Shown: positions 1-64,000 of the stretch, one piece after another
Layout of the letters: every line of letters begins with the position of its first letter
How positions within the stretch are numbered: position 1 is the stretch's first letter
Assembly (NCBI GenBank): GCA_029262735.1
Contig: JAJCYY010000013.1
Coordinates: 4,108 to 68,107 of the forward strand
From: Chloroflexota bacterium
GTDB taxonomy: Bacteria > Chloroflexota > Dehalococcoidia > Lucifugimonadales > Lucifugimonadaceae
DNA length: 64,000 nt
Direction of reading: 5' to 3'
Translations under genes and position numbers: made by a program
Notes under the pieces: model-generated
Told to the model about the DNA's origin: nothing
The model's input: the letters and a program-made list of their open reading frames with translations, nothing else
Databases searched by the model: none

Positions 1-28
1 ATCACATCTGTGGTGTGCGCAGCCAACT

Positions 29-1567
29 TCAGGAAAGTGTCAGACGGCGAGTTGTGTAGGCGGTATCGTCATCGTCTCCCGATCTGCGCCGCCTTCTCCT
101 CGCCACCTCCGTCTCCTGTGCCATGTTCGCCACAGCCTCGGCTACGTTCTGGGCCACACGCTCATCGAATACGCTCGGGATAATGAAGTCCTCAGAGACA
201 GCGTTCTCAGGGATCACGCTGGCAATCGCCTCGGCGGCTGCAATCTTCATCTCGTCGTTGATCTCCCTCGCCCTGACTTCCAGCACGCCGGCGAACAGTC
301 CGGGAAAACAGAGGGAGTTATTGACCTGGTTCGGATAGTCGGTCCGACCGGTCGCCATGATTCGGACGTTGGAGGGAACATCCTCGGGCCAGATCTCCGG
401 GTCAGGATTCGACAGTGCAAAGACGACGGCATCCTCCGTCATACTGGCGATCTGCTCCGACGTTACCAGCCCCGGACCTGCAAGTCCCAGGAACACGTCC
501 GCGTCCTGCAGACCTTCCGCCAGGGATCCTGTGAAGTGGTCAGGATTGGTGTTGCTTGCGTACCACTCCTTCATCACGTTGTTGCCGTAGTCACGCTGGA
601 GGGAGAGCGCGCCCTGCCGGTCGAAACCGACGATATTTTTCACGCCGTAGGAGAGCATTATCTTTGTGCAGGCCGTCCCCGATGCGCCAACCCCAGCAAC
701 CACAACTTTCAGGTCCTGCGGGCGTTTCTTCACCAGCCGCAACGCGTTGATGAGGCCTGCCAACACCACCACGGCTGTCCCATGCTGGTCATCGTGGAAC
801 ACCGGTATGTCAAGATCCTTCTTCAGGCGCTCCTCGATCTCGAAGCAACGCGGAGCGCTGATGTCTTCGAGGTTGATACCGCCGAACCCAGGAGCGATAG
901 CCTTGACGATGCTGATGATTTCTTCGGTTTCCTGGGTTTCGAGGACGATGGGCCAGGCGTCGACGCCACCGAACTCCTTGAACAGGAGCGCCTTACCTTC
1001 CATCACCGGCAGGGATGCTGCGGCGCCAATGTTGCCGAGACCAAGGACCGCGCTGCCATCGCTGACGACGGCAACCGTGTGTCCTTTCCCCGTGAGCGTC
1101 CAGACCGCCTCCGGGTCGTCGTGAATCGCCATGCAGACCCGTCCTACGCCCGGTGTGTAGGCCTTCGACATGTCGTCACGCGTATTGACCGGCTGTTTGC
1201 TGCGCATCTCGATCTTGCCACCGAGGTGCAGCAGGAATGTCGGGTCGGAAACCGTGCGAATTCGCACACTCTCCACGGCAGCGACGGCCTCCGTAACTTC
1301 TTCTCCATGCTCGATCGAACGGGCATTGATCGTGAAGTCTCTAACCATCATGCCGCTAGAGGTGGAGACGACATCGATAGCCGAGGCGTCGCCGCCGGCA
1401 TCGCCGATCGCTGATGTGATCCGGCCTAACATGCCGGGTGTGTTCGGGTACTCCGCCCGGACAACAATGCTGTATGCGACGCCTGGTGCTGGTCCAGCCA
1501 TGCCGAACATCCTCCTTGGACGCACCAGTGCTGGCGCGATTAAGACTTCACAAACTTGTCGAATCAA
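29..1567 (-). CDS. NAD(P)-dependent malic enzyme with N-terminal ACT domain
   Basis: 512-aa ORF. ACT-like N-terminus (VVRAEYPNTPGMLGRITSAIGDAGG). Malic-enzyme core FHDDQHGTAVVVLAG and Rossmann VVAGVGASGTA. True start may be an internal Met (MFGMAG...). The Arg/Asp-rich C-terminal tail is unusual. Confidence 0.85.
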   Translation of the reverse strand: MIRQVCEVLIAPALVRPRRMFGMAGPAPGVAYSIVVRAEYPNTPGMLGRITSAIGDAGGDASAIDVVSTSSGMMVRDFTINARSIEHGEEVTEAVAAVESVRIRTVSDPTFLLHLGGKIEMRSKQPVNTRDDMSKAYTPGVGRVCMAIHDDPEAVWTLTGKGHTVAVVSDGSAVLGLGNIGAAASLPVMEGKALLFKEFGGVDAWPIVLETQETEEIISIVKAIAPGFGGINLEDISAPRCFEIEERLKKDLDIPVFHDDQHGTAVVVLAGLINALRLVKKRPQDLKVVVAGVGASGTACTKIMLSYGVKNIVGFDRQGALSLQRDYGNNVMKEWYASNTNPDHFTGSLAEGLQDADVFLGLAGPGLVTSEQIASMTEDAVVFALSNPDPEIWPEDVPSNVRIMATGRTDYPNQVNNSLCFPGLFAGVLEVRAREINDEMKIAAAEAIASVIPENAVSEDFIIPSVFDERVAQNVAEAVANMAQETEVARRRRRRSGDDDDTAYTTRRLTLS

Positions 1568-1853
1568 AAAAGTGCGGACACCGGGACCTCAAAGAGAAGA
1601 ACAACTTTCTCTACGGTGCACCGGCCCATCGTAAGTTCAATTGGAACGAATCTTAACACCGCGCCCGGATTCCGAATGCAACAGTTCGCATCAGTGTGAT
1701 TCTTGAAACGGCGAATCGGTTGATTCCCCGCCAGTGGTGAACCTTGTCTGTCTTCAGCCGTGATCAGAAATTCTTCACGGCAGCGCCACTCAAAGATCGA
1801 AAAAATGTCGTAAAGTTCTGGTCAAGCGCACGAAGGAAAATCAGGAGGCGAGA

Positions 1854-2636
1854 ATGACCCAGGCCCAGAACCAGAAGCCGGCTATCAAAGGCAAGTTCAC
1901 AACTGCCACCATCACACGCAGAGTGGATATTGCCCACGACCTCTGGAAGATCTGGCTCAAACCCGAGCAATCGTTCGCTTTCAAGCCTGGACAGTACTGC
2001 ACCATCGGCGCTGCAGGAATAGAGCGACCGTACTCCATCGTGTCGTCACCGGACGAGCCGGAGATCGAACTCTTCGTCGAACTTGTCCCGCTCCCAGACG
2101 GCAACCTGACGCCTGTGCTGCACAAGATGGGCGTGGGTGAGACGGTGACGCTCAGGCCACGCCCCAAAGGCATTTTTGTCATTCAGCCGAAGTACAAGAA
2201 CCATGTGCTCGTGGGGACCGTCACCGGAACCGTGCCATATGTGAGCATGCTGCGAAAGTTCCTTGCCGACCCGGAATGGCCCGAAGACCAGGGAGTGCCG
2301 CGTTCGGAGCACCGCTTCTTTGTCCTGGAAGGCGCCAGTTATGTGCACGAACTCGGTTATGACGAGGAGTTGGGGAAACTGGCAGCAGAGCATGACTTCA
2401 TCGAGTTCATGCCGTCGATAAGCCGTCCCGACGAGGAGCCGAACAAGGGCTGGGATGGTGCGACAGGCCGAATCAACACACTTGTCGAAGACTACGTCGC
2501 AGAACGCGGTTTGAATCCGCTTGAGACCTGCGTCTACGCTTGCGGCCATCCGCAGATGATCGAGGACGTGCGGGCGCGGTTCGAGGGAACAGATTTCCAC
2601 TTCATCGAAGAGCGGTTCTGGAAAGACGACGACTAG
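1854..2636 (+). CDS. Ferredoxin-NADP+ reductase-like FAD/NAD(P)-binding oxidoreductase
   Basis: 260-aa ORF with the FAD-binding RPYSIVSSP (RxYS) motif, an NAD(P)-binding VGTVTGTVP segment and a C-terminal YACGHPQM motif typical of the FNR family. AGGAGG RBS at 1843-1848. Confidence 0.75.
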   Translation: MTQAQNQKPAIKGKFTTATITRRVDIAHDLWKIWLKPEQSFAFKPGQYCTIGAAGIERPYSIVSSPDEPEIELFVELVPLPDGNLTPVLHKMGVGETVTLRPRPKGIFVIQPKYKNHVLVGTVTGTVPYVSMLRKFLADPEWPEDQGVPRSEHRFFVLEGASYVHELGYDEELGKLAAEHDFIEFMPSISRPDEEPNKGWDGATGRINTLVEDYVAERGLNPLETCVYACGHPQMIEDVRARFEGTDFHFIEERFWKDDD

Positions 2637-2736
2637 ACGGTTGCTCACTGCTCAGACCGAGAATCGATGCGGTAGTATGCGCAGCGCGTTCTATTGCGTA
2701 TTTTTCAGATTGCGCTGACCGGTTCCAGTTGGCCAA

Positions 2737-2763
2737 TTCACAATTCACAGTTCACAGTCAACA
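2737..2763 (+). repeat. Tandem heptamer direct repeats TTCACA(A/G) x3 plus degenerate TCAACA
   Basis: Read directly: ttcacaa ttcacag ttcacag tcaaca, about 30 nt upstream of the garR-like start. Possible operator. Confidence 0.5.
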
Positions 2764-2793
2764 CAACAGCACACGTCATCAACGGAGACCAAC

Positions 2794-3687
2794 ATGGCAG
2801 AAAAGATCGGATTCGTCGGCCTCGGCATCATGGGAAAGCCGATGGCCCGCAACTTGATGAAGGCCGGGTACGATGTGACGGTGTTCGACCTCTTCCCCGA
2901 ACCTGTAAACGAACTCGTAGCGGAAGGCGCCACGAAAGGCGAGTCCGGAGCAGATGTCGCAAGCAAGTCCAGCATCGTCGTGACGATGGTCCAGAACAGC
3001 CCGCAGTCTGAGGCGGCGATTCTGGGTGAGCACGGCGTTCTCGCAGGCGCCAGCAAGGGCGATCTGATCGTCGACATGAGCTCGATAGAGCCGGGATCTT
3101 CGCAGAAGACCGGCGCGGCCTGTGACGAAGCAGGCGTCGGCTTCCTCGATGCGCCGGTTTCAGGCGGCGAGCCCTTCGCAGTGTCCGGCGACCTGGCGAT
3201 CATGGTCGGCGGAAACGCGGCAGACTTCGAGACTGCAAAACCGCTTTTCGATGTGATGGGCAAGTCTTCGGTGCTCTGTGGCGGGCACGGAGCTGGCAAC
3301 GTCGTGAAGCTGGCGAACCAGATCTGTGTCGCTTCCAACATCATGGGTCTTGCCGAAGCGATGACGTTGGCGGCGAAGGCGGGTGTGAATCCTGAGACGG
3401 TGTTCGATGCGATCAAGGGCGGGCTGGCCGGCAGCAACGTCATGAACGCTAAAGCGCCGATGATGTTCGACCGCAACTTTAATCCCGGTTTCAGGATTGA
3501 GCTGCACTACAAGGACCTGAACAACGCCATGTCCACGGCGAGTGCATTGAATGTGCCTCTCGTTATGACATCCCAGATGCAACAGATACTCGGCGCATTG
3601 ATGGAGTGGGGCCACGGCAAGGAGGACCACGCCGGTTTCCTCCACTTCCCGGAGCGCCTCTCCGGCGTTGAGGTTAAGAAGTTCTAG
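2794..3687 (+). CDS. garR: 2-hydroxy-3-oxopropionate (tartronate semialdehyde) reductase, 3-HIBADH family
   Basis: 297 aa. N-terminal KIGFVGLGIMGKPMARNLMKAGY, then DAPVSGGEP, GAGNVVKLANQ and DRNFNPGFRIELHYKDL. These align closely by eye with E. coli GarR/GlxR. Confidence 0.8.
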   Translation: MAEKIGFVGLGIMGKPMARNLMKAGYDVTVFDLFPEPVNELVAEGATKGESGADVASKSSIVVTMVQNSPQSEAAILGEHGVLAGASKGDLIVDMSSIEPGSSQKTGAACDEAGVGFLDAPVSGGEPFAVSGDLAIMVGGNAADFETAKPLFDVMGKSSVLCGGHGAGNVVKLANQICVASNIMGLAEAMTLAAKAGVNPETVFDAIKGGLAGSNVMNAKAPMMFDRNFNPGFRIELHYKDLNNAMSTASALNVPLVMTSQMQQILGALMEWGHGKEDHAGFLHFPERLSGVEVKKF

Positions 3688-3876
3688 TCGGATCGATAGA
3701 AAAATGGTGCGGCGGCGCAGGTTAGCGTCGCCGTTTCTGTTAGCTCGGATTTCTGTCTGCAAGTTGCTTGTCAATACCCGGATATCGGGTTGGCAGCGGC
3801 CAGGGATTTACGAGGGCATGAGATCATGCAAACTCGTCGGGGATGCCACAAGCTTCTGAGCCTATGAGATAGACCG

Positions 3877-4332
3877 ATGGATTTGATCGTAAATGGCGAA
3901 CGGCACAGCCTGGTCGTCGATCGCGAGCGCAGCCTTCTTAGCGTACTGCGCGATGAGGACGGGTTGACCGGCTCCAAATACGGGGGCGGCGAAGGTAACT
4001 GCGGCGCATGCACCGTCTTAATCGCCGGTGAGCCGGCGCAGTCTTGCGTCACTTCTGCCTCTGCGGCCGCCGAGCGCCATGTCACGACAATTGAAGGACT
4101 GGCGGACGGAGAATCCCTGCATCCTGTGCAGCAGGCGTTCGTCGACCACAGTGCGTTCCAGTGCGGATACTGCACGCCCGGTTTCATCATTAGCGCTGTG
4201 GGACTGTTGAAGCGAAATCCCCATCCGGACGAAAAAGAGATTCGCTCAGGCCTGAACGGCAACATCTGCCGCTGTGGCGCTTACGCAAGAATCGTGAAGG
4301 CGGTGCGCTCCGCGTCGGAGACGGCTGAGTGA
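3877..4332 (+). CDS. (2Fe-2S)-binding small subunit of a xanthine dehydrogenase/aldehyde oxidase-family molybdo-hydroxylase
   Basis: 151 aa. Plant-type cluster CGEGNCGACTV and second cluster QCGYCTPG...CRCGAY. Its stop overlaps the start of the downstream large subunit. Confidence 0.88.
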   Translation: MDLIVNGERHSLVVDRERSLLSVLRDEDGLTGSKYGGGEGNCGACTVLIAGEPAQSCVTSASAAAERHVTTIEGLADGESLHPVQQAFVDHSAFQCGYCTPGFIISAVGLLKRNPHPDEKEIRSGLNGNICRCGAYARIVKAVRSASETAE

Positions 4333-6386
4333 GCGAGAACTCAACGACTCCGATGTTCGCACTAACGGTGATCGGTCCGCCCCGCTGGACCGAACCTGGC
4401 GAACCGAATGACGCGGCAGGTGAACCTGCTGTGCTGCTCACTATCGACACCGGAGGCCACGTGGCCGTCTACTCCGGGAAAGTTGAGTACGGTCAGGCAA
4501 TTCGGCACGGTTTTGCGCTGGCCGCTACTGACGAGTTATCCCTGGAACCGTCCGAAATCGATGTGGTGCTTGCTGACACGGCAAGGGTGCCATGGGACCG
4601 CGCCACCGTCGGAAGCGCCTCTACCCGAACAACCGGTGTGCAACTGGGGAGAGCCGCCGCCACTGCGCGACGGGTTTTGTTGGAGTTGGGAGCCGAACGG
4701 TTTGGCGCGCCAGGCTCTGACCTGGAGCTTTCAACAGGTCACCTCCGGAATTCACGTAGCGGCGAAGCCGTCGCATTCAGCGAACTCCTCAGCGGCCTTA
4801 ATATCGAGCGGGAAATACCGGACGACATTCCTCCGGCAGCGGAGAAGCGAGATCTGACGAACGGCGACAGGGGTGTCAGGGTTGACGCAATTGAAAAGGT
4901 GACCGGGCGTGCTATTTATTCACGGGACTTTTCCATCCCCGGAATGCTGCACGGCAGGGTGATACGGCCGCCTTCGTACGGCGCAACCCTTGTGGACCTT
5001 GACGCTGGCAGGGCGGAACGCGTGCCGGGCTTCGTCGCGCTGGTGCGGGACGGGAACTTTACCGCGGTCGTTGCCGAAACGGAAAACGCGGCGGAAGACG
5101 CGGCCGAATCCGTGCGAGTGCGCTGGTCTGACGAGCGGGATAACTCGTCAGATTGGAACCTCCCTGCCCTGCTCAAGGAGCACGCCGGCGAAGAGGTTGT
5201 GCTGCAGGAATCCGGTTTATCAGATAGAGGTCTTGAGAATGCAGAGACGGCCCTTGATGGGACGTACTTCGCTCCCTATGTCTCAAACGCGCAGATGGAA
5301 CCCAGTGCTGCGGTAGCTCAGTGGACCGGCACGGCCGACACTGAAACTCTCACGGTCTGGTGCGGCAACCGGGGACCATTCACCGAGCGTTCATTGCTCG
5401 CCGACGCACTGGGAATAGACGAGCAGGCTGTTCGTGTCGTGACTCTTGCCGTCGGTGGCTCATTCGGCACCAAGACGCCAACCGTCAGCCTTGAGGCCGC
5501 GAGACTGGCGCGGCGCGTTGGCCGACCGGTCAAAGTGGTTTACAGCCGGGCTGAAGAGTTCGCGTGGAGCACCGTTCGGCCGGCAGCTTTGATCGAAATC
5601 AAGTCAGGATTCTCGTCCGACGGGCTGCTGACCGCCTGGGACTACAGCGCGTTTTATTCAGGGGAGAACGCCTTTCGCGGTCGCCGTGGCGCGACAACTC
5701 CGTATGACGTCTCCGATGTCCGCGTCGCAGTTTCAGGTTCGATATCACCACTGCAGTACGGCTCTTACCGCTCCCTCGGTGGCGCCACGAACCACTTCGC
5801 CCGTGAGACCCACATGGACCGCATCGCGCGCCAGCTGGAGATGGACCCGGCAGAGTTCCGGCTTAAGAACCTTTCCCACCCACGTTATGTCCGGGTGCTG
5901 AAAGAGGCGATGGAACGGTTTGGCTGGAGCGAGCGCCAAAAACGCAGCGACGGTGTCGGTTTCGGGCTGGCGGTCGGCTTCGACGCAGGAAGCTACGTTG
6001 CCCAGTGCGTGGAGGTGACTGTTGTTGACGGGCAGGTACGTGTGAACCGTGTTACGGCGGCATTCGACTGTGGCGCAATGTTCAACCCGGACGGTGTGCG
6101 AAACCAGGTTGAGGGCTCAATCATCATGGGAATGGGGACCGCTCTCTGGGAAACCGTTGAGTTTGACGGTGGGCGCGTTCTGAATACAGGTTTCAACAAA
6201 TACAGAGTCCCGCGCCTCATGGACGCGCCGGAGATCGATGTCGTCCTGATTGACGATCCTTCAAACCATGCGACCGGTGCCGGTGAGCCTGGCATCGTGC
6301 CAATCGCCGCGGCAATCGCAAATGCGGTTGCAGACGCCACGGGTACTGAAATCGAACGGTTGCCGATTGAGCCACTGCTTCAGTGA
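4329..6386 (+). CDS. Molybdopterin-binding large subunit of xanthine dehydrogenase-family oxidoreductase
   Basis: 685 aa. Translationally coupled to the 2Fe-2S subunit. Family-typical segments GGSFGTK, YRSLGGATNHFARE and GAGEPGIVP. No FAD-binding medium subunit lies adjacent. Confidence 0.85.
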   Translation: MSENSTTPMFALTVIGPPRWTEPGEPNDAAGEPAVLLTIDTGGHVAVYSGKVEYGQAIRHGFALAATDELSLEPSEIDVVLADTARVPWDRATVGSASTRTTGVQLGRAAATARRVLLELGAERFGAPGSDLELSTGHLRNSRSGEAVAFSELLSGLNIEREIPDDIPPAAEKRDLTNGDRGVRVDAIEKVTGRAIYSRDFSIPGMLHGRVIRPPSYGATLVDLDAGRAERVPGFVALVRDGNFTAVVAETENAAEDAAESVRVRWSDERDNSSDWNLPALLKEHAGEEVVLQESGLSDRGLENAETALDGTYFAPYVSNAQMEPSAAVAQWTGTADTETLTVWCGNRGPFTERSLLADALGIDEQAVRVVTLAVGGSFGTKTPTVSLEAARLARRVGRPVKVVYSRAEEFAWSTVRPAALIEIKSGFSSDGLLTAWDYSAFYSGENAFRGRRGATTPYDVSDVRVAVSGSISPLQYGSYRSLGGATNHFARETHMDRIARQLEMDPAEFRLKNLSHPRYVRVLKEAMERFGWSERQKRSDGVGFGLAVGFDAGSYVAQCVEVTVVDGQVRVNRVTAAFDCGAMFNPDGVRNQVEGSIIMGMGTALWETVEFDGGRVLNTGFNKYRVPRLMDAPEIDVVLIDDPSNHATGAGEPGIVPIAAAIANAVADATGTEIERLPIEPLLQ

Positions 6387-6469
6387 CGGCCAGTTCGCTG
6401 CCCTCCCGCCAGTATGTTGACTATCTTCCACGGCCGCATCTATCATTCCGGCGTTGTCGAATAGACATT

Positions 6470-6650
6470 GCCTCCCGGGTGCCGCCCGCCTCAACAGAAG
6501 GGCGAGCGGTGAAAAGGGAAAGCGGTAAGAATCCGCTGCGGTAGCGCCACTGTGATCGGCGAGTCTGTCTGCACGAGCCACTGCTCCGGCTAACGGGAGC
6601 GGGAAGGCGCAGACAGGCGTTGGAGCCGAGAGCCAGGAGACCTGCCCGAG
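6470..6650 (+). promoter_or_regulatory. Cobalamin (B12) riboswitch aptamer
   Basis: Conserved core read directly: GGTGAAAAGGGAAAGCGGTAAGAATCCGCTGCGG...GCGCCACTGTGA, ...GAGCCACTG...GGGAAGGC, and B12-box AGCCAGGAGACCTGCC at 6631-6646. It sits upstream of a btuCFD-like operon. Confidence 0.85.
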
Positions 6651-6761
6651 AGGCTGAGTGACTGCTTCCCGCCAAGGGGGTGGCTCTCGACTGTGGGTCT
6701 CCGGGACGGTCAGTGGGTTGCACTGGTTAGCCGGTTTTAATACAGATTCACGGCAAGAGAC

Positions 6762-6790
6762 AAAACCCTGGCGTAAGCGCCGGGGTTTTT
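6762..6790 (+). terminator. Intrinsic terminator / riboswitch expression platform
   Basis: 8-bp GC-rich stem (6766-6773 pairs with 6778-6785), tetraloop TAAG, followed by T5. An A-tract 5' of the stem can extend the pairing. Confidence 0.6.
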
Positions 6791-6793
6791 CGC

Positions 6794-7876
6794 GTGCTGC
6801 GATCTACGGTACGGAACACACGCGGCTCTCTTGCCGCGAATACGGTCATCCACCGGCTCATCGCGGGCTCGGTTGTGATCGGGCTATTGCTGCTAATCGC
6901 TTCACTCGTTGCACTTTCCACCGGTCCGGTGGTCATCTCGTTCTCCGAAACGCTGTCAGCGCTGTTCGAGTGGGTCAGAATCGGAGAGTCATCGGCCACG
7001 CGGACACAGCAGGCTGTCATTGAGAACATCCGGATTCCGAGAGTGCTGATGGCGCTGGGCGCGGGCGCTGGACTGGGCGTGGCTGGAGCGACGATGCAGG
7101 GGCTTTTCCGGAACCCGCTCGCTGATCCCGGGATTATTGGAGTCTCAGCAGGCGGCGCGCTTGGTGCGGTAATCGCAATCGCCACTGGCCTGGCGGTGAC
7201 TTCCACGCTCTTCCTGCCGCTCTTGGCATTCGTTGGAGCTGCGACTGCGACTGTGATCGTGTTCGCAGTTGGTATCGCCGCCGGAGGAAGGGCTTCGATG
7301 GCATCGCTGCTGCTGGCTGGCGTCGCCGTCAGTTCTTTCTTCGGTGCCATCACTTCAGCCGTAATCATCCTCACCGCCAACCTCGAGGCTCAGCGGCAGA
7401 TGGTGTTCTGGCTGGCCGGTGGACTTGAAGGAGCGCGCTGGGAATCGGTACGCATCGTTCTGCCAATAGCGCTGGCGGGGATCGCAGTTGTTGCGGTGTA
7501 CGCCAGGGACCTGAACCTGCTGCTTGTCGGCGAAGACGAGGCAAGGTCGTTGGGCGTGCGCGTCGGATTTGTCCGTGGCCTTCTGCTCAGTGTTGCCGCG
7601 CTATTGACCGGGACCGCTGTCGCATTCACCGGGACCATCGCCTTCGTCGGTTTGATCGTGCCGCACTCAATCAGGCTCTTGATCGGTCCGGATCACAGGG
7701 CGCTTGTTCCGTTGAGCGCGCTGGGCGGCGGATTGTTCCTGCTCATCGCAGACACGTTGGCACGAAACGTGGCCAATCCGGTCGAACTCAGGGTCGGGAT
7801 TATCACCGCCCTTGCAGGCGCGCCTTTCTTCCTGTTTCTACTCGTGAAACAGAGGTCTCGAGCAGGTCTGCTGTGA
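6794..7876 (+). CDS. FecCD-family ABC permease (BtuC-like corrinoid/iron-complex importer)
   Basis: 360 aa and polytopic. FecCD-typical RIPRVLMALGAGAGLGVAGATMQGLFRNPLADPGIIGVSAG and LVGEDEARSLG. Start codon uncertain: it lies only 4 nt after the terminator T-tract. Confidence 0.85.
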   Translation: MLRSTVRNTRGSLAANTVIHRLIAGSVVIGLLLLIASLVALSTGPVVISFSETLSALFEWVRIGESSATRTQQAVIENIRIPRVLMALGAGAGLGVAGATMQGLFRNPLADPGIIGVSAGGALGAVIAIATGLAVTSTLFLPLLAFVGAATATVIVFAVGIAAGGRASMASLLLAGVAVSSFFGAITSAVIILTANLEAQRQMVFWLAGGLEGARWESVRIVLPIALAGIAVVAVYARDLNLLLVGEDEARSLGVRVGFVRGLLLSVAALLTGTAVAFTGTIAFVGLIVPHSIRLLIGPDHRALVPLSALGGGLFLLIADTLARNVANPVELRVGIITALAGAPFFLFLLVKQRSRAGLL

Positions 7877-7896
7877 GCCACAATCTGGAGGATTAG

Positions 7897-8979
7897 ATGT
7901 CTGAGTCGAAACGAACCGGCCGGGGAAGACTGATCGTAATGCTCGGCCTCGCGGGACTGATACTTGCCACGATTACCATCTCGGCGTGTTCGAGCTCCGC
8001 GTCGTCGGCAGGCGCACCGCAGCCTACCGCCACAGCCCAGCAGGAAGCCCTGCCTGGAATGGCGCGGTTCGCCGCCGTGCCGGGAATCATCGATCCGACC
8101 AATTTCGGCTGGCCGCGGGAGGTAGAAACAGGGACAGGCCGCTTCCAGATTACAGCGGCACCGGAGCGAATTTACAGCCTCTCGCTCGGGCACGCTGAAA
8201 TCGTAGCCGCGCTGCGTGGCGGCGACGTGCTGGTCGCAGCAGCCAGCTTCTTCAAGGATCCCGGCACATCTGCCTCGTACGCAGAGTTTGAAGGATTGCC
8301 GGATGCAGGAAGCGATCCCGAGGAGATCATCGGGCTTGATCCCGAATGGGTGATCGCCTCGGCATTCACGTCAGCCGACCTTGTTGCCCAGCTTTCCGGG
8401 GTCGGCATCGACGTGGTCAGGGCAAACCTTGAAGATTCTGCGCTGGGAAACGTGCCGAATATTCTTCTACTTGGTTACATGCTGGGCGAGGAACAGCGAG
8501 CCCTGGAGCTGGCTGAAGAGGTGACAAGGCGTGTCAATGCGATCTCTGATCGAGTGAATTCGTCGAATCCGGCACGGCCCAGGGTGCTGGCCATGTCACG
8601 GTTTTCCGACATCTTCGCGGCCGGTGACGGCTCTACTGAAGGCGGGATCATCGAGGCGGCCGGGGCGGTCAATGTTGCTGCGGAGGGCGGCATCGCAGGG
8701 CACCAGACCATCGGTATCGAAGGCATCGCAGCCATGAGTCCCGACGTCATCCTGCTCACGCAACCCGAACAGTCGGCGTTGGAACTGGCGGATGAACTGT
8801 ACTCAGATCCGGCGCTCGCCGAAGTGCCTGCGATCCGGGACCGCCGCGTTCTCTACGCCGACCCGACGTTCTACACCACGCTGTCGCACTGGAACGTGCG
8901 GGGGATCGAGGAGTCGGCGAAGCTCTTCTACCCGGAGCTGTTCAGTGAAATGAGCTTCGTGCCGTTCACACACCCGTAG
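7897..8979 (+). CDS. ABC transporter periplasmic/lipoprotein substrate-binding protein (BtuF/FhuD-like)
   Basis: 360 aa. Signal peptide with lipobox (LATITISAC). Operon position is between the FecCD permease and the ATPase. Confidence 0.75.
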   Translation: MSESKRTGRGRLIVMLGLAGLILATITISACSSSASSAGAPQPTATAQQEALPGMARFAAVPGIIDPTNFGWPREVETGTGRFQITAAPERIYSLSLGHAEIVAALRGGDVLVAAASFFKDPGTSASYAEFEGLPDAGSDPEEIIGLDPEWVIASAFTSADLVAQLSGVGIDVVRANLEDSALGNVPNILLLGYMLGEEQRALELAEEVTRRVNAISDRVNSSNPARPRVLAMSRFSDIFAAGDGSTEGGIIEAAGAVNVAAEGGIAGHQTIGIEGIAAMSPDVILLTQPEQSALELADELYSDPALAEVPAIRDRRVLYADPTFYTTLSHWNVRGIEESAKLFYPELFSEMSFVPFTHP

Positions 8980-8985
8980 TTCGGA

Positions 8986-10293
8986 GTGAGATCGATGGCC
9001 CACATGATCGAGCAACATTCGGAACCGGACGTAGCCGGTGCCGCTTCGTCAGGAAAGGCACTGGAAGCCAGGAAAACTGTCGTGCGTTTCGGCGGTCACC
9101 GCGTGCTGGGTGGGGTAAGTGTTCGAGTCGTCCCGGGCAAAGTGGTCGGCATCGCCGGTCCGAACGGTAGTGGCAAGACCACGCTGCTTCGCGCAATGGC
9201 CGGCCTCATACGGCTGCACGAAGGCGCGACGCTGATCGGCGGGACAGATATGATCACCATCCCACCGAAGGAGCGCGCCCGTAAAATCGCCTACATGCCG
9301 CAGTCAACGGCCGACCATTCCTTCACGGTCCTTGAGTTTGTTTTGATGGGGCGATATCCACACCTGGGCCGGTTCAGGCTCGAAGGACGCTTGGACGTGG
9401 CACTGGCTGAGGCTGCAATGCGCCGGACTGAAACTCTGGAGTTCGCCGAACGCCGACTCCAGACGCTTTCAGGCGGTGAGAAACAGAGAGTTTCACTTGC
9501 GCGTCTCCTCGTTCAGCAGGCGGATTTCCTGTTGCTCGACGAGCCGACCGCCAGCCTGGACATGCGGCATCAACTGCTGACCATGGCGATGGCGCGTGAA
9601 GAGGCTAGAAGAGGTGCAGGAGTTGCAGTGGTGCTCCACGATCTGTCGTTGGCTGCACGCCATTGTGACCGGTTGGTACTGCTCAATGAAGGTAAAGTCA
9701 ACGGTGAAGGCGATCCGTGGGACGTAGTGACACTGGCAAACCTCAGGAACGTCTTTTCTGTTGATGCGGCTGTGGAACCGGAGCCGATTTCCGGCAAGCC
9801 TTCAGTGTCTGTTATTGGGCTGACGGGTCAGACTGGTGACAGGCGCGACGGTGAGCCTTCCCGCGTTCATATCATCTGTGGGGCCGGTTCCGGCCGAGAC
9901 CTGATGCACCGGCTGGCGCTGGCCGGTCATACGGTTTCTGCATGCGTCCTGGGCCAGGGCGATGCCGATAGCGAGACAGCCGTTCGCCTGAGTATCGAGC
10001 ACATCCCGTCTTCACCGTTTTCTGTAATTTCGCTTGAACAGGACGCGGCCCATCGCAATCTCGTGAGGGAGGCCGACGTCGTCGTGGTGTGTGAGATGGC
10101 CGTCGGACCGGGCAATCTCCGCAACCTGGAGGCGGCTGCTGAGGCGAAACGGCTGATGCTGATAGAGCGGCCAAAGGACAGCCAGTGGGACTACACCGAA
10201 GGGTATGCAGGCAGGGTGTACGACGAGCTTTTGACTCGTGGTGAGGTGGTGCAACGAGAAGACGTGCCGGATGCCGTTCACCGCGTCATTTGA
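8986..10293 (+). CDS. ABC transporter ATP-binding protein (BtuD/FepC-like) with an uncharacterised C-terminal extension of about 170 aa
   Basis: Walker A GPNGSGKTT, signature LSGGEKQR, Walker B FLLLDEPTASLD. The ABC domain ends near aa 265. The remainder (VHIICGAGSGRDLMHRLALAGHTV...) has no motif I recognise. Confidence 0.85.
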   Translation: MRSMAHMIEQHSEPDVAGAASSGKALEARKTVVRFGGHRVLGGVSVRVVPGKVVGIAGPNGSGKTTLLRAMAGLIRLHEGATLIGGTDMITIPPKERARKIAYMPQSTADHSFTVLEFVLMGRYPHLGRFRLEGRLDVALAEAAMRRTETLEFAERRLQTLSGGEKQRVSLARLLVQQADFLLLDEPTASLDMRHQLLTMAMAREEARRGAGVAVVLHDLSLAARHCDRLVLLNEGKVNGEGDPWDVVTLANLRNVFSVDAAVEPEPISGKPSVSVIGLTGQTGDRRDGEPSRVHIICGAGSGRDLMHRLALAGHTVSACVLGQGDADSETAVRLSIEHIPSSPFSVISLEQDAAHRNLVREADVVVVCEMAVGPGNLRNLEAAAEAKRLMLIERPKDSQWDYTEGYAGRVYDELLTRGEVVQREDVPDAVHRVI

Positions 10294-10876
10294 TTCGAAT
10301 CTCGATACCCGCAACCATGAGGTGCACCTCGTCACAGACCGCAGCGACGCGCTGGTTCACGATTCCCTGCAGGTCAGCGAAGACGTTGCCCAGGCGTGTG
10401 GGCGGCGCAACACCGGTGCCGACATCATTGGCTATCAAGACGACGTGTCTTCTGGCTCCTTCAACGGCGGTTGCCAGATCGTCCAGGGCAGGCATAACTT
10501 CTCCCTCCGCCATTGCATAAAAGCCGGGCGAATCCGAATCGCCGCACCTGGCAAGTAAATTTGAGATCCAGACTGTCAGGCAGTCGACAATGACGACCGG
10601 TTCAGGCCCCGGATGGGCCAGGATCTCGGCCAGGACTCCCGGCAAGTTGACAGGCTCTTCAACTGTCTCCCATTCCGCCGGTCGTTCGGACTGATGGCGG
10701 GTTATCCGCTGCTTCATCCCGGTGTCTGCGTCGCGCGAATCCGCAGTGGCGACAAACAGCACGGGCTTGCCGGCAGCCAGTGACCTCGCGTGCTCGGCGG
10801 CATACCGGCTCTTGCCGGACCGCACTCCGCCCAGCACAAAAACGCGGTGTAGAGCTGACTTCGGCTCGTCTTTCAC
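10286..10876 (-). CDS. cobU: Adenosylcobinamide kinase / adenosylcobinamide-phosphate guanylyltransferase
   Basis: 196 aa. P-loop GGVRSGKSRYAE near the N-terminus. Overlapping stop/start with cobS. Confidence 0.85.
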   Translation of the reverse strand: MKDEPKSALHRVFVLGGVRSGKSRYAAEHARSLAAGKPVLFVATADSRDADTGMKQRITRHQSERPAEWETVEEPVNLPGVLAEILAHPGPEPVVIVDCLTVWISNLLARCGDSDSPGFYAMAEGEVMPALDDLATAVEGARRHVVLIANDVGTGVAPPTRLGNVFADLQGIVNQRVAAVCDEVHLMVAGIEIRIK

Positions 10877-11652
10877 CAGATAGCTCCAATATCGAATCCG
10901 GCCTCGATGAGTGCCAGCAAGGTCAGCAATGCGGACAACTCCGAAAGCTCTACAACAGCTCCGTAGATATCACCCGTCACCCCACCGATCGCCCGCCGAG
11001 CATACATCGCAATAAGTGCTCCGATCACAAATGCCACGGCAGCCGCAATTAGCGACGCCGGGTTGCCGAAGACAGCCGTCAGGGCAAGCGCGGTCACGAC
11101 TGCGGTCATCACGGCAAGGCGGGAACTATTCGAGTAGACGGCTCCTATGCCCTGGGCGCGCACATACGGGAACAGGGCGACAACTGCCGACACGGCTCCT
11201 CGGGACAGGACGGCTGCGACCACGAGAACTGACCAGTTTGACGCGGGGTCGAGCTCTGAGACAACTGCCCACCTGACGAGCAAGGCAAGGACTATGGCAG
11301 CGACGCCAAACGCGCCGGTCCGCGGGTCTGCCATAATCTCGAGCTTTCGCTCCCTGGTGCGACCGCCGAGCAGGCCGTCAAAGGAGTCTCCGAGCCCGTC
11401 GATATGTAGCGCTCCTGTGAGAACTACTGGCGTAGTAACCGCCAGCGCCGCGGCCACGGCTACCGGGAATGCCTCTGCTGCTGCGACGAACACACCTGCT
11501 GATGCCAGGCCGATGAGCACTCCGACCAGCGGAAAAAAGGCGAGTGAGTTGGCAAGTGCCCGTTCACGCCCTTCGTCTGATTGGCGCGCTCCGACCGGCA
11601 GAACCGTAAGAAGCCGAAATGCGGCCCAGAATGCGGCCAGTGTTGAGTTCAA
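10873..11652 (-). CDS. cobS: Adenosylcobinamide-GDP ribazoletransferase (cobalamin synthase)
   Basis: 259 aa and polytopic. AFRLLTVLPV start and HIDGLGDSFDGL motif typical of CobS. 4-nt overlaps with both neighbours. Confidence 0.85.
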   Translation of the reverse strand: MNSTLAAFWAAFRLLTVLPVGARQSDEGRERALANSLAFFPLVGVLIGLASAGVFVAAAEAFPVAVAAALAVTTPVVLTGALHIDGLGDSFDGLLGGRTRERKLEIMADPRTGAFGVAAIVLALLVRWAVVSELDPASNWSVLVVAAVLSRGAVSAVVALFPYVRAQGIGAVYSNSSRLAVMTAVVTALALTAVFGNPASLIAAAVAFVIGALIAMYARRAIGGVTGDIYGAVVELSELSALLTLLALIEAGFDIGAIW

Positions 11653-12713
11653 GAGCCTTCGCCATCGGTATCTTGTGCCGGCCCACTCACACTCGCCTCT
11701 TCGAACGTTGCCATCCCATTGTGCAGCGCGAGTGCTGCATCTACGACCGCAAGCGCAAGCGCTGCGCCGGTTCCCTCACCGAGCCTCATGCCGAGGTCAA
11801 GAAGCGGCTCCAGACCCAGGTGAGCCAGTGCAATGCTGTGTCCTGGCTCAACCGAACTATGTCCTGCGATCATGAACTGCACTACCTGCCGATCCAGGTT
11901 TGCAGCAATCAATGCGGCGGAAGTAGAGATGTAGCCGTCGAGCACGACCACCCCCCGTTCAGACGCCGTCCCGATCATCAATCCTGCCAGGAAGCCGATC
12001 TCGAACCCACCGATGCTGGCCAGTACGTCCATGCCGTCTTTCGCTGTGGGCTGGTTCACCTGGATGGCTCGCTCGATGGCCGCGATCTTCAGATTGAGCG
12101 AGGCTTCGTCCACTCCGGTCCCGCGCCCTGTGACCTTGCGTGGCTGCGCTCCGGTGACCATGGCGGTGATCGCGGCCGCGGCGGTCGTGTTGCCAATCCC
12201 CATTTCTCCGGGAACCACCACTGCCCTGCCGTCTCGAGTCAGCGATGCACCCAACGTGGCGCCTGTTTCGACGATGGCTTCTGCCTGTTCCTGGCTCATG
12301 GCTGGACCCTGAGTGAAGTTCGCCGTGCCCTTCGCTGGTCCGACGCGCCTGATCCTGTCATCGGCTGGCAACTCTGATGCGACGCCAGCGTCCACGATGA
12401 CAACTTCCATACCGGCCACACCGGCGAGGACGTTGATCGCGGCGCCACCGGCCAGGAAGTTCGCCATCATCTGCCCGGTAACCGATTGCGGATAGGCGCT
12501 CACACCTTCTTCGGCCACTCCGTGGTCGGCGGCGGCGATAACGGCATATCGCCTGTCGAATCCTGGCCGGGTTGAACCCTGGATACCTGACACCTGTACT
12601 GCGATATCTTCAAGCCGTCCGAGGCTTCCCTGTGGCTTCGTCAACTTGTCTTGCCGGGCTCTTGCGGCGTCAAACACAGCCCGGTCGATACCTGGGATCA
12701 CGGGCAGTTTCAT
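11649..12713 (-). CDS. cobT: Nicotinate-nucleotide--dimethylbenzimidazole phosphoribosyltransferase
   Basis: 354 aa. LTKPQGSLGRLEDIA, AADHGV, GEMGIGNTT and LDLGMRLGEGTGAALA motifs of CobT. Confidence 0.88.
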   Translation of the reverse strand: MKLPVIPGIDRAVFDAARARQDKLTKPQGSLGRLEDIAVQVSGIQGSTRPGFDRRYAVIAAADHGVAEEGVSAYPQSVTGQMMANFLAGGAAINVLAGVAGMEVVIVDAGVASELPADDRIRRVGPAKGTANFTQGPAMSQEQAEAIVETGATLGASLTRDGRAVVVPGEMGIGNTTAAAAITAMVTGAQPRKVTGRGTGVDEASLNLKIAAIERAIQVNQPTAKDGMDVLASIGGFEIGFLAGLMIGTASERGVVVLDGYISTSAALIAANLDRQVVQFMIAGHSSVEPGHSIALAHLGLEPLLDLGMRLGEGTGAALALAVVDAALALHNGMATFEEASVSGPAQDTDGEGS

Positions 12714-12898
12714 CTGGGTCTCATGCCTTTGGGACAGATAATCGTGGTGGGGATAGCGGGTTTGATCTCACATTTTTCGCGAAACGTGATGTTATGCCAT
12801 GTCAGAGTGAATGGTAGAACCGCTTTCCGGTCCGTCGATATCACAGCAGTCCTGCCGACGCCGAAACCTACCCCGCAAGATTCGTTCGCCAACCGGCC

Positions 12899-15800
12899 TC
12901 AACCCCAGTCTTTTGTTTGCAGGATCGGCGTCTCAGACCCGATAGGCACGATGTCTTCCACCACTATGTTCAGCGTTCCTTCGCGTTTGGAGACGGTTCC
13001 TGTAGCCATCAGAAGCTGCGAAACGGTATTCAAGCGTACTCGCTTGTAGACATCCGGCCATATCACAAGCGGGTTGTGCCCGAACTCATCCTCAAGGGTT
13101 ATGAAGGTGGCTTTGCCTGAAGGTCGCTGGCGGCGAATGACAAGTCCGGCGACAGTGATGCGACTGCCCTCCTCGTAGTTCTGGACCTTATCGCTCCTGG
13201 CAACGTTCGCCGGGAGCGACGGCCTGAGACGCGCCATGATGTGGCTTTCCGGGTGCACGCCCATTGCCGCGTACTCGCCCATCATCTGCTCCCACTTCGT
13301 CTCATCAGGCAACGGGACCATGTTCTGATCTTCAGAGAAAGGAAGCACGTGCTGGCTGTTTACCGGTCGATAACGCAGGCCCGCCTCCCAGATCAACGCA
13401 CGCCTGTCTGGCATATCCTCGGCCTGCGCCACGTCATGCGTATTCGCCGATTCCGGAGTGGGATGTTGCCGCTGCTTTTCGTGTGACTCAAAACCCTGAT
13501 CAACGGCAACGGAACTGGAACTTCCAAATCGATCGAACGCTCCTGCTGATGCCATGCCGTCCAGGACCTTCTGCTGTACGCCTGTCCGACGAATGAAGTC
13601 AGCCAGCGATTCGAATTTTCCGAAACGCTCCCTGGTCGCCAGAACGACCTCAGCATTCGGCCTGGTCATTCCATGAACATGTCGGAGGCCCATCCGCATG
13701 ACGCCGTTCTCTATCGAGGCCCACTCTTCACTCAGGTTCGCATCAGGCGGTAGCACTTCTATGGCGTGTCGTTTCGCGTCCTCTTTCAGCGTCTCGAGGT
13801 TGTAGAAGCCCATCGGCTGGTTGTTGAAGATGGCTACGAAGAACTCCAGCGGATAGTGATGTTTGAGCCATGACATCTGGTACGCGGTGATGCCGAAGGC
13901 GTATGCGTGCGCTTCAGGAAACTGGTAAAGCCCGTGGAACTTTCCGAAGATCTTCTCCGCAGCGTCTTGCGGCACTCCTCTGCTGACGGCCCGCTGAATG
14001 AAATCATCCTTCCACTTTGCAACCAGCCGAATGCTGTTGCGGTGTGAGAAGGCGCGCCGCATCCGGTCGCCTTCCAGTGGAGTCATCCCTGCAACATGGA
14101 CCGCAAGCTCTGCAAGCTGGTCCTGGAAGAGCGGAACACCGAGAGTTCGCTCGAGGGCCTCCTTTTCGAAGGGATGGTCATAGACCACTGGCTCCTGGCC
14201 AAGGTGACGGCGTATCAGCATCGAGACGCCGTCGTTTACACCGACGCCCGGCCTGACCGCGCCAACTTCCCATGCCATCTCTTCCAGGTTTTTCGGCTTC
14301 AGCCTGACAACCGTTTGCATCTGGGCAGCCGATTCGATCTGGAAGATGCCAATGGTGTCCGCCCTGTGGATATCCCCGTACACCTCCATGTCCTTGAAGT
14401 TGATCCGTGACAGATCGACCGGACGCTCCCTGTTCCGACGAATCAGTTGCAGTGCCTCAACCATCTGCGAAAGAGCGCCCAACGCAAGGAAGTCGATCTT
14501 CACAAGACCTGCGTCTTCTGATCCGTTCTTCTCCCACTGGATGATGTAACGGCCTTCCATGGCGCTGTTCTGCATCGGCACCACTTCATCCAGCGGCACC
14601 GCGCTCAGGACCATGCCACCCGGGTGCTGCGCCAGGTATTTTGGAAAATTCCTCAGCTGGAGTGAAAGCTCAATCAGGTACTGCCAGACCGGCGCGTCGA
14701 GACGGTGACGGTAGTCCGAGAGCTGCCCCATCTCGCGCGCTATGTCCCTGATCCCGGCGTGGCCGTCCATCTTCTTGATCAGCTTGCCCAGGTCTTCTTC
14801 GGGCAGGTTCAGCGCTTTGCCAAGGTCCCTGATGGCGCCACGCACCTTGTACGTGGAGATCATCCCAGTGAGAGCGGCGAACTTCGGCCCTTTACGATTG
14901 TGGACTCGCAGGATCAGCTCCTCGCGGATCTCCCTGGGGAAGTCGAGATCGATATCCAGCGCGGGCAAATCTTCAGGATTAGCATCTTCTGGCAGGAACC
15001 GGTCCAGCCTGAGGCTGAACTGAAGCGGATCGATGTGAGAGAGGCCGATCAGGTACCCGATGACGAGCGATACGGACGAGCCGCGCCCCCTGCCCGGAGG
15101 GTGATCTTCTATCCTGGTGTCCGACGAGACGATTCCCAGGTCTATCTGGACCTGGTGGGCGATCTTGATAATGTCGTGGTACTGGAGCAGGAAGCCAGCC
15201 AGGTTGTACTTCTCAATCAGGTGGAACTCTCTATCCAGGCGCTCATGCAGCCGTTGCCAGGTGTCCCTGTCGACGTTTTCGTATTTGTAGGTCGCCGCCC
15301 TTTCGCAGATTTCGCGTAGCCATGTGAGTGGCGTGTAGCCTTCAGGCGCGTCGTAGTCCGGGAACTTGTAGATCTTCTTGATGTCGCGCGCCAGGTCAAA
15401 GCTGCAACGCTCTGCAATCAGAATGGAATTGGAGATCGCCTCCGGGTGTTCCCTGTGCAGATAGGACATCTCTTCGGGAGATTTCAGATGGAACTGGTCA
15501 TTGGGACGCCGTTCGCGATGTGTCTCCTCAAGTGACTTGTTGTGCTGAATCGAGACCAGCGCATCGTTGAGCCGGTGACGGTCCCGGGAGTTGTAGTGGA
15601 CGTTGTTGGTTGCGACGGTTCCAATGCCGAGTTCATCGGCTAATCGCACCAGTTGGCGATTGCGTTCCGTATCGCCACGAACAAGATTTTGCTGCAATTC
15701 GAGAAAGAAGCTTTGCTTCCCAAACCACTGGATGTACTGCTCGGCCACCTTCTTTGCTTCGCACTGCTCGCCCAAAAGCAACAGCTCAGATATCTGCCCG

Positions 15801-16459
15801 CGGCGGCATCCTGAAAGGCAGATCACGCCTTCTGAGAAAGTGGCAAAGTACGCCGGGTCAAGTGCGGGCTGGTTCCGCTCTTCAGGGTCCATGTGAGCGT
15901 GAGTGATCAGCTTGCAGATGTTGCTGTACCCGGTTGCTGTCTCGGCCAGGAGTGTGAGGTGATGGCCGCCGAGACCGCTGCCAGAATCTCCAGAACTCTG
16001 GCTGCTGAGAGTGACCTCAACGCCGATGACGGCCTTTATGCCGATCTCTTTCGCCATCTGCGAGAACTCCATCGCCCCGCAAAGGTTGTCGTGGTCGGTG
16101 ATAGCCAATGCATGAATGCCCAGCTTCTTCGCACGCACCAGCAGGTCCCACGCCTCGGAAGCGCCTTCCTTGAAGGAGTAGTTGGTGTGGCAGTGGAGTT
16201 CCGCGTATGGCGTTTCCGGAGGCTCTGACCGTTCTGGAAAATCTTCGCCCTCAGTATCTGAGTAACGAACAAGGCTTCGGCCGCCGCTTATCCAGCCGTC
16301 GTAGACCTTGTTCTCCCAGTTCGGACGCTTATATTCGTTCCTGTTGTCCTCGATCTTGCGTTTGGCAGGCGACGTCCTGTCTCCGCCGGGAGACCCGTTC
16401 ACATGATTTGCGCGCGGCAGCCCGTGCATCTCCTCCATCAATCCGCCTGCCTGAACCAC
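12899..16459 (-). CDS. dnaE2: Error-prone DNA polymerase III alpha-like subunit
   Basis: 1186 aa. N-terminal PHP domain YAELHCHTNYSFKEGAS. Pol III alpha palm/fingers segments and a C-terminal OB region. Located directly downstream of the imuB-like gene. Confidence 0.9.
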   Translation of the reverse strand: MVQAGGLMEEMHGLPRANHVNGSPGGDRTSPAKRKIEDNRNEYKRPNWENKVYDGWISGGRSLVRYSDTEGEDFPERSEPPETPYAELHCHTNYSFKEGASEAWDLLVRAKKLGIHALAITDHDNLCGAMEFSQMAKEIGIKAVIGVEVTLSSQSSGDSGSGLGGHHLTLLAETATGYSNICKLITHAHMDPEERNQPALDPAYFATFSEGVICLSGCRRGQISELLLLGEQCEAKKVAEQYIQWFGKQSFFLELQQNLVRGDTERNRQLVRLADELGIGTVATNNVHYNSRDRHRLNDALVSIQHNKSLEETHRERRPNDQFHLKSPEEMSYLHREHPEAISNSILIAERCSFDLARDIKKIYKFPDYDAPEGYTPLTWLREICERAATYKYENVDRDTWQRLHERLDREFHLIEKYNLAGFLLQYHDIIKIAHQVQIDLGIVSSDTRIEDHPPGRGRGSSVSLVIGYLIGLSHIDPLQFSLRLDRFLPEDANPEDLPALDIDLDFPREIREELILRVHNRKGPKFAALTGMISTYKVRGAIRDLGKALNLPEEDLGKLIKKMDGHAGIRDIAREMGQLSDYRHRLDAPVWQYLIELSLQLRNFPKYLAQHPGGMVLSAVPLDEVVPMQNSAMEGRYIIQWEKNGSEDAGLVKIDFLALGALSQMVEALQLIRRNRERPVDLSRINFKDMEVYGDIHRADTIGIFQIESAAQMQTVVRLKPKNLEEMAWEVGAVRPGVGVNDGVSMLIRRHLGQEPVVYDHPFEKEALERTLGVPLFQDQLAELAVHVAGMTPLEGDRMRRAFSHRNSIRLVAKWKDDFIQRAVSRGVPQDAAEKIFGKFHGLYQFPEAHAYAFGITAYQMSWLKHHYPLEFFVAIFNNQPMGFYNLETLKEDAKRHAIEVLPPDANLSEEWASIENGVMRMGLRHVHGMTRPNAEVVLATRERFGKFESLADFIRRTGVQQKVLDGMASAGAFDRFGSSSSVAVDQGFESHEKQRQHPTPESANTHDVAQAEDMPDRRALIWEAGLRYRPVNSQHVLPFSEDQNMVPLPDETKWEQMMGEYAAMGVHPESHIMARLRPSLPANVARSDKVQNYEEGSRITVAGLVIRRQRPSGKATFITLEDEFGHNPLVIWPDVYKRVRLNTVSQLLMATGTVSKREGTLNIVVEDIVPIGSETPILQTKDWG

Positions 16460-16797
16460 TCGTCATTGACAAGATCGTGGAACACAGTCAGGCGCTGACT
16501 GCTCTGCAACACAAGGTCGAAGTAGACCCTTTCGATCTCCTGCTCTTCGCCTCGCCACCACTCATCGTTGATCTTCCAGAAATCCTCGATCGAAACCACA
16601 TCCATCCACTGTCCGTCGCTGCGTATCGCCTCCAGCTTCTGGGCGGGACGAAGCTGCCTTCGCTGCCGTCTCCGATGCGGCGCGCCAGTCTGTTTCATGG
16701 CTCCGATCTGCACGCGCTCCGGCATCCCTGTCGGGCCAGTCTCCACCTGCACCGGCTGCGGAGCGTTCAACTGCTGGATTGTGCGAACCGTTGTCAC
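16438..16797 (-). CDS. Hypothetical small Arg/Trp-rich protein between imuB and dnaE2
   Basis: 119-aa ORF on the same strand. It starts 21 nt after the imuB stop and overlaps the annotated dnaE2 start by 22 nt. No motif recognised. Confidence 0.55.
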   Translation of the reverse strand: MTTVRTIQQLNAPQPVQVETGPTGMPERVQIGAMKQTGAPHRRRQRRQLRPAQKLEAIRSDGQWMDVVSIEDFWKINDEWWRGEEQEIERVYFDLVLQSSQRLTVFHDLVNDEWFRQAD

Positions 16798-16817
16798 CAG
16801 GATCTCCTCAATAGCCC

Positions 16818-18080
16818 TTAGTGGCTCAGTTGAACCAGCGCGTGCCGGCGTTCAGGTATGCGAGACCACGGCTCAAGTTCCTTTACCTGGTAGATGGGAG
16901 GCGCCAGCCTTAGCCTGGCCGCCAGCTGCGCAACGGCCTGTTGCAGGTTGTCCTCGCGCTGGACCTCCTTCCACATCGACTCCTGCCGCCACGGTTCTGA
17001 GCTCAGGTCGGCAAGTGTCAATCGGAGGTCTTCGAGGGCTCCCGGAAACTCGACTCCATCGAGCTTTGTCTTGATCCCGAACATGGCATGATTCTTCGCC
17101 CCGACAGGCTCTTTGAACGCTACCTCCATGACCCACGGCGGCTTGCGAAAGACCTGCGCCTGCAGACGTGCCTTGCGGGCGTAACGGCGCGTCATTTGAG
17201 ATTTCGTGAATGCCTTGCCAAGCAAACTTTCGATAGCGGAAACGATGGTCGCAATGCTGACGGTAGGATCGGGAAAGGCCAGGTACTCGGAGACCGATTC
17301 GATCAGTTTACGCGGGACCAGGGGCTGCTCGTCTATGCCGTTCGCAAGCCTCCATATCAGCCGTCCGGCCAGGCCGAACTGTGCCTCTACCGGACCCTGC
17401 CGGAGCTTTGCCAGGTCAGCCAGTGTGCGGAGCCCGAACCTGTAAAGCCTCTCGATGATCTTGAATGGCACAGGCAGAAGCTCTATCGAGAATCCGCCGA
17501 CGAACCGCGCCGGGTCACCTTTCACCATCTGTGCGGTATGCGGGCTGCTCAGAAGAGACGCCAGGTACGCCTGCCATTTGTTCTCACCAATGCCTATGCG
17601 CAGGTCAAAACTACCAGCGGTTTCAGCCAGTAGCCGGATCACTTCACCGGCCGTTCCGTAAAGCCGGTCTAGCCCGCTAAAGTCGATATACGCCACTCCC
17701 GGCCCGGCGTCCTCGACAGCCGGAATGAGCTGCTCGAACTCAATGAGCAGGCTCTCAAATCCAGAGACATAAAGAGGCAGGTCTCCCTGGATCAATAGAG
17801 CATTGCTGTGACGCGACAGGGCGATCCTCAGCGGCATTCCTACTGTCACGTCTGTGATCCCGGCTGAGAAGTCGAGAACGACCGGCTCAGAGAGGCTCAG
17901 GTCTTTGCGAGTGTTTATGCCGTTGCCGAAACTCGTCTGCGGAAGGTCCAGCGCCGAGCACGTCACAAGCACCGGCCGGTCCCCATCAAGAGACGGCTGT
18001 CTGCCAACTTCAACCTGCCAGCAGAAGTTAGGCACACGAACGCATGCCACCTGGCGTTTTTTTTGCTCTGGCCGTTGCAC
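16818..18080 (-). CDS. imuB: ImuB-like Y-family DNA polymerase homologue
   Basis: 420 aa. Y-family style N-terminus (VACVRVPNFCWQVE). Position is upstream of dnaE2 and downstream of an SOS box. Confidence 0.75.
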   Translation of the reverse strand: MQRPEQKKRQVACVRVPNFCWQVEVGRQPSLDGDRPVLVTCSALDLPQTSFGNGINTRKDLSLSEPVVLDFSAGITDVTVGMPLRIALSRHSNALLIQGDLPLYVSGFESLLIEFEQLIPAVEDAGPGVAYIDFSGLDRLYGTAGEVIRLLAETAGSFDLRIGIGENKWQAYLASLLSSPHTAQMVKGDPARFVGGFSIELLPVPFKIIERLYRFGLRTLADLAKLRQGPVEAQFGLAGRLIWRLANGIDEQPLVPRKLIESVSEYLAFPDPTVSIATIVSAIESLLGKAFTKSQMTRRYARKARLQAQVFRKPPWVMEVAFKEPVGAKNHAMFGIKTKLDGVEFPGALEDLRLTLADLSSEPWRQESMWKEVQREDNLQQAVAQLAARLRLAPPIYQVKELEPWSRIPERRHALVQLSH

Positions 18081-18178
18081 AGCTAAGGGCGCGTTCCGAA
18101 GGAGTGATCAGGTTGCAGCGATAGAGCCTTAGTAGCCAACGAGATGCTCCGAATACGGGTAATATTCATGGGTTACTG

Positions 18179-18206
18179 ATAATAGAACATGTGTTCTGTT
18201 TGTCAA
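18179..18206 (-). promoter_or_regulatory. Sigma-70-like promoter with embedded LexA (SOS) box
   Basis: Minus strand reads TTGACA-16 nt-TATTAT (-35 at 18201-18206, -10 at 18179-18184). The spacer holds the palindrome AGAACACATGTTCT (18184-18197), matching the GAAC-N4-GTTC Cheo-box core. Confidence 0.75.
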
Positions 18207-18354
18207 TGCGAGAAAGGGTCAATTAGGCGGTCTATTGAGCGACATCCGCCTGGCGAGGAATCTCTCAGGTGTAAGGCACTGTGAGGAGTTGACTCTCGCC
18301 CACAGTTTCTATGTGCCGGGCGGGTGGGTGCAGACGCGATAGCCGAATCCGCCG

Positions 18355-19368
18355 CTACTCCTGGTGGAGCGTTACCGATCGCATTGGAGGGGCGAACTGA
18401 TGCGGCTCCAGGTGTATGGCCTCTTTCTGATAGACCTGCACTCGATAAGAACCTGTATCTGCGATGAAAAGGTGGCCGTCCGAGTCGATCGCGATCGACC
18501 TTGGTTGGCGAAGGTATCTCTGGGGCTCTAAGACCGCCATGTCACGAATCCGGTTGGGACTGGCATTCGTCATCATGTATTCACGGCCGACCTTCGACAG
18601 AGTAGCCGCGCCCAGGAATTTTTCGACATACCGGGCTTCAGAATTGAACAGTTGGACACGATTGTTGCCCCGGTCACAGACATAGATGTCGCCGTCGGTA
18701 TCGACAGCTACGTCGGTTGGTCGATTGAACTCACCGTCGTCGGCGCCAGAACTCCCAAACTTCATGATGAACTCGCCGTCTCCGGTGAACTTCTGAACGC
18801 GGTCGTTCCTCCAGTCCGCAACGTAGACATCGCCCAGCTCGTCAACCGTGATGCCCCACGGCGAATCGAACTGTCCATCGCCTGTCCCCTTCTCGCCCCA
18901 GCTGAGAATGAACTGGCCATCGCTGGTGAGTTTTTGGACTCGATGATTTTGTGAGTCGACGACATAGATGTTCTCTTCGGAATCGAGCGCAAGCCCGGCC
19001 GGCCGATTGAGCTGGCCGTTGGCGGAACCTTGTTCCCCAAAAGAGCCCAGAAACTCTCCGTCGCTATTGAACGACGAGATTCTGTGAAGCGCTTCGTCCG
19101 AGACGAATAGATTCTCAGTTGAATCAGCGACGATGGAAACCGGCCACTGGAATTTTCCCTCTTCATCACCAAATCCACCGAAGTCGCCGCGGTCCTCATC
19201 ATCAAAGGTGTACTTCCTTACCAGTGCCGTACCCTCCTGGCGGCACAGAATGTACATCCTGCCTTCGGCACCGAGGGCGATGTCCACCGGGAAGTTGGTA
19301 AGACGGCGCATTCCCAGAGTTTTCAGGTACGGGAATCCCGCTCGTAGCAATCCATATGGTCTGGCCAT
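18355..19368 (-). CDS. NHL-repeat beta-propeller protein
   Basis: 337 aa with about six repeats of the pattern G.F..P.G.A.D..G.IYV.D..N.R.Q.F. Confidence 0.8.
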   Translation of the reverse strand: MARPYGLLRAGFPYLKTLGMRRLTNFPVDIALGAEGRMYILCRQEGTALVRKYTFDDEDRGDFGGFGDEEGKFQWPVSIVADSTENLFVSDEALHRISSFNSDGEFLGSFGEQGSANGQLNRPAGLALDSEENIYVVDSQNHRVQKLTSDGQFILSWGEKGTGDGQFDSPWGITVDELGDVYVADWRNDRVQKFTGDGEFIMKFGSSGADDGEFNRPTDVAVDTDGDIYVCDRGNNRVQLFNSEARYVEKFLGAATLSKVGREYMMTNASPNRIRDMAVLEPQRYLRQPRSIAIDSDGHLFIADTGSYRVQVYQKEAIHLEPHQFAPPMRSVTLHQE

Positions 19369-19442
19369 CTAGTCGTCTCCACGAATGACAGATCTGGATT
19401 TTTTTCCAATCGCCATTTACTCGCTAAACTCAGCAACCCGAC

Positions 19443-20612
19443 TCACGCGCCACCGAACGGCTGCAACTGCTCGTACTTGCCATTGACAATATCAACCGAA
19501 TCCACACCCATCCATTGTTCGAGAAGCGTCGCATAGACACCACGGAAATCGATCGTGTGGGCCAGGTCTTCACCGTTGGCGAATGTAGTCGGATCTAGCG
19601 ATGGGTATTCGGCGTAGAGACCGCCTTCGACCTGGTCGCCGATGATGAACGCTCCTCCGCCAGAGCCGTGATCGGTGCCGCTGCCGTTGTCCTGGACCCT
19701 GCGGCCGAACTCGGTGAAAACGTACACGACAACCTCTTCAGAAGCGTTGTGTTCCCGCAGGTCGTCCATGAAGTCTCGCAGCGCGCAACTCAGTTCGTCG
19801 AGCAGTTTTTCGTGAGCAGGCATCTCAACGGCATGATGGTCATAGCCTGCGTGCTGCACATAGAAGATGCGCGTGCCAAGCCCGGCGATATGGGTTCGCG
19901 CTACATCGCGCAAACTCTTCGCAATGGCGTTGTCAGCGTACTCGACGGTTGACTCGTACTTGCCAGCCACGGTCTGAAGCTGACCTATCCCTGCCAGGAC
20001 ATCATCACCGGTTTGCTGCAGGTAGTTCATGGTCGCCCCGCTGCCGATGGCAGGCGTGTAAAAGCGCCGGAATATGTTGAGTTCTTCAGCGCGCTGCTCT
20101 TGAACCTCGACCGACGTCATAAGCCCGTAGCTGTCGAGATCGCCAACTGACGTCACTCTCACTCCCGGCGCAGCCATTGCGCGTGGGAGACCACGCCCGA
20201 AGCTGACTCCGGTCAGGACATTTTTTCCTTCCGGATCCAACTGCTTGATCGCCCGTGCCAGCCAGCCCTCGGTTGAAATCTTCAGCGGCTCTGCCGTGTG
20301 CATGATGTCCATCGCGCGAAAGTGCGATCGATTCGAATCTTCATAACCAATGCCCTGAACTACGGCCACGTCGCCTGTATCGAACATCTCTTTTAGTGGA
20401 CCGGCAGACGGATGGAACCCCAGTTCATCATTGATCGTCAAAACACGGTCTTCGGTGATCCGGACCGTCTTTCGAGAGTCGTAGTAAAGCCCGGACGTGT
20501 ACGGCACCAGCGTGTTCATGAAGTCGTTGCCGCCCGTCAACTGAACGACCACAAGGACCGGGGCTTTGCCCGTCATACCGTTCCCATTGATGTTCATGTG
20601 AGACATCTCCAT
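19443..20612 (-). CDS. DUF1501 domain protein (sulfatase-like fold)
   Basis: 389 aa. VVVQLTGGNDFMNTLVPY near the N-terminus and FGRRVQDNGSGTDHG near the C-terminus. Paired with a DUF1800 gene, as is usual. Confidence 0.75.
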   Translation of the reverse strand: MEMSHMNINGNGMTGKAPVLVVVQLTGGNDFMNTLVPYTSGLYYDSRKTVRITEDRVLTINDELGFHPSAGPLKEMFDTGDVAVVQGIGYEDSNRSHFRAMDIMHTAEPLKISTEGWLARAIKQLDPEGKNVLTGVSFGRGLPRAMAAPGVRVTSVGDLDSYGLMTSVEVQEQRAEELNIFRRFYTPAIGSGATMNYLQQTGDDVLAGIGQLQTVAGKYESTVEYADNAIAKSLRDVARTHIAGLGTRIFYVQHAGYDHHAVEMPAHEKLLDELSCALRDFMDDLREHNASEEVVVYVFTEFGRRVQDNGSGTDHGSGGGAFIIGDQVEGGLYAEYPSLDPTTFANGEDLAHTIDFRGVYATLLEQWMGVDSVDIVNGKYEQLQPFGGA

Positions 20613-20629
20613 TGGTTGAATGGTCAGAG

Positions 20630-22015
20630 CTATGCGAACTGGAACTCTGGCGTTGTGACGATCAGGCGAATCATGCGGACGACCCTTGTCGCATCGTCGT
20701 CACCTTCAGAATCGGTGGCAAAGTTGACGAGCGCTTCGCGGGTTGATTCCTCAACCTCGATGGGTCCCATGACATCGAGCGTGTCCCGCACGAACGACTC
20801 CGGGTTCGAAAGAGAGTTTTGATCGATCAGCCGATTGATGACACGACGAATGCCCGGTGAATCGCCAGTGCCTATCTCACCAACGGCAAAGTTCACACGC
20901 TCGGTGAGGTTGCCGCCGTCAATCCATTCCTTCCCTGTGTGCCATCCCTCGACTGTCGGCGGGTCGAGTAGCTTTTGGCCCATGGCAACAGTGGTCGAAG
21001 AGACGTACTCGGCGAGTCCCGGTTTGTAGTCATCGTACTCACCGACCATCTTCAGTAATCCGACCACCAACTCAATTGGGCTCTTGACCTTTTTGAACCT
21101 TGCCTGTTTGAAAGAGTCAGAGTTGAACATGACCCGCAGCACCGGCGTGATTTCACCGTTTGAATCCAGGAACGCTTTCGCCATTTCGTTGATTAGTTCA
21201 GGATCGAGTGGCGGCAGGTCGTTCCATGTGGGAACCTGGGGTTCGTCGGCCACAAAGAAGTTGTATAGATGGCGGGAGATGAAGCGAGCACACGCGGGTT
21301 GTTTGACGATGATGTCAATGATGTCGCCGCCGTCCAGGTTTCCGGTGTGTCCCAGGAAGGTCTTCTCACCGTTGTCATGGTCTTCTTCGATATAGCGGAA
21401 TTGAGCCGGGTAGTAGCCATGTGGGTACAAAGGCGGAGGCTGGCCGAAGGTCCATCCAGTGAAGGCTCGAGCTGCGTTTTTTATGTCGATCTCGGTGTAG
21501 TTTCCGACGCCGAGCGAGAACAGCTCCAGAAGTTCTCTCCCGTAATTTTCGTTCGGTTCACCGATGTGGTTTTCGTTGTTGTCCAGCCAGAAAATCATGG
21601 CGGGATCGTGGGAGAGATCGAGAAGTATTGTGCGCATATCGGAAAGTCCGTTGCGCCTGAACATCTCGATCTGATTCGAGGACGACAGGATGTGCTCGTT
21701 CTTGACGAGTCCAGTGGCAAATACCTGGTGCCAGAAGAGTGCCATCTTCTCCTGCAACTGGCACCGAGAGTTGATCATCCGGTAAAGCCATATTGCCAGG
21801 TATGCATGCGGTGCCTCGCCGCCCATGTACCGCGTTAATTCATCGTCTGGAACTCCGGCATCAGCGGTGGGATTTAGCAGGAACTCAACAGTGTCTTCGT
21901 AGTCCTGGCCCGATAGCTGATCGATCTGCTCTCGTGCGGCGCCAAATCCTGTACGACGATACAGGTGTGCGAGCAGCGCAGGATCGGTTTTGGCCTCAAC
22001 CGAAGTCGTGCTCAT
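20630..22015 (-). CDS. DUF1800 domain protein
   Basis: 461 aa. LAHLYRRTGFGA start, MALFWHQVFAT and GREL(L)ELFSLG segments characteristic of DUF1800. Confidence 0.7.
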   Translation of the reverse strand: MSTTSVEAKTDPALLAHLYRRTGFGAAREQIDQLSGQDYEDTVEFLLNPTADAGVPDDELTRYMGGEAPHAYLAIWLYRMINSRCQLQEKMALFWHQVFATGLVKNEHILSSSNQIEMFRRNGLSDMRTILLDLSHDPAMIFWLDNNENHIGEPNENYGRELLELFSLGVGNYTEIDIKNAARAFTGWTFGQPPPLYPHGYYPAQFRYIEEDHDNGEKTFLGHTGNLDGGDIIDIIVKQPACARFISRHLYNFFVADEPQVPTWNDLPPLDPELINEMAKAFLDSNGEITPVLRVMFNSDSFKQARFKKVKSPIELVVGLLKMVGEYDDYKPGLAEYVSSTTVAMGQKLLDPPTVEGWHTGKEWIDGGNLTERVNFAVGEIGTGDSPGIRRVINRLIDQNSLSNPESFVRDTLDVMGPIEVEESTREALVNFATDSEGDDDATRVVRMIRLIVTTPEFQFA

Positions 22016-22255
22016 CTGTGTCTCCTATTGACTGATTCCTGGCCCCGCATACTAGCTGACGGCGAGTTTGGGAGTGGTGACAGGTCCAACCGCGGCCGCG
22101 TGCCTGTTTTGCCGCTGATTTACATCAGCCGCAACGGGCTCGTCAGAGGCAGTTTAACTCAGCGTTAAGACAACGACTGAAAGAAGGACAACGTCAGTCA
22201 GCTGATACACAGTGGAGTTTCCGATGTGGATGCCGGAGACCTACGCAATTTCACC

Positions 22256-22300
22256 GGGGTGCGGAATCCACACACCTGTTAAGACACATGCTCCGAAGAG
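22256..22300 (-). repeat. Degenerate tRNA-Leu 3' fragment (oldest att remnant)
   Basis: A 19-nt core, CTGTTAAGACACATGCTCC, is identical to the tRNA-Leu at 42494..42579 and to the fragment at 26157. The flanking T-arm and acceptor parts are decayed. Confidence 0.65.
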
Positions 22301-22552
22301 GTATAGCTACGATTCAGCAACATACACTCACATTCAATTCGGATTGAATTGCCTGGGCCGGCGAGCCCCAAAAGTGCGTCCAGGTTCGTGTAGGTTCAAC
22401 TCCGTTGCAGGCTCTCCCATTGCGCGGAGATATAGGATCCATGAACCGAGATCAAAGTGAACCACAACCCCGATACAAGACTCTCTAGAACCCGCCTCCG
22501 GCCCGGTCCGTTGCGCCGAATCCTCAGGCATTCACTGCCAGCTGGGCTCTCT

Positions 22553-24639
22553 TCACCTCAGGATTATTTCGCCAGTGGAATGTACTCGGGCGGCCCGTCG
22601 CCCCGGTGCCAAAACCGAAGGCGGGCCAGACACCACGCTGGTTCCGATCGCAGCTCCTGATCCGATTGACTCTCTATCAGCGTTGGCCTGCTCCAATGAT
22701 CGGCGTCTGACCTTGAACATCATCTCCTCTTCGGAGGCTATAGCCTCCGACTGTCGCAGCGCCTCAATCTTCAGATCGGACTCGTGCATGGCGTCTATCA
22801 GGTCTACAGCTCCCCGAGTGCTTGGCGCGTTCCGAACTGATTCACGCATTGTCTGCTGCAAGCTCTCTTCATCCCTAGCCGCAATTGCAGCCGACTCCCG
22901 CTTCGCACGCGCCTGCGCTTCGGCCTCACGGAGTTCTTGATCGCGCCTCTCTGCCCTGACGATTTCCTGTGCCTGCAGCAAGAACGGCGTCATCCCGTCG
23001 ACATCTTTTGCAAGTGCGATTTCGGATCGACGCTGAGCCTCACTAATAGGCTGCGCATCCAGCGTCTTTAAAATTGTTTCGCCCCTCGCCTGAAAATCCG
23101 CGGTGACAAACTCCGGCGGCCGCAGCTCAGATGGCAGCAGTTCGAACGATCGCCGCATTTCTGCTTCGATCGCGCTCGCACCGGCCTCGCGCTTGGCCTG
23201 GTCCGGGTCGACCACCGGAATTCCGAGATTCCGCAGGAAATCTCTTGCCCCTTCTTCAATGGCCTCAAATGCCCGGCGATGCCGCTCCTTTTCCTTGACC
23301 TGCGCTTCGGCTTCAAGTAAATCAGTGAACTCCTCAACCGCGTCCCGCCGCTCGCTTCTCCGCGCCGCGAAATCCGCACGCGCCAACTGAACCCTTAGAG
23401 ATCGATTGAACTCTTCCAGGCCGGTCAATCCGAAACCTCCCGGGCTGCCGATGGGACTGATACCACGCTGGCGGAACTGATCTCGGAGAAACAGATTGTC
23501 CTGCTCTGCAGGTGACAGATTCTCAAGCCCGGGATTGTTCATTGCGAACTCGGCGCGGGCCTCAGCCTCTTCCTGTGTAAGTGGACCTGCTTCGTCAAAA
23601 CCCAGGAACGTGGGAATATCGGGCATTGGCCCGATGAGTTCAACAGCCTTTTGCAGCAGCGGATCATCCAGGTCTTCTGCTCCTCCATTTATCAGCTCGT
23701 TGAGCCTTTCCGGATCACTGAGAAGCGCCGTCTCCCCTATACCGGCGAGGAGGCTGATTAAGTCTTCGCGGTTCCCCTGCAGAGCCATGTCCACCGCGAG
23801 GGGATTCAGTAAGGTCTGTGAGATTCCTCGTGTTGTAGCATCGTCGAAGATCTTGCCACCAAGAAGACCAGCGAGAGCCTCGACCAGTATCTGGGCTTCA
23901 GGTGATGCGCCCTGCTCGTCCGCTATACCACTGGCCGTACCCGCAACAATCTCTTGCGTTATCGTCCGGCTCAGACTGTCACTCCCGAACAACCGCTGTA
24001 TCGCCTTGCCACCGGGAATTCGGCTAGTAAATTTGAGTCCGAGAAGGAACGCGGGACCGCGACCCAGCGTAGGAACGCCGAGTGGAGAGGCTATGCTCTG
24101 CACCGCGTCCACAAATTCCCCTGTAGGCCCAGGCAAGCTGTCTAGCTGGTCCCGGGTGAAGCCGATGAACGGTGTCGAGAGATTTTCGAGGATGCCACCA
24201 CCGGTGGGATCTGTTTTTAATGGCAGGTCTGGAAAAGTCTGCCTGTCCAGAAAGCGAAAAAAAGCCGGTGCCGTGTTTCTCGTCGTATCTCAGCCAGCGA
24301 CCTTGGATCACCTTCCCTTCTGGGGCCGACGAGCTGCGCCAACCTTCTTTCCAATGCCGCGCTCTGGTTCTGTCTGCGTTCCTCAGAACCAGGAACGCCG
24401 ACGGCAGAATCGAGAATGCCTGCCGAATTACCTCCTAAGCTGTCTATCAAAAAAGCGGCAAGGAGGTCCTTTCGTTTATCGGAAGAGACGGTTTCTACGC
24501 CGCGAAGGCTGAGAAAGAATTCCCCGATAAGCGGGTCTTCAGCCCGCAAAATATCCATGAACTCTACCTCGCCGCCTTCTTCCGGCGGGAAGGCCAACAG
24601 TTTTTCCGCCACCTCGTCAATTCTGTCTCTTGTTACCAT
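22553..24639 (-). pseudogene. Frameshifted coiled-coil protein gene of about 690 codons, function unknown
   Basis: The 140-aa ORF (24217..24639) and the 527-aa ORF (22553..24136) join into one reading frame if the A7 run at 24257-24263 were A8. That gives ...RHRLFFRFLDRQTFPDLPLKTDPTGGGILENL...PGPTGEFVD. The C-terminal half is rich in E/R/A heptad-like sequence. Confidence 0.6.
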
Positions 24640-24741
24640 TTCTCACATCCTGATGGCTGCTGGCGTATTGCCGCTTTTTCCATATCTTTTCAACACATAC
24701 CTACACACTGGCCTACCGAAATCTCTTTCGAGGCTGTTTTA

Positions 24742-25108
24742 ATGAAATCCAGGTGGGAAATCGTTGGTTGGGTTCTGATTGTGATCGCCTTTTTTTGCAA
24801 TTTTGTGGACCCTGAACAGAGGCGGGGCGCCGCCGGGGATAGCCTTTGTTGTAGCCGGAATACTCACCGGGTTTCTGCTGGAAGGGATTGCGAGAGTGTT
24901 TCATCGCACCACGATCTTCCGCGTAGTGTTTCGGTATGAAGATGAAAAAGAGCCTGAAGAAGGTCCATCCAATCCCGGCATCACCCCTGATTCAGAAGAC
25001 CCGCGTAAGCTCATCCGAGGCGGCACCACAACAGGCATAAGAAGCGTCGACTCCCGTCGTGCCGATCTAAACTCCAATGACCCTCGTGACCATATAAACC
25101 GGCACTAG
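24742..25108 (+). pseudogene. Frameshifted paralogue of the small membrane protein at 25299..25688
   Basis: The 24742 ORF (MKSRWEIVGWVLIVIAFF...) and the 24803 ORF (...GIAFVVAGILTGFLLEG...GITPDSEDPRKLIRGGTTTGIRSVDSRRADLNSNDPRDHINRH) together align with the intact copy. The frame changes in the G/C-rich stretch around 24811-24838. Confidence 0.6.
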
Positions 25109-25298
25109 TATCCGAGTCAACGGGCAGCCTCAATTTCCTTCTCATATTCGTTTTCGGCTCCGCCCTCTCTTCATCTGACGTCAGTTCGGACACCAGCCGT
25201 TCTGCGATCTCGCTTTCTTCAACTCGCATATCTCAAATCCTGATCCCTAGTGCGTCGCCGTTTTTGAACTGATTCCGAACACATCTATGTAGACTGGC

Positions 25299-25688
25299 TT
25301 GATGCGACGATCTTCAAAAGCACGTTCAGTCAAAATTCGGTGGGAATTCGTTGGATCCATCCTGTTTTTCGGAACACTCACCGCTATTTGGTGGATCTTT
25401 GTCGACGGCGGAGTGGGGAGGATCATGGCTTTCTATAGCGCCGGATTGGTCACAACGCTACTGCTAGCGGGAGTGCTGTCCAAATTCAGTCACGTCAGAC
25501 TCGTCAGTAAAGTGTTTCCGCTCGATGAGGAAGAGCACCCCGACCCGGACCGTTCTGGCATCACGCCTGATTCAATTGATCCTCGGCAGCATATTCAAGG
25601 CGGAATAGCAACGGGCTTAAGAAGCATCGACTCCCGCCGCGCCGATCCAAACTCCAACGATCCTCGTGACTACATCAATCGGCTCTAA
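25299..25688 (+). CDS. Small two-TM protein with a conserved hydrophilic C-terminal motif
   Basis: 129 aa with two hydrophobic helices. The C-terminus GITPDSIDPRQHIQGGIATGLRSIDSRRADPNSNDPRDYINRL is conserved in the neighbouring paralogue. Confidence 0.55.
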   Translation: MMRRSSKARSVKIRWEFVGSILFFGTLTAIWWIFVDGGVGRIMAFYSAGLVTTLLLAGVLSKFSHVRLVSKVFPLDEEEHPDPDRSGITPDSIDPRQHIQGGIATGLRSIDSRRADPNSNDPRDYINRL

Positions 25689-26156
25689 AATCCAGGGCGC
25701 CGATCACAATTAAGAATCCTTCTCATAATCATTTCCGGCTCCTCTGTTTGTGTCCGTTCAAATGTGACTCCCTTTCGGGATGGCTAACATCGTCGTCTAG
25801 CTCACTCTCACACACACGCCTTTGCCTTTCGACGTTGCAGCCGGATGGGCTCGCCACCGCAAGCTCGTGCGTGGGGATTGTTGGGGCGCCGGATCACTCA
25901 AGACCGCAAACCCTCAAGCCTCTTCAGATTAAAAATACTGGGCATCGGGCACAACAGACATGTCAGGGAGAACAAAGGTGAGTATTGCCGTTGATGGGAG
26001 TCCGCAGGGATCTAACTCCTGGACTCGAAAAAAGTTCACTGGAGACGAGGTCGGGTCTCAAGTAACAGACACGTTCAAGCGTCGTGTCCAACGGTCACTA
26101 GACGCAAGTTTCGGAGCGGCAAATTAAGGTCTCGAAATGATCAACTCGAACGAAAC

Positions 26157-26212
26157 TGGTGGGGAAGGTGGGATTCGAACCCACACGTCTGTTAAGACAC
26201 ATGCTCCTAAGG
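26157..26212 (-). repeat. tRNA-Leu 3' fragment (att remnant)
   Basis: TGGTGGGGAAGGTGGGATTCGAACCCACACGTCTGTTAAGACACATGCTCCTAAGG. This runs from the CCA end to the anticodon loop of tRNA-Leu, with a compensated T-stem variant. Confidence 0.85.
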
Positions 26213-26335
26213 TATTTTCAACTGAGTGCTAGGCGTCCAGAACGACAATCCCAAGCGAAACAGCAATAATTATGTGGCCTAACTTCGGAGCGAAAATCGG
26301 CGGAGAGACAGCGCAGCCTGCTGGTGATACGCCCG

Positions 26336-27361
26336 CTACGCAGAGGCCGCTTGATAGAACTTCTTCGCGGCAAGGAACGCGCCGATGAACCCTTTGTTTC
26401 CTATGCCCCAACTGAAGGCACCTGACGCATCGACGGCGAGCAGTTGATTCGCCATACGCTCCGCCAGTGAATCGTACTCGGCAACAGATGCCCCGACATT
26501 TTCCCGAACCTCTGCTGGTGTCGTCGCGCCGATTTTCGCGGATCGTAGCACCTGGATCGATGCGTGGTTCGCAGCCTCCAGAATGCGATGGGGGAAGTCC
26601 GGGCTGTGTGGTAAAAGCGGGCTGATGGCGACCGAGACGAAGACGCCCTCGTCCTTCAGACGTCGCATGATTCGCAGTCGTCGGTCCGGAGTGATGCCGC
26701 CACGTTCGATCTTCCGTTGTTCAGGCAGAAGATCGGAGCTGATGCTGAAGCTGACACCGACACGCCCCTTCAGTCCTAGTGCAACAAGTCGCTCCAACAC
26801 CTGAGGGTCCTCAACCACTTTTGGTGAACGCGTCTGGCACATCAAGAACACGTTCGACTGGTCGAAGACCTCAAGGTTCTCACGAGTCGTCCGCAACGTT
26901 TCCGGCATTGACAAAAAAGGGTCTGTCTTGGGGCTCATGAACACAGATGCCCCCCCAAGCCCCTTTTTTGGACGTCCTGACGGATCGAGCAGCGCCTTTC
27001 GGAGTCTTGCCGTGATTTCCGGTTTGGGAAGAAGCCAGGATCCCCATTTCCTGAACCAGTAACCGTCTCTTCCACCCGGATAATGCCCTGTCATCAAGTC
27101 CGGCACGTAGCAGAAGCTGCAACTCTTGCCCCAGAGGCAACCAATCCACGGATCGAACGTGTAGATGTTCGCCGGCGCATCGGTCGCCTCGAACTCCGGG
27201 AACGCCCGCTCGCCCGAAAGTTGTCCCCAGAAACCTGACTTCTGGTGGTTGAGCACCACCTTCTGACCCGAAGGCAACAGATCATTTTCTGGGTGCGCCG
27301 GACCGCGGAGAATCGGCTCAAATGAACCGGATAACTGTAAGGGTAACTTGAGTTGCGGCAC
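26336..27361 (-). CDS. Radical-SAM-like enzyme, SplB/COG1533 (DNA repair photolyase)-like, with a Cx5Cx2C triad
   Basis: 341 aa. DPWIGCLWGKSCSFCYVPD (C75, C81, C84). Later strand-like segments VFMSPKTDPF, VGVSFSISS and VSVAISPLLP resemble the COG1533 layout. Confidence 0.5.
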   Translation of the reverse strand: MPQLKLPLQLSGSFEPILRGPAHPENDLLPSGQKVVLNHQKSGFWGQLSGERAFPEFEATDAPANIYTFDPWIGCLWGKSCSFCYVPDLMTGHYPGGRDGYWFRKWGSWLLPKPEITARLRKALLDPSGRPKKGLGGASVFMSPKTDPFLSMPETLRTTRENLEVFDQSNVFLMCQTRSPKVVEDPQVLERLVALGLKGRVGVSFSISSDLLPEQRKIERGGITPDRRLRIMRRLKDEGVFVSVAISPLLPHSPDFPHRILEAANHASIQVLRSAKIGATTPAEVRENVGASVAEYDSLAERMANQLLAVDASGAFSWGIGNKGFIGAFLAAKKFYQAASA

Positions 27362-28117
27362 TTAAGCATCCACACTGTCAGCCGATGATGGCGAGGGAGA
27401 TAACGAATCTCGATCTAGGTAATGCCTGGCAAGCGTCGCAAGAGCGCCGCCCCGGCGAGTCGTGTCGTTCGACCGATGCAAAGCGACATCGAGTGCGAGA
27501 TTCAGCACTCGGTACTCTTCGCTGTGCAGCATAAATCCCATCGAAACCGTTTCGTTCGGAGTTTCTGTCTCTTGTCGAACTTTCTCAGAAGTATCGAAGT
27601 TGGCGATCTCGAGCAGCCTCATGATCTGGCGTTCGCTGTCCGGCAACAGCTCGCAAAGCTCTTCGGTGGAACGCCCATCAAGCAGACCGCAGAGCAGCAC
27701 AGCTCGTCGTTCCGGAATGTCTTTCCCGGAGAGGCGGTTGATTGTAGCCAGGCAAAGCGCCGTTTCCCTATCGTTCAGATTCCAGACAATGCACTGAGCA
27801 GATTCTAGTTGGAGAGCCTGCAGGACCATTAACCGATTTCTTCCATCGATTACTTGGTACTGACCGCGTACTTTAGGGTAGGGACGCACGATGAGTGGTT
27901 CATGGTAACCGGTCAGCTCAATGATCCTCCTCAACTTTGTCAGTCTGTCGGCCGGCATATGATTCGGGCAGCCCACATGAGGAACTAAGCGTTCAAGATT
28001 GATTGAGCGTAGCCTCTCTCTTGAGCATCTTCTCAACCTCCACCAACTTGCCCGATCCCCAACACGCCAATTCTGACTAACGGCTTGCTCAAGAAGCTGG
28101 TACGAGCCTGCTTGCAT
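27362..28117 (-). CDS. ParB/Srx N-terminal-domain protein (ParB-like nuclease/NTPase fold plus HTH-like region)
   Basis: 251 aa. YHEPLIVRPYPKVRGQYQVIDGRNRLMVLQAL matches the ParB N-domain pattern (DG..R). It is followed by ETALCLATINRLSGKDIPERRAVLL. Its stop abuts the radical-SAM start. Confidence 0.6.
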   Translation of the reverse strand: MQAGSYQLLEQAVSQNWRVGDRASWWRLRRCSRERLRSINLERLVPHVGCPNHMPADRLTKLRRIIELTGYHEPLIVRPYPKVRGQYQVIDGRNRLMVLQALQLESAQCIVWNLNDRETALCLATINRLSGKDIPERRAVLLCGLLDGRSTEELCELLPDSERQIMRLLEIANFDTSEKVRQETETPNETVSMGFMLHSEEYRVLNLALDVALHRSNDTTRRGGALATLARHYLDRDSLSPSPSSADSVDA

Positions 28118-29708
28118 TCCTGATATTCAAATCGAGGCTATTCTCTCCGGGTTTCCAGAGCAGATATGCATGGTTGTCCCGAAGCCGGAGTGTTCTTGAA
28201 ACGTCGACTGCCGTGATACCACCGTCGCAGTGTTCAAGAATGTGGGCTTTTAATGTCTGAGGAAACAGGTCGTAGTCTTCGATGAAAAGTAAATCACAGA
28301 CGTCAAGTAACCCGTCCAGGATGCTGGCCCCGTTCGCGGACAACAGGGACTCCTCATTGAATATCCGAGCGGGCGCATAAAAATCGTGCTCACGGCCATC
28401 ATTCGAGTCGCATCCAGTGAGGCGATGCATGCTTCGGTAGAAAGCAGAGAGTGATAGCAGTATGCAAGAACAGCTCGAATCGGCAGCGATTTGGCGGTTT
28501 TGAAATGAAACTGCTCGATCACCGTCACCGAAGCCATAGCAAACTTGACCTAAAAACTTTTCGTTGTGCACGTCAGACTTTTCGAAGGACCTGCGGGCCT
28601 TGGGCTCCATGCACAGATCGGCCCAGGAGAGGCCGGTAATATCGAATTTGCTTAGATTGTTGAGCAGCTTAGAGATGATTCCGATGCGGATACCGTTGGA
28701 AGCTGGCAGCCTGTCGAAAGAATCCAGCCAGCGCCTGTTGTCCTCGGCAAAGAACGTTACGCAGTCAAATTTCTCCTTGATCGATTCGCCGCGAAGGAAT
28801 CGCAGCGGATCCCTCACAACCAGATCCACAGACCAAACACGTACGCGGCAGGAGCCGGATTCAGCAGAGAGTCGAGTCCGGGAGCGTTTGAGCGTCGTGG
28901 AAACCAGGCTCCCGCTACCGGCTCCTATATCCACGATCTCGACGCCTCGATAGGTGTCCTTCTCGGCAGACCACTGTCGTATTACCGGATCAATCACTTT
29001 GTTCACTATGCGCTTGGCTCGCTGCTCAGATCGCGGATCGACACCGCTCGTTGCGAAGTTCGAAAATGCGTCAACTGTCAAGAAACTAGCCGTCCGTGCG
29101 CGATTGGATGCTGCCGGGAAGATCAGCAGCGACAGTTGAGAATTAGGAACCAGCGTTAATTGCCGGTAGTGGTAGAACAGCTCGGCATCTTCGCTGGCAG
29201 CTAGCATGATCAATGGAAGATATCCTGTGCTGTCGGGACTGTTCGGAGCATTCAGCTTTGCCATCAGATAAGCCGGGTTTCTGAGAGTAGTCGTCGCCCC
29301 CGCCTTTCCGTGGCTGTCTGCAGGCGAGGTCAGAATCGCAAAGCACTCGAACGCTAGGACAGTCCTCAATGCAGCTCGGTACTTCATTTCAACGCTCGTC
29401 GACACCACGGCATCCACACTGTTAAGTAATCTGAAGTAGTTGTAGCAGTAGTCAGCTACGTGGGATGAATCGAAGCCACACGCAATATATTCCAGCCAGA
29501 TTCCACGAAGGGACTCCAGACGCTTATCGACTTCATGAATGTGCAAATCCGTCACAGGGGGCCAATACTCTGCCCAGTCGGCCGTATCTATGTGAAATTG
29601 ACCTGATTGATGAACCGTTACGCTCTTGATGAGAGTAGGTTCCTGCAATGCTGATAGAAGTGACCCGCGAAACAAGGATCTTACGGTCTTGTCGGCCATG
29701 CTTGGCAA
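28089..29708 (-). CDS. Large protein with a central class-I SAM-dependent methyltransferase-like domain
   Basis: 539 aa. Motif I VEIVDIGAGSGSL, followed by VRVWSVDLV. The N-terminal roughly 250 aa and C-terminal roughly 150 aa have no motif I recognise. The 3' end overlaps the ParB-like gene by 29 nt. Confidence 0.5.
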   Translation of the reverse strand: MPSMADKTVRSLFRGSLLSALQEPTLIKSVTVHQSGQFHIDTADWAEYWPPVTDLHIHEVDKRLESLRGIWLEYIACGFDSSHVADYCYNYFRLLNSVDAVVSTSVEMKYRAALRTVLAFECFAILTSPADSHGKAGATTTLRNPAYLMAKLNAPNSPDSTGYLPLIMLAASEDAELFYHYRQLTLVPNSQLSLLIFPAASNRARTASFLTVDAFSNFATSGVDPRSEQRAKRIVNKVIDPVIRQWSAEKDTYRGVEIVDIGAGSGSLVSTTLKRSRTRLSAESGSCRVRVWSVDLVVRDPLRFLRGESIKEKFDCVTFFAEDNRRWLDSFDRLPASNGIRIGIISKLLNNLSKFDITGLSWADLCMEPKARRSFEKSDVHNEKFLGQVCYGFGDGDRAVSFQNRQIAADSSCSCILLSLSAFYRSMHRLTGCDSNDGREHDFYAPARIFNEESLLSANGASILDGLLDVCDLLFIEDYDLFPQTLKAHILEHCDGGITAVDVSRTLRLRDNHAYLLWKPGENSLDLNIRNASRLVPAS

Positions 29709-30021
29709 ATGGAACCACCCGAGTGTCCGGTGAAGAAGAGAAATATACGAATCGGGAATCGAGCTCGAGCGCCGGGCTTTTCTTGCCGGTTACGCTCCTC
29801 TCCAACATAGAAACAGGTGACAGCAAGAACAACCGGCATGTCAGGTGAGCTGACTAAACAGCGCCGACAGAGTCTGACGGCAGCGATAAAGAAGATCGCT
29901 CCTAAACAGATGAAAAGAATCGGTGACGAGATCCATTCTCAATCGTCAAACATGCCTATGAAGTGACCAACAAGCGCTAGGCGACAATTTTCAACTCGCC
30001 ACCGAGCCCACTGAACAGCAA

Positions 30022-30075
30022 TGGTGGGGAAGGTGGGATTCGAACCCACACGGATTGCTCCACATGCTCCTAAGG
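30022..30075 (-). repeat. tRNA-Leu 3' fragment (att remnant)
   Basis: TGGTGGGGAAGGTGGGATTCGAACCCACACGGATTGCTCCACATGCTCCTAAGG. The acceptor, T-arm and anticodon arm match tRNA-Leu; the variable arm differs. Confidence 0.85.
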
Positions 30076-30180
30076 GATGAAGAGGTTGTTCACAGACATA
30101 CCACAACGTCCTTCCAAGTGCGCGGCGAATGGCAACAGGTCCACAAACGACCACCTGCGTCCAAGAGTGTCGCTCGTTGC

Positions 30181-30200
30181 TACTGTCAGATTGACTGTCT
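30181..30200 (+). repeat. Bipartite motif copy (degenerate): ACTGTCAG-ATTG-ACTGTCTG
   Basis: 13/16 match to ACTGTCAA-N4-ACTGTCAA. It lies 106 nt inside the distal end of island C. Confidence 0.45.
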
Positions 30201-30671
30201 GGTTTGCATCGAACCGTCCATGGAATCAGCACACGAGGGCCAAACACACGCGTCTTCGGGTTGACCTTGTATCTTCTTCGCTAACGTCGCCTGGATGGTG
30301 GCGTCGATGTGACCTTCTCCCCGAGATTCGCGCCGAATTAGGTGATAATTTTCAGGGAAGATTCTGAACCTAAGAATGGGAGATCATGTCGTGAAGAGAT
30401 CTCAGGTTACAAACGATCAGCCGTTCTTCTGGCGGATGTCCCGTACCGCTCCTGTCAGGATTGCTGTCATGTGGTTGCCGAAAACCATGAACGACAATTG
30501 TTACTCCAGTTGGCCCGGCTTGTGATGGAAGTTTTGGGACCATGAGCAGCGGCCGACGGCACATGCTTACCTGATATGAGGTGGACTTCGCGCTGGTTCC
30601 CTGAAGCAGCGATTTCGAATCCTTGTGTTTTCAGGTAATGAATACTGGGCCATGTATTTTTAGGAAACTCA

Positions 30672-30974
30672 TCACCCTCGCTGTATCGGACTCGCATTTA
30701 CTTTTTGCTCATCAATGATGATCTTTGCGGCTGATCCCCACAGGTAACCACCGAGTGCTCCAAACGGAATGCCAGCCACGAAGAGTCCCAGTCCGGCGCC
30801 AATACGAATGCCCATCTCGCCCCAGCCAACTCCGCCGCCCACATCGACGTCGTAATCGAGTGCGAACAGGAGGGCCATGCCGGCGAGGAAACCGGCGATG
30901 GCCACGATCCAGGCAATGACCGAAAGAATGCGGACGAACAGAAACGTCGGCCAGAGAACCAGGTAGCGGATCAT
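30672..30974 (-). CDS. Small Gly-rich integral membrane protein (3 predicted TM)
   Basis: 100 aa. Starts 6 nt after the flotillin-like stop, so it is probably co-transcribed. Confidence 0.6.
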   Translation of the reverse strand: MIRYLVLWPTFLFVRILSVIAWIVAIAGFLAGMALLFALDYDVDVGGGVGWGEMGIRIGAGLGLFVAGIPFGALGGYLWGSAAKIIIDEQKVNASPIQRG

Positions 30975-30980
30975 TACTCA

Positions 30981-33020
30981 CTAACCCTTTTCATCGATTT
31001 CCGCGTCACCGTCGGTTACAGCAACAACTTCATCACCGGGGATCTGATTTGGGACAGCTACACCTGGTTCTGCAGGGCTAGCTTCGGTGACTTCAGGATT
31101 CGAGCCTGGCTCCGCCTGAGGTCCATCTTCGTTCGCTATGTCAGTGATCTCGGATACACCTGATGCGTTCACTGACGGCCCAAGCGCTGTCGCCAACCAG
31201 GCGTTGAACAAACCGTTCCCGTCGCCGCCCCCGGTCACAGAAATTTCTGGGGTGATCTTCACGTTGCCCCTTGCGACCTCCTCCAGCACCTTCAAGACGG
31301 CCAACCGCTCCGAGCCGATCACGCCTGCCTGCGCCGAGAACGCCTCGGCAGTTGCAAGGCCAACCTGCTTCACCGCCTGCGCATCACCATCAGCACGGGT
31401 GCTGGTGGAATCACGGACACCTTCAGCCTCCCTCCGGGCCGCCTCCGCCCTGCTACCAGCAATCTCTACCGACAGCTTCGCCTCTACGACCTGTGTCTGC
31501 TGGTCGGCCCGCGCCCGTTGCTCCTGGACACCGATGCGCTCCGATTCGGCGAGCGCTTCCTGCTGATACTGAGCCTGCTGCTGGGTCGCGATTTCCTTCC
31601 TCGTCTGCGTGTCCAGCAAAGACTGGTCGACCGCGATGTATGCGATCAGTAGGTTCTGTGCTTCCACGAAGTAGTGAAGAAACTCTTCGCGAGCCCTTGC
31701 CAGCGCCTGCTGCTGCAACTCAGACCTGCCCTGTACAAAAGCGATAGCCTTCTCTTCACCTGCCCTATTCCGGAATGACGAGTCGATCAGTGGGTGAACG
31801 ATCTGCTCGATCAAGTTCTCAACCGAACCAAAACGAGCGATGACGAATGGTGCGTATTCCGGCCGGATCCGAATGATCATCCGGACATCCACGTCGAGGT
31901 GGAAACCGTCCATCGAAGTCACACGCAGCTGGTTGAACTTGAAGAACTCAGCGGCTCGGCCTTCGGTGCCCGGCTCGAATTCGATCGGCACCGGTGAAGG
32001 TAGGTCCATCCTCACGTGAGGACCTGAAGCCCAGTCGATCGTCACTGCACTGGTTGGAACCAGAAACGGGTTGTAGGCAATCGGGTTCAAGTTGTACGTT
32101 CCGGGTGCCACAGGATCACGGAGGATCCCGCGCCTTTCACGGTCGGTTATCAGAAGCCCTTCAATTCCCTCGTGAATCGGCTGGCGTAGGTCCTCAGTGC
32201 TTCCAGGAATACGCGGCGTTTCGATGTTGTCATCGAGCTCCTTTCCTACGTTCGATCTGAGTACTGCAACGTACCCGGGCGGCACATCGGCAACCGGGTG
32301 CGTCTGGATCTCGAACAGCAGCGGATTGATGTAGTAGCTACCGGGCTGAAGCGTGTCCAACTGCGGACCCCGATAACCCCCACCCTCTATGAACGACTGT
32401 CCATCCTGAAAGAACCGGTACTGACGAACGCGCGTGCCCTCGTCCGAAGCAGCATCCACAGGTTTAGGCGCCACGATGTATCCGGGTGCAAGCGCCATAC
32501 CGTCTAGCGCTATGGCGACTCCCACCTGCCCCGCTTCGATCTTCGTCGCACGCGCAGTTCGAATCCTGAACAGCTGCGTGTTTATCCGGTAGACGCCCGG
32601 GCGAATGATCTCGACCTGCGGGCCTTTTTTGCCTCCGCTCTGAAGGAAGGCGCGACCATCCTGGAACGAGTCACAGTCGACTGCGTCACCCAGCAATCTC
32701 CCGGCGGGAAGCGCTTCGCCGTCGATCGATTCGACGATACCAACCTCGTCAGGGTTGATCACCGTCACCGGAACGCTTTCAAACTTCCATGTCAGCGGAG
32801 ATCGCCAGTACAGCCCCGGCTTCAATACTGAAGCGAGAATGCCCACTTCCTGGTTCCGGGCGATTATGTGTCCCTGGGGCAGCTCTTTGCCGCCCATCTT
32901 CCGGGTCAGTATTCCGACCTGGTCGTCCCGAACCAACCTGACACCCGTCGCGACAAACGAAGCGAGCGAAAAGAACGCGATGCCGGACACAATTGCCAGG
33001 CCAACTATTTCGATAGCCAT
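30981..33020 (-). CDS. SPFH/Band-7 flotillin-like protein (YqiK-like)
   Basis: 679 aa. N-terminal TM anchor. Threefold internal repeat (..G.V.......G..L..G......PG.Y.IN...F.I). An SPFH core, then a long A/E/Q-rich coiled-coil flotillin-type tail. Confidence 0.75.
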   Translation of the reverse strand: MAIEIVGLAIVSGIAFFSLASFVATGVRLVRDDQVGILTRKMGGKELPQGHIIARNQEVGILASVLKPGLYWRSPLTWKFESVPVTVINPDEVGIVESIDGEALPAGRLLGDAVDCDSFQDGRAFLQSGGKKGPQVEIIRPGVYRINTQLFRIRTARATKIEAGQVGVAIALDGMALAPGYIVAPKPVDAASDEGTRVRQYRFFQDGQSFIEGGGYRGPQLDTLQPGSYYINPLLFEIQTHPVADVPPGYVAVLRSNVGKELDDNIETPRIPGSTEDLRQPIHEGIEGLLITDRERRGILRDPVAPGTYNLNPIAYNPFLVPTSAVTIDWASGPHVRMDLPSPVPIEFEPGTEGRAAEFFKFNQLRVTSMDGFHLDVDVRMIIRIRPEYAPFVIARFGSVENLIEQIVHPLIDSSFRNRAGEEKAIAFVQGRSELQQQALARAREEFLHYFVEAQNLLIAYIAVDQSLLDTQTRKEIATQQQAQYQQEALAESERIGVQEQRARADQQTQVVEAKLSVEIAGSRAEAARREAEGVRDSTSTRADGDAQAVKQVGLATAEAFSAQAGVIGSERLAVLKVLEEVARGNVKITPEISVTGGGDGNGLFNAWLATALGPSVNASGVSEITDIANEDGPQAEPGSNPEVTEASPAEPGVAVPNQIPGDEVVAVTDGDAEIDEKG

Positions 33021-33089
33021 CTTTCTTAAACCTCTTCACCACAATCAAAGTTGCAGCGGAGCGTCCGCTGTGTTGTCGAGCGATCCATC

Positions 33090-33437
33090 TCAGGTGCTAC
33101 TTCCGAGCTGCCACATCCGGGTACCGACAGCGAAAACCAGAACCGTCGGCACGAACAACGTGATGCCGAATGCCAACTGGAATGCGTAACTGGACCGAAG
33201 CTCTCGGAATCCGATAGCGCGGGAAATTGCCTCTGCGGCATGGAGCAACACCCACGACGTGATCCACATGACCGATGCAAGTGCCAGGACTGGCACTGCC
33301 ATGCAACGCGCTGTCGCCCTGGCAGGCCGCGAAATCAGCGATCTAACCGAAGAGGCCAACGTCGTTCCGGTTGATATGCGTGAAACGACCTCGACCAGTG
33401 TTGAACTTGATGCCTCAATTGCTGCACGGGACTGCAT
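33090..33437 (-). CDS. Hypothetical small membrane protein upstream of the flotillin-like gene
   Basis: 115-aa ORF with two hydrophobic helices in the C-terminal 70 aa. Start codon uncertain (internal Met at MAVPVLAL...). Confidence 0.4.
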   Translation of the reverse strand: MQSRAAIEASSSTLVEVVSRISTGTTLASSVRSLISRPARATARCMAVPVLALASVMWITSWVLLHAAEAISRAIGFRELRSSYAFQLAFGITLFVPTVLVFAVGTRMWQLGSST

Positions 33438-33496
33438 TGGTTTCTCCTTTAGCGGGCTGGTACTCGGTCATCGAGCACGACCTCCTGCGGACACAA

Positions 33497-33523
33497 CCCT
33501 GTGCCCCCTGTGCCCCCTTTGCC
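33497..33523 (+). repeat. Three tandem 9-mers: CCCTGTGCC CCCTGTGCC CCCTTTGCC
   Basis: Read directly in the divergent intergenic region between the flotillin operon and the STAND gene. Confidence 0.5.
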
Positions 33524-33684
33524 CTTTGAGAAACACACTAGCCACGGCCTAGTCCCATCTGTAGCTCGCCAGTCCCAGGAGCGTCCCAGAGTTCAATCCC
33601 GCAATCCCACGGAGTCGCGTCCGAGTCCTACAACAGGTGCCGGAGAATCCGCCCGTAAACTCATAGGCCTATAATCCCCGCCAG

Positions 33685-36600
33685 ATGACAGACCTGAATC
33701 AATCTGGATTCGTGACCAACGCTGCCGGTGCGCAGGAAAACGTTGAGCACGATGAAATCGAGTCCCAGCCTGCGAGAACAGATCCTCTGGCAAACCAGTT
33801 GCGGAGCGCGCTGGATGCTCTTCATGACATCAAGGAACTAGAACGGCATCCCCTCGCGTTCCGCCTGGCCGGTAAGTCCGAGAGCACGCCGGAGCTCCGT
33901 GCCCGTCGACTGCAAAGGTGGCTCGTAGACGCCATCAATAAGCTACGACCTGAGAATCCGGGCAGGGCACCCGATTCCCAGGAGAGCCGGTGGCATACGC
34001 TGCTGAACGCGCGGTACATCGAGGGTCTTGAGCCGGAGGTTGTGTGGAGGCGGATCGGGCACGGCCGATCAAGCTTCTTTCGACACGTAAGTAGTGGAAT
34101 TGATGAATTGGCCCGGCAGTTTCGAAACGAGACGTCCGGTGGACCCGACGCCATTCCTCCCCTGATCTCCGGCGGCTACGAATCAGAATTCGTTGGCCGA
34201 GAGCAGGAGTTCTCGGTTCTCAAGGCCCTCTACAACGAGGTCGCTTCAGGAGCCGGCGGCCGGGTCGCAATGATCACCGGTGAGGAAGGGATTGGGAAGA
34301 CCCGACTCGCTCGGGAGCTTGGCAAGTTTGTTGAGAAAGAGGGAGGCTTATTCCTCGAGGGCCGATGGGCCGCGTGGGAGGGCGCTGCTCCGTACGGCGC
34401 TCTTGCCGACAGCCTGAGACAGGGCATTCGTCAGCTTGATCCTGAGGAAGTCGATTTTGCTGTAGGTCCTTACAGGCGTGAACTGACCCGTATCCTGCCA
34501 GAACTGGCTGAAAAGCCAGAGAGCCGAACCGATGAGACGGCACAAGGTGTCGAGGGTGAACAGCTGCGCTTCTACGACGGCGTGTTCTGGCTCGTCCAGA
34601 ACCTGTCGCAGAAACAGCCGCTCGTCCTGCTTCTCGACGACCTCCACCTCGCCCCACAGATGAGTCTGCAGCTACATATCGCGCGACGCCTGCCGGAGCT
34701 GCGACTGCTCATTGTTTACGGATTCAGGGAGAACGAGTTAGCCGAGAAGACTGCCCTTTTTACCGGACGCAACGAGATGGTGCGGAACAGGCTAGTAACC
34801 GACATAGCGTTAATGCCAATCACTGAATCCCAGGTAGAGCAAATCATCGCAAACGCCTTCGAACCAGACATCGCAGCTCATCTGCGAAACCGGATTTTCG
34901 AAATTAATCGAGGCAACCCATTCTTTGTCGAAGAGGTCCTCCGATATCTGCTGCAGAACCAAATGATCCGCAGGTCCGACAGAGGATGGGAAGTCCAAGA
35001 CATCACGCATCTTGGCATTCCCGAAACAGTCAAGCGGCTTGTCCAGGATAGGGTCGACAGGCTGGGCGAAGAAGCAACAAGCGTCCTGCGGCAAGCGTCT
35101 GTGCTGGGAAGAGATTTCAGATTCGATGCTCTGACTGTGATGACCCAATTGCCCGAAGACGAGCTTGTCGAAGTAATTGAAAGGGCCGTCGCTGGCGGGG
35201 TGCTGGTCGACAGTACGCGCGCAGCTGCAGCCGAGGAGTACAGGTTCCGTGATGACCATGTCCGGGAAGCTCTGTACGACGGCATCACTTCACCCAGGCG
35301 GAGGCGATACCATCGGGCGGCTGGCGGCGCACTAGAAGAGACCGACCCGAGCAGACTCCAGGAGCTTGCATTTCACTTCACCACGGGCAGTGATCTGGAA
35401 CGTGGTGCGAAGTACTCATTCGAAGCGGCTGAACAAGCCAACGCAGCGTTCTCGTGGAACAGGGCCATACCACTATACCGTGATGCTCTCGACCTCTGGG
35501 ACGAGCTTGGCGATCACCGGGATGAACGAGCTTTGGCAGCGGAACGCCTCGGAAACGCCTGCTACAAATCAGGCATTCAAGCGCAGCGAGCTACAGGCTA
35601 CTTCCAGCAGTCCCTCGATCTCTACACGGAGCTTGGAAACGAATCCAAAGCGGCGACCATTCTCTCGGAACTCGGCCGCGAGCACATGCACAGCGGCAAC
35701 CTGGCTGCCCAGGACTTGAACTTGGCACTAAAGCACTTCACCGATGCAGAGGCGATCATCTCCCGAGAACCGGAGAGCATCAGGCACGGCATGGTGTACT
35801 GCGGACTTGCGATGGTGCACCTGGACAGGATGGAATTTCGTGACGCGCTCGAATGGGCGCACAGGGCGTTCGAAGTTGGCAAACGCATCAACGCTCCGGC
35901 TGTTATTGCGAACGCCAGCGTCCCTCTCGGCGCTGCGACGGCGATGGAGAGCGTGTCAGACGCTGCGGACATCCTGGAGCGTGGTTGGCGCACTGCCATC
36001 GAATCGGACCTCGGCTTTCAATCTGATCTATCCCGCGCTTATGCAGCGCGCGTCCTAGGAGCGATGCCGAAAGATCCGCGCACCGGCATCGAGTGGGTAA
36101 ACCGAGGTCCGCGATATGAGACTACCTATTCACTGTTCGATATTCCCGCTCACCTGGTTGCGTTCCATGCGCTGGCAGGTGAGTTCGATGAGGCAGAGAA
36201 ACACTTGGACGAGCTTCAGCGTAGGCTGGCAGCGCTCGGTCAGCCCACATTCGGGCCATGGCCGGATGAACTTGGCCTACTGTGGATCCGCACCGGACAG
36301 CTGGAACATGCCGAGGTTCAGCTTGGCAAAGCGCTGGATTGGGCGACAAATAGCGGGAACAGGCTGGTTGAAGCCGGGACGGCAAGGCGTCTTGGCGAGG
36401 TACTGACACACCTGGGTCATTACGAGGTGGCCGAAGAGAAATTCCTGCATTCGCTCAAGCTGAACCGGGCCGGCGGGAATCGGATAGGTGAGTTGGCACT
36501 TTTACCACAACTCGCGCAGCTGTACTGCGAAACCGGACGATTCAACGATGCGGAGAACACTTTGGTGCGTGCCCGCAAAGTTGAATCCGAAATCGATGCG

Positions 36601-36894
36601 CCCGGAGCGCTAAAAGGTGATCTCTTTCTCGCCAATGGAATTGTGAACGCAGGCTTCCGGCGAATAGAAGAGTCCGACAATGCATTCAGGAGCGCCCTGG
36701 ATATTTACCGAGAGTTCGATCGCCCATGGGACGAGGCTCGTGCCTACTATGCACTGGGACTGGTGACAAGAGCGATTTCAGTCAACGAGTCTGATGTCAG
36801 CCGCTCTCGGGAACTAGTAGGGAAAGCGGATTCGCTGTTCTCGTCCATCGGTGCGACATGGTGGGCGGAACGTTGTCGTCAAGGTCATGCATGA
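33685..36894 (+). CDS. STAND-type AAA ATPase with N-terminal sigma70-r4/LuxR-like HTH and C-terminal TPR array
   Basis: 1069 aa. HTH-like LNARYIEGLEPEVVWRRIGHGRSSFFRHVSSGIDELA. Walker A ITGEEGIGKTRLAREL and Walker B LVLLLDDLHLA. The roughly 450-aa C-terminal part has TPR-like repeats (A..Y...L.LY.ELG). TATAAT at 33670-33675 ends 9 nt before the ATG. Confidence 0.75.
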   Translation: MTDLNQSGFVTNAAGAQENVEHDEIESQPARTDPLANQLRSALDALHDIKELERHPLAFRLAGKSESTPELRARRLQRWLVDAINKLRPENPGRAPDSQESRWHTLLNARYIEGLEPEVVWRRIGHGRSSFFRHVSSGIDELARQFRNETSGGPDAIPPLISGGYESEFVGREQEFSVLKALYNEVASGAGGRVAMITGEEGIGKTRLARELGKFVEKEGGLFLEGRWAAWEGAAPYGALADSLRQGIRQLDPEEVDFAVGPYRRELTRILPELAEKPESRTDETAQGVEGEQLRFYDGVFWLVQNLSQKQPLVLLLDDLHLAPQMSLQLHIARRLPELRLLIVYGFRENELAEKTALFTGRNEMVRNRLVTDIALMPITESQVEQIIANAFEPDIAAHLRNRIFEINRGNPFFVEEVLRYLLQNQMIRRSDRGWEVQDITHLGIPETVKRLVQDRVDRLGEEATSVLRQASVLGRDFRFDALTVMTQLPEDELVEVIERAVAGGVLVDSTRAAAAEEYRFRDDHVREALYDGITSPRRRRYHRAAGGALEETDPSRLQELAFHFTTGSDLERGAKYSFEAAEQANAAFSWNRAIPLYRDALDLWDELGDHRDERALAAERLGNACYKSGIQAQRATGYFQQSLDLYTELGNESKAATILSELGREHMHSGNLAAQDLNLALKHFTDAEAIISREPESIRHGMVYCGLAMVHLDRMEFRDALEWAHRAFEVGKRINAPAVIANASVPLGAATAMESVSDAADILERGWRTAIESDLGFQSDLSRAYAARVLGAMPKDPRTGIEWVNRGPRYETTYSLFDIPAHLVAFHALAGEFDEAEKHLDELQRRLAALGQPTFGPWPDELGLLWIRTGQLEHAEVQLGKALDWATNSGNRLVEAGTARRLGEVLTHLGHYEVAEEKFLHSLKLNRAGGNRIGELALLPQLAQLYCETGRFNDAENTLVRARKVESEIDAPGALKGDLFLANGIVNAGFRRIEESDNAFRSALDIYREFDRPWDEARAYYALGLVTRAISVNESDVSRSRELVGKADSLFSSIGATWWAERCRQGHA

Positions 36895-36947
36895 AGCTCG
36901 AAATTTCATCTCCAATTCTGACGATCACTGGAGCTAGCGATCGTGAA

Positions 36948-36967
36948 ACTGTCAAACATACTGTCAA
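36948..36967 (+). repeat. Bipartite motif copy: ACTGTCAA-ACAT-ACTGTCAA
   Basis: Perfect 16/16 half-sites. It lies 54 nt after the STAND stop and about 270 nt upstream of the MFS gene. Confidence 0.7.
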
Positions 36968-37234
36968 AATAGCGTGATGGAGGGGCAACTCATACCAGCT
37001 AATGAGTTTCGCAATTGAGAAATGACGTTTCATATGTGTGCTGGAAATTAGCGTCACATGCCCCGGCACTATGAAGAGCCCACTCAGACGCGGATCTCTC
37101 ATCTTCTTATAATCTCTCTCGTCGAGAGATTGGACTGAATCAAACCAAGATATCGTGCCATCAATCGGACACGATCGATGAAAAGAAGCCTGGTCATCGG
37201 GACCGTCGCCTGGTGTTCATCAAGGAGCCGGTGA

Positions 37235-38554
37235 GTGGTCAAGACCGTTGCCGGAAGTTCTGATCAGGACACCACATCGACTGCAACCGCGCCATCTGTC
37301 ACTCACCCGTCTGGCCGCGCGGGCTTGTTCCACTCGTTCAGCTATCGCAGCTTCAGGATGCAGTGGATCGCCGATTCCCTGATGAGTTGGTCGAATGAGA
37401 TGGAGAACCTGATCCTGGGCTGGTTCGTCCTGGTGCAGACCGACTCCCCGTTCTTACTCGGCCTGTTCGGTGCACTGAAATTTCTCGGCACGCTAGTAGC
37501 ACCAATCTATGGCGTCATTGCAGACCGAATGGACCGACGCCACATGCTCATCGGCCTGCGTTCGATATTCGCCGTCCTTGCGTTGACTGTCACGACGCTG
37601 GCGCTGACCGGCACACTCGAAGTGTGGCACGTGTTCGTCATCGCCACCCTGACCGGCATGATTCGCGTGGCAGATAACGTAGCCCGGCAGGCGCTCATCG
37701 CCGACATTGTTCCCCGCGAATCCCTGCTGAACGCGTATGGCCTCACTCGCACCACACAGGACTCAGCGAAGATAGCGGGTTCGTTGATTGGCGCTGGACT
37801 ATTCGCCCAATTCGGTCTTGGCCTCGCCTATACAGGCGTAACCGTTCTATATGCCAGTTCCGTGGTGTTCATCGCTGCGGTGAGCATCGTGCGTCGGGCT
37901 GTTCCTTCGCAGCGTGATCCAGTCTTCCGTACGCTCAAGTCGGGAGTCTCATATATGCGCGATTCTCCGACCATCATGGCGGTGATGTTCCTGGCATTCC
38001 TGGTGAACCTCACTGCCTTCCCGCTCTCGAACGGCCTGATGCCAGTTGTAGCACGCGACCTGTTCAACACGGACGAGAACGGGCTGGCGAGGCTGCTGGC
38101 GGCAGTTGCCTCCGGGGCGCTGACGGGGTCTATCGCGATGGCTGCGTTGTCACGCATCGCGCGGCCTGACCGCGTGATGCTGTTTGGGGTAGTGGCGTGG
38201 CATCTGTTCCTGTTGTTGTTCGCCCAGTTTGACACCGCGGGGCCGGCGTTCCCCGTGCTGGCAACGGTGGGATTCGCCAGTTCAGTTTCAATGATCTCGA
38301 TGACCGTACTCCTCATGACCACAGTACAACGAGAGTTTCGCGGTCGCGTAATGGGCGTTCGGATGCTGGCGGTCTATGGGCTACCGATGGGACTGCTGAT
38401 AGGCGGTGCGCTTGCTGAAGTGTTCGGAATCCAGGCGACGATCACGATCTACGGCATTGTCGGCCTGGTGCTCACGGCGCTGTCAGTGGTCGTCTGGCCG
38501 CAGTTATTGCGAAGCGGAGCAGTGATAGGGAGCGATGCTCCGCCCCGCGAGTAA
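37235..38554 (+). CDS. MFS transporter
   Basis: 439 aa with about 12 predicted TM helices. MFS loop motif GVIADRMDRRHML between TM2 and TM3. Confidence 0.8.
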   Translation: MVKTVAGSSDQDTTSTATAPSVTHPSGRAGLFHSFSYRSFRMQWIADSLMSWSNEMENLILGWFVLVQTDSPFLLGLFGALKFLGTLVAPIYGVIADRMDRRHMLIGLRSIFAVLALTVTTLALTGTLEVWHVFVIATLTGMIRVADNVARQALIADIVPRESLLNAYGLTRTTQDSAKIAGSLIGAGLFAQFGLGLAYTGVTVLYASSVVFIAAVSIVRRAVPSQRDPVFRTLKSGVSYMRDSPTIMAVMFLAFLVNLTAFPLSNGLMPVVARDLFNTDENGLARLLAAVASGALTGSIAMAALSRIARPDRVMLFGVVAWHLFLLLFAQFDTAGPAFPVLATVGFASSVSMISMTVLLMTTVQREFRGRVMGVRMLAVYGLPMGLLIGGALAEVFGIQATITIYGIVGLVLTALSVVVWPQLLRSGAVIGSDAPPRE

Positions 38555-38630
38555 GGCCGTCATTGCCCGAACAGTTCCCGACCCACGATGGATTCTGCAA
38601 TCGCGGCATCGGTACCACCTTGCCCGCCCA

Positions 38631-38660
38631 TTCGCCTTCGCCTTCGCCTTCGCCTTCGCC
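38631..38660. repeat. Hexanucleotide microsatellite (TTCGCC)x5
   Basis: Read directly. Intergenic, between the MFS and KAP gene ends. Confidence 0.9.
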
Positions 38661-38678
38661 TGTCAAAGTTACTGTGAA
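38659..38678 (+). repeat. Bipartite motif copy (near-perfect): CCTGTCAA-AGTT-ACTGTGAA
   Basis: 14/16 match, immediately after the microsatellite. Confidence 0.5.
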
Positions 38679-38875
38679 ACGCGATCGAGGCCACTATTAT
38701 CCGTAGCATTGCATCTCGAACCGGTGTCTCATGGAGCTCCGAGCACATGCCTCTCGGCCATGACGGCCCTTTGATTCAGCGCATCTTCTGCCCACTACCA
38801 TTACGCTCCGTGGTGACCAGCCGACGGTCGGCACACGACCGATAGTCTGCGAGAGATCGCGAACTTTCGTGTGAC

Positions 38876-41659
38876 CTAGCTTTCGTCCGTTGATACTTCC
38901 GGTTCTTCCAACGGTACCTTCGGATTCGTACCGCTCGTCGGCGACGCCGGGGCGTTGAGAATGGAACTCTCGAACTGTTGTTTCGCCACCTCAGCCGACT
39001 TTTCTCCAAATATGACCACCTTCTGAAGATTCGCCGCCAACACAGGATTGACCAGATCCCGGGAGTGAGAGGCCATATAAGCAGCCACGCGGAGTCTCAG
39101 CAGCAACCTCCTCAACTCTTCTTTTCCATCCCGCAAGATGATTCCATCCACCCGCTTGGGGACAGAAGTGTTGGTCGATTGGAATGTCAACAAGTCACCG
39201 CTTTCGGAAGTCTCCTCGTCCGCGTAAGTTCTGGGGTTGGCCACAATTTGCTCAGAATCTGCGATAGTAACTTTTTCTCTGGAAAGGCCTTTCAATTTTG
39301 AATCCCAAAGTTCGGCTGGTGGATTGGCGAATCCGTCAATAAAGTACTTGGGATCCCAGTTGCTCTCGTTTCCCAGGTAGCTGAAAATCCTGTTCTTATC
39401 GTCGATATCCACATCTGGTGACCCGAGCACCTGCTGCAAGAAGGCATGCGACTCTTGCCTCAATACCAGTGGGATTACCATTGGCAGGCATCCATCATCC
39501 AGAGGTTGTTTGTCATCAGTAGATTTCAGTGCGATGTCGGCGATTCGCAGTATCTCCCGAGGAACACCGCCGGCAAGCACACAAATGCCGTGTCCGACGG
39601 CTTTTGGCAGCACGTTCCGCTTCGGCAGATTTGACCTCAGCCGATCGGAACCGGGATCTGTTCGATCACTCTGTGCTGGACTATACGATTTGCTAGATGC
39701 CGAACCTCTACTTCCTGTTGACGTTGGCTCAGGTTTGATCAACTTCGAAACTACGTCATTGACGCCCCGCCTCAGTGCATCTAACAACTGTGGAAAAGTC
39801 GCTGGCGGTTGTCGTTTAGATTCGGGCACCGGTTTGTGTAGTGATACAGCGATTCGCTCATCCAACAACTTCCACGCCTCTGCAGGTCGTAGGGGACCGA
39901 ACGCAAAGACCTGGTTGAACGAGCTACTAAATTCGTCGCGTCCCCGGAAGGATCCCATTCGGTACGCGCTGGCTGCCTCATCCGAGATGGACATCAGGAA
40001 GTGAACATTTTTGGCCGCAAAGATTCCCTTGATGTCCCTCAATAGCTTTCGAACGTCCTCTTCATCGTCGATTTTATCGAGCTCATCGATGCCGATCACG
40101 ACATTGCCAAGCATCGCTTCCTGCGCCCGTTCGGCAAGATCCGCGAACTCTTTCACGAGCGAAGTTACCGTATACGGTCTTTCCACGAGCTCCTTGCTGC
40201 GGGAAAACTTCACTAGCCCCGTTAACCATTTGCCGCCCTCGGCCCCGAACTCTGAACTGCGTCGTTCGCTGCTGGAGTAGCGAACCCACTCTTTTGCACG
40301 CTCAGCGCGCCTTTTCACGACACGGAGTTGCTGGTTTCTCTGTTTCTGGTTTGTGAAATTCTTGGCAGGAATTATCAACGAAAGAAACGGGATGAATGCC
40401 AGCGCGCCTCCAGAGACTGCCGCCAATATCGAAAAGGAGTTGTAGAGAGTCATTGGCGGAGCCTGATCGCCCTCGCGGACCAGAAAGGACCAATCATGGG
40501 ACGCGGTGTACCGAATCGCGACTACCAATCCGACCCAAACTACCACTGAAAATGATGTCACCCACAACGAATCTACATTGTCGAAATTAGTCCTGATTGA
40601 GGCGCCCCGCCCTTCATATCTTGAACTCCGGGCTAAACGTCTGAGATATGACCACGTCCTTGATGGCGTATTCCTGAGGAGGGAAGGAAAACCGTACTTT
40701 AGCAACCAGTTTTCTGATCTTGATGTGTCGGATTCTGATTGTTTAGCTTGCGGCGTGCCGGAGTCTGGTAGTTCAGCTTGTGCCCTGTCGGACCCTGACT
40801 GTTCAGAAGGCGAATTGTCGGACTTCTCGCTCGCCTCTGTACCCGTGGTGACCCATTTCCATGCGAGCTGCGAAGCTACTAAGCCTGACAAAAGTGTCGC
40901 AGCCACCAGGATCAGGAATTTTAGTATCTTGCTGATGTCTGCTTGCTGGTTCGAGAACTCCCAGCTCAGTGCCGCACCCATTGCGATCAACAACAGGATG
41001 GTGACTCCGAGCAACGCATCAAAACCTACCTGTGAATACCTGATGACTGCGAACCGGTTTGGCTGCCCGTCAAATTCGGATGCGTCCAGATCCGTGGCCC
41101 CTAGTGCTACGCGCTGCCTGTTTGACCGGCGTCCCATGTACTTAATTGCTTTGCCGGTCTTTGCAACCACCGCGTCAGCCAGCGTGTATATGAGGGTTTC
41201 CAGGAATGGCAGAGCCTTGTATTCGCTGGGAACCGGAGCCCAGATTCCGACTCCGTAGTCCTCTTTGCCGGATTCAGAATGATTTCGTTGCTGGTCATCA
41301 TCGCGGGATTTCTCGTTGCTGTTTGGCCCGTCCTTTCTATTATCGTTGTTCGAATCCGACAAGTTCACTGGTTGCTGGGCATTCGCCAGATCAACGGCCT
41401 GCTGTATGAACCAGGTCTTTCCGGCTCCTCTTGGTCCAGAAACTCCGAACGAGCCTCCTTCGATTTCCAGCAACGCATCCGGGCTCTGTGATCTGTCCCA
41501 TTTCTCGAAGCGATCAGAACGAAACGAGGTGAAGACATCCGCGTTTTTGATCTTCTTCCACGTCCGGTTGTTTTCCTGCCCGCCGTCTTCCGTGGTTTTT
41601 TCGTTATCAGGGGATGTGTTTTCCACCTCGGGACCCGTTGCACCATTAGGAATTGACAT
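38876..41659 (-). CDS. KAP-family P-loop NTPase with transmembrane helices inserted in the NTPase domain
   Basis: 927 aa. Walker A VSGPRGAGKTWF at about aa 75 and Walker B VVIGIDELDKIDDEED at about aa 520. Four hydrophobic helices lie between them (e.g. LLGVTILLLIAMGAALSW, FLILVAATLLSGLVASQLAW, SFSVVVWVGLVVAI, ILAAVSGGALAFIPFLSLII). Confidence 0.7.
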   Translation of the reverse strand: MSIPNGATGPEVENTSPDNEKTTEDGGQENNRTWKKIKNADVFTSFRSDRFEKWDRSQSPDALLEIEGGSFGVSGPRGAGKTWFIQQAVDLANAQQPVNLSDSNNDNRKDGPNSNEKSRDDDQQRNHSESGKEDYGVGIWAPVPSEYKALPFLETLIYTLADAVVAKTGKAIKYMGRRSNRQRVALGATDLDASEFDGQPNRFAVIRYSQVGFDALLGVTILLLIAMGAALSWEFSNQQADISKILKFLILVAATLLSGLVASQLAWKWVTTGTEASEKSDNSPSEQSGSDRAQAELPDSGTPQAKQSESDTSRSENWLLKYGFPSLLRNTPSRTWSYLRRLARSSRYEGRGASIRTNFDNVDSLWVTSFSVVVWVGLVVAIRYTASHDWSFLVREGDQAPPMTLYNSFSILAAVSGGALAFIPFLSLIIPAKNFTNQKQRNQQLRVVKRRAERAKEWVRYSSSERRSSEFGAEGGKWLTGLVKFSRSKELVERPYTVTSLVKEFADLAERAQEAMLGNVVIGIDELDKIDDEEDVRKLLRDIKGIFAAKNVHFLMSISDEAASAYRMGSFRGRDEFSSSFNQVFAFGPLRPAEAWKLLDERIAVSLHKPVPESKRQPPATFPQLLDALRRGVNDVVSKLIKPEPTSTGSRGSASSKSYSPAQSDRTDPGSDRLRSNLPKRNVLPKAVGHGICVLAGGVPREILRIADIALKSTDDKQPLDDGCLPMVIPLVLRQESHAFLQQVLGSPDVDIDDKNRIFSYLGNESNWDPKYFIDGFANPPAELWDSKLKGLSREKVTIADSEQIVANPRTYADEETSESGDLLTFQSTNTSVPKRVDGIILRDGKEELRRLLLRLRVAAYMASHSRDLVNPVLAANLQKVVIFGEKSAEVAKQQFESSILNAPASPTSGTNPKVPLEEPEVSTDES

Positions 41660-42182
41660 CGGCTGTGCCTTCTTTTTACATACGGCCCTCTAGCGCGAGG
41701 ACAACGCTGAGTTCACTGTGCGATCATATTCCAGGTTGGATCCTACGGATTGGAGAGAGTGACCGCCCGCTAGACGAATCAGAATCATTCCCATCGAATC
41801 CGCTGAGCGGATGGAACGGCATGATCGTAGTGAAACCGTCGATCCTAGTGGATTGTGTACAAACTTATCGTTGTTCACAACACATTGGCTATCCTAAAAG
41901 ACTCTCATCAGGAAGTCGAAACAACGATTCAGATCATGACTCTCCCATTGACCCACCGAGGTCGAGACCCTGGAACAAGGCCACAAGATTCTGGGAGGTC
42001 AGAGTCTGCTGCCGTTCTACGATTATCCCGTTCGTTGCAGGATCCCAACTTCCGAGTCGAACTCCGACCCTCGAGACACAATTGCCGATCAACTTTGTCT
42101 GTGTCGGTCAATGAATTCAACGTGCTCCTGGGAAGCGCCGAGAGCGGAACCCCTATGAATCGTGCCAATACCGATAACGTTG

Positions 42183-42202
42183 ACTGTCAACACTACTGTC
42201 AA
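42183..42202 (+). repeat. Bipartite motif copy: ACTGTCAA-CACT-ACTGTCAA
   Basis: Perfect 16/16, in the non-coding arm between the KAP gene and tRNA-Leu. Confidence 0.7.
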
Positions 42203-42424
42203 AAAACCTCATTTCCCGTGGACGGGCGATTGTTGCATCTCGATATCAGCTTCTGAAGGCTGCTTAGCACATGCTTCCCGATCTTGACAGCGATTGAAGT
42301 GGGGTTCTGGTCTGAACTTTCATCTCCGACAGGCCTAACAGTCCTTGAAATTGACCTGATCGGTGGAACTGAGGTAATACGAACTCCGAATCGAGATGCG
42401 CCCGTATTCATAGCCACAGGTGAA

Positions 42425-42444
42425 ACTGTCAAAACTACTGTCAA
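42425..42444 (+). repeat. Bipartite motif copy: ACTGTCAA-AACT-ACTGTCAA
   Basis: Perfect 16/16, 50 nt from the 3' end of the tRNA-Leu gene. Confidence 0.7.
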
Positions 42445-42493
42445 TCCGTGTTTCGGACGACCTCATGAATTCCTCGAAACAGCTAAGTTGAAC

Positions 42494-42579
42494 TGGTGGG
42501 GAAGGGGGGATTCGAACCCCCACGTCTGTTAAGACACATGCTCCTAAGGCATGCGCGTCTGCCATTTCGCCACTTCCCC
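42494..42579 (-). tRNA. tRNA-Leu, anticodon UAG, type II (long variable arm), CCA encoded
   Basis: The reverse complement folds by eye. Acceptor GGGGAAG/CTTCCCC. Anticodon arm CATGC-CTTAGGA-GCATG. Variable arm TGTCTTAACAGACGT. T-arm GGGGG-TTCGAAT-CCCCC. Ends in ACCA. Confidence 0.9.
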
Positions 42580-42913
42580 GACTGATCCGGTGCCGTCCTG
42601 CAGCAAGTTCGTTGCGTCTTGCACAAGCAGAGATATTTCACTCTCGGCCGTTAACCGAAATCGCCCTGTGCGGCTCTCAGGACGCCGCATATTCTTCCAA
42701 ATTGAGAGAAGAACCGACCTCTACAGAGCCCCAGATCTCCTGCATAGCCGAACGAATTCAGCGCGCTGTTCCGAATGAAGTCATGGTTCACGCGCGACCT
42801 GCATAGCGATGATAGATTTCTGCTTGCCGGTTGCCAAACGCGAACACGGCTCATCGACGGTGTCCGACGCTTTGTTCCAATGTCAGATCACTATAAGTCC
42901 GGAAGGCATTTCC

Positions 42914-43816
42914 ATGCAGTACGAAATCGAGATGCTCGCAGCCGAGAATGCGAAAGTTGGCGAAGGACCACTCTGGGTCTCGTCGGAGCAGGTTCTGTAC
43001 TGGACCGATATACAGACTGGCCGGTCCTTCAGATACAACCCGGCAGACGGTACCAACGAGACGATACACGACGGCGTTTTCGTGGGCGGAACGGCTGTCA
43101 ACAAAAACGGCGGGATGGTGTTCGGAACATGGGACGGCGTGATGCTCTGGCGGTCCGATAGCGATTGGCTCTGGTATCACAAGGACGACAGCGGTACAGG
43201 CCGCATGCGGTTCAACGATGTTGCAGCAGGTCCTGACGGTAGCTTCTATGGCGGACCGGTCTCTGAAGATAGCACAGGTGAGCTCCATCGCTTCCTGCCG
43301 GACGGCAGCCACGAGGTCGTTGCCGACGGTATCGGCATCAGCAACGGCATGGGCTGGTCACCTGACCTGTCCACGTTCTATTTCACAGACTCGCTCCCGA
43401 AGCAGATCTATGCCTACGACTATGACGCTGGACGCCACTCTGTCTCGAACCGGCGGATCTTTGTGCAACTGGGTGACGACCTCGGAGTGCCCGACGGCAT
43501 GACTGTGGATGCTGAAGGTTTCGTGTGGTCTGCAAACTGGGGTGGAAGCTGCATCATCCGCTTCGATCCGGACGGTAAAGAGGAGCGGCGCATAGCGATG
43601 CCCGCATCCCAGAGTTCCAGCGTGATGTTCGGCGGCCCGGACCTGACAGATATCTACGTCACCTCCGCAAACTTTGGCACAGGTGAGCCACCGGGGGAGC
43701 TAATGCCGAAGGGCTACGACAACCGGATTCACAGAGGCGGTGAGTTGTACGTGATCAGGCAGAACGAGATCAAGGGCAAGCTGGAGTTCGAGGCCGATCT
43801 CAAGTGGCCTGAGTAG
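42914..43816 (+). CDS. SMP-30/gluconolactonase/LRE-family lactonase
   Basis: Beta-propeller family segments VGEGPLW, FNDVAAGPDGSFYGG, SNGMGWSPD and PDGMTVDAEGFVWSA. Start set at the ATG at 42914, preceded by GGAAGG. The ORF track extends to 42809. Confidence 0.8.
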   Translation: MQYEIEMLAAENAKVGEGPLWVSSEQVLYWTDIQTGRSFRYNPADGTNETIHDGVFVGGTAVNKNGGMVFGTWDGVMLWRSDSDWLWYHKDDSGTGRMRFNDVAAGPDGSFYGGPVSEDSTGELHRFLPDGSHEVVADGIGISNGMGWSPDLSTFYFTDSLPKQIYAYDYDAGRHSVSNRRIFVQLGDDLGVPDGMTVDAEGFVWSANWGGSCIIRFDPDGKEERRIAMPASQSSSVMFGGPDLTDIYVTSANFGTGEPPGELMPKGYDNRIHRGGELYVIRQNEIKGKLEFEADLKWPE

Positions 43817-43856
43817 ATTCACGCGGTACCATAAGCCAGGTACAGCATCACTAAAT

Positions 43857-43898
43857 AAGAAGACCCTGCGGCGTGCATCCGCAGGGTCTTCTTTTCTT
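43857..43898. terminator. Bidirectional intrinsic terminator
   Basis: Perfect 11-bp stem AGACCCTGCGG / CCGCAGGGTCT with a 7-nt loop, a T-rich tract downstream and an A-rich tract upstream. It sits between the convergent lactonase and ftsZ genes. Confidence 0.8.
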
Positions 43899-43911
43899 GT
43901 CAGCCTGAACT

Positions 43912-45258
43912 CTATGCAGAGTCTTTGTGGCGCTGCAGGAACGGCGGCAGGTCAACGTCTTCGTCGACAGCCTCATCCATGTCCAGCGGTACCGGTTCGT
44001 CGTCAGAAGCGTCGGATGAATCGGACTCGGCTTCAGCAGAAGGGATTTCTGCGACCGGTTGCGCAATTTCCGCTTCTTCAGCCGGTGCTTCCTCAGCGGG
44101 CGCCTCCGGAGCTTCGGGAGCATCTTCGGCCTCGGGCTTCGGAACGTAGCCGGCAGCCGACGGGCCGTTGAGCTTGAGGACCTTTGCCGTCTCCTCAACC
44201 GGGAAGCCGGTCGCAATAACGGTGATCGTCACCTCATCTTGAATCTGCGGGTCAGTCACCATACCGAAGATGATGTTGGCGTCCGGGTCGACTTTACCTG
44301 AGATGATCTCCGAAGCGGTGTTGACCTCGTCCAGTGTCAGGTCACGGCCACCGGAGATGTTGAAAATCACTCCAGTTGCGCCCTCGATCGACACTTCAAG
44401 CATTGGGCTACTGAGGGCTGCTTCTGCAGCGATCTTCGACCGCTCATCGCCCTGGCCATGGCCGATCGCCATCCATGCAGGACCGGCGTTTTTCATGACC
44501 GATCGGACGTCAGCAAAGTCCAGGTTGATCTCACCTGGGACCAGGATCAGCTCTGCAATGGACTGAACACCCTGGCGCAGAACATCGTCTGCCATTCGGA
44601 ATGCCACATCCATCGTCATCGGCTCGCTACCGGCCGTTCGCAGTCGCTCGTTCGGAACCACAATTAGCGTATCCGCAATGTCGTTCAGCCGGCCAATACC
44701 CTCTTCGGCCTGCTTCATGCGACGGTTGCCCTCAAATTTGAACGGCTTGGTCACAACGCCTACTGTAAGAGCGCCGATTTCCTTGGCAACCTCGGCAATC
44801 ACCGGTGCGCCACCCGTCCCGGAGCCGCCACCCATACCGGCGGCGACGAACACAAGGTCCGCTCCCTCGAGCAGCTCGCGGACCTGGTCCCGGTCTTCCT
44901 CTACGCATTGCCGGCCACGCTCAGGGTCTCCGCCGACCCCGAGTCCTCGTGCCGTCTGGTCGCCAACGCGGATCGCAACGGGCATCTCGCTGCGAGAAAG
45001 AGCCTGCGCGTCGGTATTGACAATGATGTAGTCGACCTCTGGTATGCGGTCGCGGTACATGCGAGAGACCGCGTTCGAGCCACCGCCACCAACGCCGACG
45101 ACCATTATCTTTGCGGCGCCGATGTCACCTTCTGACTTTCTCTGGTCAAGCATTTTCGGTACTGCTCCTGAGTCCTGTCCTTGGAGAGCGAAATCTGCGG
45201 CTTCCGGAGCCGTGTCGTCGCTATTGGCACGCGGTCTGTCCCGCTTGCTCAATCTCAA
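43912..45258 (-). CDS. ftsZ: Cell division protein FtsZ
   Basis: IMVVGVGGGGSNAV, GLGVGGDP, AGMGGGSGTGGAPV and NLDFADV motifs. Acidic/Pro-rich linker and C-terminal DVDLPPFLQR peptide. An alternative start is at 45153. Confidence 0.95.
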   Translation of the reverse strand: MRLSKRDRPRANSDDTAPEAADFALQGQDSGAVPKMLDQRKSEGDIGAAKIMVVGVGGGGSNAVSRMYRDRIPEVDYIIVNTDAQALSRSEMPVAIRVGDQTARGLGVGGDPERGRQCVEEDRDQVRELLEGADLVFVAAGMGGGSGTGGAPVIAEVAKEIGALTVGVVTKPFKFEGNRRMKQAEEGIGRLNDIADTLIVVPNERLRTAGSEPMTMDVAFRMADDVLRQGVQSIAELILVPGEINLDFADVRSVMKNAGPAWMAIGHGQGDERSKIAAEAALSSPMLEVSIEGATGVIFNISGGRDLTLDEVNTASEIISGKVDPDANIIFGMVTDPQIQDEVTITVIATGFPVEETAKVLKLNGPSAAGYVPKPEAEDAPEAPEAPAEEAPAEEAEIAQPVAEIPSAEAESDSSDASDDEPVPLDMDEAVDEDVDLPPFLQRHKDSA

Positions 45259-45423
45259 ACTATTCGCTGCCCGTAAGAAAACAGGCCGCGATCAGTGTGG
45301 CAACGGTGTGGGTGAGGTTTGGGCCGCTTCCGCAAACCAAACACACGCTTTCCTCCAACGGCGGTGAGCCTCACGCACGCGAAACTGGATTACCGGCCAA
45401 TACTCCTTTTGCAGGAACGAGCA

Positions 45424-46842
45424 ATGCCCGTCAAATACACCGTCAAACGAAACTCTCTCTCGTCAAAGTGGGGCGTCTGGTCCACAGACACGACATCCAC
45501 CGTTGAGAAACAACTTGTTGAGCTAAAATCGAGCGAACAGGCAGATAAATACCTCGCACTGGCCGAGGCCGGTGAACCGCATGAGGTGATCATGGCTTCG
45601 TTGACCGCCAAGAAGCCAAAAAACGGCGGCGGTGGCCTTTTCGGGAAAATGTTCAAGCGCGGTGCAGCGCCAGCACAGGACGAGATTGCCGTTCTTCCTG
45701 TGAGCAACCCGGTGATCGAGATAGAGCCGGCCCGCAAGCAGGAAGATCAGCAAGAAGAGGCGGAGGTGGGCGAAACCACCCCGGAACCTGCGCCGGCTGT
45801 AGTTGCAGAGGCTCCCAGTCGGTTTCAGGTAATTGAGCAGGCGCCTGCGCCACCCACTGCCCCACCAACGCCAAAAATAACTCCTGTCGAAAAGAAGCCC
45901 ATCGAGGACATCGCCGTTGAGGCTGAGGTTGAGACTGAAGAAGCTCGGCCGGAGGGCGAGAGGATCAAGATGGTCGCCAACAAGGCGTCGCTCTCAACCG
46001 AGATCGAGTCAGCCTTCGGAGAAGAGAAGCCAGTTGACTCCTCAGTCCCGTTGGAGCCGGTAGTCCCGGTAGAGGCGACGGCCCCGATAGAGGCGACAGT
46101 CCCGGCGGAGCCGGAAAAATTGGCCGTCGAAGAAGAGAGCCAACCGGTTGCTGAGGTCGAAACTGTCGCCGCACCGGAGGAAATCATAACCCCGGAGCCT
46201 CCCGAACCGGTGGCACCGCCAATCGCTCAGCCTGAAGTGCCTACTGTCGTCACAGATGCTGTCATCCCCGAGCCTCCTGTGGCTGAGCCGCCAATGGAGC
46301 AGCCGGTTGGCCTTGCACCGGCCCCGGCACAGCCGCCTGTGGTCCCAAATGCCCCGGGCAAACCATCCGAGTCGCCGGCACGGGGAGAAAACGGTCTTCT
46401 AGTCGATTGGAGCTTCACGCCTCCACCTGATGTGACACCAGAGGAGCTTCGGGCTTCCGGCCAACAGCCTGCAATAAAACCCGCGCCATCAGCAGGCACA
46501 GAAGCCAAACCCGCCCGCAAAATCGACCCCGAGCTGTCGGAACCTGCGGCAGTGACGCCAAAGCAGCCGGTTGGCAAAAACCTCGATAGCGGCAAAGTCA
46601 GTGTCGAGATCTGCGTCTCCAAAGCTCTGAAGGATTCGGCGAGTGGGGATGCCAGTGTTTCTGACAAGAAATACAACTCCATCGCTTCGAAGGAGTACAC
46701 CGAGGTCAGCAAGGCGTTCGCTTCTGGCAACTCTCCGGACAACCTGCGAGAAGAGTTGACACACCTGGCGGCGGTCTGCATAGCGTGGGCCGATGCCATC
46801 GAAAAGCGCAAAGCGCAAAAGAAGAGGACCAACGCTGCCTGA
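45424..46842 (+). CDS. Hypothetical Pro/Glu/Ala/Val-rich protein divergent from ftsZ
   Basis: The ATG at 45424 gives about 472 aa. Layout: a roughly 60-aa ordered N-terminus, a roughly 330-aa low-complexity P/E/A/V region and a roughly 80-aa ordered C-terminus. The ORF track extends to 45319. Confidence 0.55.
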   Translation: MPVKYTVKRNSLSSKWGVWSTDTTSTVEKQLVELKSSEQADKYLALAEAGEPHEVIMASLTAKKPKNGGGGLFGKMFKRGAAPAQDEIAVLPVSNPVIEIEPARKQEDQQEEAEVGETTPEPAPAVVAEAPSRFQVIEQAPAPPTAPPTPKITPVEKKPIEDIAVEAEVETEEARPEGERIKMVANKASLSTEIESAFGEEKPVDSSVPLEPVVPVEATAPIEATVPAEPEKLAVEEESQPVAEVETVAAPEEIITPEPPEPVAPPIAQPEVPTVVTDAVIPEPPVAEPPMEQPVGLAPAPAQPPVVPNAPGKPSESPARGENGLLVDWSFTPPPDVTPEELRASGQQPAIKPAPSAGTEAKPARKIDPELSEPAAVTPKQPVGKNLDSGKVSVEICVSKALKDSASGDASVSDKKYNSIASKEYTEVSKAFASGNSPDNLREELTHLAAVCIAWADAIEKRKAQKKRTNAA

Positions 46843-46861
46843 GTTCCAGCAGGAGAGCCGA

Positions 46862-47377
46862 ATGTCACCAAGCCACGCCGACCGTGACGTGAACAGTAGC
46901 CGCATGCAACTGCATAGCGATATGGCTTCACCTGCCGACCGGGGCACGTCAGAGTTCGCTCAACAGGAAACAGTTTTCATCATTGGCAATCACGCGTTCT
47001 TCCAGGCCGTCAAAAGAGCGCTGGACGTTGCCGGTGGGTTCCATATTGTCGGCGCATTCAAGATGGATGACCTCGACACCAGCCTTCGTCGTAGCACCAT
47101 GCTGGGTCAGACTCCGAGCGTCGCCGTTATTCACGAACCTCCGGGTGAGCGAGTGTTGACGGACGATGCTGCGCACGGTGTTCTGAAGGTGTATCCATCG
47201 TGCGGAATTGTGCTCATCTCAGGTGGAGAGCTTGAGGCTGAGACGGAGCGCAAAATGGCTGTTCACGACTTCAACGCCATCGTGGTTCCTGAATCCGTCA
47301 TCAAGAATCCGAACGCGCTCGCAAAAGGCATGCATGCCGCCATCAACGAAGCGGGCACCGCTGAGCGAGTCGGTTAA
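46862..47377 (+). CDS. Hypothetical protein (possible receiver-like alpha/beta fold)
   Basis: ATG at 46862 preceded by AGGAG. The pattern VFIIGNH...FHIVGAF...VAVIHEPP...GIVLISG resembles alternating beta-strands of a CheY-like fold. This is a weak call. Confidence 0.4.
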   Translation: MSPSHADRDVNSSRMQLHSDMASPADRGTSEFAQQETVFIIGNHAFFQAVKRALDVAGGFHIVGAFKMDDLDTSLRRSTMLGQTPSVAVIHEPPGERVLTDDAAHGVLKVYPSCGIVLISGGELEAETERKMAVHDFNAIVVPESVIKNPNALAKGMHAAINEAGTAERVG

Positions 47378-47387
47378 GTACAGCCGG

Positions 47388-48473
47388 TTAGTCTAGTGGA
47401 ACGAACTTCAGACAGACCGGCATTGGACAGCGGATCTCTCGGCCCATCGGCGTCAGTTCGCCCGTCGCCGCGTCGACCTCAAACTGGATGATGTTGTCGC
47501 TGTCCTGATTCGCCGCGTAGAGATACTTGCCTTCCGGGTGGAAGCCGAAGTTGCGAGGCGTCTTGCCACCGGTGGACTGGTCGGCAACCGACTCGATGCT
47601 CCCGTCCGATTCGTCGATGCGGAAAATCGCAAGCGTATTGTGGCCACGGTTTGAGCCATACAGGAACTTCCCATCCGGGCTGACATGTACGTCAGCCGTC
47701 GTGTTGTCTCCCTGGTATCCCTCGGGCAGCGTCGATAACGAATTAATCTCCGTCAGCTTGCCGGAGGCGGCATCGTAGTTGTATGCGGTCACCGTGCAGC
47801 CCAATTCGTTGATCGCGTAGGCGTAGCGGCCATTCGGGTGGAAATCGAGGTGACGGGGTCCCGCCCCAGGCGCAGACGTAACCGACGACTCCTGGCTGAA
47901 CTTCAGCTTGCCGGCCTCAAGGTCCATCTCGTAGACACGAATCTGGTCGAGCCCCAGGTCGTTGATGACGGCGAACCGGTTGTCCGGAGATAGATTGGCC
48001 GAATGAGCGTGCGCCTTTTCCTGGCGCTGTGGATTCACCTTCGTCCCGCCATAGTGCTGGATAAAGTGAGAACTCCGCCCAAGCGAACCGTCCTCGGCAA
48101 TTGGGAGCATGCAGACGCTGCCGCCGTTGTAGTTTGCCACGACAGCGTACTTACCGGTCGCATCTATCGAGACATGACAGGGTCCTGGCCCGCCGGTCGA
48201 CTGGTGATTGATCCGGCTGAGGGCGCCCGAGGAATGGTCGATTGAGTAAGCGGTGAGCGCGCCACCGGGAACCCCAGACGACTCCGCCACCTCGTTAACT
48301 GCATACAGGAATTTCCTGTTCGGATGGATCGCCAGGAAAGATGGATTTATGATCCCATCTTCAAAGTTGACCTGCGTCATTCCGCCAGTCTCACCGTCCA
48401 TACGGAATGCGTAGATGCCTTTGCTTGCGCCAGCACTCGTATACGTTCCGACAAACATCAGCCAATCCGACAT
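47388..48473 (-). CDS. Lactonase, 7-bladed beta-propeller (6-phosphogluconolactonase YbhE/Pgl-like)
   Basis: 361 aa. GIYAFRMD start. Repeated HP.G.(F/Y)(L/A)Y..NE... blades and GAGPRH. Confidence 0.75.
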   Translation of the reverse strand: MSDWLMFVGTYTSAGASKGIYAFRMDGETGGMTQVNFEDGIINPSFLAIHPNRKFLYAVNEVAESSGVPGGALTAYSIDHSSGALSRINHQSTGGPGPCHVSIDATGKYAVVANYNGGSVCMLPIAEDGSLGRSSHFIQHYGGTKVNPQRQEKAHAHSANLSPDNRFAVINDLGLDQIRVYEMDLEAGKLKFSQESSVTSAPGAGPRHLDFHPNGRYAYAINELGCTVTAYNYDAASGKLTEINSLSTLPEGYQGDNTTADVHVSPDGKFLYGSNRGHNTLAIFRIDESDGSIESVADQSTGGKTPRNFGFHPEGKYLYAANQDSDNIIQFEVDAATGELTPMGREIRCPMPVCLKFVPLD

Positions 48474-48666
48474 TGCGGCCTCCAGTGTTTGGAGCAGGTC
48501 TGCAGGTAGTAGAGCGACCGTGATTGAATTGCGTGGCCGACCATTGGACCGTCCAATTCAAGACATTGCCCTGAGAGTGATGGCCGCTACACTACCACCG
48601 CGCAGCAACCCTGTGTGCACCACCTCATCGGAAATCCGGTCACGACGATAGATAACGGAGCAGCAA

Positions 48667-49809
48667 TTGGCAGATATCAGGGCGTCTGTACGCACAAAGA
48701 TCACCGACGTGAAGTCTGTCCAGCTCAGAGTCGTCAAGAGCGTTGGCGAGATTACGCCTGCTTGGAGCCCCGACCGTCCGATGCCGGTTCAGATCGGCGG
48801 AGGCTCCTACGTTGAGATCCACACTGACCAGGGACTCGTCGGCATCGGTCCCGCGGTAAGCAGCGAACTGATCCCGGCGATCAAGGAGTACCTGGTTGGG
48901 AAAGATCCGTTTGACGTCGAACAGCACGCGCACGCGCTCCGCTACTACGTTCGAGGCACGCCGTACTCGGGAACCGCGGGCGTCGATATCGCTCTCTGGG
49001 ACCTGATCGGGAAGTTGTGCGAGCAGCCGCTCTACAAGCTGTGGGGCGGTGGCAAAGATCGCGTGATGCCGTATGCGAGCACGATATTGCTTTCGACGCC
49101 CGAGGAGCGGGCTGAGTTCGCGTCTGCTCGAGCAGATGAGGGCTGGAAGGCGATCAAACTACGTATTCATCATGAGACGATGGCCGAAGACCTGCGGACG
49201 GTCGAGATGGTGATAGATGCTGTTGGCGACCGCATGGACGTGGCGGTGGACGCAAACCAGGCACAGTCGAGCGGTACGTGGCAGCCGGGAGTGATCTGGG
49301 ACTTTCGGAGGGCGATGGACACAGCGATCGAGCTGGATCAGATGGGGGCGTACTGGCTGGAGGAGCCGCTCCCCCGGCACCAGTTCGACAAGATCATCGT
49401 GATGTGCCAGAAAGTGGAGATGCCAATCGCTGGCGGCGAGAACAATCGCGGCCTCCACGAGTTCGTAGATATGGTGACAAACGGCGTCTACGATCTGCTG
49501 CAGCCTGAGAGCATGGTGATGGACGGCGTGACGGCGCTGCGCAAGGTCGGGACGCTGGCTGAACTGTGGGGCAAGCAGATTGTGCCGCACCACGGAGGAG
49601 GCAACATCGGCGTGATTGCACATCTGCACCTCGTGGCCTCGTGGCCAAACGCGCCGTACCTGGAGCTACTGCACGACCCGCCGATCGGCGACTACCGACA
49701 CAAGTTCGCAATGATGGCCAACGCGCCAGAGGTCAAAGACGGCTGGATAGAGGTGCCGCAAGGCCCAGGACTGGGTGTGGAGATCGACAAGAGCATGGTG
49801 GCGGGGTAG
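48667..49809 (+). CDS. Enolase-superfamily enzyme (mandelate racemase/muconate lactonizing family; sugar-acid dehydratase-like)
   Basis: 380 aa. Metal-ligand context VAVDANQA, WLEEPL, IAGGEN and catalytic HHGG. Confidence 0.8.
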   Translation: MADIRASVRTKITDVKSVQLRVVKSVGEITPAWSPDRPMPVQIGGGSYVEIHTDQGLVGIGPAVSSELIPAIKEYLVGKDPFDVEQHAHALRYYVRGTPYSGTAGVDIALWDLIGKLCEQPLYKLWGGGKDRVMPYASTILLSTPEERAEFASARADEGWKAIKLRIHHETMAEDLRTVEMVIDAVGDRMDVAVDANQAQSSGTWQPGVIWDFRRAMDTAIELDQMGAYWLEEPLPRHQFDKIIVMCQKVEMPIAGGENNRGLHEFVDMVTNGVYDLLQPESMVMDGVTALRKVGTLAELWGKQIVPHHGGGNIGVIAHLHLVASWPNAPYLELLHDPPIGDYRHKFAMMANAPEVKDGWIEVPQGPGLGVEIDKSMVAG

Positions 49810-49897
49810 AGGACGGAGCCGTTCAACTTGTCACCCTGAGCGAGGACGCGTCATCCCGCGGTCGGAATGACAAACCAAGGGCTTCCCAGCCAACCCC

Positions 49898-51043
49898 TTA
49901 CGGCCGCACTATCGTCCTTGCTACCTCGCCTGAGAGCATGTCCTCGAAGGCCTCGTTTATCTCGTCGAGCGGCCGGAACCGGGACTGCAACTCGTCCAGC
50001 TTCAGACGGCCCTGGCGGTACATCTCGATAAACCACGGGAAGTCCACTCTTGGGCTTCCGGTCCCGGCAGACGAGCCGATCAGACGGCGGTCACGGAAAA
50101 GCAGCTCCATAGGGACACTGACCTCGCCACCGGATGGCGGAACTCCAACCATGCAGGCGGTGCCTCCAGGGCAGGTCGCGTCGAATGCCTGCCGCAGAGT
50201 CGACGGATTGCCGATCACCTCAAAGGTGTAGTCGGCGCCGCCGCCGGTCAGGTCCATCACCGCTTCCACAGGGTCGTTTTTCGATGCGTCAACGGTGTCT
50301 GTTGCCCCGAACTGCTTCGCAAACGTGAGTTTCGACTCGGCTATGTCGATGGCGATGATCTTCGTCGCGCCGGCTATCGCCGCGCCCTGAATCACGTTCA
50401 AGCCCACGCCGCCACATCCCCAGACGGCGACCGCCGAGCCGGCCTTGACCTGTGCTGTGTTGACCACTGCGCCTACCCCGGTTACCACGGCACAGCCAAG
50501 CGAAGCCAGTCTCTCTATCGGAACGTCGTTTCTAACCTTCACGAGATTCCACTCGGCAACGACTGTGTGTTGCGAGAACGCCGCGAGAGCATGACTCATG
50601 TAGAGGACAGTGCCGTCCAGCTTCTTAAATCGCGTAGTTCCGTCGACCATATGGCCGCGCTTCGCCTGTATTCCATCGCAGAGGTTCCATCGGCCCGTCG
50701 AGCAATACTTGCACTTACCGCACATAGGCCGGATGGTGAACACCACGTGATCACCAGGAGCGAAAGCCGTGACTCCCGGTCCGATCTCTTCAACGATTCC
50801 CGATGCCTCATGACCCATAACCGTCGGGGATAGCCTGGCGTTAATGTGTCCGTCCACCGCGTGGTAGTCGCTATGGCAAACCCCGGTGGCCGCAACCCTA
50901 ACCAGCACCTCGCCCGTCTTCGGACCTTGCAACTCGACATCTTCGACACTGATCGGCTGATTCGGTCCGTAAAAAATGGCTGAGCGTGTGCGCATTGTTC
51001 TCACCTGGTGGATTGACGACGTAGTCTGTTCGTTGTCGGCCAA
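49898..51043 (-). CDS. Zinc-dependent alcohol dehydrogenase (class III-like)
   Basis: 381 aa. GVCHSDYH, GHEASGIVEE, structural-zinc CGKCKYC and Rossmann VWGCGGVGL. Confidence 0.85.
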   Translation of the reverse strand: MADNEQTTSSIHQVRTMRTRSAIFYGPNQPISVEDVELQGPKTGEVLVRVAATGVCHSDYHAVDGHINARLSPTVMGHEASGIVEEIGPGVTAFAPGDHVVFTIRPMCGKCKYCSTGRWNLCDGIQAKRGHMVDGTTRFKKLDGTVLYMSHALAAFSQHTVVAEWNLVKVRNDVPIERLASLGCAVVTGVGAVVNTAQVKAGSAVAVWGCGGVGLNVIQGAAIAGATKIIAIDIAESKLTFAKQFGATDTVDASKNDPVEAVMDLTGGGADYTFEVIGNPSTLRQAFDATCPGGTACMVGVPPSGGEVSVPMELLFRDRRLIGSSAGTGSPRVDFPWFIEMYRQGRLKLDELQSRFRPLDEINEAFEDMLSGEVARTIVRP

Positions 51044-51153
51044 TTTGCGTATCAGAACTAGTGGCCGCGGCGAGATGATATACCGGGTTCCCAGGCGAAA
51101 ACACGATTCTTTGCGGCAACTCGGGCGATGAGGCAGCGATCAAGGAGAACACA

Positions 51154-52029
51154 GTGGCTGAGAAGATCCTGTTCGACACTGACATCGGCTCGGACATCGA
51201 TGACGCCGTCGCGCTGGCATGGCTGCTGGCGAATCCTGACTGCGATCTGGTCGGCATCACAACGGTGTCGGGTCAACCGGAGGTCCGGGCCAGGCTTGCA
51301 AGTGCGTTGTGCCATGTGGCAGGCAAGCGGGTGCCAATCGTGCCTGGCGCGGCTCGGCCGTTGCAGGTGGAGACGAGGCAGCCGATCGCGCAGCAGGCGC
51401 CGTCACTGGAACGGTGGGCTCACGACGAAACGTTCATCTCAGAGGACGCTATCGACTTCATGGCTGACCTGATCGATCGCAATCCCGGCGAGATCACGTT
51501 GCTGGCTGTCGGGCCGATGACAAACGTTGCGAAGCTGTTTGAGCACAGCCCCGAGGTGCCGATGCAGCTGAAACAGGTGGTGCTCATGTGCGGCCGATTC
51601 GGACAGGAGCAACTTGGCAGCAGACCGTCTGAGTGGAACGTCTACTGCGATCCGCACGCCGCAGACATTGTGCTGAACACCGAGACCCGCCGGACCCGAG
51701 CGCACGGACTGGACGTGACGATGCAGGTCCAGATGGATGCCGGTGAGGTCCGCAGCAGGTTTGACGCACCACTGCTTCATCCGGTGCTGGACATGGCGGA
51801 AGAGTGGTTCAACCGCAGGCCACTGATCACTTTTCATGACCCGCTTGCAGCGATCGCAACGTTTGACGAGGAGGTCTGCGTCTATGAGCGAGGATCCGCG
51901 AACGTTTGCACAGACAGTGGCGCTGACCAGGGATTGACCGAGTGGCAGTCTGGCCGGAGCGGGAACCTCGAGATCGGAACCGCGGTCGATGCGAACCGCT
52001 TCTTCGAACGCTACTTCGAGATGTTTTAA
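51154..52029 (+). CDS. Nucleoside hydrolase (IUNH family)
   Basis: 291 aa. N-terminal DTDIGSDIDDAVAL matches the DxDxxxDD signature. Confidence 0.8.
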   Translation: MAEKILFDTDIGSDIDDAVALAWLLANPDCDLVGITTVSGQPEVRARLASALCHVAGKRVPIVPGAARPLQVETRQPIAQQAPSLERWAHDETFISEDAIDFMADLIDRNPGEITLLAVGPMTNVAKLFEHSPEVPMQLKQVVLMCGRFGQEQLGSRPSEWNVYCDPHAADIVLNTETRRTRAHGLDVTMQVQMDAGEVRSRFDAPLLHPVLDMAEEWFNRRPLITFHDPLAAIATFDEEVCVYERGSANVCTDSGADQGLTEWQSGRSGNLEIGTAVDANRFFERYFEMF

Positions 52030-52250
52030 TCCGAGACCAGTCTCGCCTTAGCGGACGTGGGCAGGCCGGGGGGACACCAGACCCGTTCATCGCCAAACGT
52101 GTTTTCCGAGTTCGCCGATTGGTGATACAGCGAGTATTCTAGCCCCGCTCATACCACCGGATGCCACGGCGGTCGTTTGTTGGCCGTTGCTCGGTTACTC
52201 ACGTCCGACCAGCTGGCGTGAGACCGGCTGATTGACCTAGATTCGGAGTT

Positions 52251-53297
52251 GTGACCGTGCGAGTTGTTCAGTTCGTTAACCCGGGAAAGGGCAGGCGGGT
52301 CGGAGTTGTCGAGGACGAATCGGTTGCGGACATAACGTCTGTGTCGCCTGCTTTGCAGAGTGTCTATGACGTTGCGCAATCGGCTTTCGAGAACGGGAGT
52401 TCCTTTGAGCAGGAACTGTCGTCGAACCTGCCCAACGCTGTCCGCTTGCCGTATGCAGAGCTGCTTTCAGCGAAGATCGGCGGCGAATCGCCTTACTTGA
52501 TCTCACCAGTGGCGCATGCAGATCCGCACCGCGTACTTGTTTCTGGGACAGGACTCACGCACACCGGCTCAATGAAGTCCCGCGACCAGATGCACTCATC
52601 CGACAGCGAAGAGTCGGCCGAGCCGCAGAGCGATTCAGCGAAGATGTTCCAGATGGGTCTCGATGGCGGCAAGCCTCCGGCGGGCACCCGCGGCACATCA
52701 CCTGAGTGGTTCTACAAAGGGGACGGCACCGCCATAAAAGGACCGGGCGACGCGCTGGAGCTACCTGCATTCGCACTTGATGGCGGCGAAGAACCGGAGC
52801 TTGCAGCCTGCTACCTGGTCGACCCCGATGGAGCACCTCGGAGGCTCGGATTCGCCCTCGGTAATGAATGGTCGGACCACGAAACCGAACGGATTAATTA
52901 CCTGTATCTTGCGCCGTCGAAACTGCGTGAGTGTGCAGTCGGACCAGAGCTCGTGACGGGATTCGACTTCATGGAGCTCGAGTTGACCTGCATAGTCCGA
53001 CGCAACGGAGAGGTGATCTACGACTCTGGCGCGCTGTTCACCGGTGAGAACTACATGAGCCATACGCTTGCGAACTGTGAAGATCACCACTTCAAGTACC
53101 CTCAGCACAGGATTCCCGGCGACGCCCATGTCCACTTCTTCGGCACCAGCCAGCTGTCTTTCAGCAGCCGTGATTGGAAGTTCCAGGCTGGGGACGAGAT
53201 AGAGGTAGCATCAACGGGGTTCTCCGAGACGCTTCGCAACTATGTCGCAAACGGCGCACCGGATGCGGGACGAGTCATTCCCGTCACCAACGCATAA
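52251..53297 (+). CDS. FAH-superfamily protein, GguC/AraD1-like (putative 2-keto-3-deoxy sugar-acid dehydratase)
   Basis: 348 aa. The N-terminal VRVVQFVNPGKGRRVGVV pattern and overall length resemble the AraD1/GguC family as I recall it. Not verified. Confidence 0.45.
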   Translation: MTVRVVQFVNPGKGRRVGVVEDESVADITSVSPALQSVYDVAQSAFENGSSFEQELSSNLPNAVRLPYAELLSAKIGGESPYLISPVAHADPHRVLVSGTGLTHTGSMKSRDQMHSSDSEESAEPQSDSAKMFQMGLDGGKPPAGTRGTSPEWFYKGDGTAIKGPGDALELPAFALDGGEEPELAACYLVDPDGAPRRLGFALGNEWSDHETERINYLYLAPSKLRECAVGPELVTGFDFMELELTCIVRRNGEVIYDSGALFTGENYMSHTLANCEDHHFKYPQHRIPGDAHVHFFGTSQLSFSSRDWKFQAGDEIEVASTGFSETLRNYVANGAPDAGRVIPVTNA

Positions 53298-53334
53298 AAA
53301 AGATGGAACCCTGAGAGCCAAAGGATAACGACAA

Positions 53335-53655
53335 ATGGAGCCTGTGATTAGAAATGTTTCCGGCAGTACGAACCCACTGCTCGGTCCTGCCGACGGATCG
53401 GCTACTTCCGTACTGCTTATGGTTCGGCATGAGCCCGGCGAATCGAGTCCTGATCATGTACACCCATGGGAGCACATGGCCTTCATCACCGAAGGCTCAG
53501 GTGTGCTGACGGTTGAGGACAACCAGTATCCGGTAAAGACCGGGGATGCCGTGCTTGTTCCGGGAGGAGCCAGGCACCAGTTCACAAATACTGGCGATGT
53601 CACTCTGAGCCGGGTAACCGTGAACCCGCTGGAGTCGGTGCAAGGCGGAAGCTGA
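53335..53655 (+). CDS. Cupin domain protein
   Basis: 106 aa. Cupin motifs HVHPWEH...F and GDAVLVPGGARHQFTN. Confidence 0.75.
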   Translation: MEPVIRNVSGSTNPLLGPADGSATSVLLMVRHEPGESSPDHVHPWEHMAFITEGSGVLTVEDNQYPVKTGDAVLVPGGARHQFTNTGDVTLSRVTVNPLESVQGGS

Positions 53656-53690
53656 AATCCGGCCGTCAGGACCGCTGACCGTCTCGACAG

Positions 53691-53728
53691 ATGAGAACAG
53701 GGTGCTCGTACGAGTATCCCGTTCTCAT
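53691..53728. terminator. Long hairpin between convergent genes (possible terminator, no clear U-tract)
   Basis: ATGAGAAC(A)GGG ... TCCCGTTCTCAT: a stem of about 11 bp with one bulge and a 14-nt loop. Confidence 0.35.
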
Positions 53729-53753
53729 ATCAGTCGATGCAGCAGCCGTACGA

Positions 53754-54908
53754 CTAGCACCTGCTGATATTTGAGCTCACAGACATTATTGAGCCTGCAG
53801 GTTCGAACACCCACCAGGACTCGACGCTCTCCGATGTTGGAGCCGAAATCTGCCAGAGACCTCCACCGAGGTACACCGGCTCGATGATCATATCGTTGTA
53901 GATGTCGCGGCATGTGAACTCGAAACGCCTGCGGAGTGCATCGTTTCGGCCATAGATATTGCTCGGCCGCTCATCCATCCGTTCAAACATGATCGCCAGT
54001 ACTTCCTCACTTGTGAGCATGTTCGTCTCATCATGAGGTTTGAAGGATCCGGTTACGGTGTTGACCATCGTTCTTACGCTTGGACCGAAGTTCCAGTCGA
54101 ACGCCGGAACCTCCGTTGAAACCTGGACCTGCAAATCACCCCATGCGTACCAGTGCACGAAGTTCAAGTACTGTTCGCCATTCTTCTCACCACCGAACTG
54201 GTATTCCCAGGCAGTGTTGAACTTTATTGCGCCTGCTGAAGTATTGGACCAAACATCCCAACCAGAAGGGCGATCGGGAAAGTTTGCGACTCCGTACGAG
54301 ATGATGTTCTGGTAGCGCCATCTTTCAAACGGCTGTTCCGTGATAGTCACACTGATTTTGCCCGAAGGATCGGACAACACCATTGATGAATCGGTCAGGC
54401 GCTCCGACCATCCTGGTGGAAGATTGAACTGGTAGTTTAGAAGTGACTGAAATTGGCCCTCTGCGGCACCCGTGACCGTAGGAACAATGAAAGGTGTAGC
54501 TGTTGGTGCCGGGAGAACCGTTGACAGTGGTCTCGGCGTCCACAATGGAGTAGGCGTTGCGTTCCTGTCAATCCTGATCGGAGTGGCAACCGGTTGCCGG
54601 GTGGCGACAGGTCCCGGTGAAGGAACGGTTTCGACTGGCCGGGGAGCGACAGTTGGCGCAGGTTGTCGAGTCGAAATGGGTTGTCTAGTTGGCGCAGGTA
54701 GAACTCTCGTCACCACGGTTGCAGTCGGGGCTGGTTGAATTGAGTCCAGGCGAGTCACGGTTGCAGGCTGACGAGTCGCAATTCCTGAACCGGTGTCGCT
54801 CGCTCCTGTACGTGCAGGATCAGTTGCACTCACGCTCTCCGAGCAGGCCACAGCCGCAATTGCAACTAAAAACATCGACGCCAGGATTTTTGCTTTCATC
54901 AGAGCCAA
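53754..54908 (-). CDS. Secreted lipoprotein with a Pro/Thr-rich repeat linker, function unknown
   Basis: 384 aa. Signal peptide plus lipobox (AIAAVAC). The linker has reiterated TRQP(A/V/I) and PAPTAT units. Globular C-terminal domain of about 240 aa. Confidence 0.6.
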   Translation of the reverse strand: MALMKAKILASMFLVAIAAVACSESVSATDPARTGASDTGSGIATRQPATVTRLDSIQPAPTATVVTRVLPAPTRQPISTRQPAPTVAPRPVETVPSPGPVATRQPVATPIRIDRNATPTPLWTPRPLSTVLPAPTATPFIVPTVTGAAEGQFQSLLNYQFNLPPGWSERLTDSSMVLSDPSGKISVTITEQPFERWRYQNIISYGVANFPDRPSGWDVWSNTSAGAIKFNTAWEYQFGGEKNGEQYLNFVHWYAWGDLQVQVSTEVPAFDWNFGPSVRTMVNTVTGSFKPHDETNMLTSEEVLAIMFERMDERPSNIYGRNDALRRRFEFTCRDIYNDMIIEPVYLGGGLWQISAPTSESVESWWVFEPAGSIMSVSSNISRC

Positions 54909-55584
54909 CCGTCCATAGTCTTAGTGCTGAGTCAGGCTACAACGGAACGTTTTAACGATATGACGCTTGCCCTGCAAGCCATCGGCCTGTGGTATCGCTC
55001 GATGGCACACTGCCACTAGTACCAGGCCACACGTCCGCTCGATCTAGATTGCGCTGTGTCGGTAGGTGTTACGTGTGCAAGAGGGTTGAACAGGCGGTGA
55101 GACGAGTTGGAGATCGGGTGGAAAAGGTGTGGCAGCGTGTGAAAAAAGATCGGCGGCTCTTAGGGTGCACACGAGAACCGGGTAATTTGTCGATCCCTGC
55201 CGGTTTCTGGCGGAGCACCGTGTACCTGACGCAAACTGACTACGCCGCTGTCAGAGTGGTCGCGCGAATCGATCCCGCTGTGCGTTCATAGGATGGCGTA
55301 CAACATCCGCTTCTTCGCCCGCGATCTTCAGCAGCGCAAAAGTACTGATGTCGCAGCCTCGATCTTTTCGGCCTCATTGACCGCGGGGTCGAGCCGGCGA
55401 CCGAAAACGGGCTCGCGGAGCACAGATGAATTCTTATCTATGTGTCTCGGCACTGCTAGTGAAAAACAAACCGCTCGGGCCGTTCTGTGGCTCGCCGGTG
55501 TCGATCAAAGGCACGGAGGTAAAGATCACTCTGAAGACGACGGCTCCCGGAACTACGATCTTGAGATGTTCCTAAAAACAACTG

Positions 55585-56172
55585 CTACCGTCGTAATATG
55601 TCGGGTTCGCCCTCAATCACGACGCTTATCACATCACCACCGTCCTGTATCTCCATTGAGCCTGACGACGGGAACAGTCCAAACAGATTCGACACCTGCG
55701 TAATGTTGATGAACTCGCCGCTCCTGACACCGAAGTAGCCTGTACCGACGACATCGAGCGACAGGATTTCTACGACTTCTCCTGTCTGCGCAATCTCCCA
55801 GGACAATCCACCCTGCGATATCCAGAATCCACTGATGTCCAACGCTCCCGGTGAACTCACATTGAGATCGACGCGTGGCGTCGCCTGTGGAGCGGCTTCA
55901 AACGGAGCGGTAGTCGGCGTTGCCTGGGCTGCTGCGACCGGTGATGCTCCTGCGTTTATTGCCGGTTGAGGCTGGCTATCAGAGCCGCCGATCACCCCCG
56001 CTGCAAACAGCGCACCGACCAGACCTCCTATCGATCCGATCACAGCTGCAACACCGGTTAAGATACCCGGTATCGATGTCCAAAATCCGGATTTGTGACC
56101 GCCTCGGTGGTTACCGTCAGGCGAATAATTCTGCATCATCGATACCCCTGAAGGACTAAAAATTCCCTTCAA
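55585..56172 (-). CDS. Hypothetical single-pass membrane protein
   Basis: 195 aa. One Gly-rich TM helix (ILTGVAAVIGSIGGLVGALFAAGVIGG), a Pro/Ala linker and a C-terminal domain of about 100 aa. Confidence 0.5.
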   Translation of the reverse strand: MKGIFSPSGVSMMQNYSPDGNHRGGHKSGFWTSIPGILTGVAAVIGSIGGLVGALFAAGVIGGSDSQPQPAINAGASPVAAAQATPTTAPFEAAPQATPRVDLNVSSPGALDISGFWISQGGLSWEIAQTGEVVEILSLDVVGTGYFGVRSGEFINITQVSNLFGLFPSSGSMEIQDGGDVISVVIEGEPDILRR

Positions 56173-56530
56173 GTCTACTTGGTCGCGTCACTCAGTTCTT
56201 CACGGTTTCCCGCCAGCGTTTTCTTTGCCCGCCCTGCCAGTTGACGAAATCGACCAGCAAAATTGACGGTGCTCCATGTTCGTGGCGAGTATCTCGGAAT
56301 CTATATCAGACCCGGAGCTATTGAATATACCCCCTGTGCTTTGCGGGCTGGACTGGGAGGATAAGTAAGCAGAAATTGCCGGCACAGACAATAATCCGGT
56401 TCTTAGACCCCCCACCGGTCCTAGCATCGGGGACTGGGGGGACTGGAAGGTGGCACGGAAGTCAACTACACAAAAAGCGGATGGCAGGACTAATCCTGCC
56501 ATCCGCCTCTTTACCCGCCGTCGGAAGCAG

Positions 56531-58762
56531 CTAGTCAGCAGCTCCTGAAGGAACAACACCGGGCAGCGAAACGGTTTCGTGGCTTTCGCCCTCAACGTCA
56601 AGGCGTGGGAGCCATTCGAGCCAGGACGGGAAGTACCAGTTCTTGTCGCCCAGCAGAACCATGCTTGCCGGAACCAGGACCGAACGGACCAGAGTAGCGT
56701 CGATGATGACCGCTGCTGCAAGGCCGAATCCCATCTGCTGGAACATGGCCATGTCACCGATGGCGAAACCACCGAACACTCCGACCATGATCAGCGCCGC
56801 GCCGGTGATGATTCCGGCAGTCGAGCGAAGACCGAATGCCACTGAAGCCTTGTTGTCACCGGTCCGGTCGTAGTGCTCCTTGATCCGGCTCAGTAGGAAA
56901 ACGTGGTAGTCCATCGACAGTCCGAACAGGATGCTGAAGAGGAACAGCGGCAGCCAGAACTCGATCACTGGCGATTCCTGGAACCCGAGAATGTCAGCGC
57001 CGATGCCCTGTTGGAAGACCAGGACGAGCAGGCCGTATGCTGCGCCAACCGAAAGTACGTTCATCAACACCGCTTTGATCGGAACGACCACGCTCCGGAA
57101 CACGATCATCAGGAGCAGGAAACTGCTGCCGAGCACGAGCCCGAACACGATCGGCAGCCAGCCGGTGATCATGCCGACGCTGTCAACCGTTTCAGCTGTC
57201 GGTCCCGTCACGTAGACGGCTGCAATTCCGTCGAACGCCGCAGGGATGTAGTCATCACGAAGCCTCGACAGAGCTTCCTCCGCAGGCTTGCCTGAGAAGT
57301 CACCCTGGATGACCGCACTGACCACCGCAAGGTCGTCGTTGGGCGCTATCGTCACCCGGGTGTCTCCATAGAAGTCGTCTCCTGCCAGATCGGATTCAAG
57401 CTGAGAAATGCCAGCCTGAATCTCTGGCGAGGTAACGTCCCGAGCATCGATCACGACGTCGGATGTGATAAGTCCATCACTGAACTCCGCAATCACTACC
57501 TCGAAAGCCTGCCGAGTCGAGTTGTCTTCGGGAAGCGAGGAGATCCCACTTGAACCCAGGTCCATCGTGAACACGGCGGTTGAAACTGCTATCAGCGCCC
57601 CACCCGTCACCACGATGCTCAGCACCGGCTTTGCAGTCACCACACTCGTAATCTTGTCCCAGATCCCGCCTTCGTTTGATTCTGTGTCTCCAGCCTCGGC
57701 CTTCCGACTCACGAATGGAATTCGCAGCCAGTAGACGCGGTGCCCGAGCAAGCTGACCAGGGCAGGTAGCAATGTCGATGCTGCCGCCACTGCTGCAATA
57801 ACCACCACAATTGCACCGAGACCGAAGCTCCGGAATGTCATGTCAGGAATGATCAGGAGACCTGTGAGAGCGATCATCACTGCGACGCCTGAGACCATGA
57901 CGGTCCTGCCAGCTGTGTTTCCAGCAGCCGTGATCGCTGTGATTTTGTCCTTGCCCTTTGCGAGTTCTTCTCCGTATCGCTTCACGATAAACAGTGCGTA
58001 GTCAATGCCAACGGCCAGTCCGATCATGGTAATGATCTGGACGACGAACTGGTCAAGGTCCATCACCCGCCCGATAGTTGCACTGAGCGCGATGGCGACC
58101 AGGATTGATGCGATTGCCAGGAGAATCGGCAACCCCGCTGCGACCGCTGCACCGAACACGATCAAGAGAACCACGAGTGCGAAGACGATGCCAATCGACT
58201 CGCCTTTCGCAAGGGTCTCTTCGGCAAGACTCGCGAACTCAGTCTCAACGCTGCCCTGTCCAACGGAAGTGACAGAGAACTCCGGTGCTTCGTCCGCTCC
58301 GTTCAGGACGTCGAGAACCGGTTCAATAACATCTACGGCTTCATCGTCCGGTACAGACAACGACGTAATAAGGAGGGCCGTGCTGCCGTCCGATGTAACC
58401 AGCCCATCCCCGCCGTTGACGTAGCTCTCCACACCTATCACGTCTTCTAACGCCAGCAGGTCATCTGCCAAGGAAGAGACAAAGGCTCGATTTGCAGAGT
58501 CCTCAGCTCCGCCAGACCCAAACTCAACCAGGACGAATTCCTTCGATGCCTCGTCTGAATTGATCCGCTCGTCGATCAGATTTCTCGCTATCCCAGATTC
58601 CAAGTTTGTGCTTCCGGAACCGTCGTTCGTCGTTGCATCTCCTATGCCACCCGCCAGGAAGAATGCCACTACGAGAATCGCCATCCAGGCTCCCAGGACT
58701 TTCAGGCGGTTCCGTGCGCTGAAGTTCGCCAACCTTCCGGTGATATTGCTGCTGCTGCCCAT
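56531..58762 (-). CDS. MMPL-family (RND superfamily) transporter
   Basis: 743 aa. Two 6-TM bundles, each preceded by a soluble loop. GIDYALFIV and GLSMDYHVFLLSRIKE motifs. Confidence 0.85.
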   Translation of the reverse strand: MGSSSNITGRLANFSARNRLKVLGAWMAILVVAFFLAGGIGDATTNDGSGSTNLESGIARNLIDERINSDEASKEFVLVEFGSGGAEDSANRAFVSSLADDLLALEDVIGVESYVNGGDGLVTSDGSTALLITSLSVPDDEAVDVIEPVLDVLNGADEAPEFSVTSVGQGSVETEFASLAEETLAKGESIGIVFALVVLLIVFGAAVAAGLPILLAIASILVAIALSATIGRVMDLDQFVVQIITMIGLAVGIDYALFIVKRYGEELAKGKDKITAITAAGNTAGRTVMVSGVAVMIALTGLLIIPDMTFRSFGLGAIVVVIAAVAAASTLLPALVSLLGHRVYWLRIPFVSRKAEAGDTESNEGGIWDKITSVVTAKPVLSIVVTGGALIAVSTAVFTMDLGSSGISSLPEDNSTRQAFEVVIAEFSDGLITSDVVIDARDVTSPEIQAGISQLESDLAGDDFYGDTRVTIAPNDDLAVVSAVIQGDFSGKPAEEALSRLRDDYIPAAFDGIAAVYVTGPTAETVDSVGMITGWLPIVFGLVLGSSFLLLMIVFRSVVVPIKAVLMNVLSVGAAYGLLVLVFQQGIGADILGFQESPVIEFWLPLFLFSILFGLSMDYHVFLLSRIKEHYDRTGDNKASVAFGLRSTAGIITGAALIMVGVFGGFAIGDMAMFQQMGFGLAAAVIIDATLVRSVLVPASMVLLGDKNWYFPSWLEWLPRLDVEGESHETVSLPGVVPSGAAD

Positions 58763-58963
58763 CTCTAAATCCCTCCTGTGCTTCCCGACACAATGGCCGA
58801 AAGCGTGCTTGTTGCTTGGACACCAAGTTAGGCGGGTTGGTCAGGAGCGTCGTCATACTGAGGGAGCGCAGGCGGTCTGCTGAGAGGTGAAATCCGCTGT
58901 CGCCTTTTGACAGAGGTCTAGGACGCGAAGTAGTCCTATTGAGGTATGGACCGGAGCGGCGGG

Positions 58964-59647
58964 CTAGTGGCTGTTGGTTCCCGGCTGAACCAATCCTGCG
59001 TTGTAGGCGAAGATCACAGCCTGGGTGCGGTCTCGGACGCCGAGCTTTGCCAGCACCCTCTGAACATGAGTTTTTACTGTGCCTTCGGTCACAACAAGCT
59101 CCGTCGCAAGCTCCTGGTTTGAAAGTCCGCGGGCTACTAAGTGAAGTACCTCGGTCTCACGTTCAGTCAACAGTTCAAGTTTGCCAGCGGTGTTGGGATC
59201 TACAGACGAAGACGGCGACTGTGCGAACTCGTTGATAAGTCTTTTCGTGACTGAAGGCGACAGGAGTGAATCTCCTGCCGAAATTACCTTGATGCCGCTA
59301 ATCAACTCATCAGCCGGGGTTCGCTTCAGCAAAAATCCGCTGGCACCCGCCCGCAAGGCCTGAAAGACGAATTCATCTTGCTCGAACGTTGTCAGCATGA
59401 GGATTCGTGGACCTTCATCTCCCGTTGAGCGATTAGCAATGAGCCGTGTCGCCTCAATTCCGTCCATTTCTGGCATCTGGATATCCATCAGCACAACATC
59501 TGGATTGAGCTGCTCGACGAGCGTTACAGCGACTGCACCGTCTGGCGCCTCACCAACCACTTCAAGCTCATTGTCAGACTCAAGGATCATCTTGAGGCCC
59601 ATGCGCACCAGATCGTCGTCGTCCACCAGAAGTAGCCGTATTGACAT
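58964..59647 (-). CDS. Two-component response regulator, NarL/LuxR family
   Basis: MSIRLLLVDDDDLV...DVVLMDIQMPEMDG receiver plus a C-terminal LTERETEVLHLVARGLSNQELA HTH. Start set at 59647, which overlaps the kinase stop. The ORF track extends to 59704. Confidence 0.9.
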   Translation of the reverse strand: MSIRLLLVDDDDLVRMGLKMILESDNELEVVGEAPDGAVAVTLVEQLNPDVVLMDIQMPEMDGIEATRLIANRSTGDEGPRILMLTTFEQDEFVFQALRAGASGFLLKRTPADELISGIKVISAGDSLLSPSVTKRLINEFAQSPSSSVDPNTAGKLELLTERETEVLHLVARGLSNQELATELVVTEGTVKTHVQRVLAKLGVRDRTQAVIFAYNAGLVQPGTNSH

Positions 59648-59649
59648 TG

Positions 59650-60885
59650 CTAAACTCCTGCCGAACCGGTCGAGTTGATTGGGAACGTCGCGAAAACCCG
59701 CCATCCACCGTCGTCGGTCTGACCCGCCTCGAACTTGCCATTGAACATAGCGACCCGCTCTCGCATCCCGACCATGCCTCGCCCACCGCTCGTGCGACCG
59801 GAATTTCGGTCGTTTCCGGAGCCATCGTTCAGGACGGTAAGCGCGATCAGGTTTTCTGAATAAGAGATCTTTGCGACGGCATATGAGCCGGCAGCGTGCG
59901 TCATCACATTTGTAAGCGCTTCTTGCATCACCCGGTATGCCGACAGGTCGACGCTCGGTGCCAACGAGATCGGAGTTCCCGCCATCTCCATCTCGACGGC
60001 TTGACCAGCAGCTCGGACCTCCTCGATCAATGAGTTGACTCGGCTCATTGACGGCCTGCCTTCGAGCGCTTTGACGGAGTCTTGCATGTCTTCGGTGTCT
60101 TCCGGATCTTGCAGAATGCCAAGCATCCGATCGACATCTGAGAGAGCCTGTCGGCCTGTCGATTCAATCGATTTAAGTGTCTCGAACGCCTTATCAGGAG
60201 ACGCCGTGAAAATCTTTTGCGCTGCTCCTGCCTGGATCACAACGAGATTTAGTGTGTGCCCGACAACATCGTGGAGTTCGCGAGCAATGCGAGCTCGTTC
60301 AAATTGAGCCGCCTCTCGCCTGACGCGCACCTGCTCGTCCGAAAGTTCCGAGACCGTAAGTTCGGCGATCTCCAGTCTCGTTCGCCGAGAGCGAACAACG
60401 CTACCTGCGATCCACACACCTGCGAACAGAATGTTGATGACGATCGCGTTATCGGTCTCTTCATGTATGAAACCAAATACTGCAATGACGATAGCGAATA
60501 TGATCAAGCCACCGATCATCGACTGCCGGTCGTCGGTGGTGCTCGTAACCACATACAACCCGATTATGGTGGTCAGTTGTACGACCCATACGGTGTCGTA
60601 GTCGAGCGCCGCATGAGCGACGAACGCGGACCCAATAACCGTCAGTACAGCTAGCGGCGCGCGGCGTACGAAAACGAGAGGCAGGACCTGCGCCACTGCA
60701 AGAAACCCACCCAGCACACTTTCCTGCTTAAACCCGCTTTCTGGCGTCGGCTCTATCCGAAGATCAAGGGCTAAAAAGATGAGGAATACGATTGTCGCCA
60801 AACTCGGCGAAACGTACGGATTTCGCTGGTCTAACTTCCGATACCGATCCCAGGTTGTTTCGAGCCAATTCATATTGGGCACCAT
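59650..60885 (-). CDS. Sensor histidine kinase, HisKA_3 (NarX/LiaS/DesK type)
   Basis: 411 aa. N-terminal TM helices, H-box ARELHDVVGHTLN and an ATPase domain (NDGSG...GRGMVGMRERV). Confidence 0.9.
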   Translation of the reverse strand: MVPNMNWLETTWDRYRKLDQRNPYVSPSLATIVFLIFLALDLRIEPTPESGFKQESVLGGFLAVAQVLPLVFVRRAPLAVLTVIGSAFVAHAALDYDTVWVVQLTTIIGLYVVTSTTDDRQSMIGGLIIFAIVIAVFGFIHEETDNAIVINILFAGVWIAGSVVRSRRTRLEIAELTVSELSDEQVRVRREAAQFERARIARELHDVVGHTLNLVVIQAGAAQKIFTASPDKAFETLKSIESTGRQALSDVDRMLGILQDPEDTEDMQDSVKALEGRPSMSRVNSLIEEVRAAGQAVEMEMAGTPISLAPSVDLSAYRVMQEALTNVMTHAAGSYAVAKISYSENLIALTVLNDGSGNDRNSGRTSGGRGMVGMRERVAMFNGKFEAGQTDDGGWRVFATFPINSTGSAGV

Positions 60886-60967
60886 ACTCCAGAGGCAGTA
60901 GTCATGAAGCCACGAACACCTCTTCGGGTGTTAGTGGCTTCGTTGACCGGTTGAGTGTTGAACGGGT

Positions 60968-61570
60968 TCACTGGCTCCGAGCGATCATCGCTTTCTCAAA
61001 CGTGACGCTCACACTGCCAAGCCAGTTCAGCAGATGCAGCGAGACGAAGAACAGGAACACTCCTGGGACCAGGAACATCAGAGCTTCGCTTGCCGTGTCA
61101 ACTTGCCAATTACCAACTTCCCAATCAACCCATCGGTAGAAGATCCACAGTGTGGCTGTTGCGCCACTCACCGCCAGGGTCGTGACCGCGACCGTGAATG
61201 TCGCGATCCCGAGCGGGAACCTGGCAAGCAGGTACACGATGCCGGACCAGGTGGTTCTGTCGCTGAACAGTGCTTTGAGTTTTGCGATCCAGTTCCCTGT
61301 TGCCGGTGGCATCAATGGGACCTCGTCCATGTCCGCACCGAGCAACCCAACGGCAAGTTCTCGCTCAAACCGCATCATAGCCCTGGTTCCGATTGCGACC
61401 AGCATCAAGATTGGAATCCCCACTAAGGCGAGCGGCATTAGACCGGTTCCGAGAGACACCCCTGTAACGAGAAATGTGAAGTAGGCGATCCCGAGTGGGA
61501 GGCCTAAAAGCATGTAAACCGCCGTTGTCCACGTTTTTGGTTTTGCGACGACTGAGAAGAAGCTGCTCAT
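60968..61570 (-). CDS. Polytopic membrane 'sensor-domain' protein associated with the LiaS-type kinase
   Basis: 200 aa with two pairs of TM helices of similar sequence (internal duplication). Lies directly upstream of the kinase on the same strand. Confidence 0.55.
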   Translation of the reverse strand: MSSFFSVVAKPKTWTTAVYMLLGLPLGIAYFTFLVTGVSLGTGLMPLALVGIPILMLVAIGTRAMMRFERELAVGLLGADMDEVPLMPPATGNWIAKLKALFSDRTTWSGIVYLLARFPLGIATFTVAVTTLAVSGATATLWIFYRWVDWEVGNWQVDTASEALMFLVPGVFLFFVSLHLLNWLGSVSVTFEKAMIARSQ

Positions 61571-62081
61571 TGGAACGATCCTCGATTGGTTGATTCAATT
61601 CGATATGAACCAGCCTATTCAGGTCCGCGCCAAACAGCGTCTGTCGAGGGTGGGATCATTCCGTAAGCACTTTGACGTACATCGATCGACCCGTAAGTTA
61701 GACCGGGCAGCGTGCCTCATACTCAAATCAGGTCAAAGCTTCATTCACGATCGGTATGAATCGTTTGCGGACCCGGCTCACAGGAGTGCGACGTCGCTCA
61801 GATTTCACGTGCCTTGAGAGAGCGCAACAGTAGTACCAGTTGCTCTGTCTGTTTGTCGCTCATTCCAGCGATTGCGGGGCTTTTTCCAAGGACTCGAGCG
61901 TCGAGGTTTCGGCACTAATCGGCATTCCTGTGCAGCCTTGTGATCCCATAATAGCCACGTACAAGATAGGGAGTGTCAGGGATTGTCAGGGTTTGGTTGT
62001 ACAGTACGGTCATCCCACGGGCGTGTGAATACGAAAGCAATGGATTCCATACGGAATGCAACAGGACAAGGAGTAAGGCTG

Positions 62082-62339
62082 ATGCGATTTCTTATCGAGG
62101 AGACATTTAAAGCACCGCCAACGGCAGAAGTTCAAGCCCTCGTTCCAGCTGAGCAAGCGAGAGTCAAAGAACTGACAGAACAAGGGCTGATAGCCGCTGT
62201 GTACATAGCGGCTGATCAATCACGTGCGTGGGCGTTGTGGAATGTCGATTCTGAAGCTGCCTTAGAAGAAGCACACAATTCCCTGCCGCTCCATCCGCAT
62301 ATGAACAGCGAGATTACGGTGCTGGCTGAGGAGGCGTAA
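62082..62339 (+). CDS. Muconolactone delta-isomerase-like small protein
   Basis: The ATG at 62082, preceded by AAGGAG, gives 85 aa. MRFLIEETFK...RVKELTEQGLIAAVY...AWALWNVDSEAALEE fits the ferredoxin-like MIase family pattern as I recall it. Confidence 0.5.
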   Translation: MRFLIEETFKAPPTAEVQALVPAEQARVKELTEQGLIAAVYIAADQSRAWALWNVDSEAALEEAHNSLPLHPHMNSEITVLAEEA

Positions 62340-62375
62340 CCCCAAAGAGGATGACGGTGGTAGCCGAGTGTGAGC

Positions 62376-62425
62376 TGGTGACGCGCCGGGGGCTCGAACC
62401 CCGAACCTAGTGATTAAGAGTCACC
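62376..62425 (-). repeat. tRNA-Lys(CUU) 3' fragment (att remnant). No 5' half present
   Basis: Reverse complement GGTGACTCTTAATCACTAGGTTCGGGGTTCGAGCCCCCGGCGCGTCACCA. This gives an anticodon arm with CTT, a T-arm CGGGG-TTCGAGC-CCCCG, acceptor 3' strand and ACCA. No complementary GACGCGC or D-arm lies upstream. Confidence 0.7.
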
Positions 62426-62485
62426 TTGTCGAGCCATCTCAAAATGCGGCGAAAGGGACTTTTGTGAGCGGATACAATCGCACCT

Positions 62486-63166
62486 GTGCTAACTCGAATT
62501 CGCCGTTTCCTGCAGACGATCGATAGGCGACAACCGACGAGGTTGACCTGGATCGTAGTTTCGGTTGTCGCATTGCTGGGTGGCCTGTTTTGGATGGTTT
62601 ACCTACTCCCTCCCCCTTCGAGCTGGCCGGACAAAACGGTTGCCGAGCGATTTGCTTTAGTCGGTGCTCTCGTTTCCTTCTTTGGCTTGATCGCAGCGGT
62701 CGTCGCCCTGCTCTATGCGGTCGAGGAGGTGCGCCAGATTTTTCCGGGACAGGATCTTAAGGTCATTTCTGTGATGCAAGCGGACACCACAGAAAGAGAA
62801 GGTATGACGGCATTCGTCGAGGTCATGAACGACGCCTCAGGTTCAATCGTGAATGCACTAAGAATCGAACTCACGGTTCACATGCCAAGCGACAGTGCAA
62901 TCAAGTTGTCCGATTTCGACGGCATGTATAGCCAACCTGCGCAGCCCCGTCCCGGCAGATGGGAGTTCCAGGCACCAGACATCTGGGTATTTCAGTCTGA
63001 ATCGAGATTGTTCCCAGGTGCATCGATCGTTGGACCCGAACTTCACGTTCCCGGTGAATTTGAGATCGACACCATCGACCAAATCCGGTGGTCTGGTCAA
63101 TGGTGGACGGACCGACGCGGTCCAGAACCGTTCACGACCGGCAAAGCGGGAATTCGCACATCGTGA
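62486..63166 (+). CDS. Hypothetical membrane-anchored protein (island cargo)
   Basis: 226 aa. Two N-terminal TM helices and a soluble C-terminal domain. No motif recognised. Confidence 0.45.
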   Translation: MLTRIRRFLQTIDRRQPTRLTWIVVSVVALLGGLFWMVYLLPPPSSWPDKTVAERFALVGALVSFFGLIAAVVALLYAVEEVRQIFPGQDLKVISVMQADTTEREGMTAFVEVMNDASGSIVNALRIELTVHMPSDSAIKLSDFDGMYSQPAQPRPGRWEFQAPDIWVFQSESRLFPGASIVGPELHVPGEFEIDTIDQIRWSGQWWTDRRGPEPFTTGKAGIRTS

Positions 63167-63232
63167 GTGCGGTTATTTCGGCTTTGATGCTAGAGTAGAA
63201 ACCGACCGGCCAAGTCACAAAGGTGGCACCTC

Positions 63233-63946
63233 ATGGGTGGACCACGTAGGCCGGTGCCGCGCCGCCATTGTCCGCAGTGCGACCCGCCGGTTTCAGCCGG
63301 CACTCCCCCGCCCGAACTGACCGGAAAATCCTGCACTGCAACGCTCGGGAAAGACGGTCCAACGTGCAGCAGACCAGCCGTCCAGCTCGACAAGCACAAT
63401 CGCCCCATCTGCAACGCGAAGGTGTGGACCAACGTACGGTCGCATGAGACCGGCGCTCACAGCCAGGTCACCAGCGTTGCGGCTCTGGATTCCGAACCTG
63501 CAGCCGAACCGGTCCTCGCGTCAGTAGCTCAGGATCTACCGGACCAGGTCGACGCCGGCGATGTCACACATCCGGTATTCGCCGAGGAGCTGGTTCGGAC
63601 TGTGGTTCGGCAAGAGCTGACCAGCTTCGCAACCGACGTACTCGGGTTACCGGCGACGATGGCCCAGGGCGATGCTCCGGTAGCACTTCACCCTGTCGGA
63701 CTCTGCACCGATGGGCGCTGCCAGCCGTGCCGAGCGCAGCGCAGCGGCGAGCACAACCAAGCGAAAAAGCTGCTCGCCGGCGACATCGGAAAAGCGATCG
63801 AACACACCGGCCGAGATGCGGTTGCGGAGATGATCCGCAACGATGGTTCGGATGCCCTGGCAGACGTGCTTGAGGACTGGAAAGAGGCCGGCCGGCCGGA
63901 TCCTGCAGCTGCGCCAGCTGAGCAGGTCCAGGTGGTGGCGTCGTGA
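63233..63946 (+). CDS. Hypothetical protein with an N-terminal Cys-rich (possible zinc-ribbon) segment
   Basis: 237-aa ORF. HCPQC...C...C...C spacing in the first 60 aa. Start uncertain. A further ORF (GTG at 63943, VSDNPPEDQLPDED...) runs off the window. Confidence 0.35.
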   Translation: MGGPRRPVPRRHCPQCDPPVSAGTPPPELTGKSCTATLGKDGPTCSRPAVQLDKHNRPICNAKVWTNVRSHETGAHSQVTSVAALDSEPAAEPVLASVAQDLPDQVDAGDVTHPVFAEELVRTVVRQELTSFATDVLGLPATMAQGDAPVALHPVGLCTDGRCQPCRAQRSGEHNQAKKLLAGDIGKAIEHTGRDAVAEMIRNDGSDALADVLEDWKEAGRPDPAAAPAEQVQVVAS

Positions 63947-64000
63947 GCGACAACCCACCCGAGGACCAGCTGCCCGACGAGGACCAGCAGCAAGATCCGG

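What the first reader, a model, noticed from the sequence alone, without database searches (positions are those of the whole stretch)
16438..18206. SOS box embedded in the promoter spacer of an imuA-less imuB - small ORF - dnaE2 cassette
On the minus strand, TTGACA (18201-18206) and TATTAT (18179-18184) are 16 nt apart. The spacer is almost entirely the palindrome AGAACACATGTTCT (GAAC-N4-GTTC Cheo-type LexA core), so bound LexA would occlude RNA polymerase. The canonical cassette is imuA-imuB-dnaE2, but no imuA/sulA-like gene precedes imuB here. Instead, a 119-aa Arg/Trp-rich ORF (…HRRRQRRQLRPAQK…WKINDEWWRGEEQE…) lies between imuB and dnaE2 and overlaps the dnaE2 start. It may be an alternative accessory subunit of the mutasome.
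Basis: partly seen in the sequence, partly recalled or inferred. Interest (0 to 1): 0.5.

Follow-up and report, generated by a model that had tools for sequence, protein, structure and literature searches.

The report
SOS-controlled split-ImuB / DnaE2 mutasome operon
This is a DNA-damage-inducible operon for an error-prone DNA polymerase in a Dehalococcoidia bacterium. Its "mystery" small gene is the C-terminal domain of ImuB made as a separate protein, an arrangement already described in the literature, so the finding is real but ordinary.

Summary
On the minus strand, TTGACA (18206-18201) and TATTAT (18184-18179) are 16 nt apart, and the spacer holds the palindrome AGAACACATGTTCT. Behind them lie three tightly packed genes. 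The same promoter-operator module (TTGAC-N5-GAAC-N4-GTTC-TATTAT) appears upstream of the orthologous operon in 38 of 39 Dehalococcoidia loci that have upstream sequence, one of them with a single mismatch. It is therefore a conserved operator of the type reported for LexA in Firmicutes, Actinobacteria and, in variant form, Chloroflexi.

The 119-aa ORF is a real gene: dN/dS is about 0.15 and its position is conserved. It is not a new kind of subunit. It is a stand-alone ImuB-C domain:
- profile-profile match to the C-termini of canonical ImuBs: 97 %, E 1e-10
- 42 % identity to the published ImuB-C of Dehalogenimonas

It carries a disordered Arg-rich insertion specific to this lineage.

The "imuB" is a catalytically dead Y-family polymerase. 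It keeps the beta-clamp motif (QESMW) and the RecA-NT-like helix, and it ends where ImuB-C begins in fused ImuBs. No ImuA, RecA or LexA gene lies in the window or in the flanks of 41 related loci.

The cassette matches the published "DnaE2X-iPolY-ImuB-C-RecA" (split ImuB) system, which has already been modelled for Dehalococcoidia. Interest is low.

The parts
18201..18206 (-). -35 hexamer TTGACA
   Evidence: Read directly. Part of the only 11/12 sigma-70 match in 12.5-19.5 kb. TTGAC/TTGAT/TTGCT sits at the same position in 38 related loci.
18184..18197 (.). LexA-type operator: palindrome AGAACACATGTTCT (GAAC-N4-GTTC core at 18185-18196). It lies in the promoter spacer and overlaps the first base of the -10.
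   Evidence: The core is invariant in 37 of 40 Dehalococcoidia loci and has one mismatch in L014. The motif type is reported as the LexA site of Firmicutes and Actinobacteria, with variants in Chloroflexi (PMC4951493, citing Fernandez de Henestrosa 2002 on Dehalococcoides).
18179..18184 (-). -10 hexamer TATTAT
   Evidence: It is conserved as TATTAT, TAATAT, TATGAT or TATCAT immediately after GTTC in relatives.
18081..18178 (-). 5' leader of about 95 nt between the -10 and the GTG start of the Y-family gene
   Evidence: No Rfam match. Folding is no better than shuffled sequence, z = +0.9. Not alignable to the closest relative beyond about 10 nt after the -10. Relatives carry a DUF72 gene here instead.
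16818..18080 (-). Inactive Y-family polymerase (iPolY): the ImuB N-terminal module, 420 aa. It has a dead active site, the beta-clamp motif QESMW (366-370), a RecA-NT-like helix (about 374-394) and the conserved tail PPIYQV.ELEPWSRIPERR.
   Evidence: - PF00817 IMS at 2e-8.
- The DinB catalytic residues D8, D103 and E104 are replaced by R, G and V. The same positions are non-acidic in 114 homologues.
- 37 % identity over the full length, E 4e-76, to Dehalogenimonas iPolY ADJ25743.
- The protein ends where the linker to ImuB-C starts in fused ImuBs.
- The start codon is taken from alignment with L010, which has an ATG at the equivalent position. One gene caller chose a start 15 codons downstream.
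16438..16797 (-). Stand-alone ImuB-C domain protein, 119 aa. The beta-rich core is residues about 13-30 and 62-117. Residues about 31-61 are a lineage-specific Arg-rich disordered insertion. The gene has its own Shine-Dalgarno (AGGAG, 7 nt before the GTG).
   Evidence: - 15 close homologues, all in the same gene position.
- dN/dS 0.14-0.19; third codon positions vary in 102 of 117 columns.
- hhalign of the family against canonical ImuB C-termini: 97 %, E 1.2e-10.
- 42 % identity, E 2e-18, to published ImuB-C ADJ25744.
- Family members reach the Pfam DUF6504 threshold.
- AF2 model: all-beta core with pLDDT 85-92; insertion below 50.
12899..16438 (-). DnaE2-type error-prone C-family polymerase, 1179 aa from the ATG that overlaps the ImuB-C stop (TGATG)
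   Evidence: - Best NCBIfam hit is 'error-prone DNA polymerase' NF004225, 804 bits, below its 939-bit cut-off.
- Pfam domains PHP, DNA_pol3_alpha, finger, HHH_6 and OB.
- Catalytic motifs DIDLDF (495) and KIDFL (647) are present.
- The gene caller also used the ATG start.

Best explanation
The locus is a LexA-repressed operon of a Dehalococcoidia bacterium that encodes a three-protein translesion 'mutasome' of the split-ImuB type (DnaE2X-iPolY-ImuB-C).

Inferred steps of regulation:
- In undamaged cells a LexA dimer sits on AGAAC-N4-GTTCT. This site fills the spacer between -35 and -10 and overlaps the -10, so RNA polymerase cannot bind.
- After DNA damage, RecA-stimulated self-cleavage of LexA frees the promoter.
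- One mRNA is then made and translated in a coupled fashion. There is a 20-nt gap with a Shine-Dalgarno before the small gene, and a TGATG overlap into dnaE2.

Shown from sequence and homology:
- The first protein is a catalytically dead Y-family polymerase with a beta-clamp motif and a RecA-NT-like helix.
- The second is the ImuB-C beta-domain made as a separate polypeptide.
- The third is a DnaE2 with intact polymerase motifs.

Inferred from published models and mycobacterial experiments on fused ImuB:
- The dead polymerase tethers the complex to the sliding clamp.
- ImuB-C bridges to the PHP domain of DnaE2.
- Cellular RecA docks on the RecA-NT helix in place of ImuA.
- DnaE2 carries out the error-prone synthesis.
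For: - Promoter and operator read directly and conserved in 38 of 39 related loci that have upstream sequence.
- Gene order iPolY, small ORF, dnaE2 in nearly all of 40 Dehalococcoidia loci.
- Purifying selection on the small ORF.
- Small-ORF family against canonical ImuB C-termini: hhalign 97 %, E 1.2e-10, covering ImuB residues about 425-500.
- An HMM of the family hits the extreme C-terminus of all 6 canonical ImuBs tested.
- Link to Pfam DUF6504.
- Direct BLASTP to the published Dehalogenimonas ImuB-C (E 2e-18) and iPolY (E 4e-76).
- Dead active site, with the QESMW motif conserved in 108-113 of 114 homologues.
- The order clamp motif, RecA-NT, linker matches M. smegmatis ImuB: QLPLW 352-356, RecA-NT 360-387, ImuB-C 422-525 (PMC11791113).
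- DnaE2 identity and catalytic motifs.
- No ImuA, RecA or LexA homologue in the window or in 41 related loci.
- The published description of exactly this system, with RecA proposed as the ImuA substitute and ImuB-C contacting the DnaE2 PHP domain (PMC6511836, PMC12926913).
Against: - LexA binding, damage induction and co-transcription are not shown for this organism.
- No lexA gene is in the window and the rest of the genome could not be searched.
- RecA as the fourth subunit rests only on published modelling.
- The RecA-NT helix was identified by alignment position and amphipathic pattern, not by a dedicated profile.
- The DnaE2 scores below NCBIfam's curated cut-off for 'error-prone DNA polymerase'. 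Its assignment to the DnaE2X group was not tested phylogenetically.
- The iPolY start codon has no obvious Shine-Dalgarno.
Confidence: 0.85

Rival explanations
1. The 119-aa protein is a new kind of accessory subunit, unrelated to known mutasome parts, that replaces ImuA.
For: - No Pfam or NCBIfam hit for the protein itself.
- No PDB sequence hit.
- No imuA gene nearby.
Against: - Profile-profile match to ImuB C-termini at 97 %, E 1.2e-10.
- 42 % identity to a protein published as ImuB-C.
- The lack of PDB neighbours is itself reported for ImuB-C (PMC12926913).
- ImuA is a RecA-like protein of about 230-310 aa in the cassettes fetched here, whereas this is a 60-90-residue beta-domain.
Confidence: 0.04
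2. The split is an artefact or a pseudogene. On this reading a fused imuB was broken by a frameshift, a nonsense mutation or an assembly error, and the small ORF is a remnant.
For: The two ORFs are in different frames and only 20 nt apart. Together they reproduce the domain order of a fused ImuB.
Against: - The same split is present in all 40 Dehalococcoidia loci, with varying gaps or overlaps and separate start codons.
- None of the listed top 120 of 330 iPolY homologues carries a precomputed DUF6504 (PF20114) hit, and all but one of the 113 that are at least 370 aa long are under 500 aa. Fusion to a C-terminal ImuB-C domain was not tested for directly.
- The small ORF is under purifying selection and has its own Shine-Dalgarno.
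- The published Dehalogenimonas, Sphaerobacter and Kyrpidia systems are split in the same way.
Confidence: 0.02
3. The palindrome is the operator of a regulator other than LexA, or has no regulatory role. The operon would then not be part of an SOS response.
For: - No lexA gene in the window or in related loci.
- GAAC-N4-GTTC alone occurs 4 times in the window, not significantly above chance.
- No other convincing box in the 64 kb.
Against: - The position inside the promoter is invariant across deep divergence.
- The motif equals the LexA site reported for Firmicutes and Actinobacteria, with variants in Chloroflexi (PMC4951493).
- imuB/dnaE2 cassettes are classic LexA targets, and the split-ImuB operons often include lexA (PMC6511836).
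Confidence: 0.08

Closest known systems
DnaE2X-iPolY-ImuB-C-RecA putative mutasome ('split ImuB'). Examples: Dehalogenimonas lykanthroporepellens, Sphaerobacter thermophilus, Kyrpidia tusciae and Deinococcus deserti (NAR 2026, PMC12926913). Called the Kyrpidia-type operon in Timinskas & Venclovas 2019 (PMC6511836).
   Same: - Same three genes in the same order.
- Dead Y-family polymerase with a clamp motif, a RecA-NT helix and the EPWSRIPERR tail.
- Separate ImuB-C protein with the W-R/K-I-D-D-E-W-W-R motif.
- DnaE2 immediately downstream, and no imuA.
- Pairwise E-values of 4e-76 (iPolY) and 2e-18 (ImuB-C) to the Dehalogenimonas proteins.
   Different: - The ImuB-C here is 119 aa instead of about 80-95. 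The difference is an Arg-rich insertion of about 30 residues found only in its closest relatives.
- lexA is not in the operon.
- The DnaE2 has an N-terminal extension of about 75 aa.
- Membership of the DnaE2X clade was not tested by phylogeny.
Canonical ImuA-ImuB-DnaE2 (ImuABC) SOS mutagenesis cassette of Proteobacteria and Actinobacteria (e.g. M. tuberculosis, C. crescentus, P. aeruginosa)
   Same: - LexA-controlled operon.
- Dead Y-family protein with a clamp motif and a RecA-NT helix.
- ImuB-C domain and a DnaE2 catalytic subunit.
- Probably the same division of labour.
   Different: - No ImuA or ImuA' gene.
- ImuB-C is a separate polypeptide rather than fused.
- Identity of the Y-family core to ImuB1 and ImuB2 is only about 22-26 %.
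Stand-alone ImuB-C proteins (Aravind et al. 2013, PMC3765255; GSU0042-like; partly covered by Pfam DUF6504)
   Same: Small beta-rich protein with the conserved Trp and basic residues, encoded next to translesion polymerases and often under LexA control.
   Different: Most stand-alone ImuB-C genes accompany an active DinB-type polymerase. Here the partners are a dead polymerase plus DnaE2.
E. coli Pol V (UmuD'2C-RecA)
   Same: SOS-induced multi-subunit translesion polymerase in which a Y-family protein binds the clamp, RecA and a small beta-rich accessory subunit.
   Different: In Pol V the Y-family subunit is the catalyst and the small subunit is an SH3-like LexA-family fragment. Here the catalyst is a C-family polymerase, and ImuB-C is reported as a different fold (PMC12926913).

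Membership tests
DnaE2X-iPolY-ImuB-C(-RecA) split-ImuB system | Y-family homologue lacking the catalytic acidic residues (iPolY) | tested here: met
   DinB D8, D103 and E104 align to R, G and V in the window protein. The same positions are non-acidic in 114 homologues.
DnaE2X-iPolY-ImuB-C(-RecA) split-ImuB system | [quoted passage not shown] | tested here: met
   hhalign 97 %, E 1.2e-10 to canonical ImuB C-termini. BLASTP E 2e-18 to ADJ25744 and 5e-16 to ACZ39476. The protein itself does not reach Pfam DUF6504, although relatives do.
DnaE2X-iPolY-ImuB-C(-RecA) split-ImuB system | DnaE2-type C-family polymerase in the same operon | tested here: met
   The best NCBIfam model is 'error-prone DNA polymerase' at 804 bits, below its 939-bit cut-off. 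Domain set and catalytic motifs are present. The gene is translationally coupled to ImuB-C.
DnaE2X-iPolY-ImuB-C(-RecA) split-ImuB system | The DnaE2 belongs to the DnaE2X phylogenetic group | not tested
   The supplement holds only truncated reference DnaE2X sequences, and no tree was built.
DnaE2X-iPolY-ImuB-C(-RecA) split-ImuB system | RecA-NT-like motif after the clamp motif in the iPolY | tested here: inconclusive
   An amphipathic stretch, NLQQAVAQLAARLRL, lies 4-8 residues after QESMW. It aligns with the RecA-NT region of actinobacterial ImuB. No dedicated profile or RecA docking was run.
DnaE2X-iPolY-ImuB-C(-RecA) split-ImuB system | No imuA in the genome, with RecA as partner | not testable with these tools
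   No ImuA or RecA homologue in the 64-kb window or in 41 related loci of about 12 kb each. The whole genome could not be searched.
Canonical ImuA-ImuB-DnaE2 cassette | imuA (RecA-like) gene in the cassette | tested here: not met
   tblastn and phmmer with Agrobacterium ImuA and Kitasatospora ImuA' found nothing in the window or the loci. The upstream gene is an NHL-repeat protein.
Canonical ImuA-ImuB-DnaE2 cassette | ImuB with a fused C-terminal ImuB-C domain | tested here: not met
   The Y-family ORF stops at 420 aa, before the ImuB-C region of the fused ImuBs in alignment A3. The domain is a separate ORF.
LexA (SOS) regulon, GAAC-N4-GTTC type | Palindromic GAAC-N4-GTTC operator overlapping the promoter of a DNA-damage gene | tested here: met
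LexA (SOS) regulon, GAAC-N4-GTTC type | A LexA repressor in the genome that binds the site; induction by DNA damage | not testable with these tools
   No lexA in the window or the loci. Binding by Dehalococcoides LexA is known only from the cited literature (PMC4951493, reference B26).

The most novel reading that the evidence does not exclude
In this Dehalococcoidia subclade, ImuB-C has acquired an Arg-rich disordered loop of about 30 residues (roughly residues 31-61). In many relatives the same LexA-controlled transcript also carries a DUF72 TIM-barrel protein related to UV-damage endonucleases. The most novel reading not excluded has two parts:
- The basic loop gives the split mutasome its own DNA- or RecA-filament-binding function, partly replacing ImuA.
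- DUF72 is a dedicated lesion-processing nuclease of this mutasome.
Probability: 0.1. Interest if true: 0.4.

Novelty: new member of a known kind. Interest (0 to 1): 0.15.

Why it matters
The locus adds one more well-resolved example of the split-ImuB mutasome, from an uncultured Dehalococcoidia lineage. [quoted passage not shown]

The comparative set assembled here gives a very clean phylogenetic footprint: 40 loci, with an invariant -35 / LexA box / -10 module. It could be used to define the Dehalococcoidia SOS operator and regulon. It also supports a DNA-repair role for DUF72.

None of this changes current understanding.

Tried and rejected
- Direct Pfam and NCBIfam scans of the small ORF gave nothing useful. 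The only hit was spurious, E 0.016.
- PDB sequence searches with the family profile and with a canonical ImuB found no ImuB or ImuB-C structure.
- hhalign of the shallow 15-sequence profile against single ImuBs was weak, 29 % and 0.2 %. It became convincing only with the 100-sequence profile and an ImuB-C alignment. The match to actinobacterial ImuB2 alone stays weak, E 6e-3.
- I searched for ImuA, RecA and LexA in the window and loci and found none.
- I looked for a remnant of the DUF72 gene in the window's leader and found none.
- The leader has no Rfam match and no unusual fold.
- I looked for further LexA boxes in the window and found none beyond chance.
- Programmed frameshifting between the two ORFs is rejected, because the gap length and frame relation vary among relatives.
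- The 2002 Dehalococcoides LexA paper is not held in the library.
Full report
**Observation**

- TTGACA lies at 18206-18201 and TATTAT at 18184-18179.
- The 16-nt spacer is AACAGAACACATGTTC.
- The 14-nt perfect palindrome AGAACACATGTTCT occupies 18197-18184, and its last T is the first base of the -10.

The consensus scan finds this as the only sigma-70-type site in 12.5-19.5 kb, scoring 11 of 12. The bare core GAAC-N4-GTTC is not statistically remarkable: 4 in the window against 1.6 expected, and 7 of 100 shuffles reach 4. The extended 16-mer TAGAAC-N4-GTTCTA is unique at one mismatch, and every other match has three mismatches, which is the chance level.

Three ORFs follow on the minus strand:
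- a 420-aa Y-family protein at 16818-18080
- the 119-aa ORF at 16438-16797
- a 1179-aa DnaE-type polymerase at 12899-16438

The small ORF is preceded by AGGAG, seven bases before its GTG. Its TGA overlaps the dnaE2 ATG by one base (TGATG).

**Is the small ORF a gene?**

Yes.
- It has 15 close homologues of 43-71 % identity, all small stand-alone proteins. They share an invariant block D-WKINDEWWRG...EIERVYF...T-FHDL...W-RQ.
- In every contig inspected it sits between a PF00817 Y-family gene and a dnaE2, while the outer neighbours differ.
- A scan of one genome per species returned 40 loci, all Dehalococcoidia or Chloroflexota. They include the cultured Candidatus Lucifugimonas marina.
- tblastn shows the order iPolY, small ORF, dnaE2 in nearly all of them.
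- Codon-level comparison with five relatives gives nucleotide identity of 58-70 %, saturated synonymous sites, and dN/dS of 0.14-0.19 where it can be measured. Third positions vary in 102 of 117 columns, against 52-66 for first and second positions.

**What is the small ORF?**

It hits no Pfam or NCBIfam model itself. A profile of its family finds 655 cluster representatives, and a profile of 100 domain sequences finds 7045 proteins. These are mostly proteins of about 95 aa with the consensus V..I.D.WRIDDEWWR..PISR.Y..V.LE.G...T.F.DL....W..Q. A few of them reach the Pfam DUF6504 threshold.

The motif matches the ImuB C-terminal domain (ImuB-C) described by Aravind et al. (PMC3765255). I tested this as follows.
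- I fetched canonical imuA-imuB-dnaE2 cassettes from plasmids of Agrobacterium, Roseomonas, Polymorphobacter, Ralstonia, Shinella and Kitasatospora.
- The family profile aligns to residues 425-499 of the 503-aa Agrobacterium ImuB (hhalign 89.5 %, E 2e-6).
- A local HMM hits the extreme C-terminus of all six ImuBs.
- Against an alignment of the six ImuB C-termini the probability is 97 % with E 1.2e-10. The match also covers the N-terminal "R..LN.P.P..V" segment of the small protein.
- The Agrobacterium ImuB C-terminus gives a sub-threshold DUF6504 hit over the same residues.
- The supplement of the 2026 survey of bacterial polymerases (PMC12926913) gives the sequences of the "DnaE2X-iPolY-ImuBC-RecA system" of Dehalogenimonas lykanthroporepellens and Sphaerobacter thermophilus. 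The window protein is 42 % identical (E 2e-18) to the Dehalogenimonas ImuB-C and 41 % identical (E 5e-16) to the Sphaerobacter one.

**The "imuB" gene**

The protein aligns with DinB and with fused ImuBs. The DinB catalytic residues D8, D103 and E104 correspond to R, G and V. In 114 homologues these columns are never acidic, and position 103 is G in 113.

After the polymerase core come three elements:
- QESMW at 366-370, with Q in 113 of 114 and W in 108 of 114 homologues
- an amphipathic helix-like stretch, NLQQAVAQLAARLRL
- the very conserved tail PPIYQV.ELEPWSRIPERR.ALVQLS

This order mirrors M. smegmatis ImuB: clamp motif QLPLW at 352-356, RecA-NT at 360-387, a linker, then ImuB-C at 422-525 (PMC11791113). 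The Dehalococcoidia protein stops inside the linker. The fused ImuBs continue from there into ImuB-C.

The protein is 37 % identical over its full length (E 4e-76) to the published Dehalogenimonas iPolY, including the EPWSRIPERR tail. None of the listed top 120 of 330 homologues carries a precomputed DUF6504 hit, and nearly all are under 500 aa. The split therefore appears to be lineage-wide and not an accident. The varying gaps and frames between the two ORFs in relatives argue against programmed frameshifting.

**DnaE2**

The best NCBIfam model is "error-prone DNA polymerase" at 804 bits. That is above the DnaE models but below its own cut-off of 939, which fits a divergent DnaE2 group. All Pol III alpha domains are present, as are the catalytic motifs DIDLDF and KIDFL.

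**Operator**

I extracted the region around each GAAC-N4-GTTC upstream of the operon in the related loci. This shows the same module, TTGAC(A/T)-N4-GAAC-N4-GTTC-TA(T/A)TAT, in 37 of 40 loci, and the sequence on both sides is unalignable.
- L014 has the module with one mismatch.
- L040 lacks the upstream region.
- L015 has only about 330 nt upstream, and no box was found there.

This is a textbook phylogenetic footprint of a repressor site placed to exclude RNA polymerase. GAAC-N4-GTTC is the reported LexA site of Firmicutes and Actinobacteria, with variants in Chloroflexi (PMC4951493). That paper cites Fernandez de Henestrosa et al. 2002 on Dehalococcoides, which is not held in the library. 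LexA control of imuB/dnaE2 cassettes is well known, and the split-ImuB operons "often" include lexA (PMC6511836). No lexA, recA or imuA homologue is present in the window or in 41 related loci, and the whole genome could not be searched.

**Comparison with the literature**

- Aravind et al. 2013 defined ImuB-C. They noted stand-alone versions encoded with DnaE2 and an inactive DinB.
- Timinskas & Venclovas 2019 described the ImuA-less operon "inactive Y-family polymerase, stand-alone ImuB-C, DnaE2". [quoted passage not shown]
- The 2026 survey names the type DnaE2X-iPolY-ImuB-C-RecA and calls it a "split ImuB" and a possible ancestor of ImuA-ImuB-DnaE2. It reports AlphaFold models in which ImuB-C contacts the DnaE2 PHP domain, including one for a Dehalococcoidia species.

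The window locus meets the tested defining features of this type. It fails two defining features of the canonical ImuABC cassette: it has no imuA and no fused ImuB-C.

**Verdict**

The interpretation needs one correction: the small ORF is the detached C-terminal domain of ImuB, not a new subunit. The system is a further member of a described kind. The only lineage-specific features are the disordered Arg-rich insertion in ImuB-C and, in relatives, a DUF72 gene on the same LexA-controlled transcript.

Noticed in passing
L010:3913-4722, L011:3891-4721, L012, L013, L025, L030, L034, L037-L039, L041, L043, L046, L049 (absent from the window): A DUF72 (PF01904) gene sits between the LexA-box promoter and the iPolY gene in 14 of 40 Dehalococcoidia loci, so it would be co-induced with the mutasome. 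DUF72 is an uncharacterised TIM barrel related to UV-damage endonuclease and was recently noted near polB2 damage-response operons (PMC11791011). The window shows no remnant of it.
   Followed up: partly
L025, L041, L049 (dnaE2 on the opposite strand, upstream of the box); L020:6372-8965, L021, L014, and L024, L027-L029, L034, L036-L038: The operon is rearranged in some relatives. In three loci dnaE2 is divergently oriented, with the operator in the shared intergenic region. In others, 0.6-2.6 kb separates ImuB-C from dnaE2; opposite-strand ORFs were confirmed in Candidatus Lucifugimonas marina (L020), and stop-to-stop reading frames of 80 aa or more on both strands were seen in the other gaps. 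No LexA box was found in front of the separated dnaE2.
   Followed up: partly
L042:3002-3060: There is a second copy of the promoter-operator module (TTGACA-N5-GAACAGGTGTTC-TAATAT) about 1.5 kb upstream of the operon's own. It lies directly after a 442-aa transposase-like ORF (1627-2955) and is followed by repetitive GC-rich DNA with no clear gene.
   Followed up: partly
L022, L024, L027-L029, L031, L042 (about 15-45 nt after the -10); L030, L034, L037, L038, L043, L046: Conserved inverted repeats lie in the 5' leaders of two subgroups of relatives, for example cccgcagcgggaac...gttcccgg and agcggtggcg...cgccccgct. The window's own leader has no such element and folds no better than shuffled sequence.
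   Followed up: no
window 6460-6663 (+); window 10873-12713 (-): A cobalamin riboswitch scores 110 bits. Cobalamin lower-ligand genes (DBI_PRT/CobT, CobS and CobU families) lie immediately downstream of dnaE2 on the minus strand.
   Followed up: no
window 42497-42579 (-): A tRNA gene, Rfam RF00005, 60.5 bits.
   Followed up: no
window 18355-19368 (-) and 19443-20612 (-): The genes upstream of the promoter are an NHL-repeat beta-propeller protein (ScyF-like hit, 180 bits, below cut-off) and a DUF1501 protein. Neither is related to DNA repair.
   Followed up: no
P0023 (304 aa), P0034 (215 aa): Two ImuB-C family members in the metagenome library are called as fusions with a DUF559 (Vsr-like endonuclease fold) domain at the N-terminal side. 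These may be real fusions or gene-call artefacts.
   Followed up: no

What the first reader, a model, noticed from the sequence alone, without database searches (positions are those of the whole stretch)
22256..42579. Tandem array of three genomic islands stacked at one tRNA-Leu(UAG) gene
The intact tRNA-Leu (42494..42579, minus strand) is followed, in the tRNA 3' direction, by three same-orientation partial copies of its 3' portion at 30022..30075, 26157..26212 and (degenerate) 22256..22300. Each copy runs from the CCA end and loses identity right after CATGCTCCTAAGG, which is inside the anticodon loop. That is the classic crossover position for tRNA-targeting tyrosine integrases. This partitions 20 kb into islands of about 12.4, 3.8 and 3.9 kb. 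Spot GC counts of single lines are about 48-50% inside the islands versus about 67% in a core line. No integrase, excisionase or transposase ORF is visible in any island, so they are either fixed remnants or mobilised in trans.
Basis: partly seen in the sequence, partly recalled or inferred. Interest (0 to 1): 0.75.

Follow-up and report, generated by a model that had tools for sequence, protein, structure and literature searches.

The report
Integrase-less island stack behind tRNA-Leu
Three blocks of foreign DNA (12.4, 3.8 and 3.9 kb), each ending in a leftover copy of the 3' half of one tRNA-Leu gene, are stacked behind that gene in an uncultured SAR202-type Chloroflexota genome; this is a well-known way for genomes to grow, and it is unusual here only because none of the three blocks has its own integrase.

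Summary
An intact tRNA-Leu(UAG) gene (42494-42579, minus strand) is followed in its 3' direction by three same-orientation copies of its 3' part: 30022-30075, 26157-26212 and a degenerate 22256-22300. All three start in the anticodon loop. They are not local duplicates. They differ from the live gene by a compensatory T-stem pair, and one has a different variable arm. Two of them still complete a valid tRNA-Leu when joined to the 5' half. Synteny with four related Dehalococcoidia (SAR202-type) genomes stops at the tRNA. One relative has island B abutting the intact tRNA, with the 12.4-kb island A missing. No integrase, excisionase or transposase domain was found in any ORF or in six-frame translations of the unassigned DNA. 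Composition is only mildly deviant: GC 54-56% against 58%, GC3 0.61 against 0.68. The best reading is successive tyrosine-integrase-type insertions at one tRNA, newest next to the gene. These left integrase-less (CIME-like) islands. They carry orphan genes, a KAP-NTPase/STAND/SPFH/MFS set, and a conserved methyltransferase-fold/ParB/radical-SAM module. This is a known kind of structure in a little-studied lineage, of modest interest.

The parts
42494..42579 (-). Intact tRNA-Leu(UAG) gene. Its last 56 nt (42494-42549) are the proximal attachment-site repeat. The T stem here is GGGGG/CCCCC, unlike all relatives and all fragments, so the 3' half was probably supplied by island A.
   Evidence: ARAGORN; Rfam 60.5 bits; comparison with L001-L003 and L100
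30076..42493 (.). Island A (12,418 bp), the newest. It carries a KAP NTPase, an MFS transporter, a STAND regulator, an SPFH protein and small membrane ORFs.
   Evidence: Bounded by the tRNA and copy30. Absent from relative L100, where the tRNA abuts island B. Pfam.
38876..41659 (-). 927-aa KAP-family P-loop NTPase (island A). Near-orphan. GC3 0.58.
   Evidence: Pfam PF07693, E 6.4e-6; only 5 distant homologues; GC3
37235..38554 (+). 439-aa MFS efflux-type transporter (island A).
   Evidence: Pfam MFS_3/MFS_1; NCBIfam TIGR00900
33685..36894 (+). 1069-aa STAND regulator (island A) with AAA_16 ATPase and TPR domains. The N-terminal ~150 aa look like a sigma-70 region-4-type helix-turn-helix by eye.
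   Evidence: Pfam; N-terminal sequence (the HTH is my reading, not a database hit)
30981..33020 (-). 679-aa SPFH/Band 7 protein (island A). Small ORFs flank it at 33090-33437, 30672-30974 and 30467-30697.
   Evidence: Pfam PF01145, E 9.6e-18
30022..30075 (-). Fragment 'copy30': tRNA-Leu 3' half (54 nt) with its own variable arm (T-GGA-GCAA-TCC-G) and the U-A T-stem pair. It separates islands A and B.
   Evidence: Joined to the native 5' half it gives a valid tRNA-Leu.
26213..30021 (.). Island B (3,809 bp): one three-gene operon and nothing else.
   Evidence: Bounded by copy30 and copy26. 78% identical to the DNA that abuts the tRNA in L100.
28089..29708 (-). 539-aa protein of a small uncharacterised family (island B). 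It has a VDIGAGSG motif and a class I SAM-methyltransferase-like fold.
   Evidence: No Pfam, NCBIfam, PADLOC or PHROG hit. 32 homologues. AF2 pLDDT 81 with weak Foldseek hits to methyltransferase folds.
27362..28117 (-). 251-aa ParB_N-domain protein (island B).
   Evidence: Pfam PF02195, E 5e-6; PHROG ParB-like and methyltransferase families
26336..27361 (-). 341-aa radical SAM protein (island B), nearest to the PA0069 / Rv2578c / 'mobile pair B' families (SPL-like group, as the L102 orthologue's weak SPL hit suggests).
   Evidence: Pfam PF04055; NCBIfam hits below their cut-offs. The same trio is present in L102 and L107-L109; L101 has only the family protein and a ParB_N gene.
26157..26212 (-). 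Fragment 'copy26': tRNA-Leu 3' half (56 nt), 100% identical to the native 3' half in relatives L001-L003 and L100. It separates islands B and C.
22301..26156 (.). Island C (3,856 bp), the oldest. It holds a 527-aa coiled-coil-like orphan (22553-24136 -), a 140-aa ORF (24217-24639 -), and two paralogous small membrane ORFs (24803-25108 + and 25299-25688 +).
   Evidence: No family hits. The 527-aa protein has 5 hits among 1.84 billion representatives. Lowest GC3, 0.55-0.59.
22256..22300 (-). Fragment 'copy22': decayed tRNA-Leu 3' half and distal end of the array. It lies 240 bp upstream of the DUF1800 start.
   Evidence: (family D3). It no longer completes a tRNA. Homology to relatives starts at 22014-22015.
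42472..42493 (-). About 22-nt trailer after the CCA end (GTTCAACTTAGCTGTTTCGAGG). It is conserved after the tRNA in L003 and L100 and recognisable after copy26 and copy30, so the repeat unit extends past the gene.
   Evidence: flank comparison by eye; L003 homology reaches 42474
42425..42444 (-). TTGACAGT-N4-TTGACAGT tandem motif 50 nt after the tRNA end. Further perfect copies are at 42183-42202 and 36948-36967. Degenerate copies are at 38659-38678 and 30182-30201. It could be an integrase arm-type site or the operator of the island's regulator.
   Evidence: 6 matches against 0.31 expected, all on one strand; none in the 105 other loci held at that point
42809..43816 (+). Core flank on the tRNA 5' side: SMP-30/gluconolactonase-like gene, followed by ftsZ (43912-45258 -).
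   Evidence: Pfam; syntenic in L003 and L100
20630..22015 (-). Core flank at the distal end: DUF1800 gene, first gene of a conserved DUF1800-DUF1501-NHL block (18355-22015).
   Evidence: Pfam; 76% nt identity blocks in L103-L105 that end at 22014-22015

Best explanation
The 20 kb behind tRNA-Leu(UAG) is a stack of three separately acquired integrative elements. Each entered by site-specific recombination between an element-borne copy of the tRNA 3' part (attP) and the chromosomal gene (attB). The crossover lay in the anticodon-loop region, the commonest sublocation used by tyrosine integrases. Each insertion rebuilt the gene with the element's own 3' half and pushed the previous 3' half outwards together with whatever lay behind it. 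The order of arrival is therefore C, then B, then A, and the live tRNA is a chimera: native 5' half plus island A's 3' half.

The elements have since lost their integration genes, or never had them, and are now cargo-only islands of the CIME type. A and B still have intact core sequences on both sides, so an integrase supplied in trans could in principle excise them. C has a decayed distal site and is fixed.

Shown: the repeats, their orientation, their allelic differences, the synteny break, the absence of island A in one relative, the absence of recombinase domains, and the mild compositional deviation.

Inferred: the class of recombinase, the crossover position, the order of events, and that the integrases were lost rather than always supplied in trans.
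For: - The repeats are at the stated coordinates, all on the tRNA strand, all starting at CCTTAGG.
- The fragments are functional-looking alleles. The T-stem pair is G-C in the live gene and U-A in all fragments and relatives. Copy30 has a distinct variable arm. Chimeras of the native 5' half with copy30 or copy26 are valid tRNA-Leu; copy22 is not.
- Decay increases with distance from the gene.
- Copy26 is 56/56 identical to the native 3' half of L001-L003 and L100.
- Synteny with L001-L004 ends at the tRNA 3' end.
- L100 has SGL, tRNA, then island B, without island A, with the breakpoints at the repeat.
- Homology of the distal core block begins 240 bp beyond copy22.
- GC3 is 0.61 inside against 0.68 outside (p = 3e-4). 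GC and tetranucleotide deviation give p = 0.006 and 0.009 on non-overlapping 2-kb windows.
- Island genes are near-orphans, or form a self-contained module found elsewhere in unrelated contexts.
- The same architecture is documented in Islander (anticodon-centred attP in 2083 of 3919 islands; tandem arrays; PMC4383910), in streptococcal CIME accretion (PMC5704250) and in Prochlorococcus islands (bioRxiv 10.1101/2020.12.28.424599).
Against: - No integrase or relic of one was found anywhere in the 64-kb window, nor next to the tRNA in L001-L004 and L100. The recombinase is entirely hypothetical.
- The simple model predicts that copy30 equals the 3' half seen next to island B in L100. It does not: the variable arm and about 45 nt of trailer differ. 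At least one more event is needed.
- L100 is a single 3.4-kb contig of a very fragmented assembly, so a mis-join across the 56-nt repeat cannot be excluded.
- Islands B and C have no empty-site evidence.
- All relatives at about 76-85% identity have poor synteny here anyway.
- The middle of island A (31-38 kb) is compositionally host-like.
Confidence: 0.78

Rival explanations
1. The three blocks are not dead remnants but working integrase-free cassettes. A tRNA-Leu-specific integrase encoded elsewhere in the genome, or on a transient element, would insert, excise and reshuffle them in trans. That would make the tRNA an integron-like cassette platform.
For: All three blocks lack a recombinase. 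A and B keep intact core sequences on both sides. Island B is a minimal single-operon unit. It sits at the same tRNA in another genome, again with no integrase between the tRNA and the first gene and with a different tRNA-half allele, as independent insertion would give. Short repeated motifs lie near both ends of island A.
Against: No integrase has been identified. No second copy or circular form was seen. The Logan contigs merely break at the 30-nt repeat. Elsewhere the B module has no tRNA or att context. Decay of the distal site fits passive ageing. Loss of integrases from resident islands is the commonly described route (PMC5704250).
Confidence: 0.15
2. The array was assembled in another host and arrived here in one step as a composite island, so only one integration happened in this lineage.
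For: Composite tandems are known to transfer as units (PMC5704250). Copy30 carries a variable arm not seen in this lineage or in the metagenomes searched.
Against: L100 has island B without island A at the same tRNA. Copy26 is identical to this lineage's native 3' half. The graded decay of the fragments suggests different ages.
Confidence: 0.08
3. This is simply a hypervariable chromosomal region remodelled by rearrangement and homologous recombination. The tRNA fragments are relics of old events and do not delimit the present gene blocks.
For: Every relative has different DNA after the tRNA. L004 is colinear with the window but lacks the equivalent of 10.3-42.5 kb. The DUF1800 block has different flanks in every genome looked at, with IS elements nearby in L105.
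Against: The A/B boundary coincides to within a few nucleotides with a fragment when compared with L100. Island B is exactly one module between two fragments. GC3 steps down inside the fragment-bounded blocks.
Confidence: 0.08
4. The fragments are chance similarities, or local duplications of the resident tRNA gene.
For: None beyond the degenerate state of copy22.
Against: 0.00 matches are expected by chance, with E values of 1e-5 to 1e-23. The compensatory T-stem difference and the separate variable arm exclude copying from the resident gene.
Confidence: 0.01

Closest known systems
Tandem arrays of tDNA-integrated genomic islands as catalogued by Islander (Hudson, Lau and Williams 2015, PMC4383910; sublocation classes after Williams 2002)
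   Same: An intact tRNA gene plus displaced 3' fragments in the same orientation mark the island ends. The identity block runs from the anticodon loop to the 3' end ('anticodon centred attP site A', 2083 of 3919 islands). Several islands share one tDNA.
   Different: Islander accepts a tandem member only if it has its own integrase gene, and here none does. Arrays of three or more are rare in that set (4 cases). The host is an uncultured SAR202-type Dehalococcoidia, a group for which I found no such description.
CIMEs (cis-mobilizable elements) and site-specific accretion, ICESt1/ICESt3 family of Streptococcus thermophilus (Pavlovic 2004 and Bellanger 2011, as reviewed in PMC5704250)
   Same: The elements have lost integration and transfer genes but keep attL and attR. 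[quoted passage not shown]
   Different: Those elements are known to derive from ICEs or IMEs and to be mobilised by a related resident ICE. Here no conjugation, relaxase or integrase relic shows what the islands derive from, and mobilisation is untested. The target is a tRNA anticodon loop, not the 3' end of fda.
Prochlorococcus genomic islands built by tycheposons (Hackl et al., bioRxiv 10.1101/2020.12.28.424599)
   Same: A marine, streamlined, uncultured-type host. Islands sit next to a tRNA. [quoted passage not shown] Degenerated elements and scattered partial tRNAs are present. The cargo is small adaptive or defence modules.
   Different: Tycheposons are defined by their integrase and replication modules, and none is present here. 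No homology to them was tested or found. The phylum is different.
Integron cassette arrays (analogy only)
   Same: Small promoter-poor cargo units, each ending in a recombination site, stacked at one chromosomal platform without recombinases of their own.
   Different: There is no IntI, attI or attC. The sites are tRNA halves. The units are 4-12 kb with their own operons. Mobility is not shown.

Membership tests
tDNA-integrated genomic island (Islander definition) | Intact tRNA gene plus a displaced fragment of the same gene, in the same orientation, marking the other island end | tested here: met
   There are three fragments, all on the minus strand like the gene.
tDNA-integrated genomic island (Islander definition) | Tyrosine (or serine) integrase gene inside each island | tested here: not met
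   Pfam on the ORFs of 70 aa or more judged likely to be genes. Six-frame Pfam scan of all unassigned DNA from 22016 to 42493 at E up to 0.5. PHROGs, NCBIfam and PADLOC also gave nothing.
tDNA-integrated genomic island (Islander definition) | Identity block corresponds to a recognised sublocation (anticodon loop, T loop or T/acceptor junction) and restores the gene | tested here: met
   Identity starts at CCTTAGG, the first bases of the anticodon loop, and runs past the CCA end. The gene is intact. Fragments joined to the 5' half restore a tRNA.
tDNA-integrated genomic island (Islander definition) | Presence/absence polymorphism among related genomes with breakpoints at the repeats | tested here: inconclusive
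   Met for island A, on one short contig (L100). No informative relative was found for B or C.
tDNA-integrated genomic island (Islander definition) | Composition deviating from the host | tested here: met
The deviation is weak but significant. GC is 55.4% against 58.0% (p = 0.006), tetranucleotide p = 0.009, GC3 0.61 against 0.68 (p = 3e-4).
CIME (cis-mobilizable element) | Lacks integration and transfer genes | tested here: met
CIME (cis-mobilizable element) | Retains both attL and attR | tested here: met
   Met for A and B, whose core CCTTAGGAGCATG and T arm are intact on both sides. For C the distal site is decayed.
CIME (cis-mobilizable element) | Derived from an ICE or IME by deletion, and mobilisable after accretion with a related ICE | not testable with these tools
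   No relaxase, coupling-protein or integrase relic was found, and no related complete element turned up in the phage, plasmid, IMG/VR or metagenome searches. Mobility needs an experiment or read-level data.
Tycheposon | Tycheposon-clade tyrosine recombinase plus a replication module (helicase/primase) | tested here: not met
   No recombinase, helicase or primase domain in the islands
Tycheposon | Integration at a tRNA gene, leaving a full-length proximal and a partial distal tRNA | tested here: met
Prophage or phage satellite | Phage structural, packaging or replication genes | tested here: not met
   PHROGs hits only to ParB-like and methyltransferase families and one family of unknown function. 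No similarity to phage or IMG/VR records.
Known anti-phage defence system (PADLOC 2.0) | Match of the island proteins to a catalogued system | tested here: not met
   Only weak domain-level hits (ParB_N to MTase_II, TPR)

The most novel reading that the evidence does not exclude
The tRNA-Leu(UAG) gene serves as a cassette platform. Small integrase-free cargo units, each ending in a tRNA-half recombination site, would be inserted, stacked and exchanged between SAR202-type genomes by an integrase that is never part of the cargo. That would be an integron-like economy built on tRNA attachment sites. The hints are that island B, a single-operon unit, sits at the same tRNA in a second genome with a different tRNA-half allele and again without an integrase, and that all three units here lack one.
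Probability: 0.13. Interest if true: 0.6.

Novelty: new member of a known kind. Interest (0 to 1): 0.3.

Why it matters
It gives a precisely delimited example of how the flexible genome of SAR202-type Dehalococcoidia is built. These are abundant, uncultured ocean bacteria whose mobile elements are hardly described. Foreign modules accrete at one tRNA gene, and the live tRNA is itself a chimera of host and element DNA.

It also shows that pipelines which demand an integrase in every island would miss this array completely. The fragment-bounded blocks mark out candidate functional modules for study. One is the conserved methyltransferase-fold/ParB/radical-SAM trio. Another is the KAP NTPase with a STAND regulator.

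If the cargo units prove to be moved in trans, that would be a more interesting mode of gene exchange. As it stands, the structure is a textbook mechanism in a new host.

Tried and rejected
- **Rfam/Infernal on the fragments.** Only the intact gene scores as tRNA. The halves are too short for the model (one 14-bit tmRNA T-arm hit at 26168-26184), so alignment to the gene and chimera tests were used instead.
- **Integrase relics.** Pfam on the likely genes, six-frame Pfam on every unassigned stretch of the array, and PHROGs, NCBIfam and PADLOC gave nothing. No integrase turned up among the 20 larger ORFs scanned elsewhere in the window.
- **The two large unknown proteins as a shared novel recombinase.** They are unrelated to each other. 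One has a methyltransferase-like fold. The other is a coiled-coil-like orphan.
- **The element family elsewhere.** Exact and degenerate tRNA-half patterns in IMG/VR gave 0 hits. In JGI metagenomes they gave 18 hits, all intact tRNA-Leu genes of more distant SAR202 with conserved neighbours and no fragments. Megablast of the whole array against phages and plasmids found nothing. A profile of the island B protein against IMG/VR found nothing.
- **An empty site from the distal side.** Orthologues of the DUF1800 gene (76-84% identity) have unrelated DNA upstream and no tRNA-Leu.
- **An excised circle of island B.** The 3,869-bp Logan contig L106 is just the chromosomal segment 30051-26183, broken at the 30-nt repeat.
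- **Further decayed fragments between 10.3 and 22 kb**, which L004 hinted at. None was found.
- **Naming the source genome.** The exact-sequence look-ups returned no accession.

Full report
**1. The observation**

ARAGORN finds a single tRNA in the window, tRNA-Leu(UAG) at 42494-42579 on the minus strand. Rfam scores it as tRNA at 60.5 bits.

Reading the minus strand downstream of the gene, three partial copies of its 3' portion lie in the same orientation.
- 26157-26212: 56 nt with 2 mismatches.
- 30022-30075: 15 nt identical, a different variable arm, then 31 nt with 2 mismatches.
- 22256-22300: a 19-nt exact core inside a 35-nt stretch of 86-89% identity, with the T arm decayed.

A 51-mer search allowing 3 mismatches expects 0.00 chance matches. 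An exact 19-mer is expected about 5e-7 times.

All copies lose identity immediately 5' of CCTTAGG, the first bases of the anticodon loop. The blocks between them measure 12,418, 3,809 and 3,856 bp.

**2. The fragments are alleles, not local copies**

The live gene has a T stem GGGGG/CCCCC. All three fragments have U-A at the second pair, a compensatory double change. So do the tRNA-Leu genes of four related genomes (L001-L003 and L100).

Copy30 has its own short variable arm (T-GGA-GCAA-TCC-G). Copy26 is 56/56 identical to the native 3' half in L001-L003 and L100.

Joined in silico to the native 5' half, copy30 and copy26 each give a valid tRNA-Leu(UAG) in ARAGORN. Copy22 no longer does.

About 22 nt of trailer after the CCA end are also recognisably shared, so the repeat unit extends past the gene.

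This pattern is expected if each fragment was once the working 3' end of the gene, and if the present 3' end was brought in by the last element to integrate. It excludes chance and duplication of the resident gene.

**3. Host and comparative evidence**

The ftsZ product next to the tRNA is 83-85% identical to those of uncultured Dehalococcoidia MAGs of the SAR202 type. Four of the 38 best-scoring loci scanned for tRNAs carry tRNA-Leu(UAG) after ftsZ.

In all four, DNA and protein homology to the window runs from about 53 kb down to the tRNA and stops at its 3' end. Behind the tRNA they carry unrelated genes and no integrase. L001 has FHA, PP2C and Ser/Thr kinase genes. L002 and L003 have giant surface proteins. 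L004 has an RraA-like gene.

L004 then continues colinearly with the window's B12 transporter genes (10293 down to 6794). The equivalent of 10.3-42.5 kb is therefore missing there.

From the other side, the DUF1800-DUF1501-NHL block (18355-22015) is conserved at about 76% nt identity in L103-L105. Homology ends at 22014-22015, 240 bp from copy22, and different DNA lies beyond in each genome.

**4. The decisive relative**

The closest homologue of the island B 539-aa protein (71% aa) lies on a 3.4-kb contig, L100 (GCA_025450675.1). That contig has four parts:
- the end of the SGL gene (82% nt identity to 43217-42914);
- the same 5' flank;
- an intact tRNA-Leu;
- from within the tRNA onward, DNA 78% identical to window 30079-27427.

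In other words, island B directly abuts the tRNA. Island A is absent, with breakpoints at the repeats. So island A behaves as a discrete insertion or deletion unit.

Two caveats apply. L100 is one short contig of a fragmented assembly. Its tRNA 3' half and about 55 nt of trailer are of the lineage-typical type, not the copy30 type. The simplest history, A inserting into an L100-like ancestor, is therefore not sufficient. Either two variants of island B with different attP alleles integrated independently, or one lineage had an extra integration-and-deletion event.

**5. Contents, and the missing recombinase**

Island A encodes:
- a 927-aa KAP-family NTPase, a near-orphan with 5 distant homologues;
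- an MFS transporter;
- a 1069-aa STAND protein (AAA_16 plus TPR);
- a 679-aa SPFH protein;
- small membrane ORFs.

Island B is exactly one operon. It has a 539-aa protein of a small family (32 homologues) with a VDIGAGSG motif and a methyltransferase-like predicted fold. It also has a ParB_N protein and a radical SAM protein nearest the PA0069/Rv2578c families. The same trio is an operon in a Dehalococcoidales MAG and in a groundwater organism. It is partly present in L101, which has the family protein and a ParB_N gene but no radical SAM gene on record. None of these has a tRNA gene in the stretch scanned (L101, L102) or an integrase among the neighbouring genes.

Island C holds a 527-aa coiled-coil-like orphan, with 5 hits among 1.84 billion representatives, and a few small ORFs.

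No integrase, excisionase, transposase or other recombinase domain was found:
- in any likely gene;
- in six-frame translations of every unassigned stretch between 22016 and 42493 at E up to 0.5;
- in PHROGs, NCBIfam or PADLOC;
- among the 20 larger ORFs scanned elsewhere in the window.

The two large unknown proteins are unrelated to each other. There is no similarity to phage, plasmid or IMG/VR sequences.

**6. Composition**

By segment, C is 54.8%, B 53.7% and A 55.8% GC, against 58.6% and 57.5% for the flanks.

| Measure | Inside | Outside | p |
|---|---|---|---|
| GC, non-overlapping 2-kb windows | 55.4% | 58.0% | 0.006 |
| Tetranucleotide distance to a leave-one-out reference | 0.257 | 0.226 | 0.009 |
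| Gene GC3 | 0.61 | 0.68 | 3e-4 |

The first two rows are; the GC3 values are and their test.

The most deviant parts are island C, the 539-aa gene of island B and the KAP gene. The middle of island A is host-like.

**7. Mechanism**

The best-supported account is successive site-specific integrations at one tRNA gene, with crossover in the anticodon-loop region. Each integration rebuilds the gene from the element's attP and displaces the former 3' half outward.

The gradient of decay (copy30 and copy26 intact, copy22 decayed), the foreign T-stem allele in the live gene, and the absence of A in L100 all fit an arrival order of C, B, A.

The recombinase class is inferred from the site anatomy and from established knowledge, not observed. 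Tyrosine integrases use the anticodon-loop, T-loop and T/acceptor sublocations. Anticodon-centred sites make up 2083 of 3919 Islander islands (PMC4383910).

The islands are now cargo-only, like CIMEs: elements that have lost integration and transfer genes but retain attL and attR, and at which new elements accrete (PMC5704250). Whether the integrases were lost or were always supplied in trans cannot be decided from this window.

**8. Rivals**

- **Active trans-mobilised cassettes.** This is not excluded. Intact cores around A and B, and the same single-operon island at the same tRNA in L100 with another allele and no integrase, fit it. But there is no integrase, no junction evidence, and the B module is not att-associated elsewhere.
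- **En-bloc acquisition of a ready-made array.** L100, and copy26 being the lineage's own allele, count against it.
- **A generic hypervariable region with irrelevant relic fragments.** This fits the poor synteny of all relatives. It does not fit the nucleotide-level coincidence of the A/B boundary with a fragment, nor island B being exactly one module between two fragments.
- **Chance or local duplication.** Excluded.

**9. Comparison with what is known**

The structure works like Islander-type tandem tDNA islands, streptococcal CIME accretions and the tRNA-anchored islands of Prochlorococcus. [quoted passage not shown]

Membership in the strict Islander sense fails on the integrase criterion. 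Tycheposon membership fails on the integrase and replication modules. CIME features are met as far as sequence can show, but origin and mobility are untestable here.

I found no paper describing such arrays in SAR202.

**10. Verdict**

This is a real, well-delimited, integrase-less triple island array at tRNA-Leu(UAG). It is a new member of a known kind. The interest is modest: the mechanism is textbook, the host is little studied, and the cargo modules and the question of trans-mobilisation are worth a follow-up.

Noticed in passing
window 42425-42444, 42183-42202, 36948-36967 (perfect); 38659-38678, 30182-30201, 45427-45446 (2-3 mismatches); all minus strand: A tandem direct repeat TTGACAGT-N4-TTGACAGT with 12-bp periodicity. 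There are 6 matches against 0.31 expected, and none in the 105 other loci held at that point. Copies lie 50 nt after the tRNA end, near the far end of island A and on both sides of the MFS gene. A single CGGATTGACAGT sits at the same offset after the tRNA in L003. It could be an integrase arm-type site or the operator of the island's STAND regulator.
   Followed up: partly
window 26336-29708 (-); L102 4930-8506; L107 10001-13619; L101 3920-6347: A conserved, uncharacterised operon: a ~530-aa protein with a methyltransferase-like fold, a radical SAM protein (PA0069/Rv2578c-like) and a ParB_N protein, sometimes with a ~135-aa fourth gene. L101 has only the ~530-aa protein and the ParB_N gene. 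The order of the ParB and radical SAM genes is swapped in the window. It is not in PADLOC 2.0, and no paper was found that links these parts.
   Followed up: partly
window 24803-25108 (+) and 25299-25688 (+): Two paralogous small ORFs in island C, each with a hydrophobic N-terminal part and a conserved C-terminal tail (GITPDSxDPRxxIxGGxxTGxRSxDSRRADxNSNDPRDxINR). The underlying DNA repeat is 24977-25161 against 25557-25742, 74% identical.
   Followed up: no
window 10294-22255 compared with L004 8254-13222: L004 is colinear with the window but goes from tRNA-Leu through an RraA-like gene straight to the B12 ABC transporter genes (window 10293 down to 6794). The window's cobU/cobS/cobT genes, imuB-dnaE2 cassette and DUF1800 block may therefore be older additions without surviving att sites, or L004 may have lost them.
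   Followed up: partly
window 18355-22015 (-); L103 5893-9562; L105 10001-13641: DUF1800-DUF1501-NHL-repeat genes form a 3.7-kb block conserved at about 76% nt identity. Both of its flanks differ in each relative where both could be seen (L103, L105). In L105 it lies next to two IS110-family transposases, an rve-type transposase and a second DUF1800 paralogue.
   Followed up: partly
window 12899-18080 (-): An error-prone polymerase cassette: a DnaE2-type Pol III alpha (1186 aa), a 119-aa ORF, and an ImuB-like Y-family polymerase homologue (420 aa).
   Followed up: no
window 6460-6663 (+): A cobalamin riboswitch (110 bits) in front of a B12-type ABC transporter operon (6794-10293). The cobU, cobS and cobT genes are convergent just after it (10286-12713).
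   Followed up: no
window 38629-38659: A (GGCGAA)5 microsatellite between the MFS and KAP genes, directly beside a degenerate TTGACAGT pair.
   Followed up: no
window 33685-34150 (+), residues ~40-150 of the STAND protein: The N-terminal domain gave no Pfam, NCBIfam or PDB sequence match, but by eye it resembles a sigma-70 region-4 / LuxR-type helix-turn-helix (LLNARYIEGLEPEVVWRRIGHGRSSFFRHVSSGIDELARQF). That suggests a DNA-binding STAND regulator.
   Followed up: no
L081 (window 26186-20375) and L106 (window 30051-26183), Logan assembly of SRR15505512: An independent short-read assembly of one public run contains this strain at 100% identity. Its contigs break exactly in the 30-nt stretch shared by copy26 and copy30. 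That run is the obvious place to look for junction reads.
   Followed up: partly
window 43840-43910: A 32-nt imperfect inverted repeat between the convergent SGL and ftsZ genes, probably a bidirectional terminator.
   Followed up: no

What the first reader, a model, noticed from the sequence alone, without database searches (positions are those of the whole stretch)
26336..29708. Candidate novel three-gene system: SAM-MTase-like protein + ParB-like protein + SplB-like radical SAM enzyme
Island B consists essentially of one compact minus-strand operon. The first junction is a 29-nt overlap and the second is a 0-nt gap.
(1) A 539-aa protein whose only recognisable feature is a central class-I methyltransferase fold signature (VEIVDIGAGSGSL, then VRVWSVDLV). 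It is flanked by large unassignable N- and C-terminal regions.
(2) A 251-aa ParB/Srx N-domain protein (YHEPLIVRP…YQVIDGRNRLMVLQAL) with an HTH-like follow-on.
(3) A 341-aa enzyme resembling the COG1533/SplB 'DNA repair photolyase' branch of radical SAM proteins.
ParB-fold proteins recur in DNA-modification systems (e.g. DndB-type proteins), ParB domains are often fused to phage or plasmid DNA methylases, and SplB-type enzymes act on DNA. The trio, carried as the sole cargo of a tRNA-integrated islet, therefore looks like a self-contained DNA-modification or anti-mobile-element module. I do not recognise it as any described system (R-M, Dnd/Ssp, Dpd, BREX, DISARM, viperin).
Basis: partly seen in the sequence, partly recalled or inferred. 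Interest (0 to 1): 0.85.

Follow-up and report, generated by a model that had tools for sequence, protein, structure and literature searches.

The report
Mobile ParB, radical-SAM, methyltransferase-like cassette
A small, horizontally mobile gene cluster pairs a DNA-clamp-like protein with a radical-chemistry enzyme of the DNA-repair type and an unknown SAM-binding protein; it is real, conserved in many uncultured bacteria and matches no described system, so it is probably an unstudied way of chemically repairing or marking DNA.

Summary
The three minus-strand genes are real and intact: A (539 aa), B (251 aa, ParB-like) and C (341 aa, SPL/COG1533-like radical SAM).

- **A:** a structure model shows a class-I SAM methyltransferase fold between two domains that match no known fold or family.
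- **Conservation:** the cassette recurs in 29 non-redundant loci from five phyla, all uncultured.
- **Usual form:** four genes in the order A, rSAM, ParB, plus a ~134-aa protein D. D alone has 1,473 sequence clusters.
- **Window form:** a rare three-gene variant. It lacks D, and its rSAM is a distant paralogue with a CX5CX2C cluster motif.
- **Mobility:** the window copy sits between two 3' fragments of tRNA-Leu. This 3.8-kb islet has no integrase. The same arrangement occurs at tRNA or tmRNA genes elsewhere.
- **Regulation:** 15 of 25 related loci carry a LexA-type palindrome (GAAC-N4-GTTC-like) just after the promoter -10 box. The window copy does not.
- **Known systems:** no PADLOC, Pfam, NCBIfam, plasmid, phage or literature match names the system.

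Best reading, inferred and not shown: a mobile, often SOS-controlled module in which the ParB-like protein brings the rSAM and the SAM-binding partner to DNA to repair or modify a base. A defence role is not demonstrated.

The parts
28089..29708 (-). Gene A: 539-aa (or 536-aa from ATG 29699) three-domain protein. It has a new alpha+beta N-domain (1-220), a class-I SAM-binding Rossmann methyltransferase fold (~225-416), and a C-domain (418-539) with invariant D478, D480 and D502.
27362..28117 (-). Gene B: ParB/Srx N-domain protein, at most 251 aa with an uncertain start. It has DGRNR in place of the ParB GERR box. The family motifs are PHPENSN.M, NG[HN]NR and ATLNRLSG..IPERRA.
   Evidence: Pfam ParB_N 5.1e-6. 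NCBIfam RepB, Noc and ParB, all below cutoff. Best PDB match Noc 7nfu, 4e-7. Family alignment. PHROG best match phrog_498, a ParB-N-fused DNA methyltransferase.
26336..27361 (-). Gene C: 341-aa radical SAM enzyme of the SPL/COG1533 clade, 'type 1', with a non-canonical CX5CX2C cluster motif (GCLWGKSCSFCY).
   Evidence: Pfam Radical_SAM 4.7e-8. NCBIfam PA0069 1.7e-15, 56.9 bits against cutoff 360. About 95 homologues at 47-84% identity; every one in which the motif region could be read (69 of 95) has CX5CX2C, the other 26 mostly being partial sequences. phrog_13321 4.5e-18.
30022..30080 (-). Islet border on the A side: a tRNA-Leu 3' fragment. T-arm, acceptor and CCA are exact; the variable-arm part diverges.
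26157..26215 (-). Islet border on the rSAM side: a 59-nt tRNA-Leu 3' fragment covering tRNA positions 28-86, 95% identical to the intact gene.
29709..30021 (-). 313-nt upstream non-coding region of the operon. It has no LexA-type palindrome, unlike most type-2 relatives.
42494..42579 (-). Intact tRNA-Leu(TAG) that anchors the tandem array of islets. A further fragment lies at 22264-22298.

Best explanation
The cassette is a mobile accessory module for radical-SAM chemistry on DNA.

**Proposed mechanism**
- The ParB-like protein B binds or clamps DNA, possibly in a nucleotide-dependent way.
- B recruits the SPL-type radical SAM enzyme C. C uses a 5'-deoxyadenosyl radical to abstract hydrogen from a base substituent. 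Thymine C5-methyl-type positions are the only precedent.
- The SAM-binding protein A acts on the same site as a methyl or alkyl donor, or as the substrate-recognition subunit.
- In the common four-gene form, the small basic protein D completes the complex.
- The net effect is removal of a lesion or adduct, or installation of a covalent base mark.
- In most relatives, expression is predicted to be LexA-repressed, so the module would be switched on by DNA damage or by ssDNA entry.

**Shown:** gene content, conservation, operon coupling, protein folds and families, mobility signatures, operator motif.

**Inferred:** DNA as substrate, complex formation, the chemistry, LexA as the operator's binder.
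For: 1. A, ParB and an SPL-like rSAM co-occur in nearly all of 29 non-redundant loci across Chloroflexota, Planctomycetota, Fibrobacterota, Gemmatimonadota and Bacillota. Stop and start codons overlap or nearly abut.
2. Two only distantly related SPL-clade rSAMs (23% identity) fill the same slot. This suggests the SPL-type chemistry is what is required.
3. The only solved relative is spore photoproduct lyase.
4. The two characterised SPL-like enzymes, SPL and phage M6 gp53, both act on thymine-derived groups in DNA (PMC8989533).
5. COG1533 splB homologues are LexA-regulated in many phyla (PMC4951493).
6. B is closest to Noc and ParB DNA clamps and to ParB-N domains fused to DNA methyltransferases.
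7. ParB-like partners are required by other DNA base-modifying enzymes: phage T-dioxygenases (10.1101/2025.08.14.668559) and DpdA/DpdB (PMC10164549).
8. A keeps the SAM-binding motifs invariant within a methyltransferase fold.
9. The palindrome AG[ACT]AC-N4-GT[GT]CT follows the -10 box in 15 of 25 loci. Background is 0.06 per kb per strand. It matches the Firmicutes, Actinobacteria and Dehalococcoides LexA box (PMC4951493).
Against: - There is no direct evidence of a DNA substrate.
- A's nearest folds are small-molecule and protein methyltransferases (HNMT, NDUFAF7). No DNA-methyltransferase catalytic motif sits after strand 4.
- B lacks the GERR and ENLQR residues of CTP-dependent ParB clamps. 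Its HTH is unverified.
- Both rSAMs score far below every curated family cutoff.
- The residue aligned with SPL's catalytic cysteine is Pro or Ser in the type-2 rSAM.
- The window copy has no LexA-like box and no D gene.
- The operator could instead belong to another regulator.
- 7 of 29 loci have a broken gene. These could be assembly errors or real decay.
Confidence: 0.45

Rival explanations
1. An anti-phage or anti-plasmid defence system of the modification type. The cassette marks self DNA or chemically damages invading DNA, and B or the C-domain of A supplies a nuclease activity.
For: - The cassette sits in variable, mobile-element-rich regions.
- Gabija lies directly upstream in L018.
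- AbiE, DarG and AriA-like hits, integrases and IS elements occur in flanks.
- ParB/Srx proteins can be nucleases or NTPases in conflict systems (PMC10853773).
- A has an invariant D-x-D...D set in its C-domain.
- Gene decay is frequent, as is typical of defence genes.
Against: - No recognisable nuclease, toxin or abortive-infection effector is present.
- PADLOC gives no hit for A or C, and for B only to the ParB-like N-terminus of a methyltransferase model.
- Only a few loci have a known defence system within 3.3 kb.
- A LexA-type operator is unusual for constitutive innate defence.
- Many flanks are housekeeping genes, such as truB and ABC transporter genes.
Confidence: 0.2
2. The module acts on something other than DNA, such as a protein, RNA or metabolite. 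For example, A methylates a protein as NDUFAF7 does, the rSAM modifies the same target, and the ParB/Srx-fold protein works as a kinase or NTPase, as SerK, SbnI and sulfiredoxin do.
For: - A's best structural neighbours are HNMT, NDUFAF7, NTM1 and natural-product O-methyltransferases.
- The only Pfam trace is Methyltransf_28, the COG1565/NDUFAF7 family.
- B has weak SerK and SbnI hits.
- B lacks the CTP-clamp residues.
Against: - The SerK and SbnI hits are not significant (E 0.1-0.15), whereas the RepB, Noc and ParB hits are (1e-7 to 1e-12).
- The rSAM clade has only DNA-acting characterised members (PMC8989533).
- The predicted LexA control and the mobile-element location fit DNA transactions better.
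Confidence: 0.15
3. The cassette is an autonomous mobile element. Its own proteins, none of them a known recombinase, excise and integrate the 3-4 kb islet at tRNA 3' ends.
For: - Well-supported tRNA/tmRNA-derived direct repeats (16-66 nt) bracket the cassette in the window, L013, L023, L024 and L026, and shorter 11-13 nt matches do so in L003, L009, L017 and L032. No integrase lies inside the bracketed islet; L024 also holds a second, divergent rSAM gene.
- Across all loci, at least 8 tRNA or tmRNA identities adjoin the cassette.
- Flanks in L013 and L023 are housekeeping genes.
Against: - The repeats run from the anticodon loop to the 3' end, the classic footprint of tyrosine integrases.
- Two opposite orientations relative to the tRNA occur.
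- Several loci have no tRNA nearby (for example L016, L020, L022, L027, L031).
- L028 has a real integrase next to the cassette, and L003 and L006 have integrase fragments.
- The N-domain of A has no recombinase-like fold.
- Tandem tRNA arrays with integrase-less remnants are a known phenomenon (10.1101/2020.12.28.424599).
Confidence: 0.04

Closest known systems
Spore photoproduct lyase (SPL/SplB; PF20903, TIGR04070; PDB 4FHC and related entries)
   Same: It is the only solved structure detectably related to the cassette rSAM. It shares the TIM-barrel radical SAM core and the GC..C..CY cluster loop, and it acts directly on DNA.
   Different: - Scores are far below the TIGR04070 cutoff (28 bits against 400), and only one type-2 member just passes Pfam's SPL threshold (29 bits against 27).
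- The window enzyme does not hit the SPL models at all.
- The window enzyme has CX5CX2C instead of CX3CX2C.
- In type 2, the position of SPL's catalytic Cys is Pro or Ser.
- SPL works alone, without ParB-like or methyltransferase-like partners.
Phage M6 gp53, an SPL-like radical SAM isomerase in thymidine hypermodification (PMC8989533)
   Same: It is an SPL-like rSAM that remodels a base substituent on polymer DNA. It is encoded in an operon with other modifying enzymes on a mobile genome.
   Different: The M6 pathway needs 5-hmdU, a 5-HMUDK kinase, aGPT-Pplase and a PLP decarboxylase. None of these is in the cassette. Direct homology to gp53 was not tested.
PA0069 / Rv2578c / 'radical SAM mobile pair B' families (COG1533; NF033668, NF038135, TIGR04470)
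   Same: These are the best-scoring curated families for both cassette rSAMs. COG1533 genes are LexA-regulated in many phyla (PMC4951493), which parallels the operator found here.
   Different: Scores are 57-101 bits against cutoffs of 360-430, so the cassette enzymes are separate subfamilies. The functions of these reference families are themselves unknown.
ParB-like partners of DNA base-modifying enzymes: 5mYOX T-dioxygenase with ParB (10.1101/2025.08.14.668559), DpdA/DpdB (PMC10164549), and ParB-N-fused DNA methyltransferases (phrog_498; PADLOC MTase_II)
   Same: In each, a ParB-fold protein is encoded with, or fused to, an enzyme that alters DNA bases. B's best PHROG and PADLOC hits are exactly these fused N-domains.
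   Different: The catalytic partner here is a radical SAM enzyme plus a non-DNA-type methyltransferase fold. There is no TET/JBP or TGT enzyme. The ParB arginine-patch and ENLQR motifs are altered.
Noc / chromosomal ParB CTP-dependent clamps
   Same: These are the best PDB sequence matches (Noc 7nfu, 4e-7). The ParB_N fold, a G-x-x-R motif and a conserved Asn in box III are retained.
   Different: GERRxRA is replaced by DGRNRLM (family consensus NGHNRLR). The box III Glu is absent. There is no ParA partner and no identified parS site, and the HTH is unverified.
NDUFAF7 / COG1565 (Methyltransf_28) and HNMT-type class-I methyltransferases
   Different: Sequence identity is 10-12%. A has two extra conserved domains without known relatives, and its substrate is unknown.
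Tandem tRNA-site island arrays with degenerate, integrase-less remnants (tycheposons; 10.1101/2020.12.28.424599)
   Same: These arrays show successive integrations downstream of one tRNA, leaving partial tRNA repeats between islets. The window shows the same pattern at 22.3, 26.2, 30.0 and 42.5 kb.
   Different: The host lineage and cargo differ. No integrase at all is present in the window's 20-kb array.

Membership tests
Spore photoproduct lyase (PF20903 / TIGR04070) | Score above the curated family threshold | tested here: not met
   Window C gives no SPL hit. For type 2, PF20903 scores 13-29 bits against a cutoff of 27, and TIGR04070 scores at most 28 bits against 400.
Spore photoproduct lyase (PF20903 / TIGR04070) | CX3CX2C cluster motif and the conserved catalytic Cys (H-atom donor) downstream | tested here: not met
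   Window C and every C1 homologue whose motif region could be read (69 of 95) have CX5CX2C. In the type-2 profile, the residue aligned to the SPL Cys is P or S in 'SPSSD'.
Radical SAM superfamily (PF04055) | Three-Cys cluster loop and a domain score above the Pfam gathering threshold | tested here: met
   33.8 bits against 29.5. The Cys triad is conserved in the 69 C1 homologues whose motif region could be read.
PA0069 / Rv2578c rSAM families (NF033668, NF038135) | Score above the NCBIfam cutoff | tested here: not met
   56.9 bits against 360 and 31 bits against 430 for the window enzyme. 101 and 90 bits for type 2.
ParB/Srx N-terminal domain (PF02195) | Domain score above the gathering threshold | tested here: met
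   26.9 bits against 26.3, so marginal. Family members score up to 29.8 bits. The Noc alignment runs over residues 27-169.
CTP-dependent ParB/Noc clamp | GERRxRA arginine patch and ENLQR box III | tested here: not met
   The window has DGRNRLM and TINRLS; the family consensus is NGHNRLR and TLNRLS.
CTP-dependent ParB/Noc clamp | Nucleotide binding, parS-type loading site, HTH and C-terminal dimerisation domain | not testable with these tools
   The alignment beyond residue ~125 has low confidence. No structure was made for B.
Class-I SAM-dependent methyltransferase fold | Rossmann fold with motif I GxGxG and an acidic residue at the end of strand 2 | tested here: met
DNA methyltransferases (N6A/N4C or C5) | Catalytic motif IV, (D/N/S)PP(Y/F/W) or PC, after strand 4, and a family HMM hit | tested here: not met
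Known defence systems (PADLOC-DB v2: R-M, Dnd/Ssp, Dpd, BREX, DISARM, viperin and others) | Component HMM hits | tested here: not met
   A: no significant hit (best E 0.053). C: none. B: only the ParB-like N-terminus of the MTase_II model.
Dpd (DpdA/DpdB) and 5mYOX-ParB modules | A TGT-like transglycosylase or a TET/JBP dioxygenase next to the ParB-like gene | tested here: not met
   Pfam finds no such domain in A, C or D.
tRNA-integrated genomic islet | Direct repeats of the tRNA 3' end bracketing the element | tested here: met
   Window repeats at 26157-26215 and 30022-30080; the 28-nt pattern matches exactly at both and is expected 0 times by chance. The same arrangement occurs in L013, L023, L024 and L026.
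tRNA-integrated genomic islet | Cognate integrase inside the element | tested here: not met
   Only A, B and C lie between the repeats. No integrase domain was found in the ten largest ORFs scanned with Pfam across window 20.6-43.8 kb.
LexA (SOS) regulon member | GAAC-N4-GTTC-type operator overlapping the promoter | tested here: inconclusive
   Present in 15 of 25 related loci and absent from the window copy. Binding by LexA was not tested.

The most novel reading that the evidence does not exclude
The 3-4 kb islet is a self-mobilising element of a new kind. Its own ParB-like, radical-SAM, methyltransferase-fold and small basic proteins would carry out DNA-damage-triggered excision and integration at tRNA and tmRNA 3' ends. 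None of them is a known recombinase.

A less extreme novel reading has a probability of about 0.25. It is the first cellular, ParB-guided radical-SAM system that installs or erases a DNA base modification.
Probability: 0.04. Interest if true: 0.95.

Novelty: new variant of a known kind. Interest (0 to 1): 0.7.

Why it matters
- Only two radical SAM enzymes are known to work on DNA: SPL and phage M6 gp53. The large COG1533 'DNA repair photolyase' clade has no assigned substrate, even though it is SOS-regulated in many phyla.
- This cassette ties an SPL-like enzyme to a ParB-like DNA-targeting partner, a SAM-binding protein with two new domains, and a predicted LexA switch. That makes it a compact, testable entry point into what these enzymes do to DNA.
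- If the product is a base modification, it would extend the emerging rule that ParB-fold proteins escort DNA-modifying enzymes.
- If the activity is repair, it would define a horizontally transferable repair module in anaerobes such as Dehalococcoidia.
- The integrase-less, tRNA-bracketed islets are also a clean case for studying how cargo-only islets move.

Tried and rejected
1. **D gene in the window.** tblastn with four D proteins found nothing.
2. **ParB-rSAM fusion proteins.** Two long C1 homologues, P0054 and P0070, looked like candidates. Their N-terminal extensions do not match A, B or D.
4. **Sequence-family assignment of A.** None was found by scanning 25 members against Pfam, by a profile search against PDB, or in NCBIfam, PADLOC and PHROGs.
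5. **A in sequenced plasmids and phages.** No match.
6. **afdb50 fold search.** The library was unavailable.
7. **Literature.** Searches for ParB with radical SAM and methyltransferase or defence returned no description of this cassette. Ophion and HXS are unrelated rSAM systems.
8. **Integrase in the window's tRNA-Leu array.** None among the ten largest ORFs scanned.
9. **Source organism.** It could not be named.


Full report
**1. What is in the window**

Three minus-strand ORFs occupy 26336-29708 exactly as described.

- **A, 28089-29708.** It has no significant sequence-family hit in Pfam, NCBIfam or PADLOC. This held when 25 family members were scanned one by one and when a family profile was run against all PDB sequences.
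- **A, structure.** An AlphaFold model built on a 25-sequence alignment is confident (pLDDT 80, pTM 0.83).
  - Motif I (D260, G262, G264, G266), D295 at the end of strand 2, and D315 are invariant.
  - The N-domain (1-220) was modelled alone at pLDDT 93. It has no meaningful structural neighbour in PDB or BFVD.
  - The C-domain (418-539) carries invariant D478, D480 and D502. It could not be searched separately.
- **B, 27362-28117.** It is a ParB_N protein (Pfam 5.1e-6, just above threshold).
  - Its closest solved relatives are Noc and ParB.
  - The GERRxRA box is DGRNRLM (family consensus NGHNRLR). Box III ENLQR is TINRLS.
  - Its best PHROG and PADLOC hits are ParB-like N-termini fused to DNA methyltransferases.
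- **C, 26336-27361.** It is a radical SAM enzyme (Pfam 4.7e-8).
  - Its best curated neighbours are PA0069, mobile-pair B and Rv2578c, the COG1533/SplB clade. All score far below their cutoffs.
- **Start codons.** The A/B overlap depends on which start codons are chosen. An independent gene call gives A 536 aa and B 198 aa.

**2. Conservation**

- A word-indexed search with A found only 32 relatives among 5.8 billion proteins.
- A full HMM scan of 1.84 billion cluster representatives found 403. All have the same architecture or are fragments of it.
- Gene-neighbourhood look-ups and a scan of GTDB species genomes gave 29 non-redundant loci. All are MAGs or metagenome contigs: mostly Dehalococcoidia and other Chloroflexota, plus Planctomycetota (including Brocadiaceae), Chitinispirillaceae, Gemmatimonadota and Bacillota.

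The cassette comes in two forms.

| Form | Gene order | Loci |
|---|---|---|
| Type 2 (usual) | A, rSAM (315-330 aa, canonical CX3CX2C), ParB (~210 aa), D (~134 aa) | the other 25 non-redundant loci (some lack D or are cut by a contig end) |
| Type 1 (window) | A, ParB, rSAM; no D | window, L001, L005, L012 |

- In type 2, stop and start codons overlap or nearly abut.
- D has no hit in Pfam, NCBIfam or PHROGs but is very conserved (67% mean column identity). Its family has 1,473 clusters in the 5.8-billion-protein set. Type 2 is therefore common in environmental data.
- tblastn finds no D gene in the window.
- The type-1 rSAM shares only 23% identity with the type-2 enzyme. It belongs to a family of about 95 sequences; every member whose motif region could be read (69 of 95) has a CX5CX2C motif.
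- That type-1 rSAM family also occurs alone (L011, L035) and on a conjugative element beside a TraG/VirD4 gene (L034).
- Two different SPL-clade enzymes have thus been recruited to the same A+ParB pair.

**3. Mobility**

- **Window.**
  - ARAGORN and Rfam find one tRNA, Leu(TAG), at 42494-42579.
  - Its 3' portion recurs at 30022-30080, 26157-26215 and 22264-22298.
  - The cassette is the only content of the 3.8-kb interval between the first two fragments.
  - A public 3,869-nt contig equals window 26183-30051. It breaks at the repeat shared by the two borders.
  - No integrase domain was found in the ten largest ORFs scanned across 20.6-43.8 kb. That region holds a KAP NTPase, a STAND ATPase, an SPFH protein and small unknown genes.
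- **Elsewhere.**
  - The cassette abuts a tRNA or tmRNA gene in at least 10 of the other 28 non-redundant loci.
  - Well-supported tRNA-derived direct repeats (16-66 nt) bracket it in L013, L023, L024 and L026.
  - Shorter repeats (11-13 nt) bracket it in L003, L009, L017 and L032.
  - In L013 and L023 the outer flanks are housekeeping genes.
  - The repeats run from the anticodon loop to the 3' end, which is the classical tyrosine-integrase footprint.
  - L028 has a full integrase beside the cassette. L003 and L006 have integrase fragments.
- **Reading.** I read the islets as cargo-only units in tRNA-site arrays, moved in trans or left behind. This has been described for tycheposon arrays (10.1101/2020.12.28.424599). 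Self-mobilisation is not excluded but is unlikely.

**4. Regulation (related loci only)**

- In 15 of 25 loci, the palindrome AG[ACT]AC-N4-GT[GT]CT lies upstream of A. An example is TAGAACATATGTTCT.
- In most of them it sits 28-58 nt upstream of A. Where a -10 hexamer is recognisable (for example L002, L013, L015, L023), it follows that hexamer directly.
- The background rate is 0.06 per kb per strand.
- The motif is the GAAC-N4-GTTC LexA box of Firmicutes and Actinobacteria, which Dehalococcoides also uses (PMC4951493 and the references in it).
- COG1533 splB genes are themselves reported as LexA-regulated in several phyla (PMC4951493).
- The motif is present with and without D (L001 has it; the L018-L022 and L026 subgroup lacks it). 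It is therefore unlikely to be D's own operator.
- The window copy has no such site.

**5. Function**

- Nothing is demonstrated experimentally.
- The only characterised SPL-like enzymes, SPL and phage M6 gp53, both perform radical chemistry on thymine-derived substituents in polymer DNA (PMC8989533).
- ParB-fold proteins are required partners of other DNA base-modifying enzymes (10.1101/2025.08.14.668559; PMC10164549).
- Together with tight operon coupling, the paralogous replacement of the rSAM, the SAM-binding partner and the SOS-type operator, the most economical model is a ParB-targeted radical-SAM module. It would repair or modify a DNA base and is carried by mobile DNA. Confidence is about 0.45.
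- Whether it serves the host (damage tolerance), the element (protection or establishment of incoming DNA) or defence cannot be decided.
- Defence is weakly supported. There is no effector. Gabija sits next to one locus (L018), and AbiE, DarG and AriA-like hits occur in the pooled flank scan, so only a few of the 29 loci have a known defence system nearby.
- A non-DNA substrate remains possible, because A's fold neighbours are small-molecule and protein methyltransferases.

**6. Novelty**

- No curated model, sequenced plasmid or phage or paper describes this cassette.
- A and D are families without any annotation.
- The parts belong to known superfamilies, and the presumed logic (a ParB escort plus a DNA-acting enzyme) has precedents. 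I therefore rate it a new variant of a known kind, with real potential to be more.
- About a quarter of the loci carry a disrupted gene. This may reflect decay or low-coverage assemblies. The window copy is intact.

Noticed in passing
L002, L003, L006, L009, L013, L015, L016, L017, L023, L027, L030, L031 (28-100 nt upstream of gene A); variants in L001, L024 and L029: A LexA-box-like palindrome, TAG[ACT]AC-N4-GT[GT]CT, follows a -10 hexamer where one is recognisable. It is highly enriched against background. It is absent upstream of the window's own copy.
   Followed up: partly
L002, L013, L015, L027 (about 45 nt upstream of the operator); L019-L022 and L026 (about 200 nt upstream of A): A second conserved upstream element, GTGA[CT]A[ACG][AGT]A, lies just before the -35 region. 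It also occurs in the subgroup without the LexA-like box. Its binder is unknown; it could be a ParB- or D-binding site or an UP-like element.
   Followed up: partly
window 22264-42579: A tandem array lies downstream of tRNA-Leu(TAG), with partial tRNA copies at 30.0, 26.2 and 22.3 kb. It forms three islets: 12.4 kb with a KAP NTPase (38876-41659), an MFS protein, a STAND AAA_16-TPR protein (33685-36894) and an SPFH protein (30981-33020); 3.8 kb with the cassette; and 3.9 kb with unknown genes. None of the ORFs scanned carries an integrase domain.
   Followed up: partly
window 26157-26187 and 30022-30052 compared with 42494-42524: The two fragments flanking the cassette share a T-stem variant (GTGGG/CCCAC). 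It differs from the intact tRNA (GGGGG/CCCCC) by a compensatory pair. This suggests the present tRNA 3' half was supplied by a later-arriving element.
   Followed up: no
window 24803-25108 and 25299-25688 (+): Two paralogous small predicted membrane proteins share a C-terminal motif, GITPDS.DPR..I.GG..TG.RS.DSRRAD.NSNDPRD.INR. They have no Pfam hit and lie in the islet next to the cassette.
   Followed up: no
window 6460-6663 (+): A cobalamin riboswitch (Rfam RF00174, 110 bits), unrelated to the finding.
   Followed up: no
L014:4397-5593 (+) and L024:6566-7912 (-): Extra radical SAM genes sit next to the cassette. L014 has a bona fide SPL-family protein (PF20903, 5e-29) directly downstream, in a copy lacking D. 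L024 has a divergent rSAM inside the tRNA-Lys-bracketed islet.
   Followed up: partly
L018:670-4301: A complete Gabija system (GajA 1e-227, GajB 2e-264) lies about 1 kb upstream of the cassette in a Gemmatimonadota MAG.
   Followed up: yes
L034:6001-6993: A type-1 (CX5CX2C) rSAM homologue occurs without A or ParB on a conjugative element. It follows an HTH_3 repressor gene and lies a few kb from a TraG/VirD4 coupling-protein gene.
   Followed up: partly
window 29265-29285 (A residues 141-147) and family alignment A1: An invariant T-x-R-N-P-x-Y motif sits in the new N-domain of A. It superficially recalls the NPPY catalytic motif of DNA amino-methyltransferases, but it lies outside the Rossmann domain. 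Its role is unknown.
   Followed up: no
type-2 rSAM alignment A3, columns for C285, C287 and C297 (L009 numbering): The type-2 rSAM has three additional invariant C-terminal cysteines (CACKNPD...C) that the window's type-1 enzyme lacks. They could bind an auxiliary Fe-S cluster or a zinc ion.
   Followed up: no
L005:4469-7884, L012:5165-6865, L001:6353-7452, L006:8001-9587, L022:10511-11144, L027:11112-11520, L029:1576-3238: Cassette genes are disrupted by DDE transposase insertions into A, or by frameshifts in A, ParB, rSAM or D, in 7 of 29 loci. Several of these come from low-coverage long-read assemblies, so some may be sequencing errors.
   Followed up: partly
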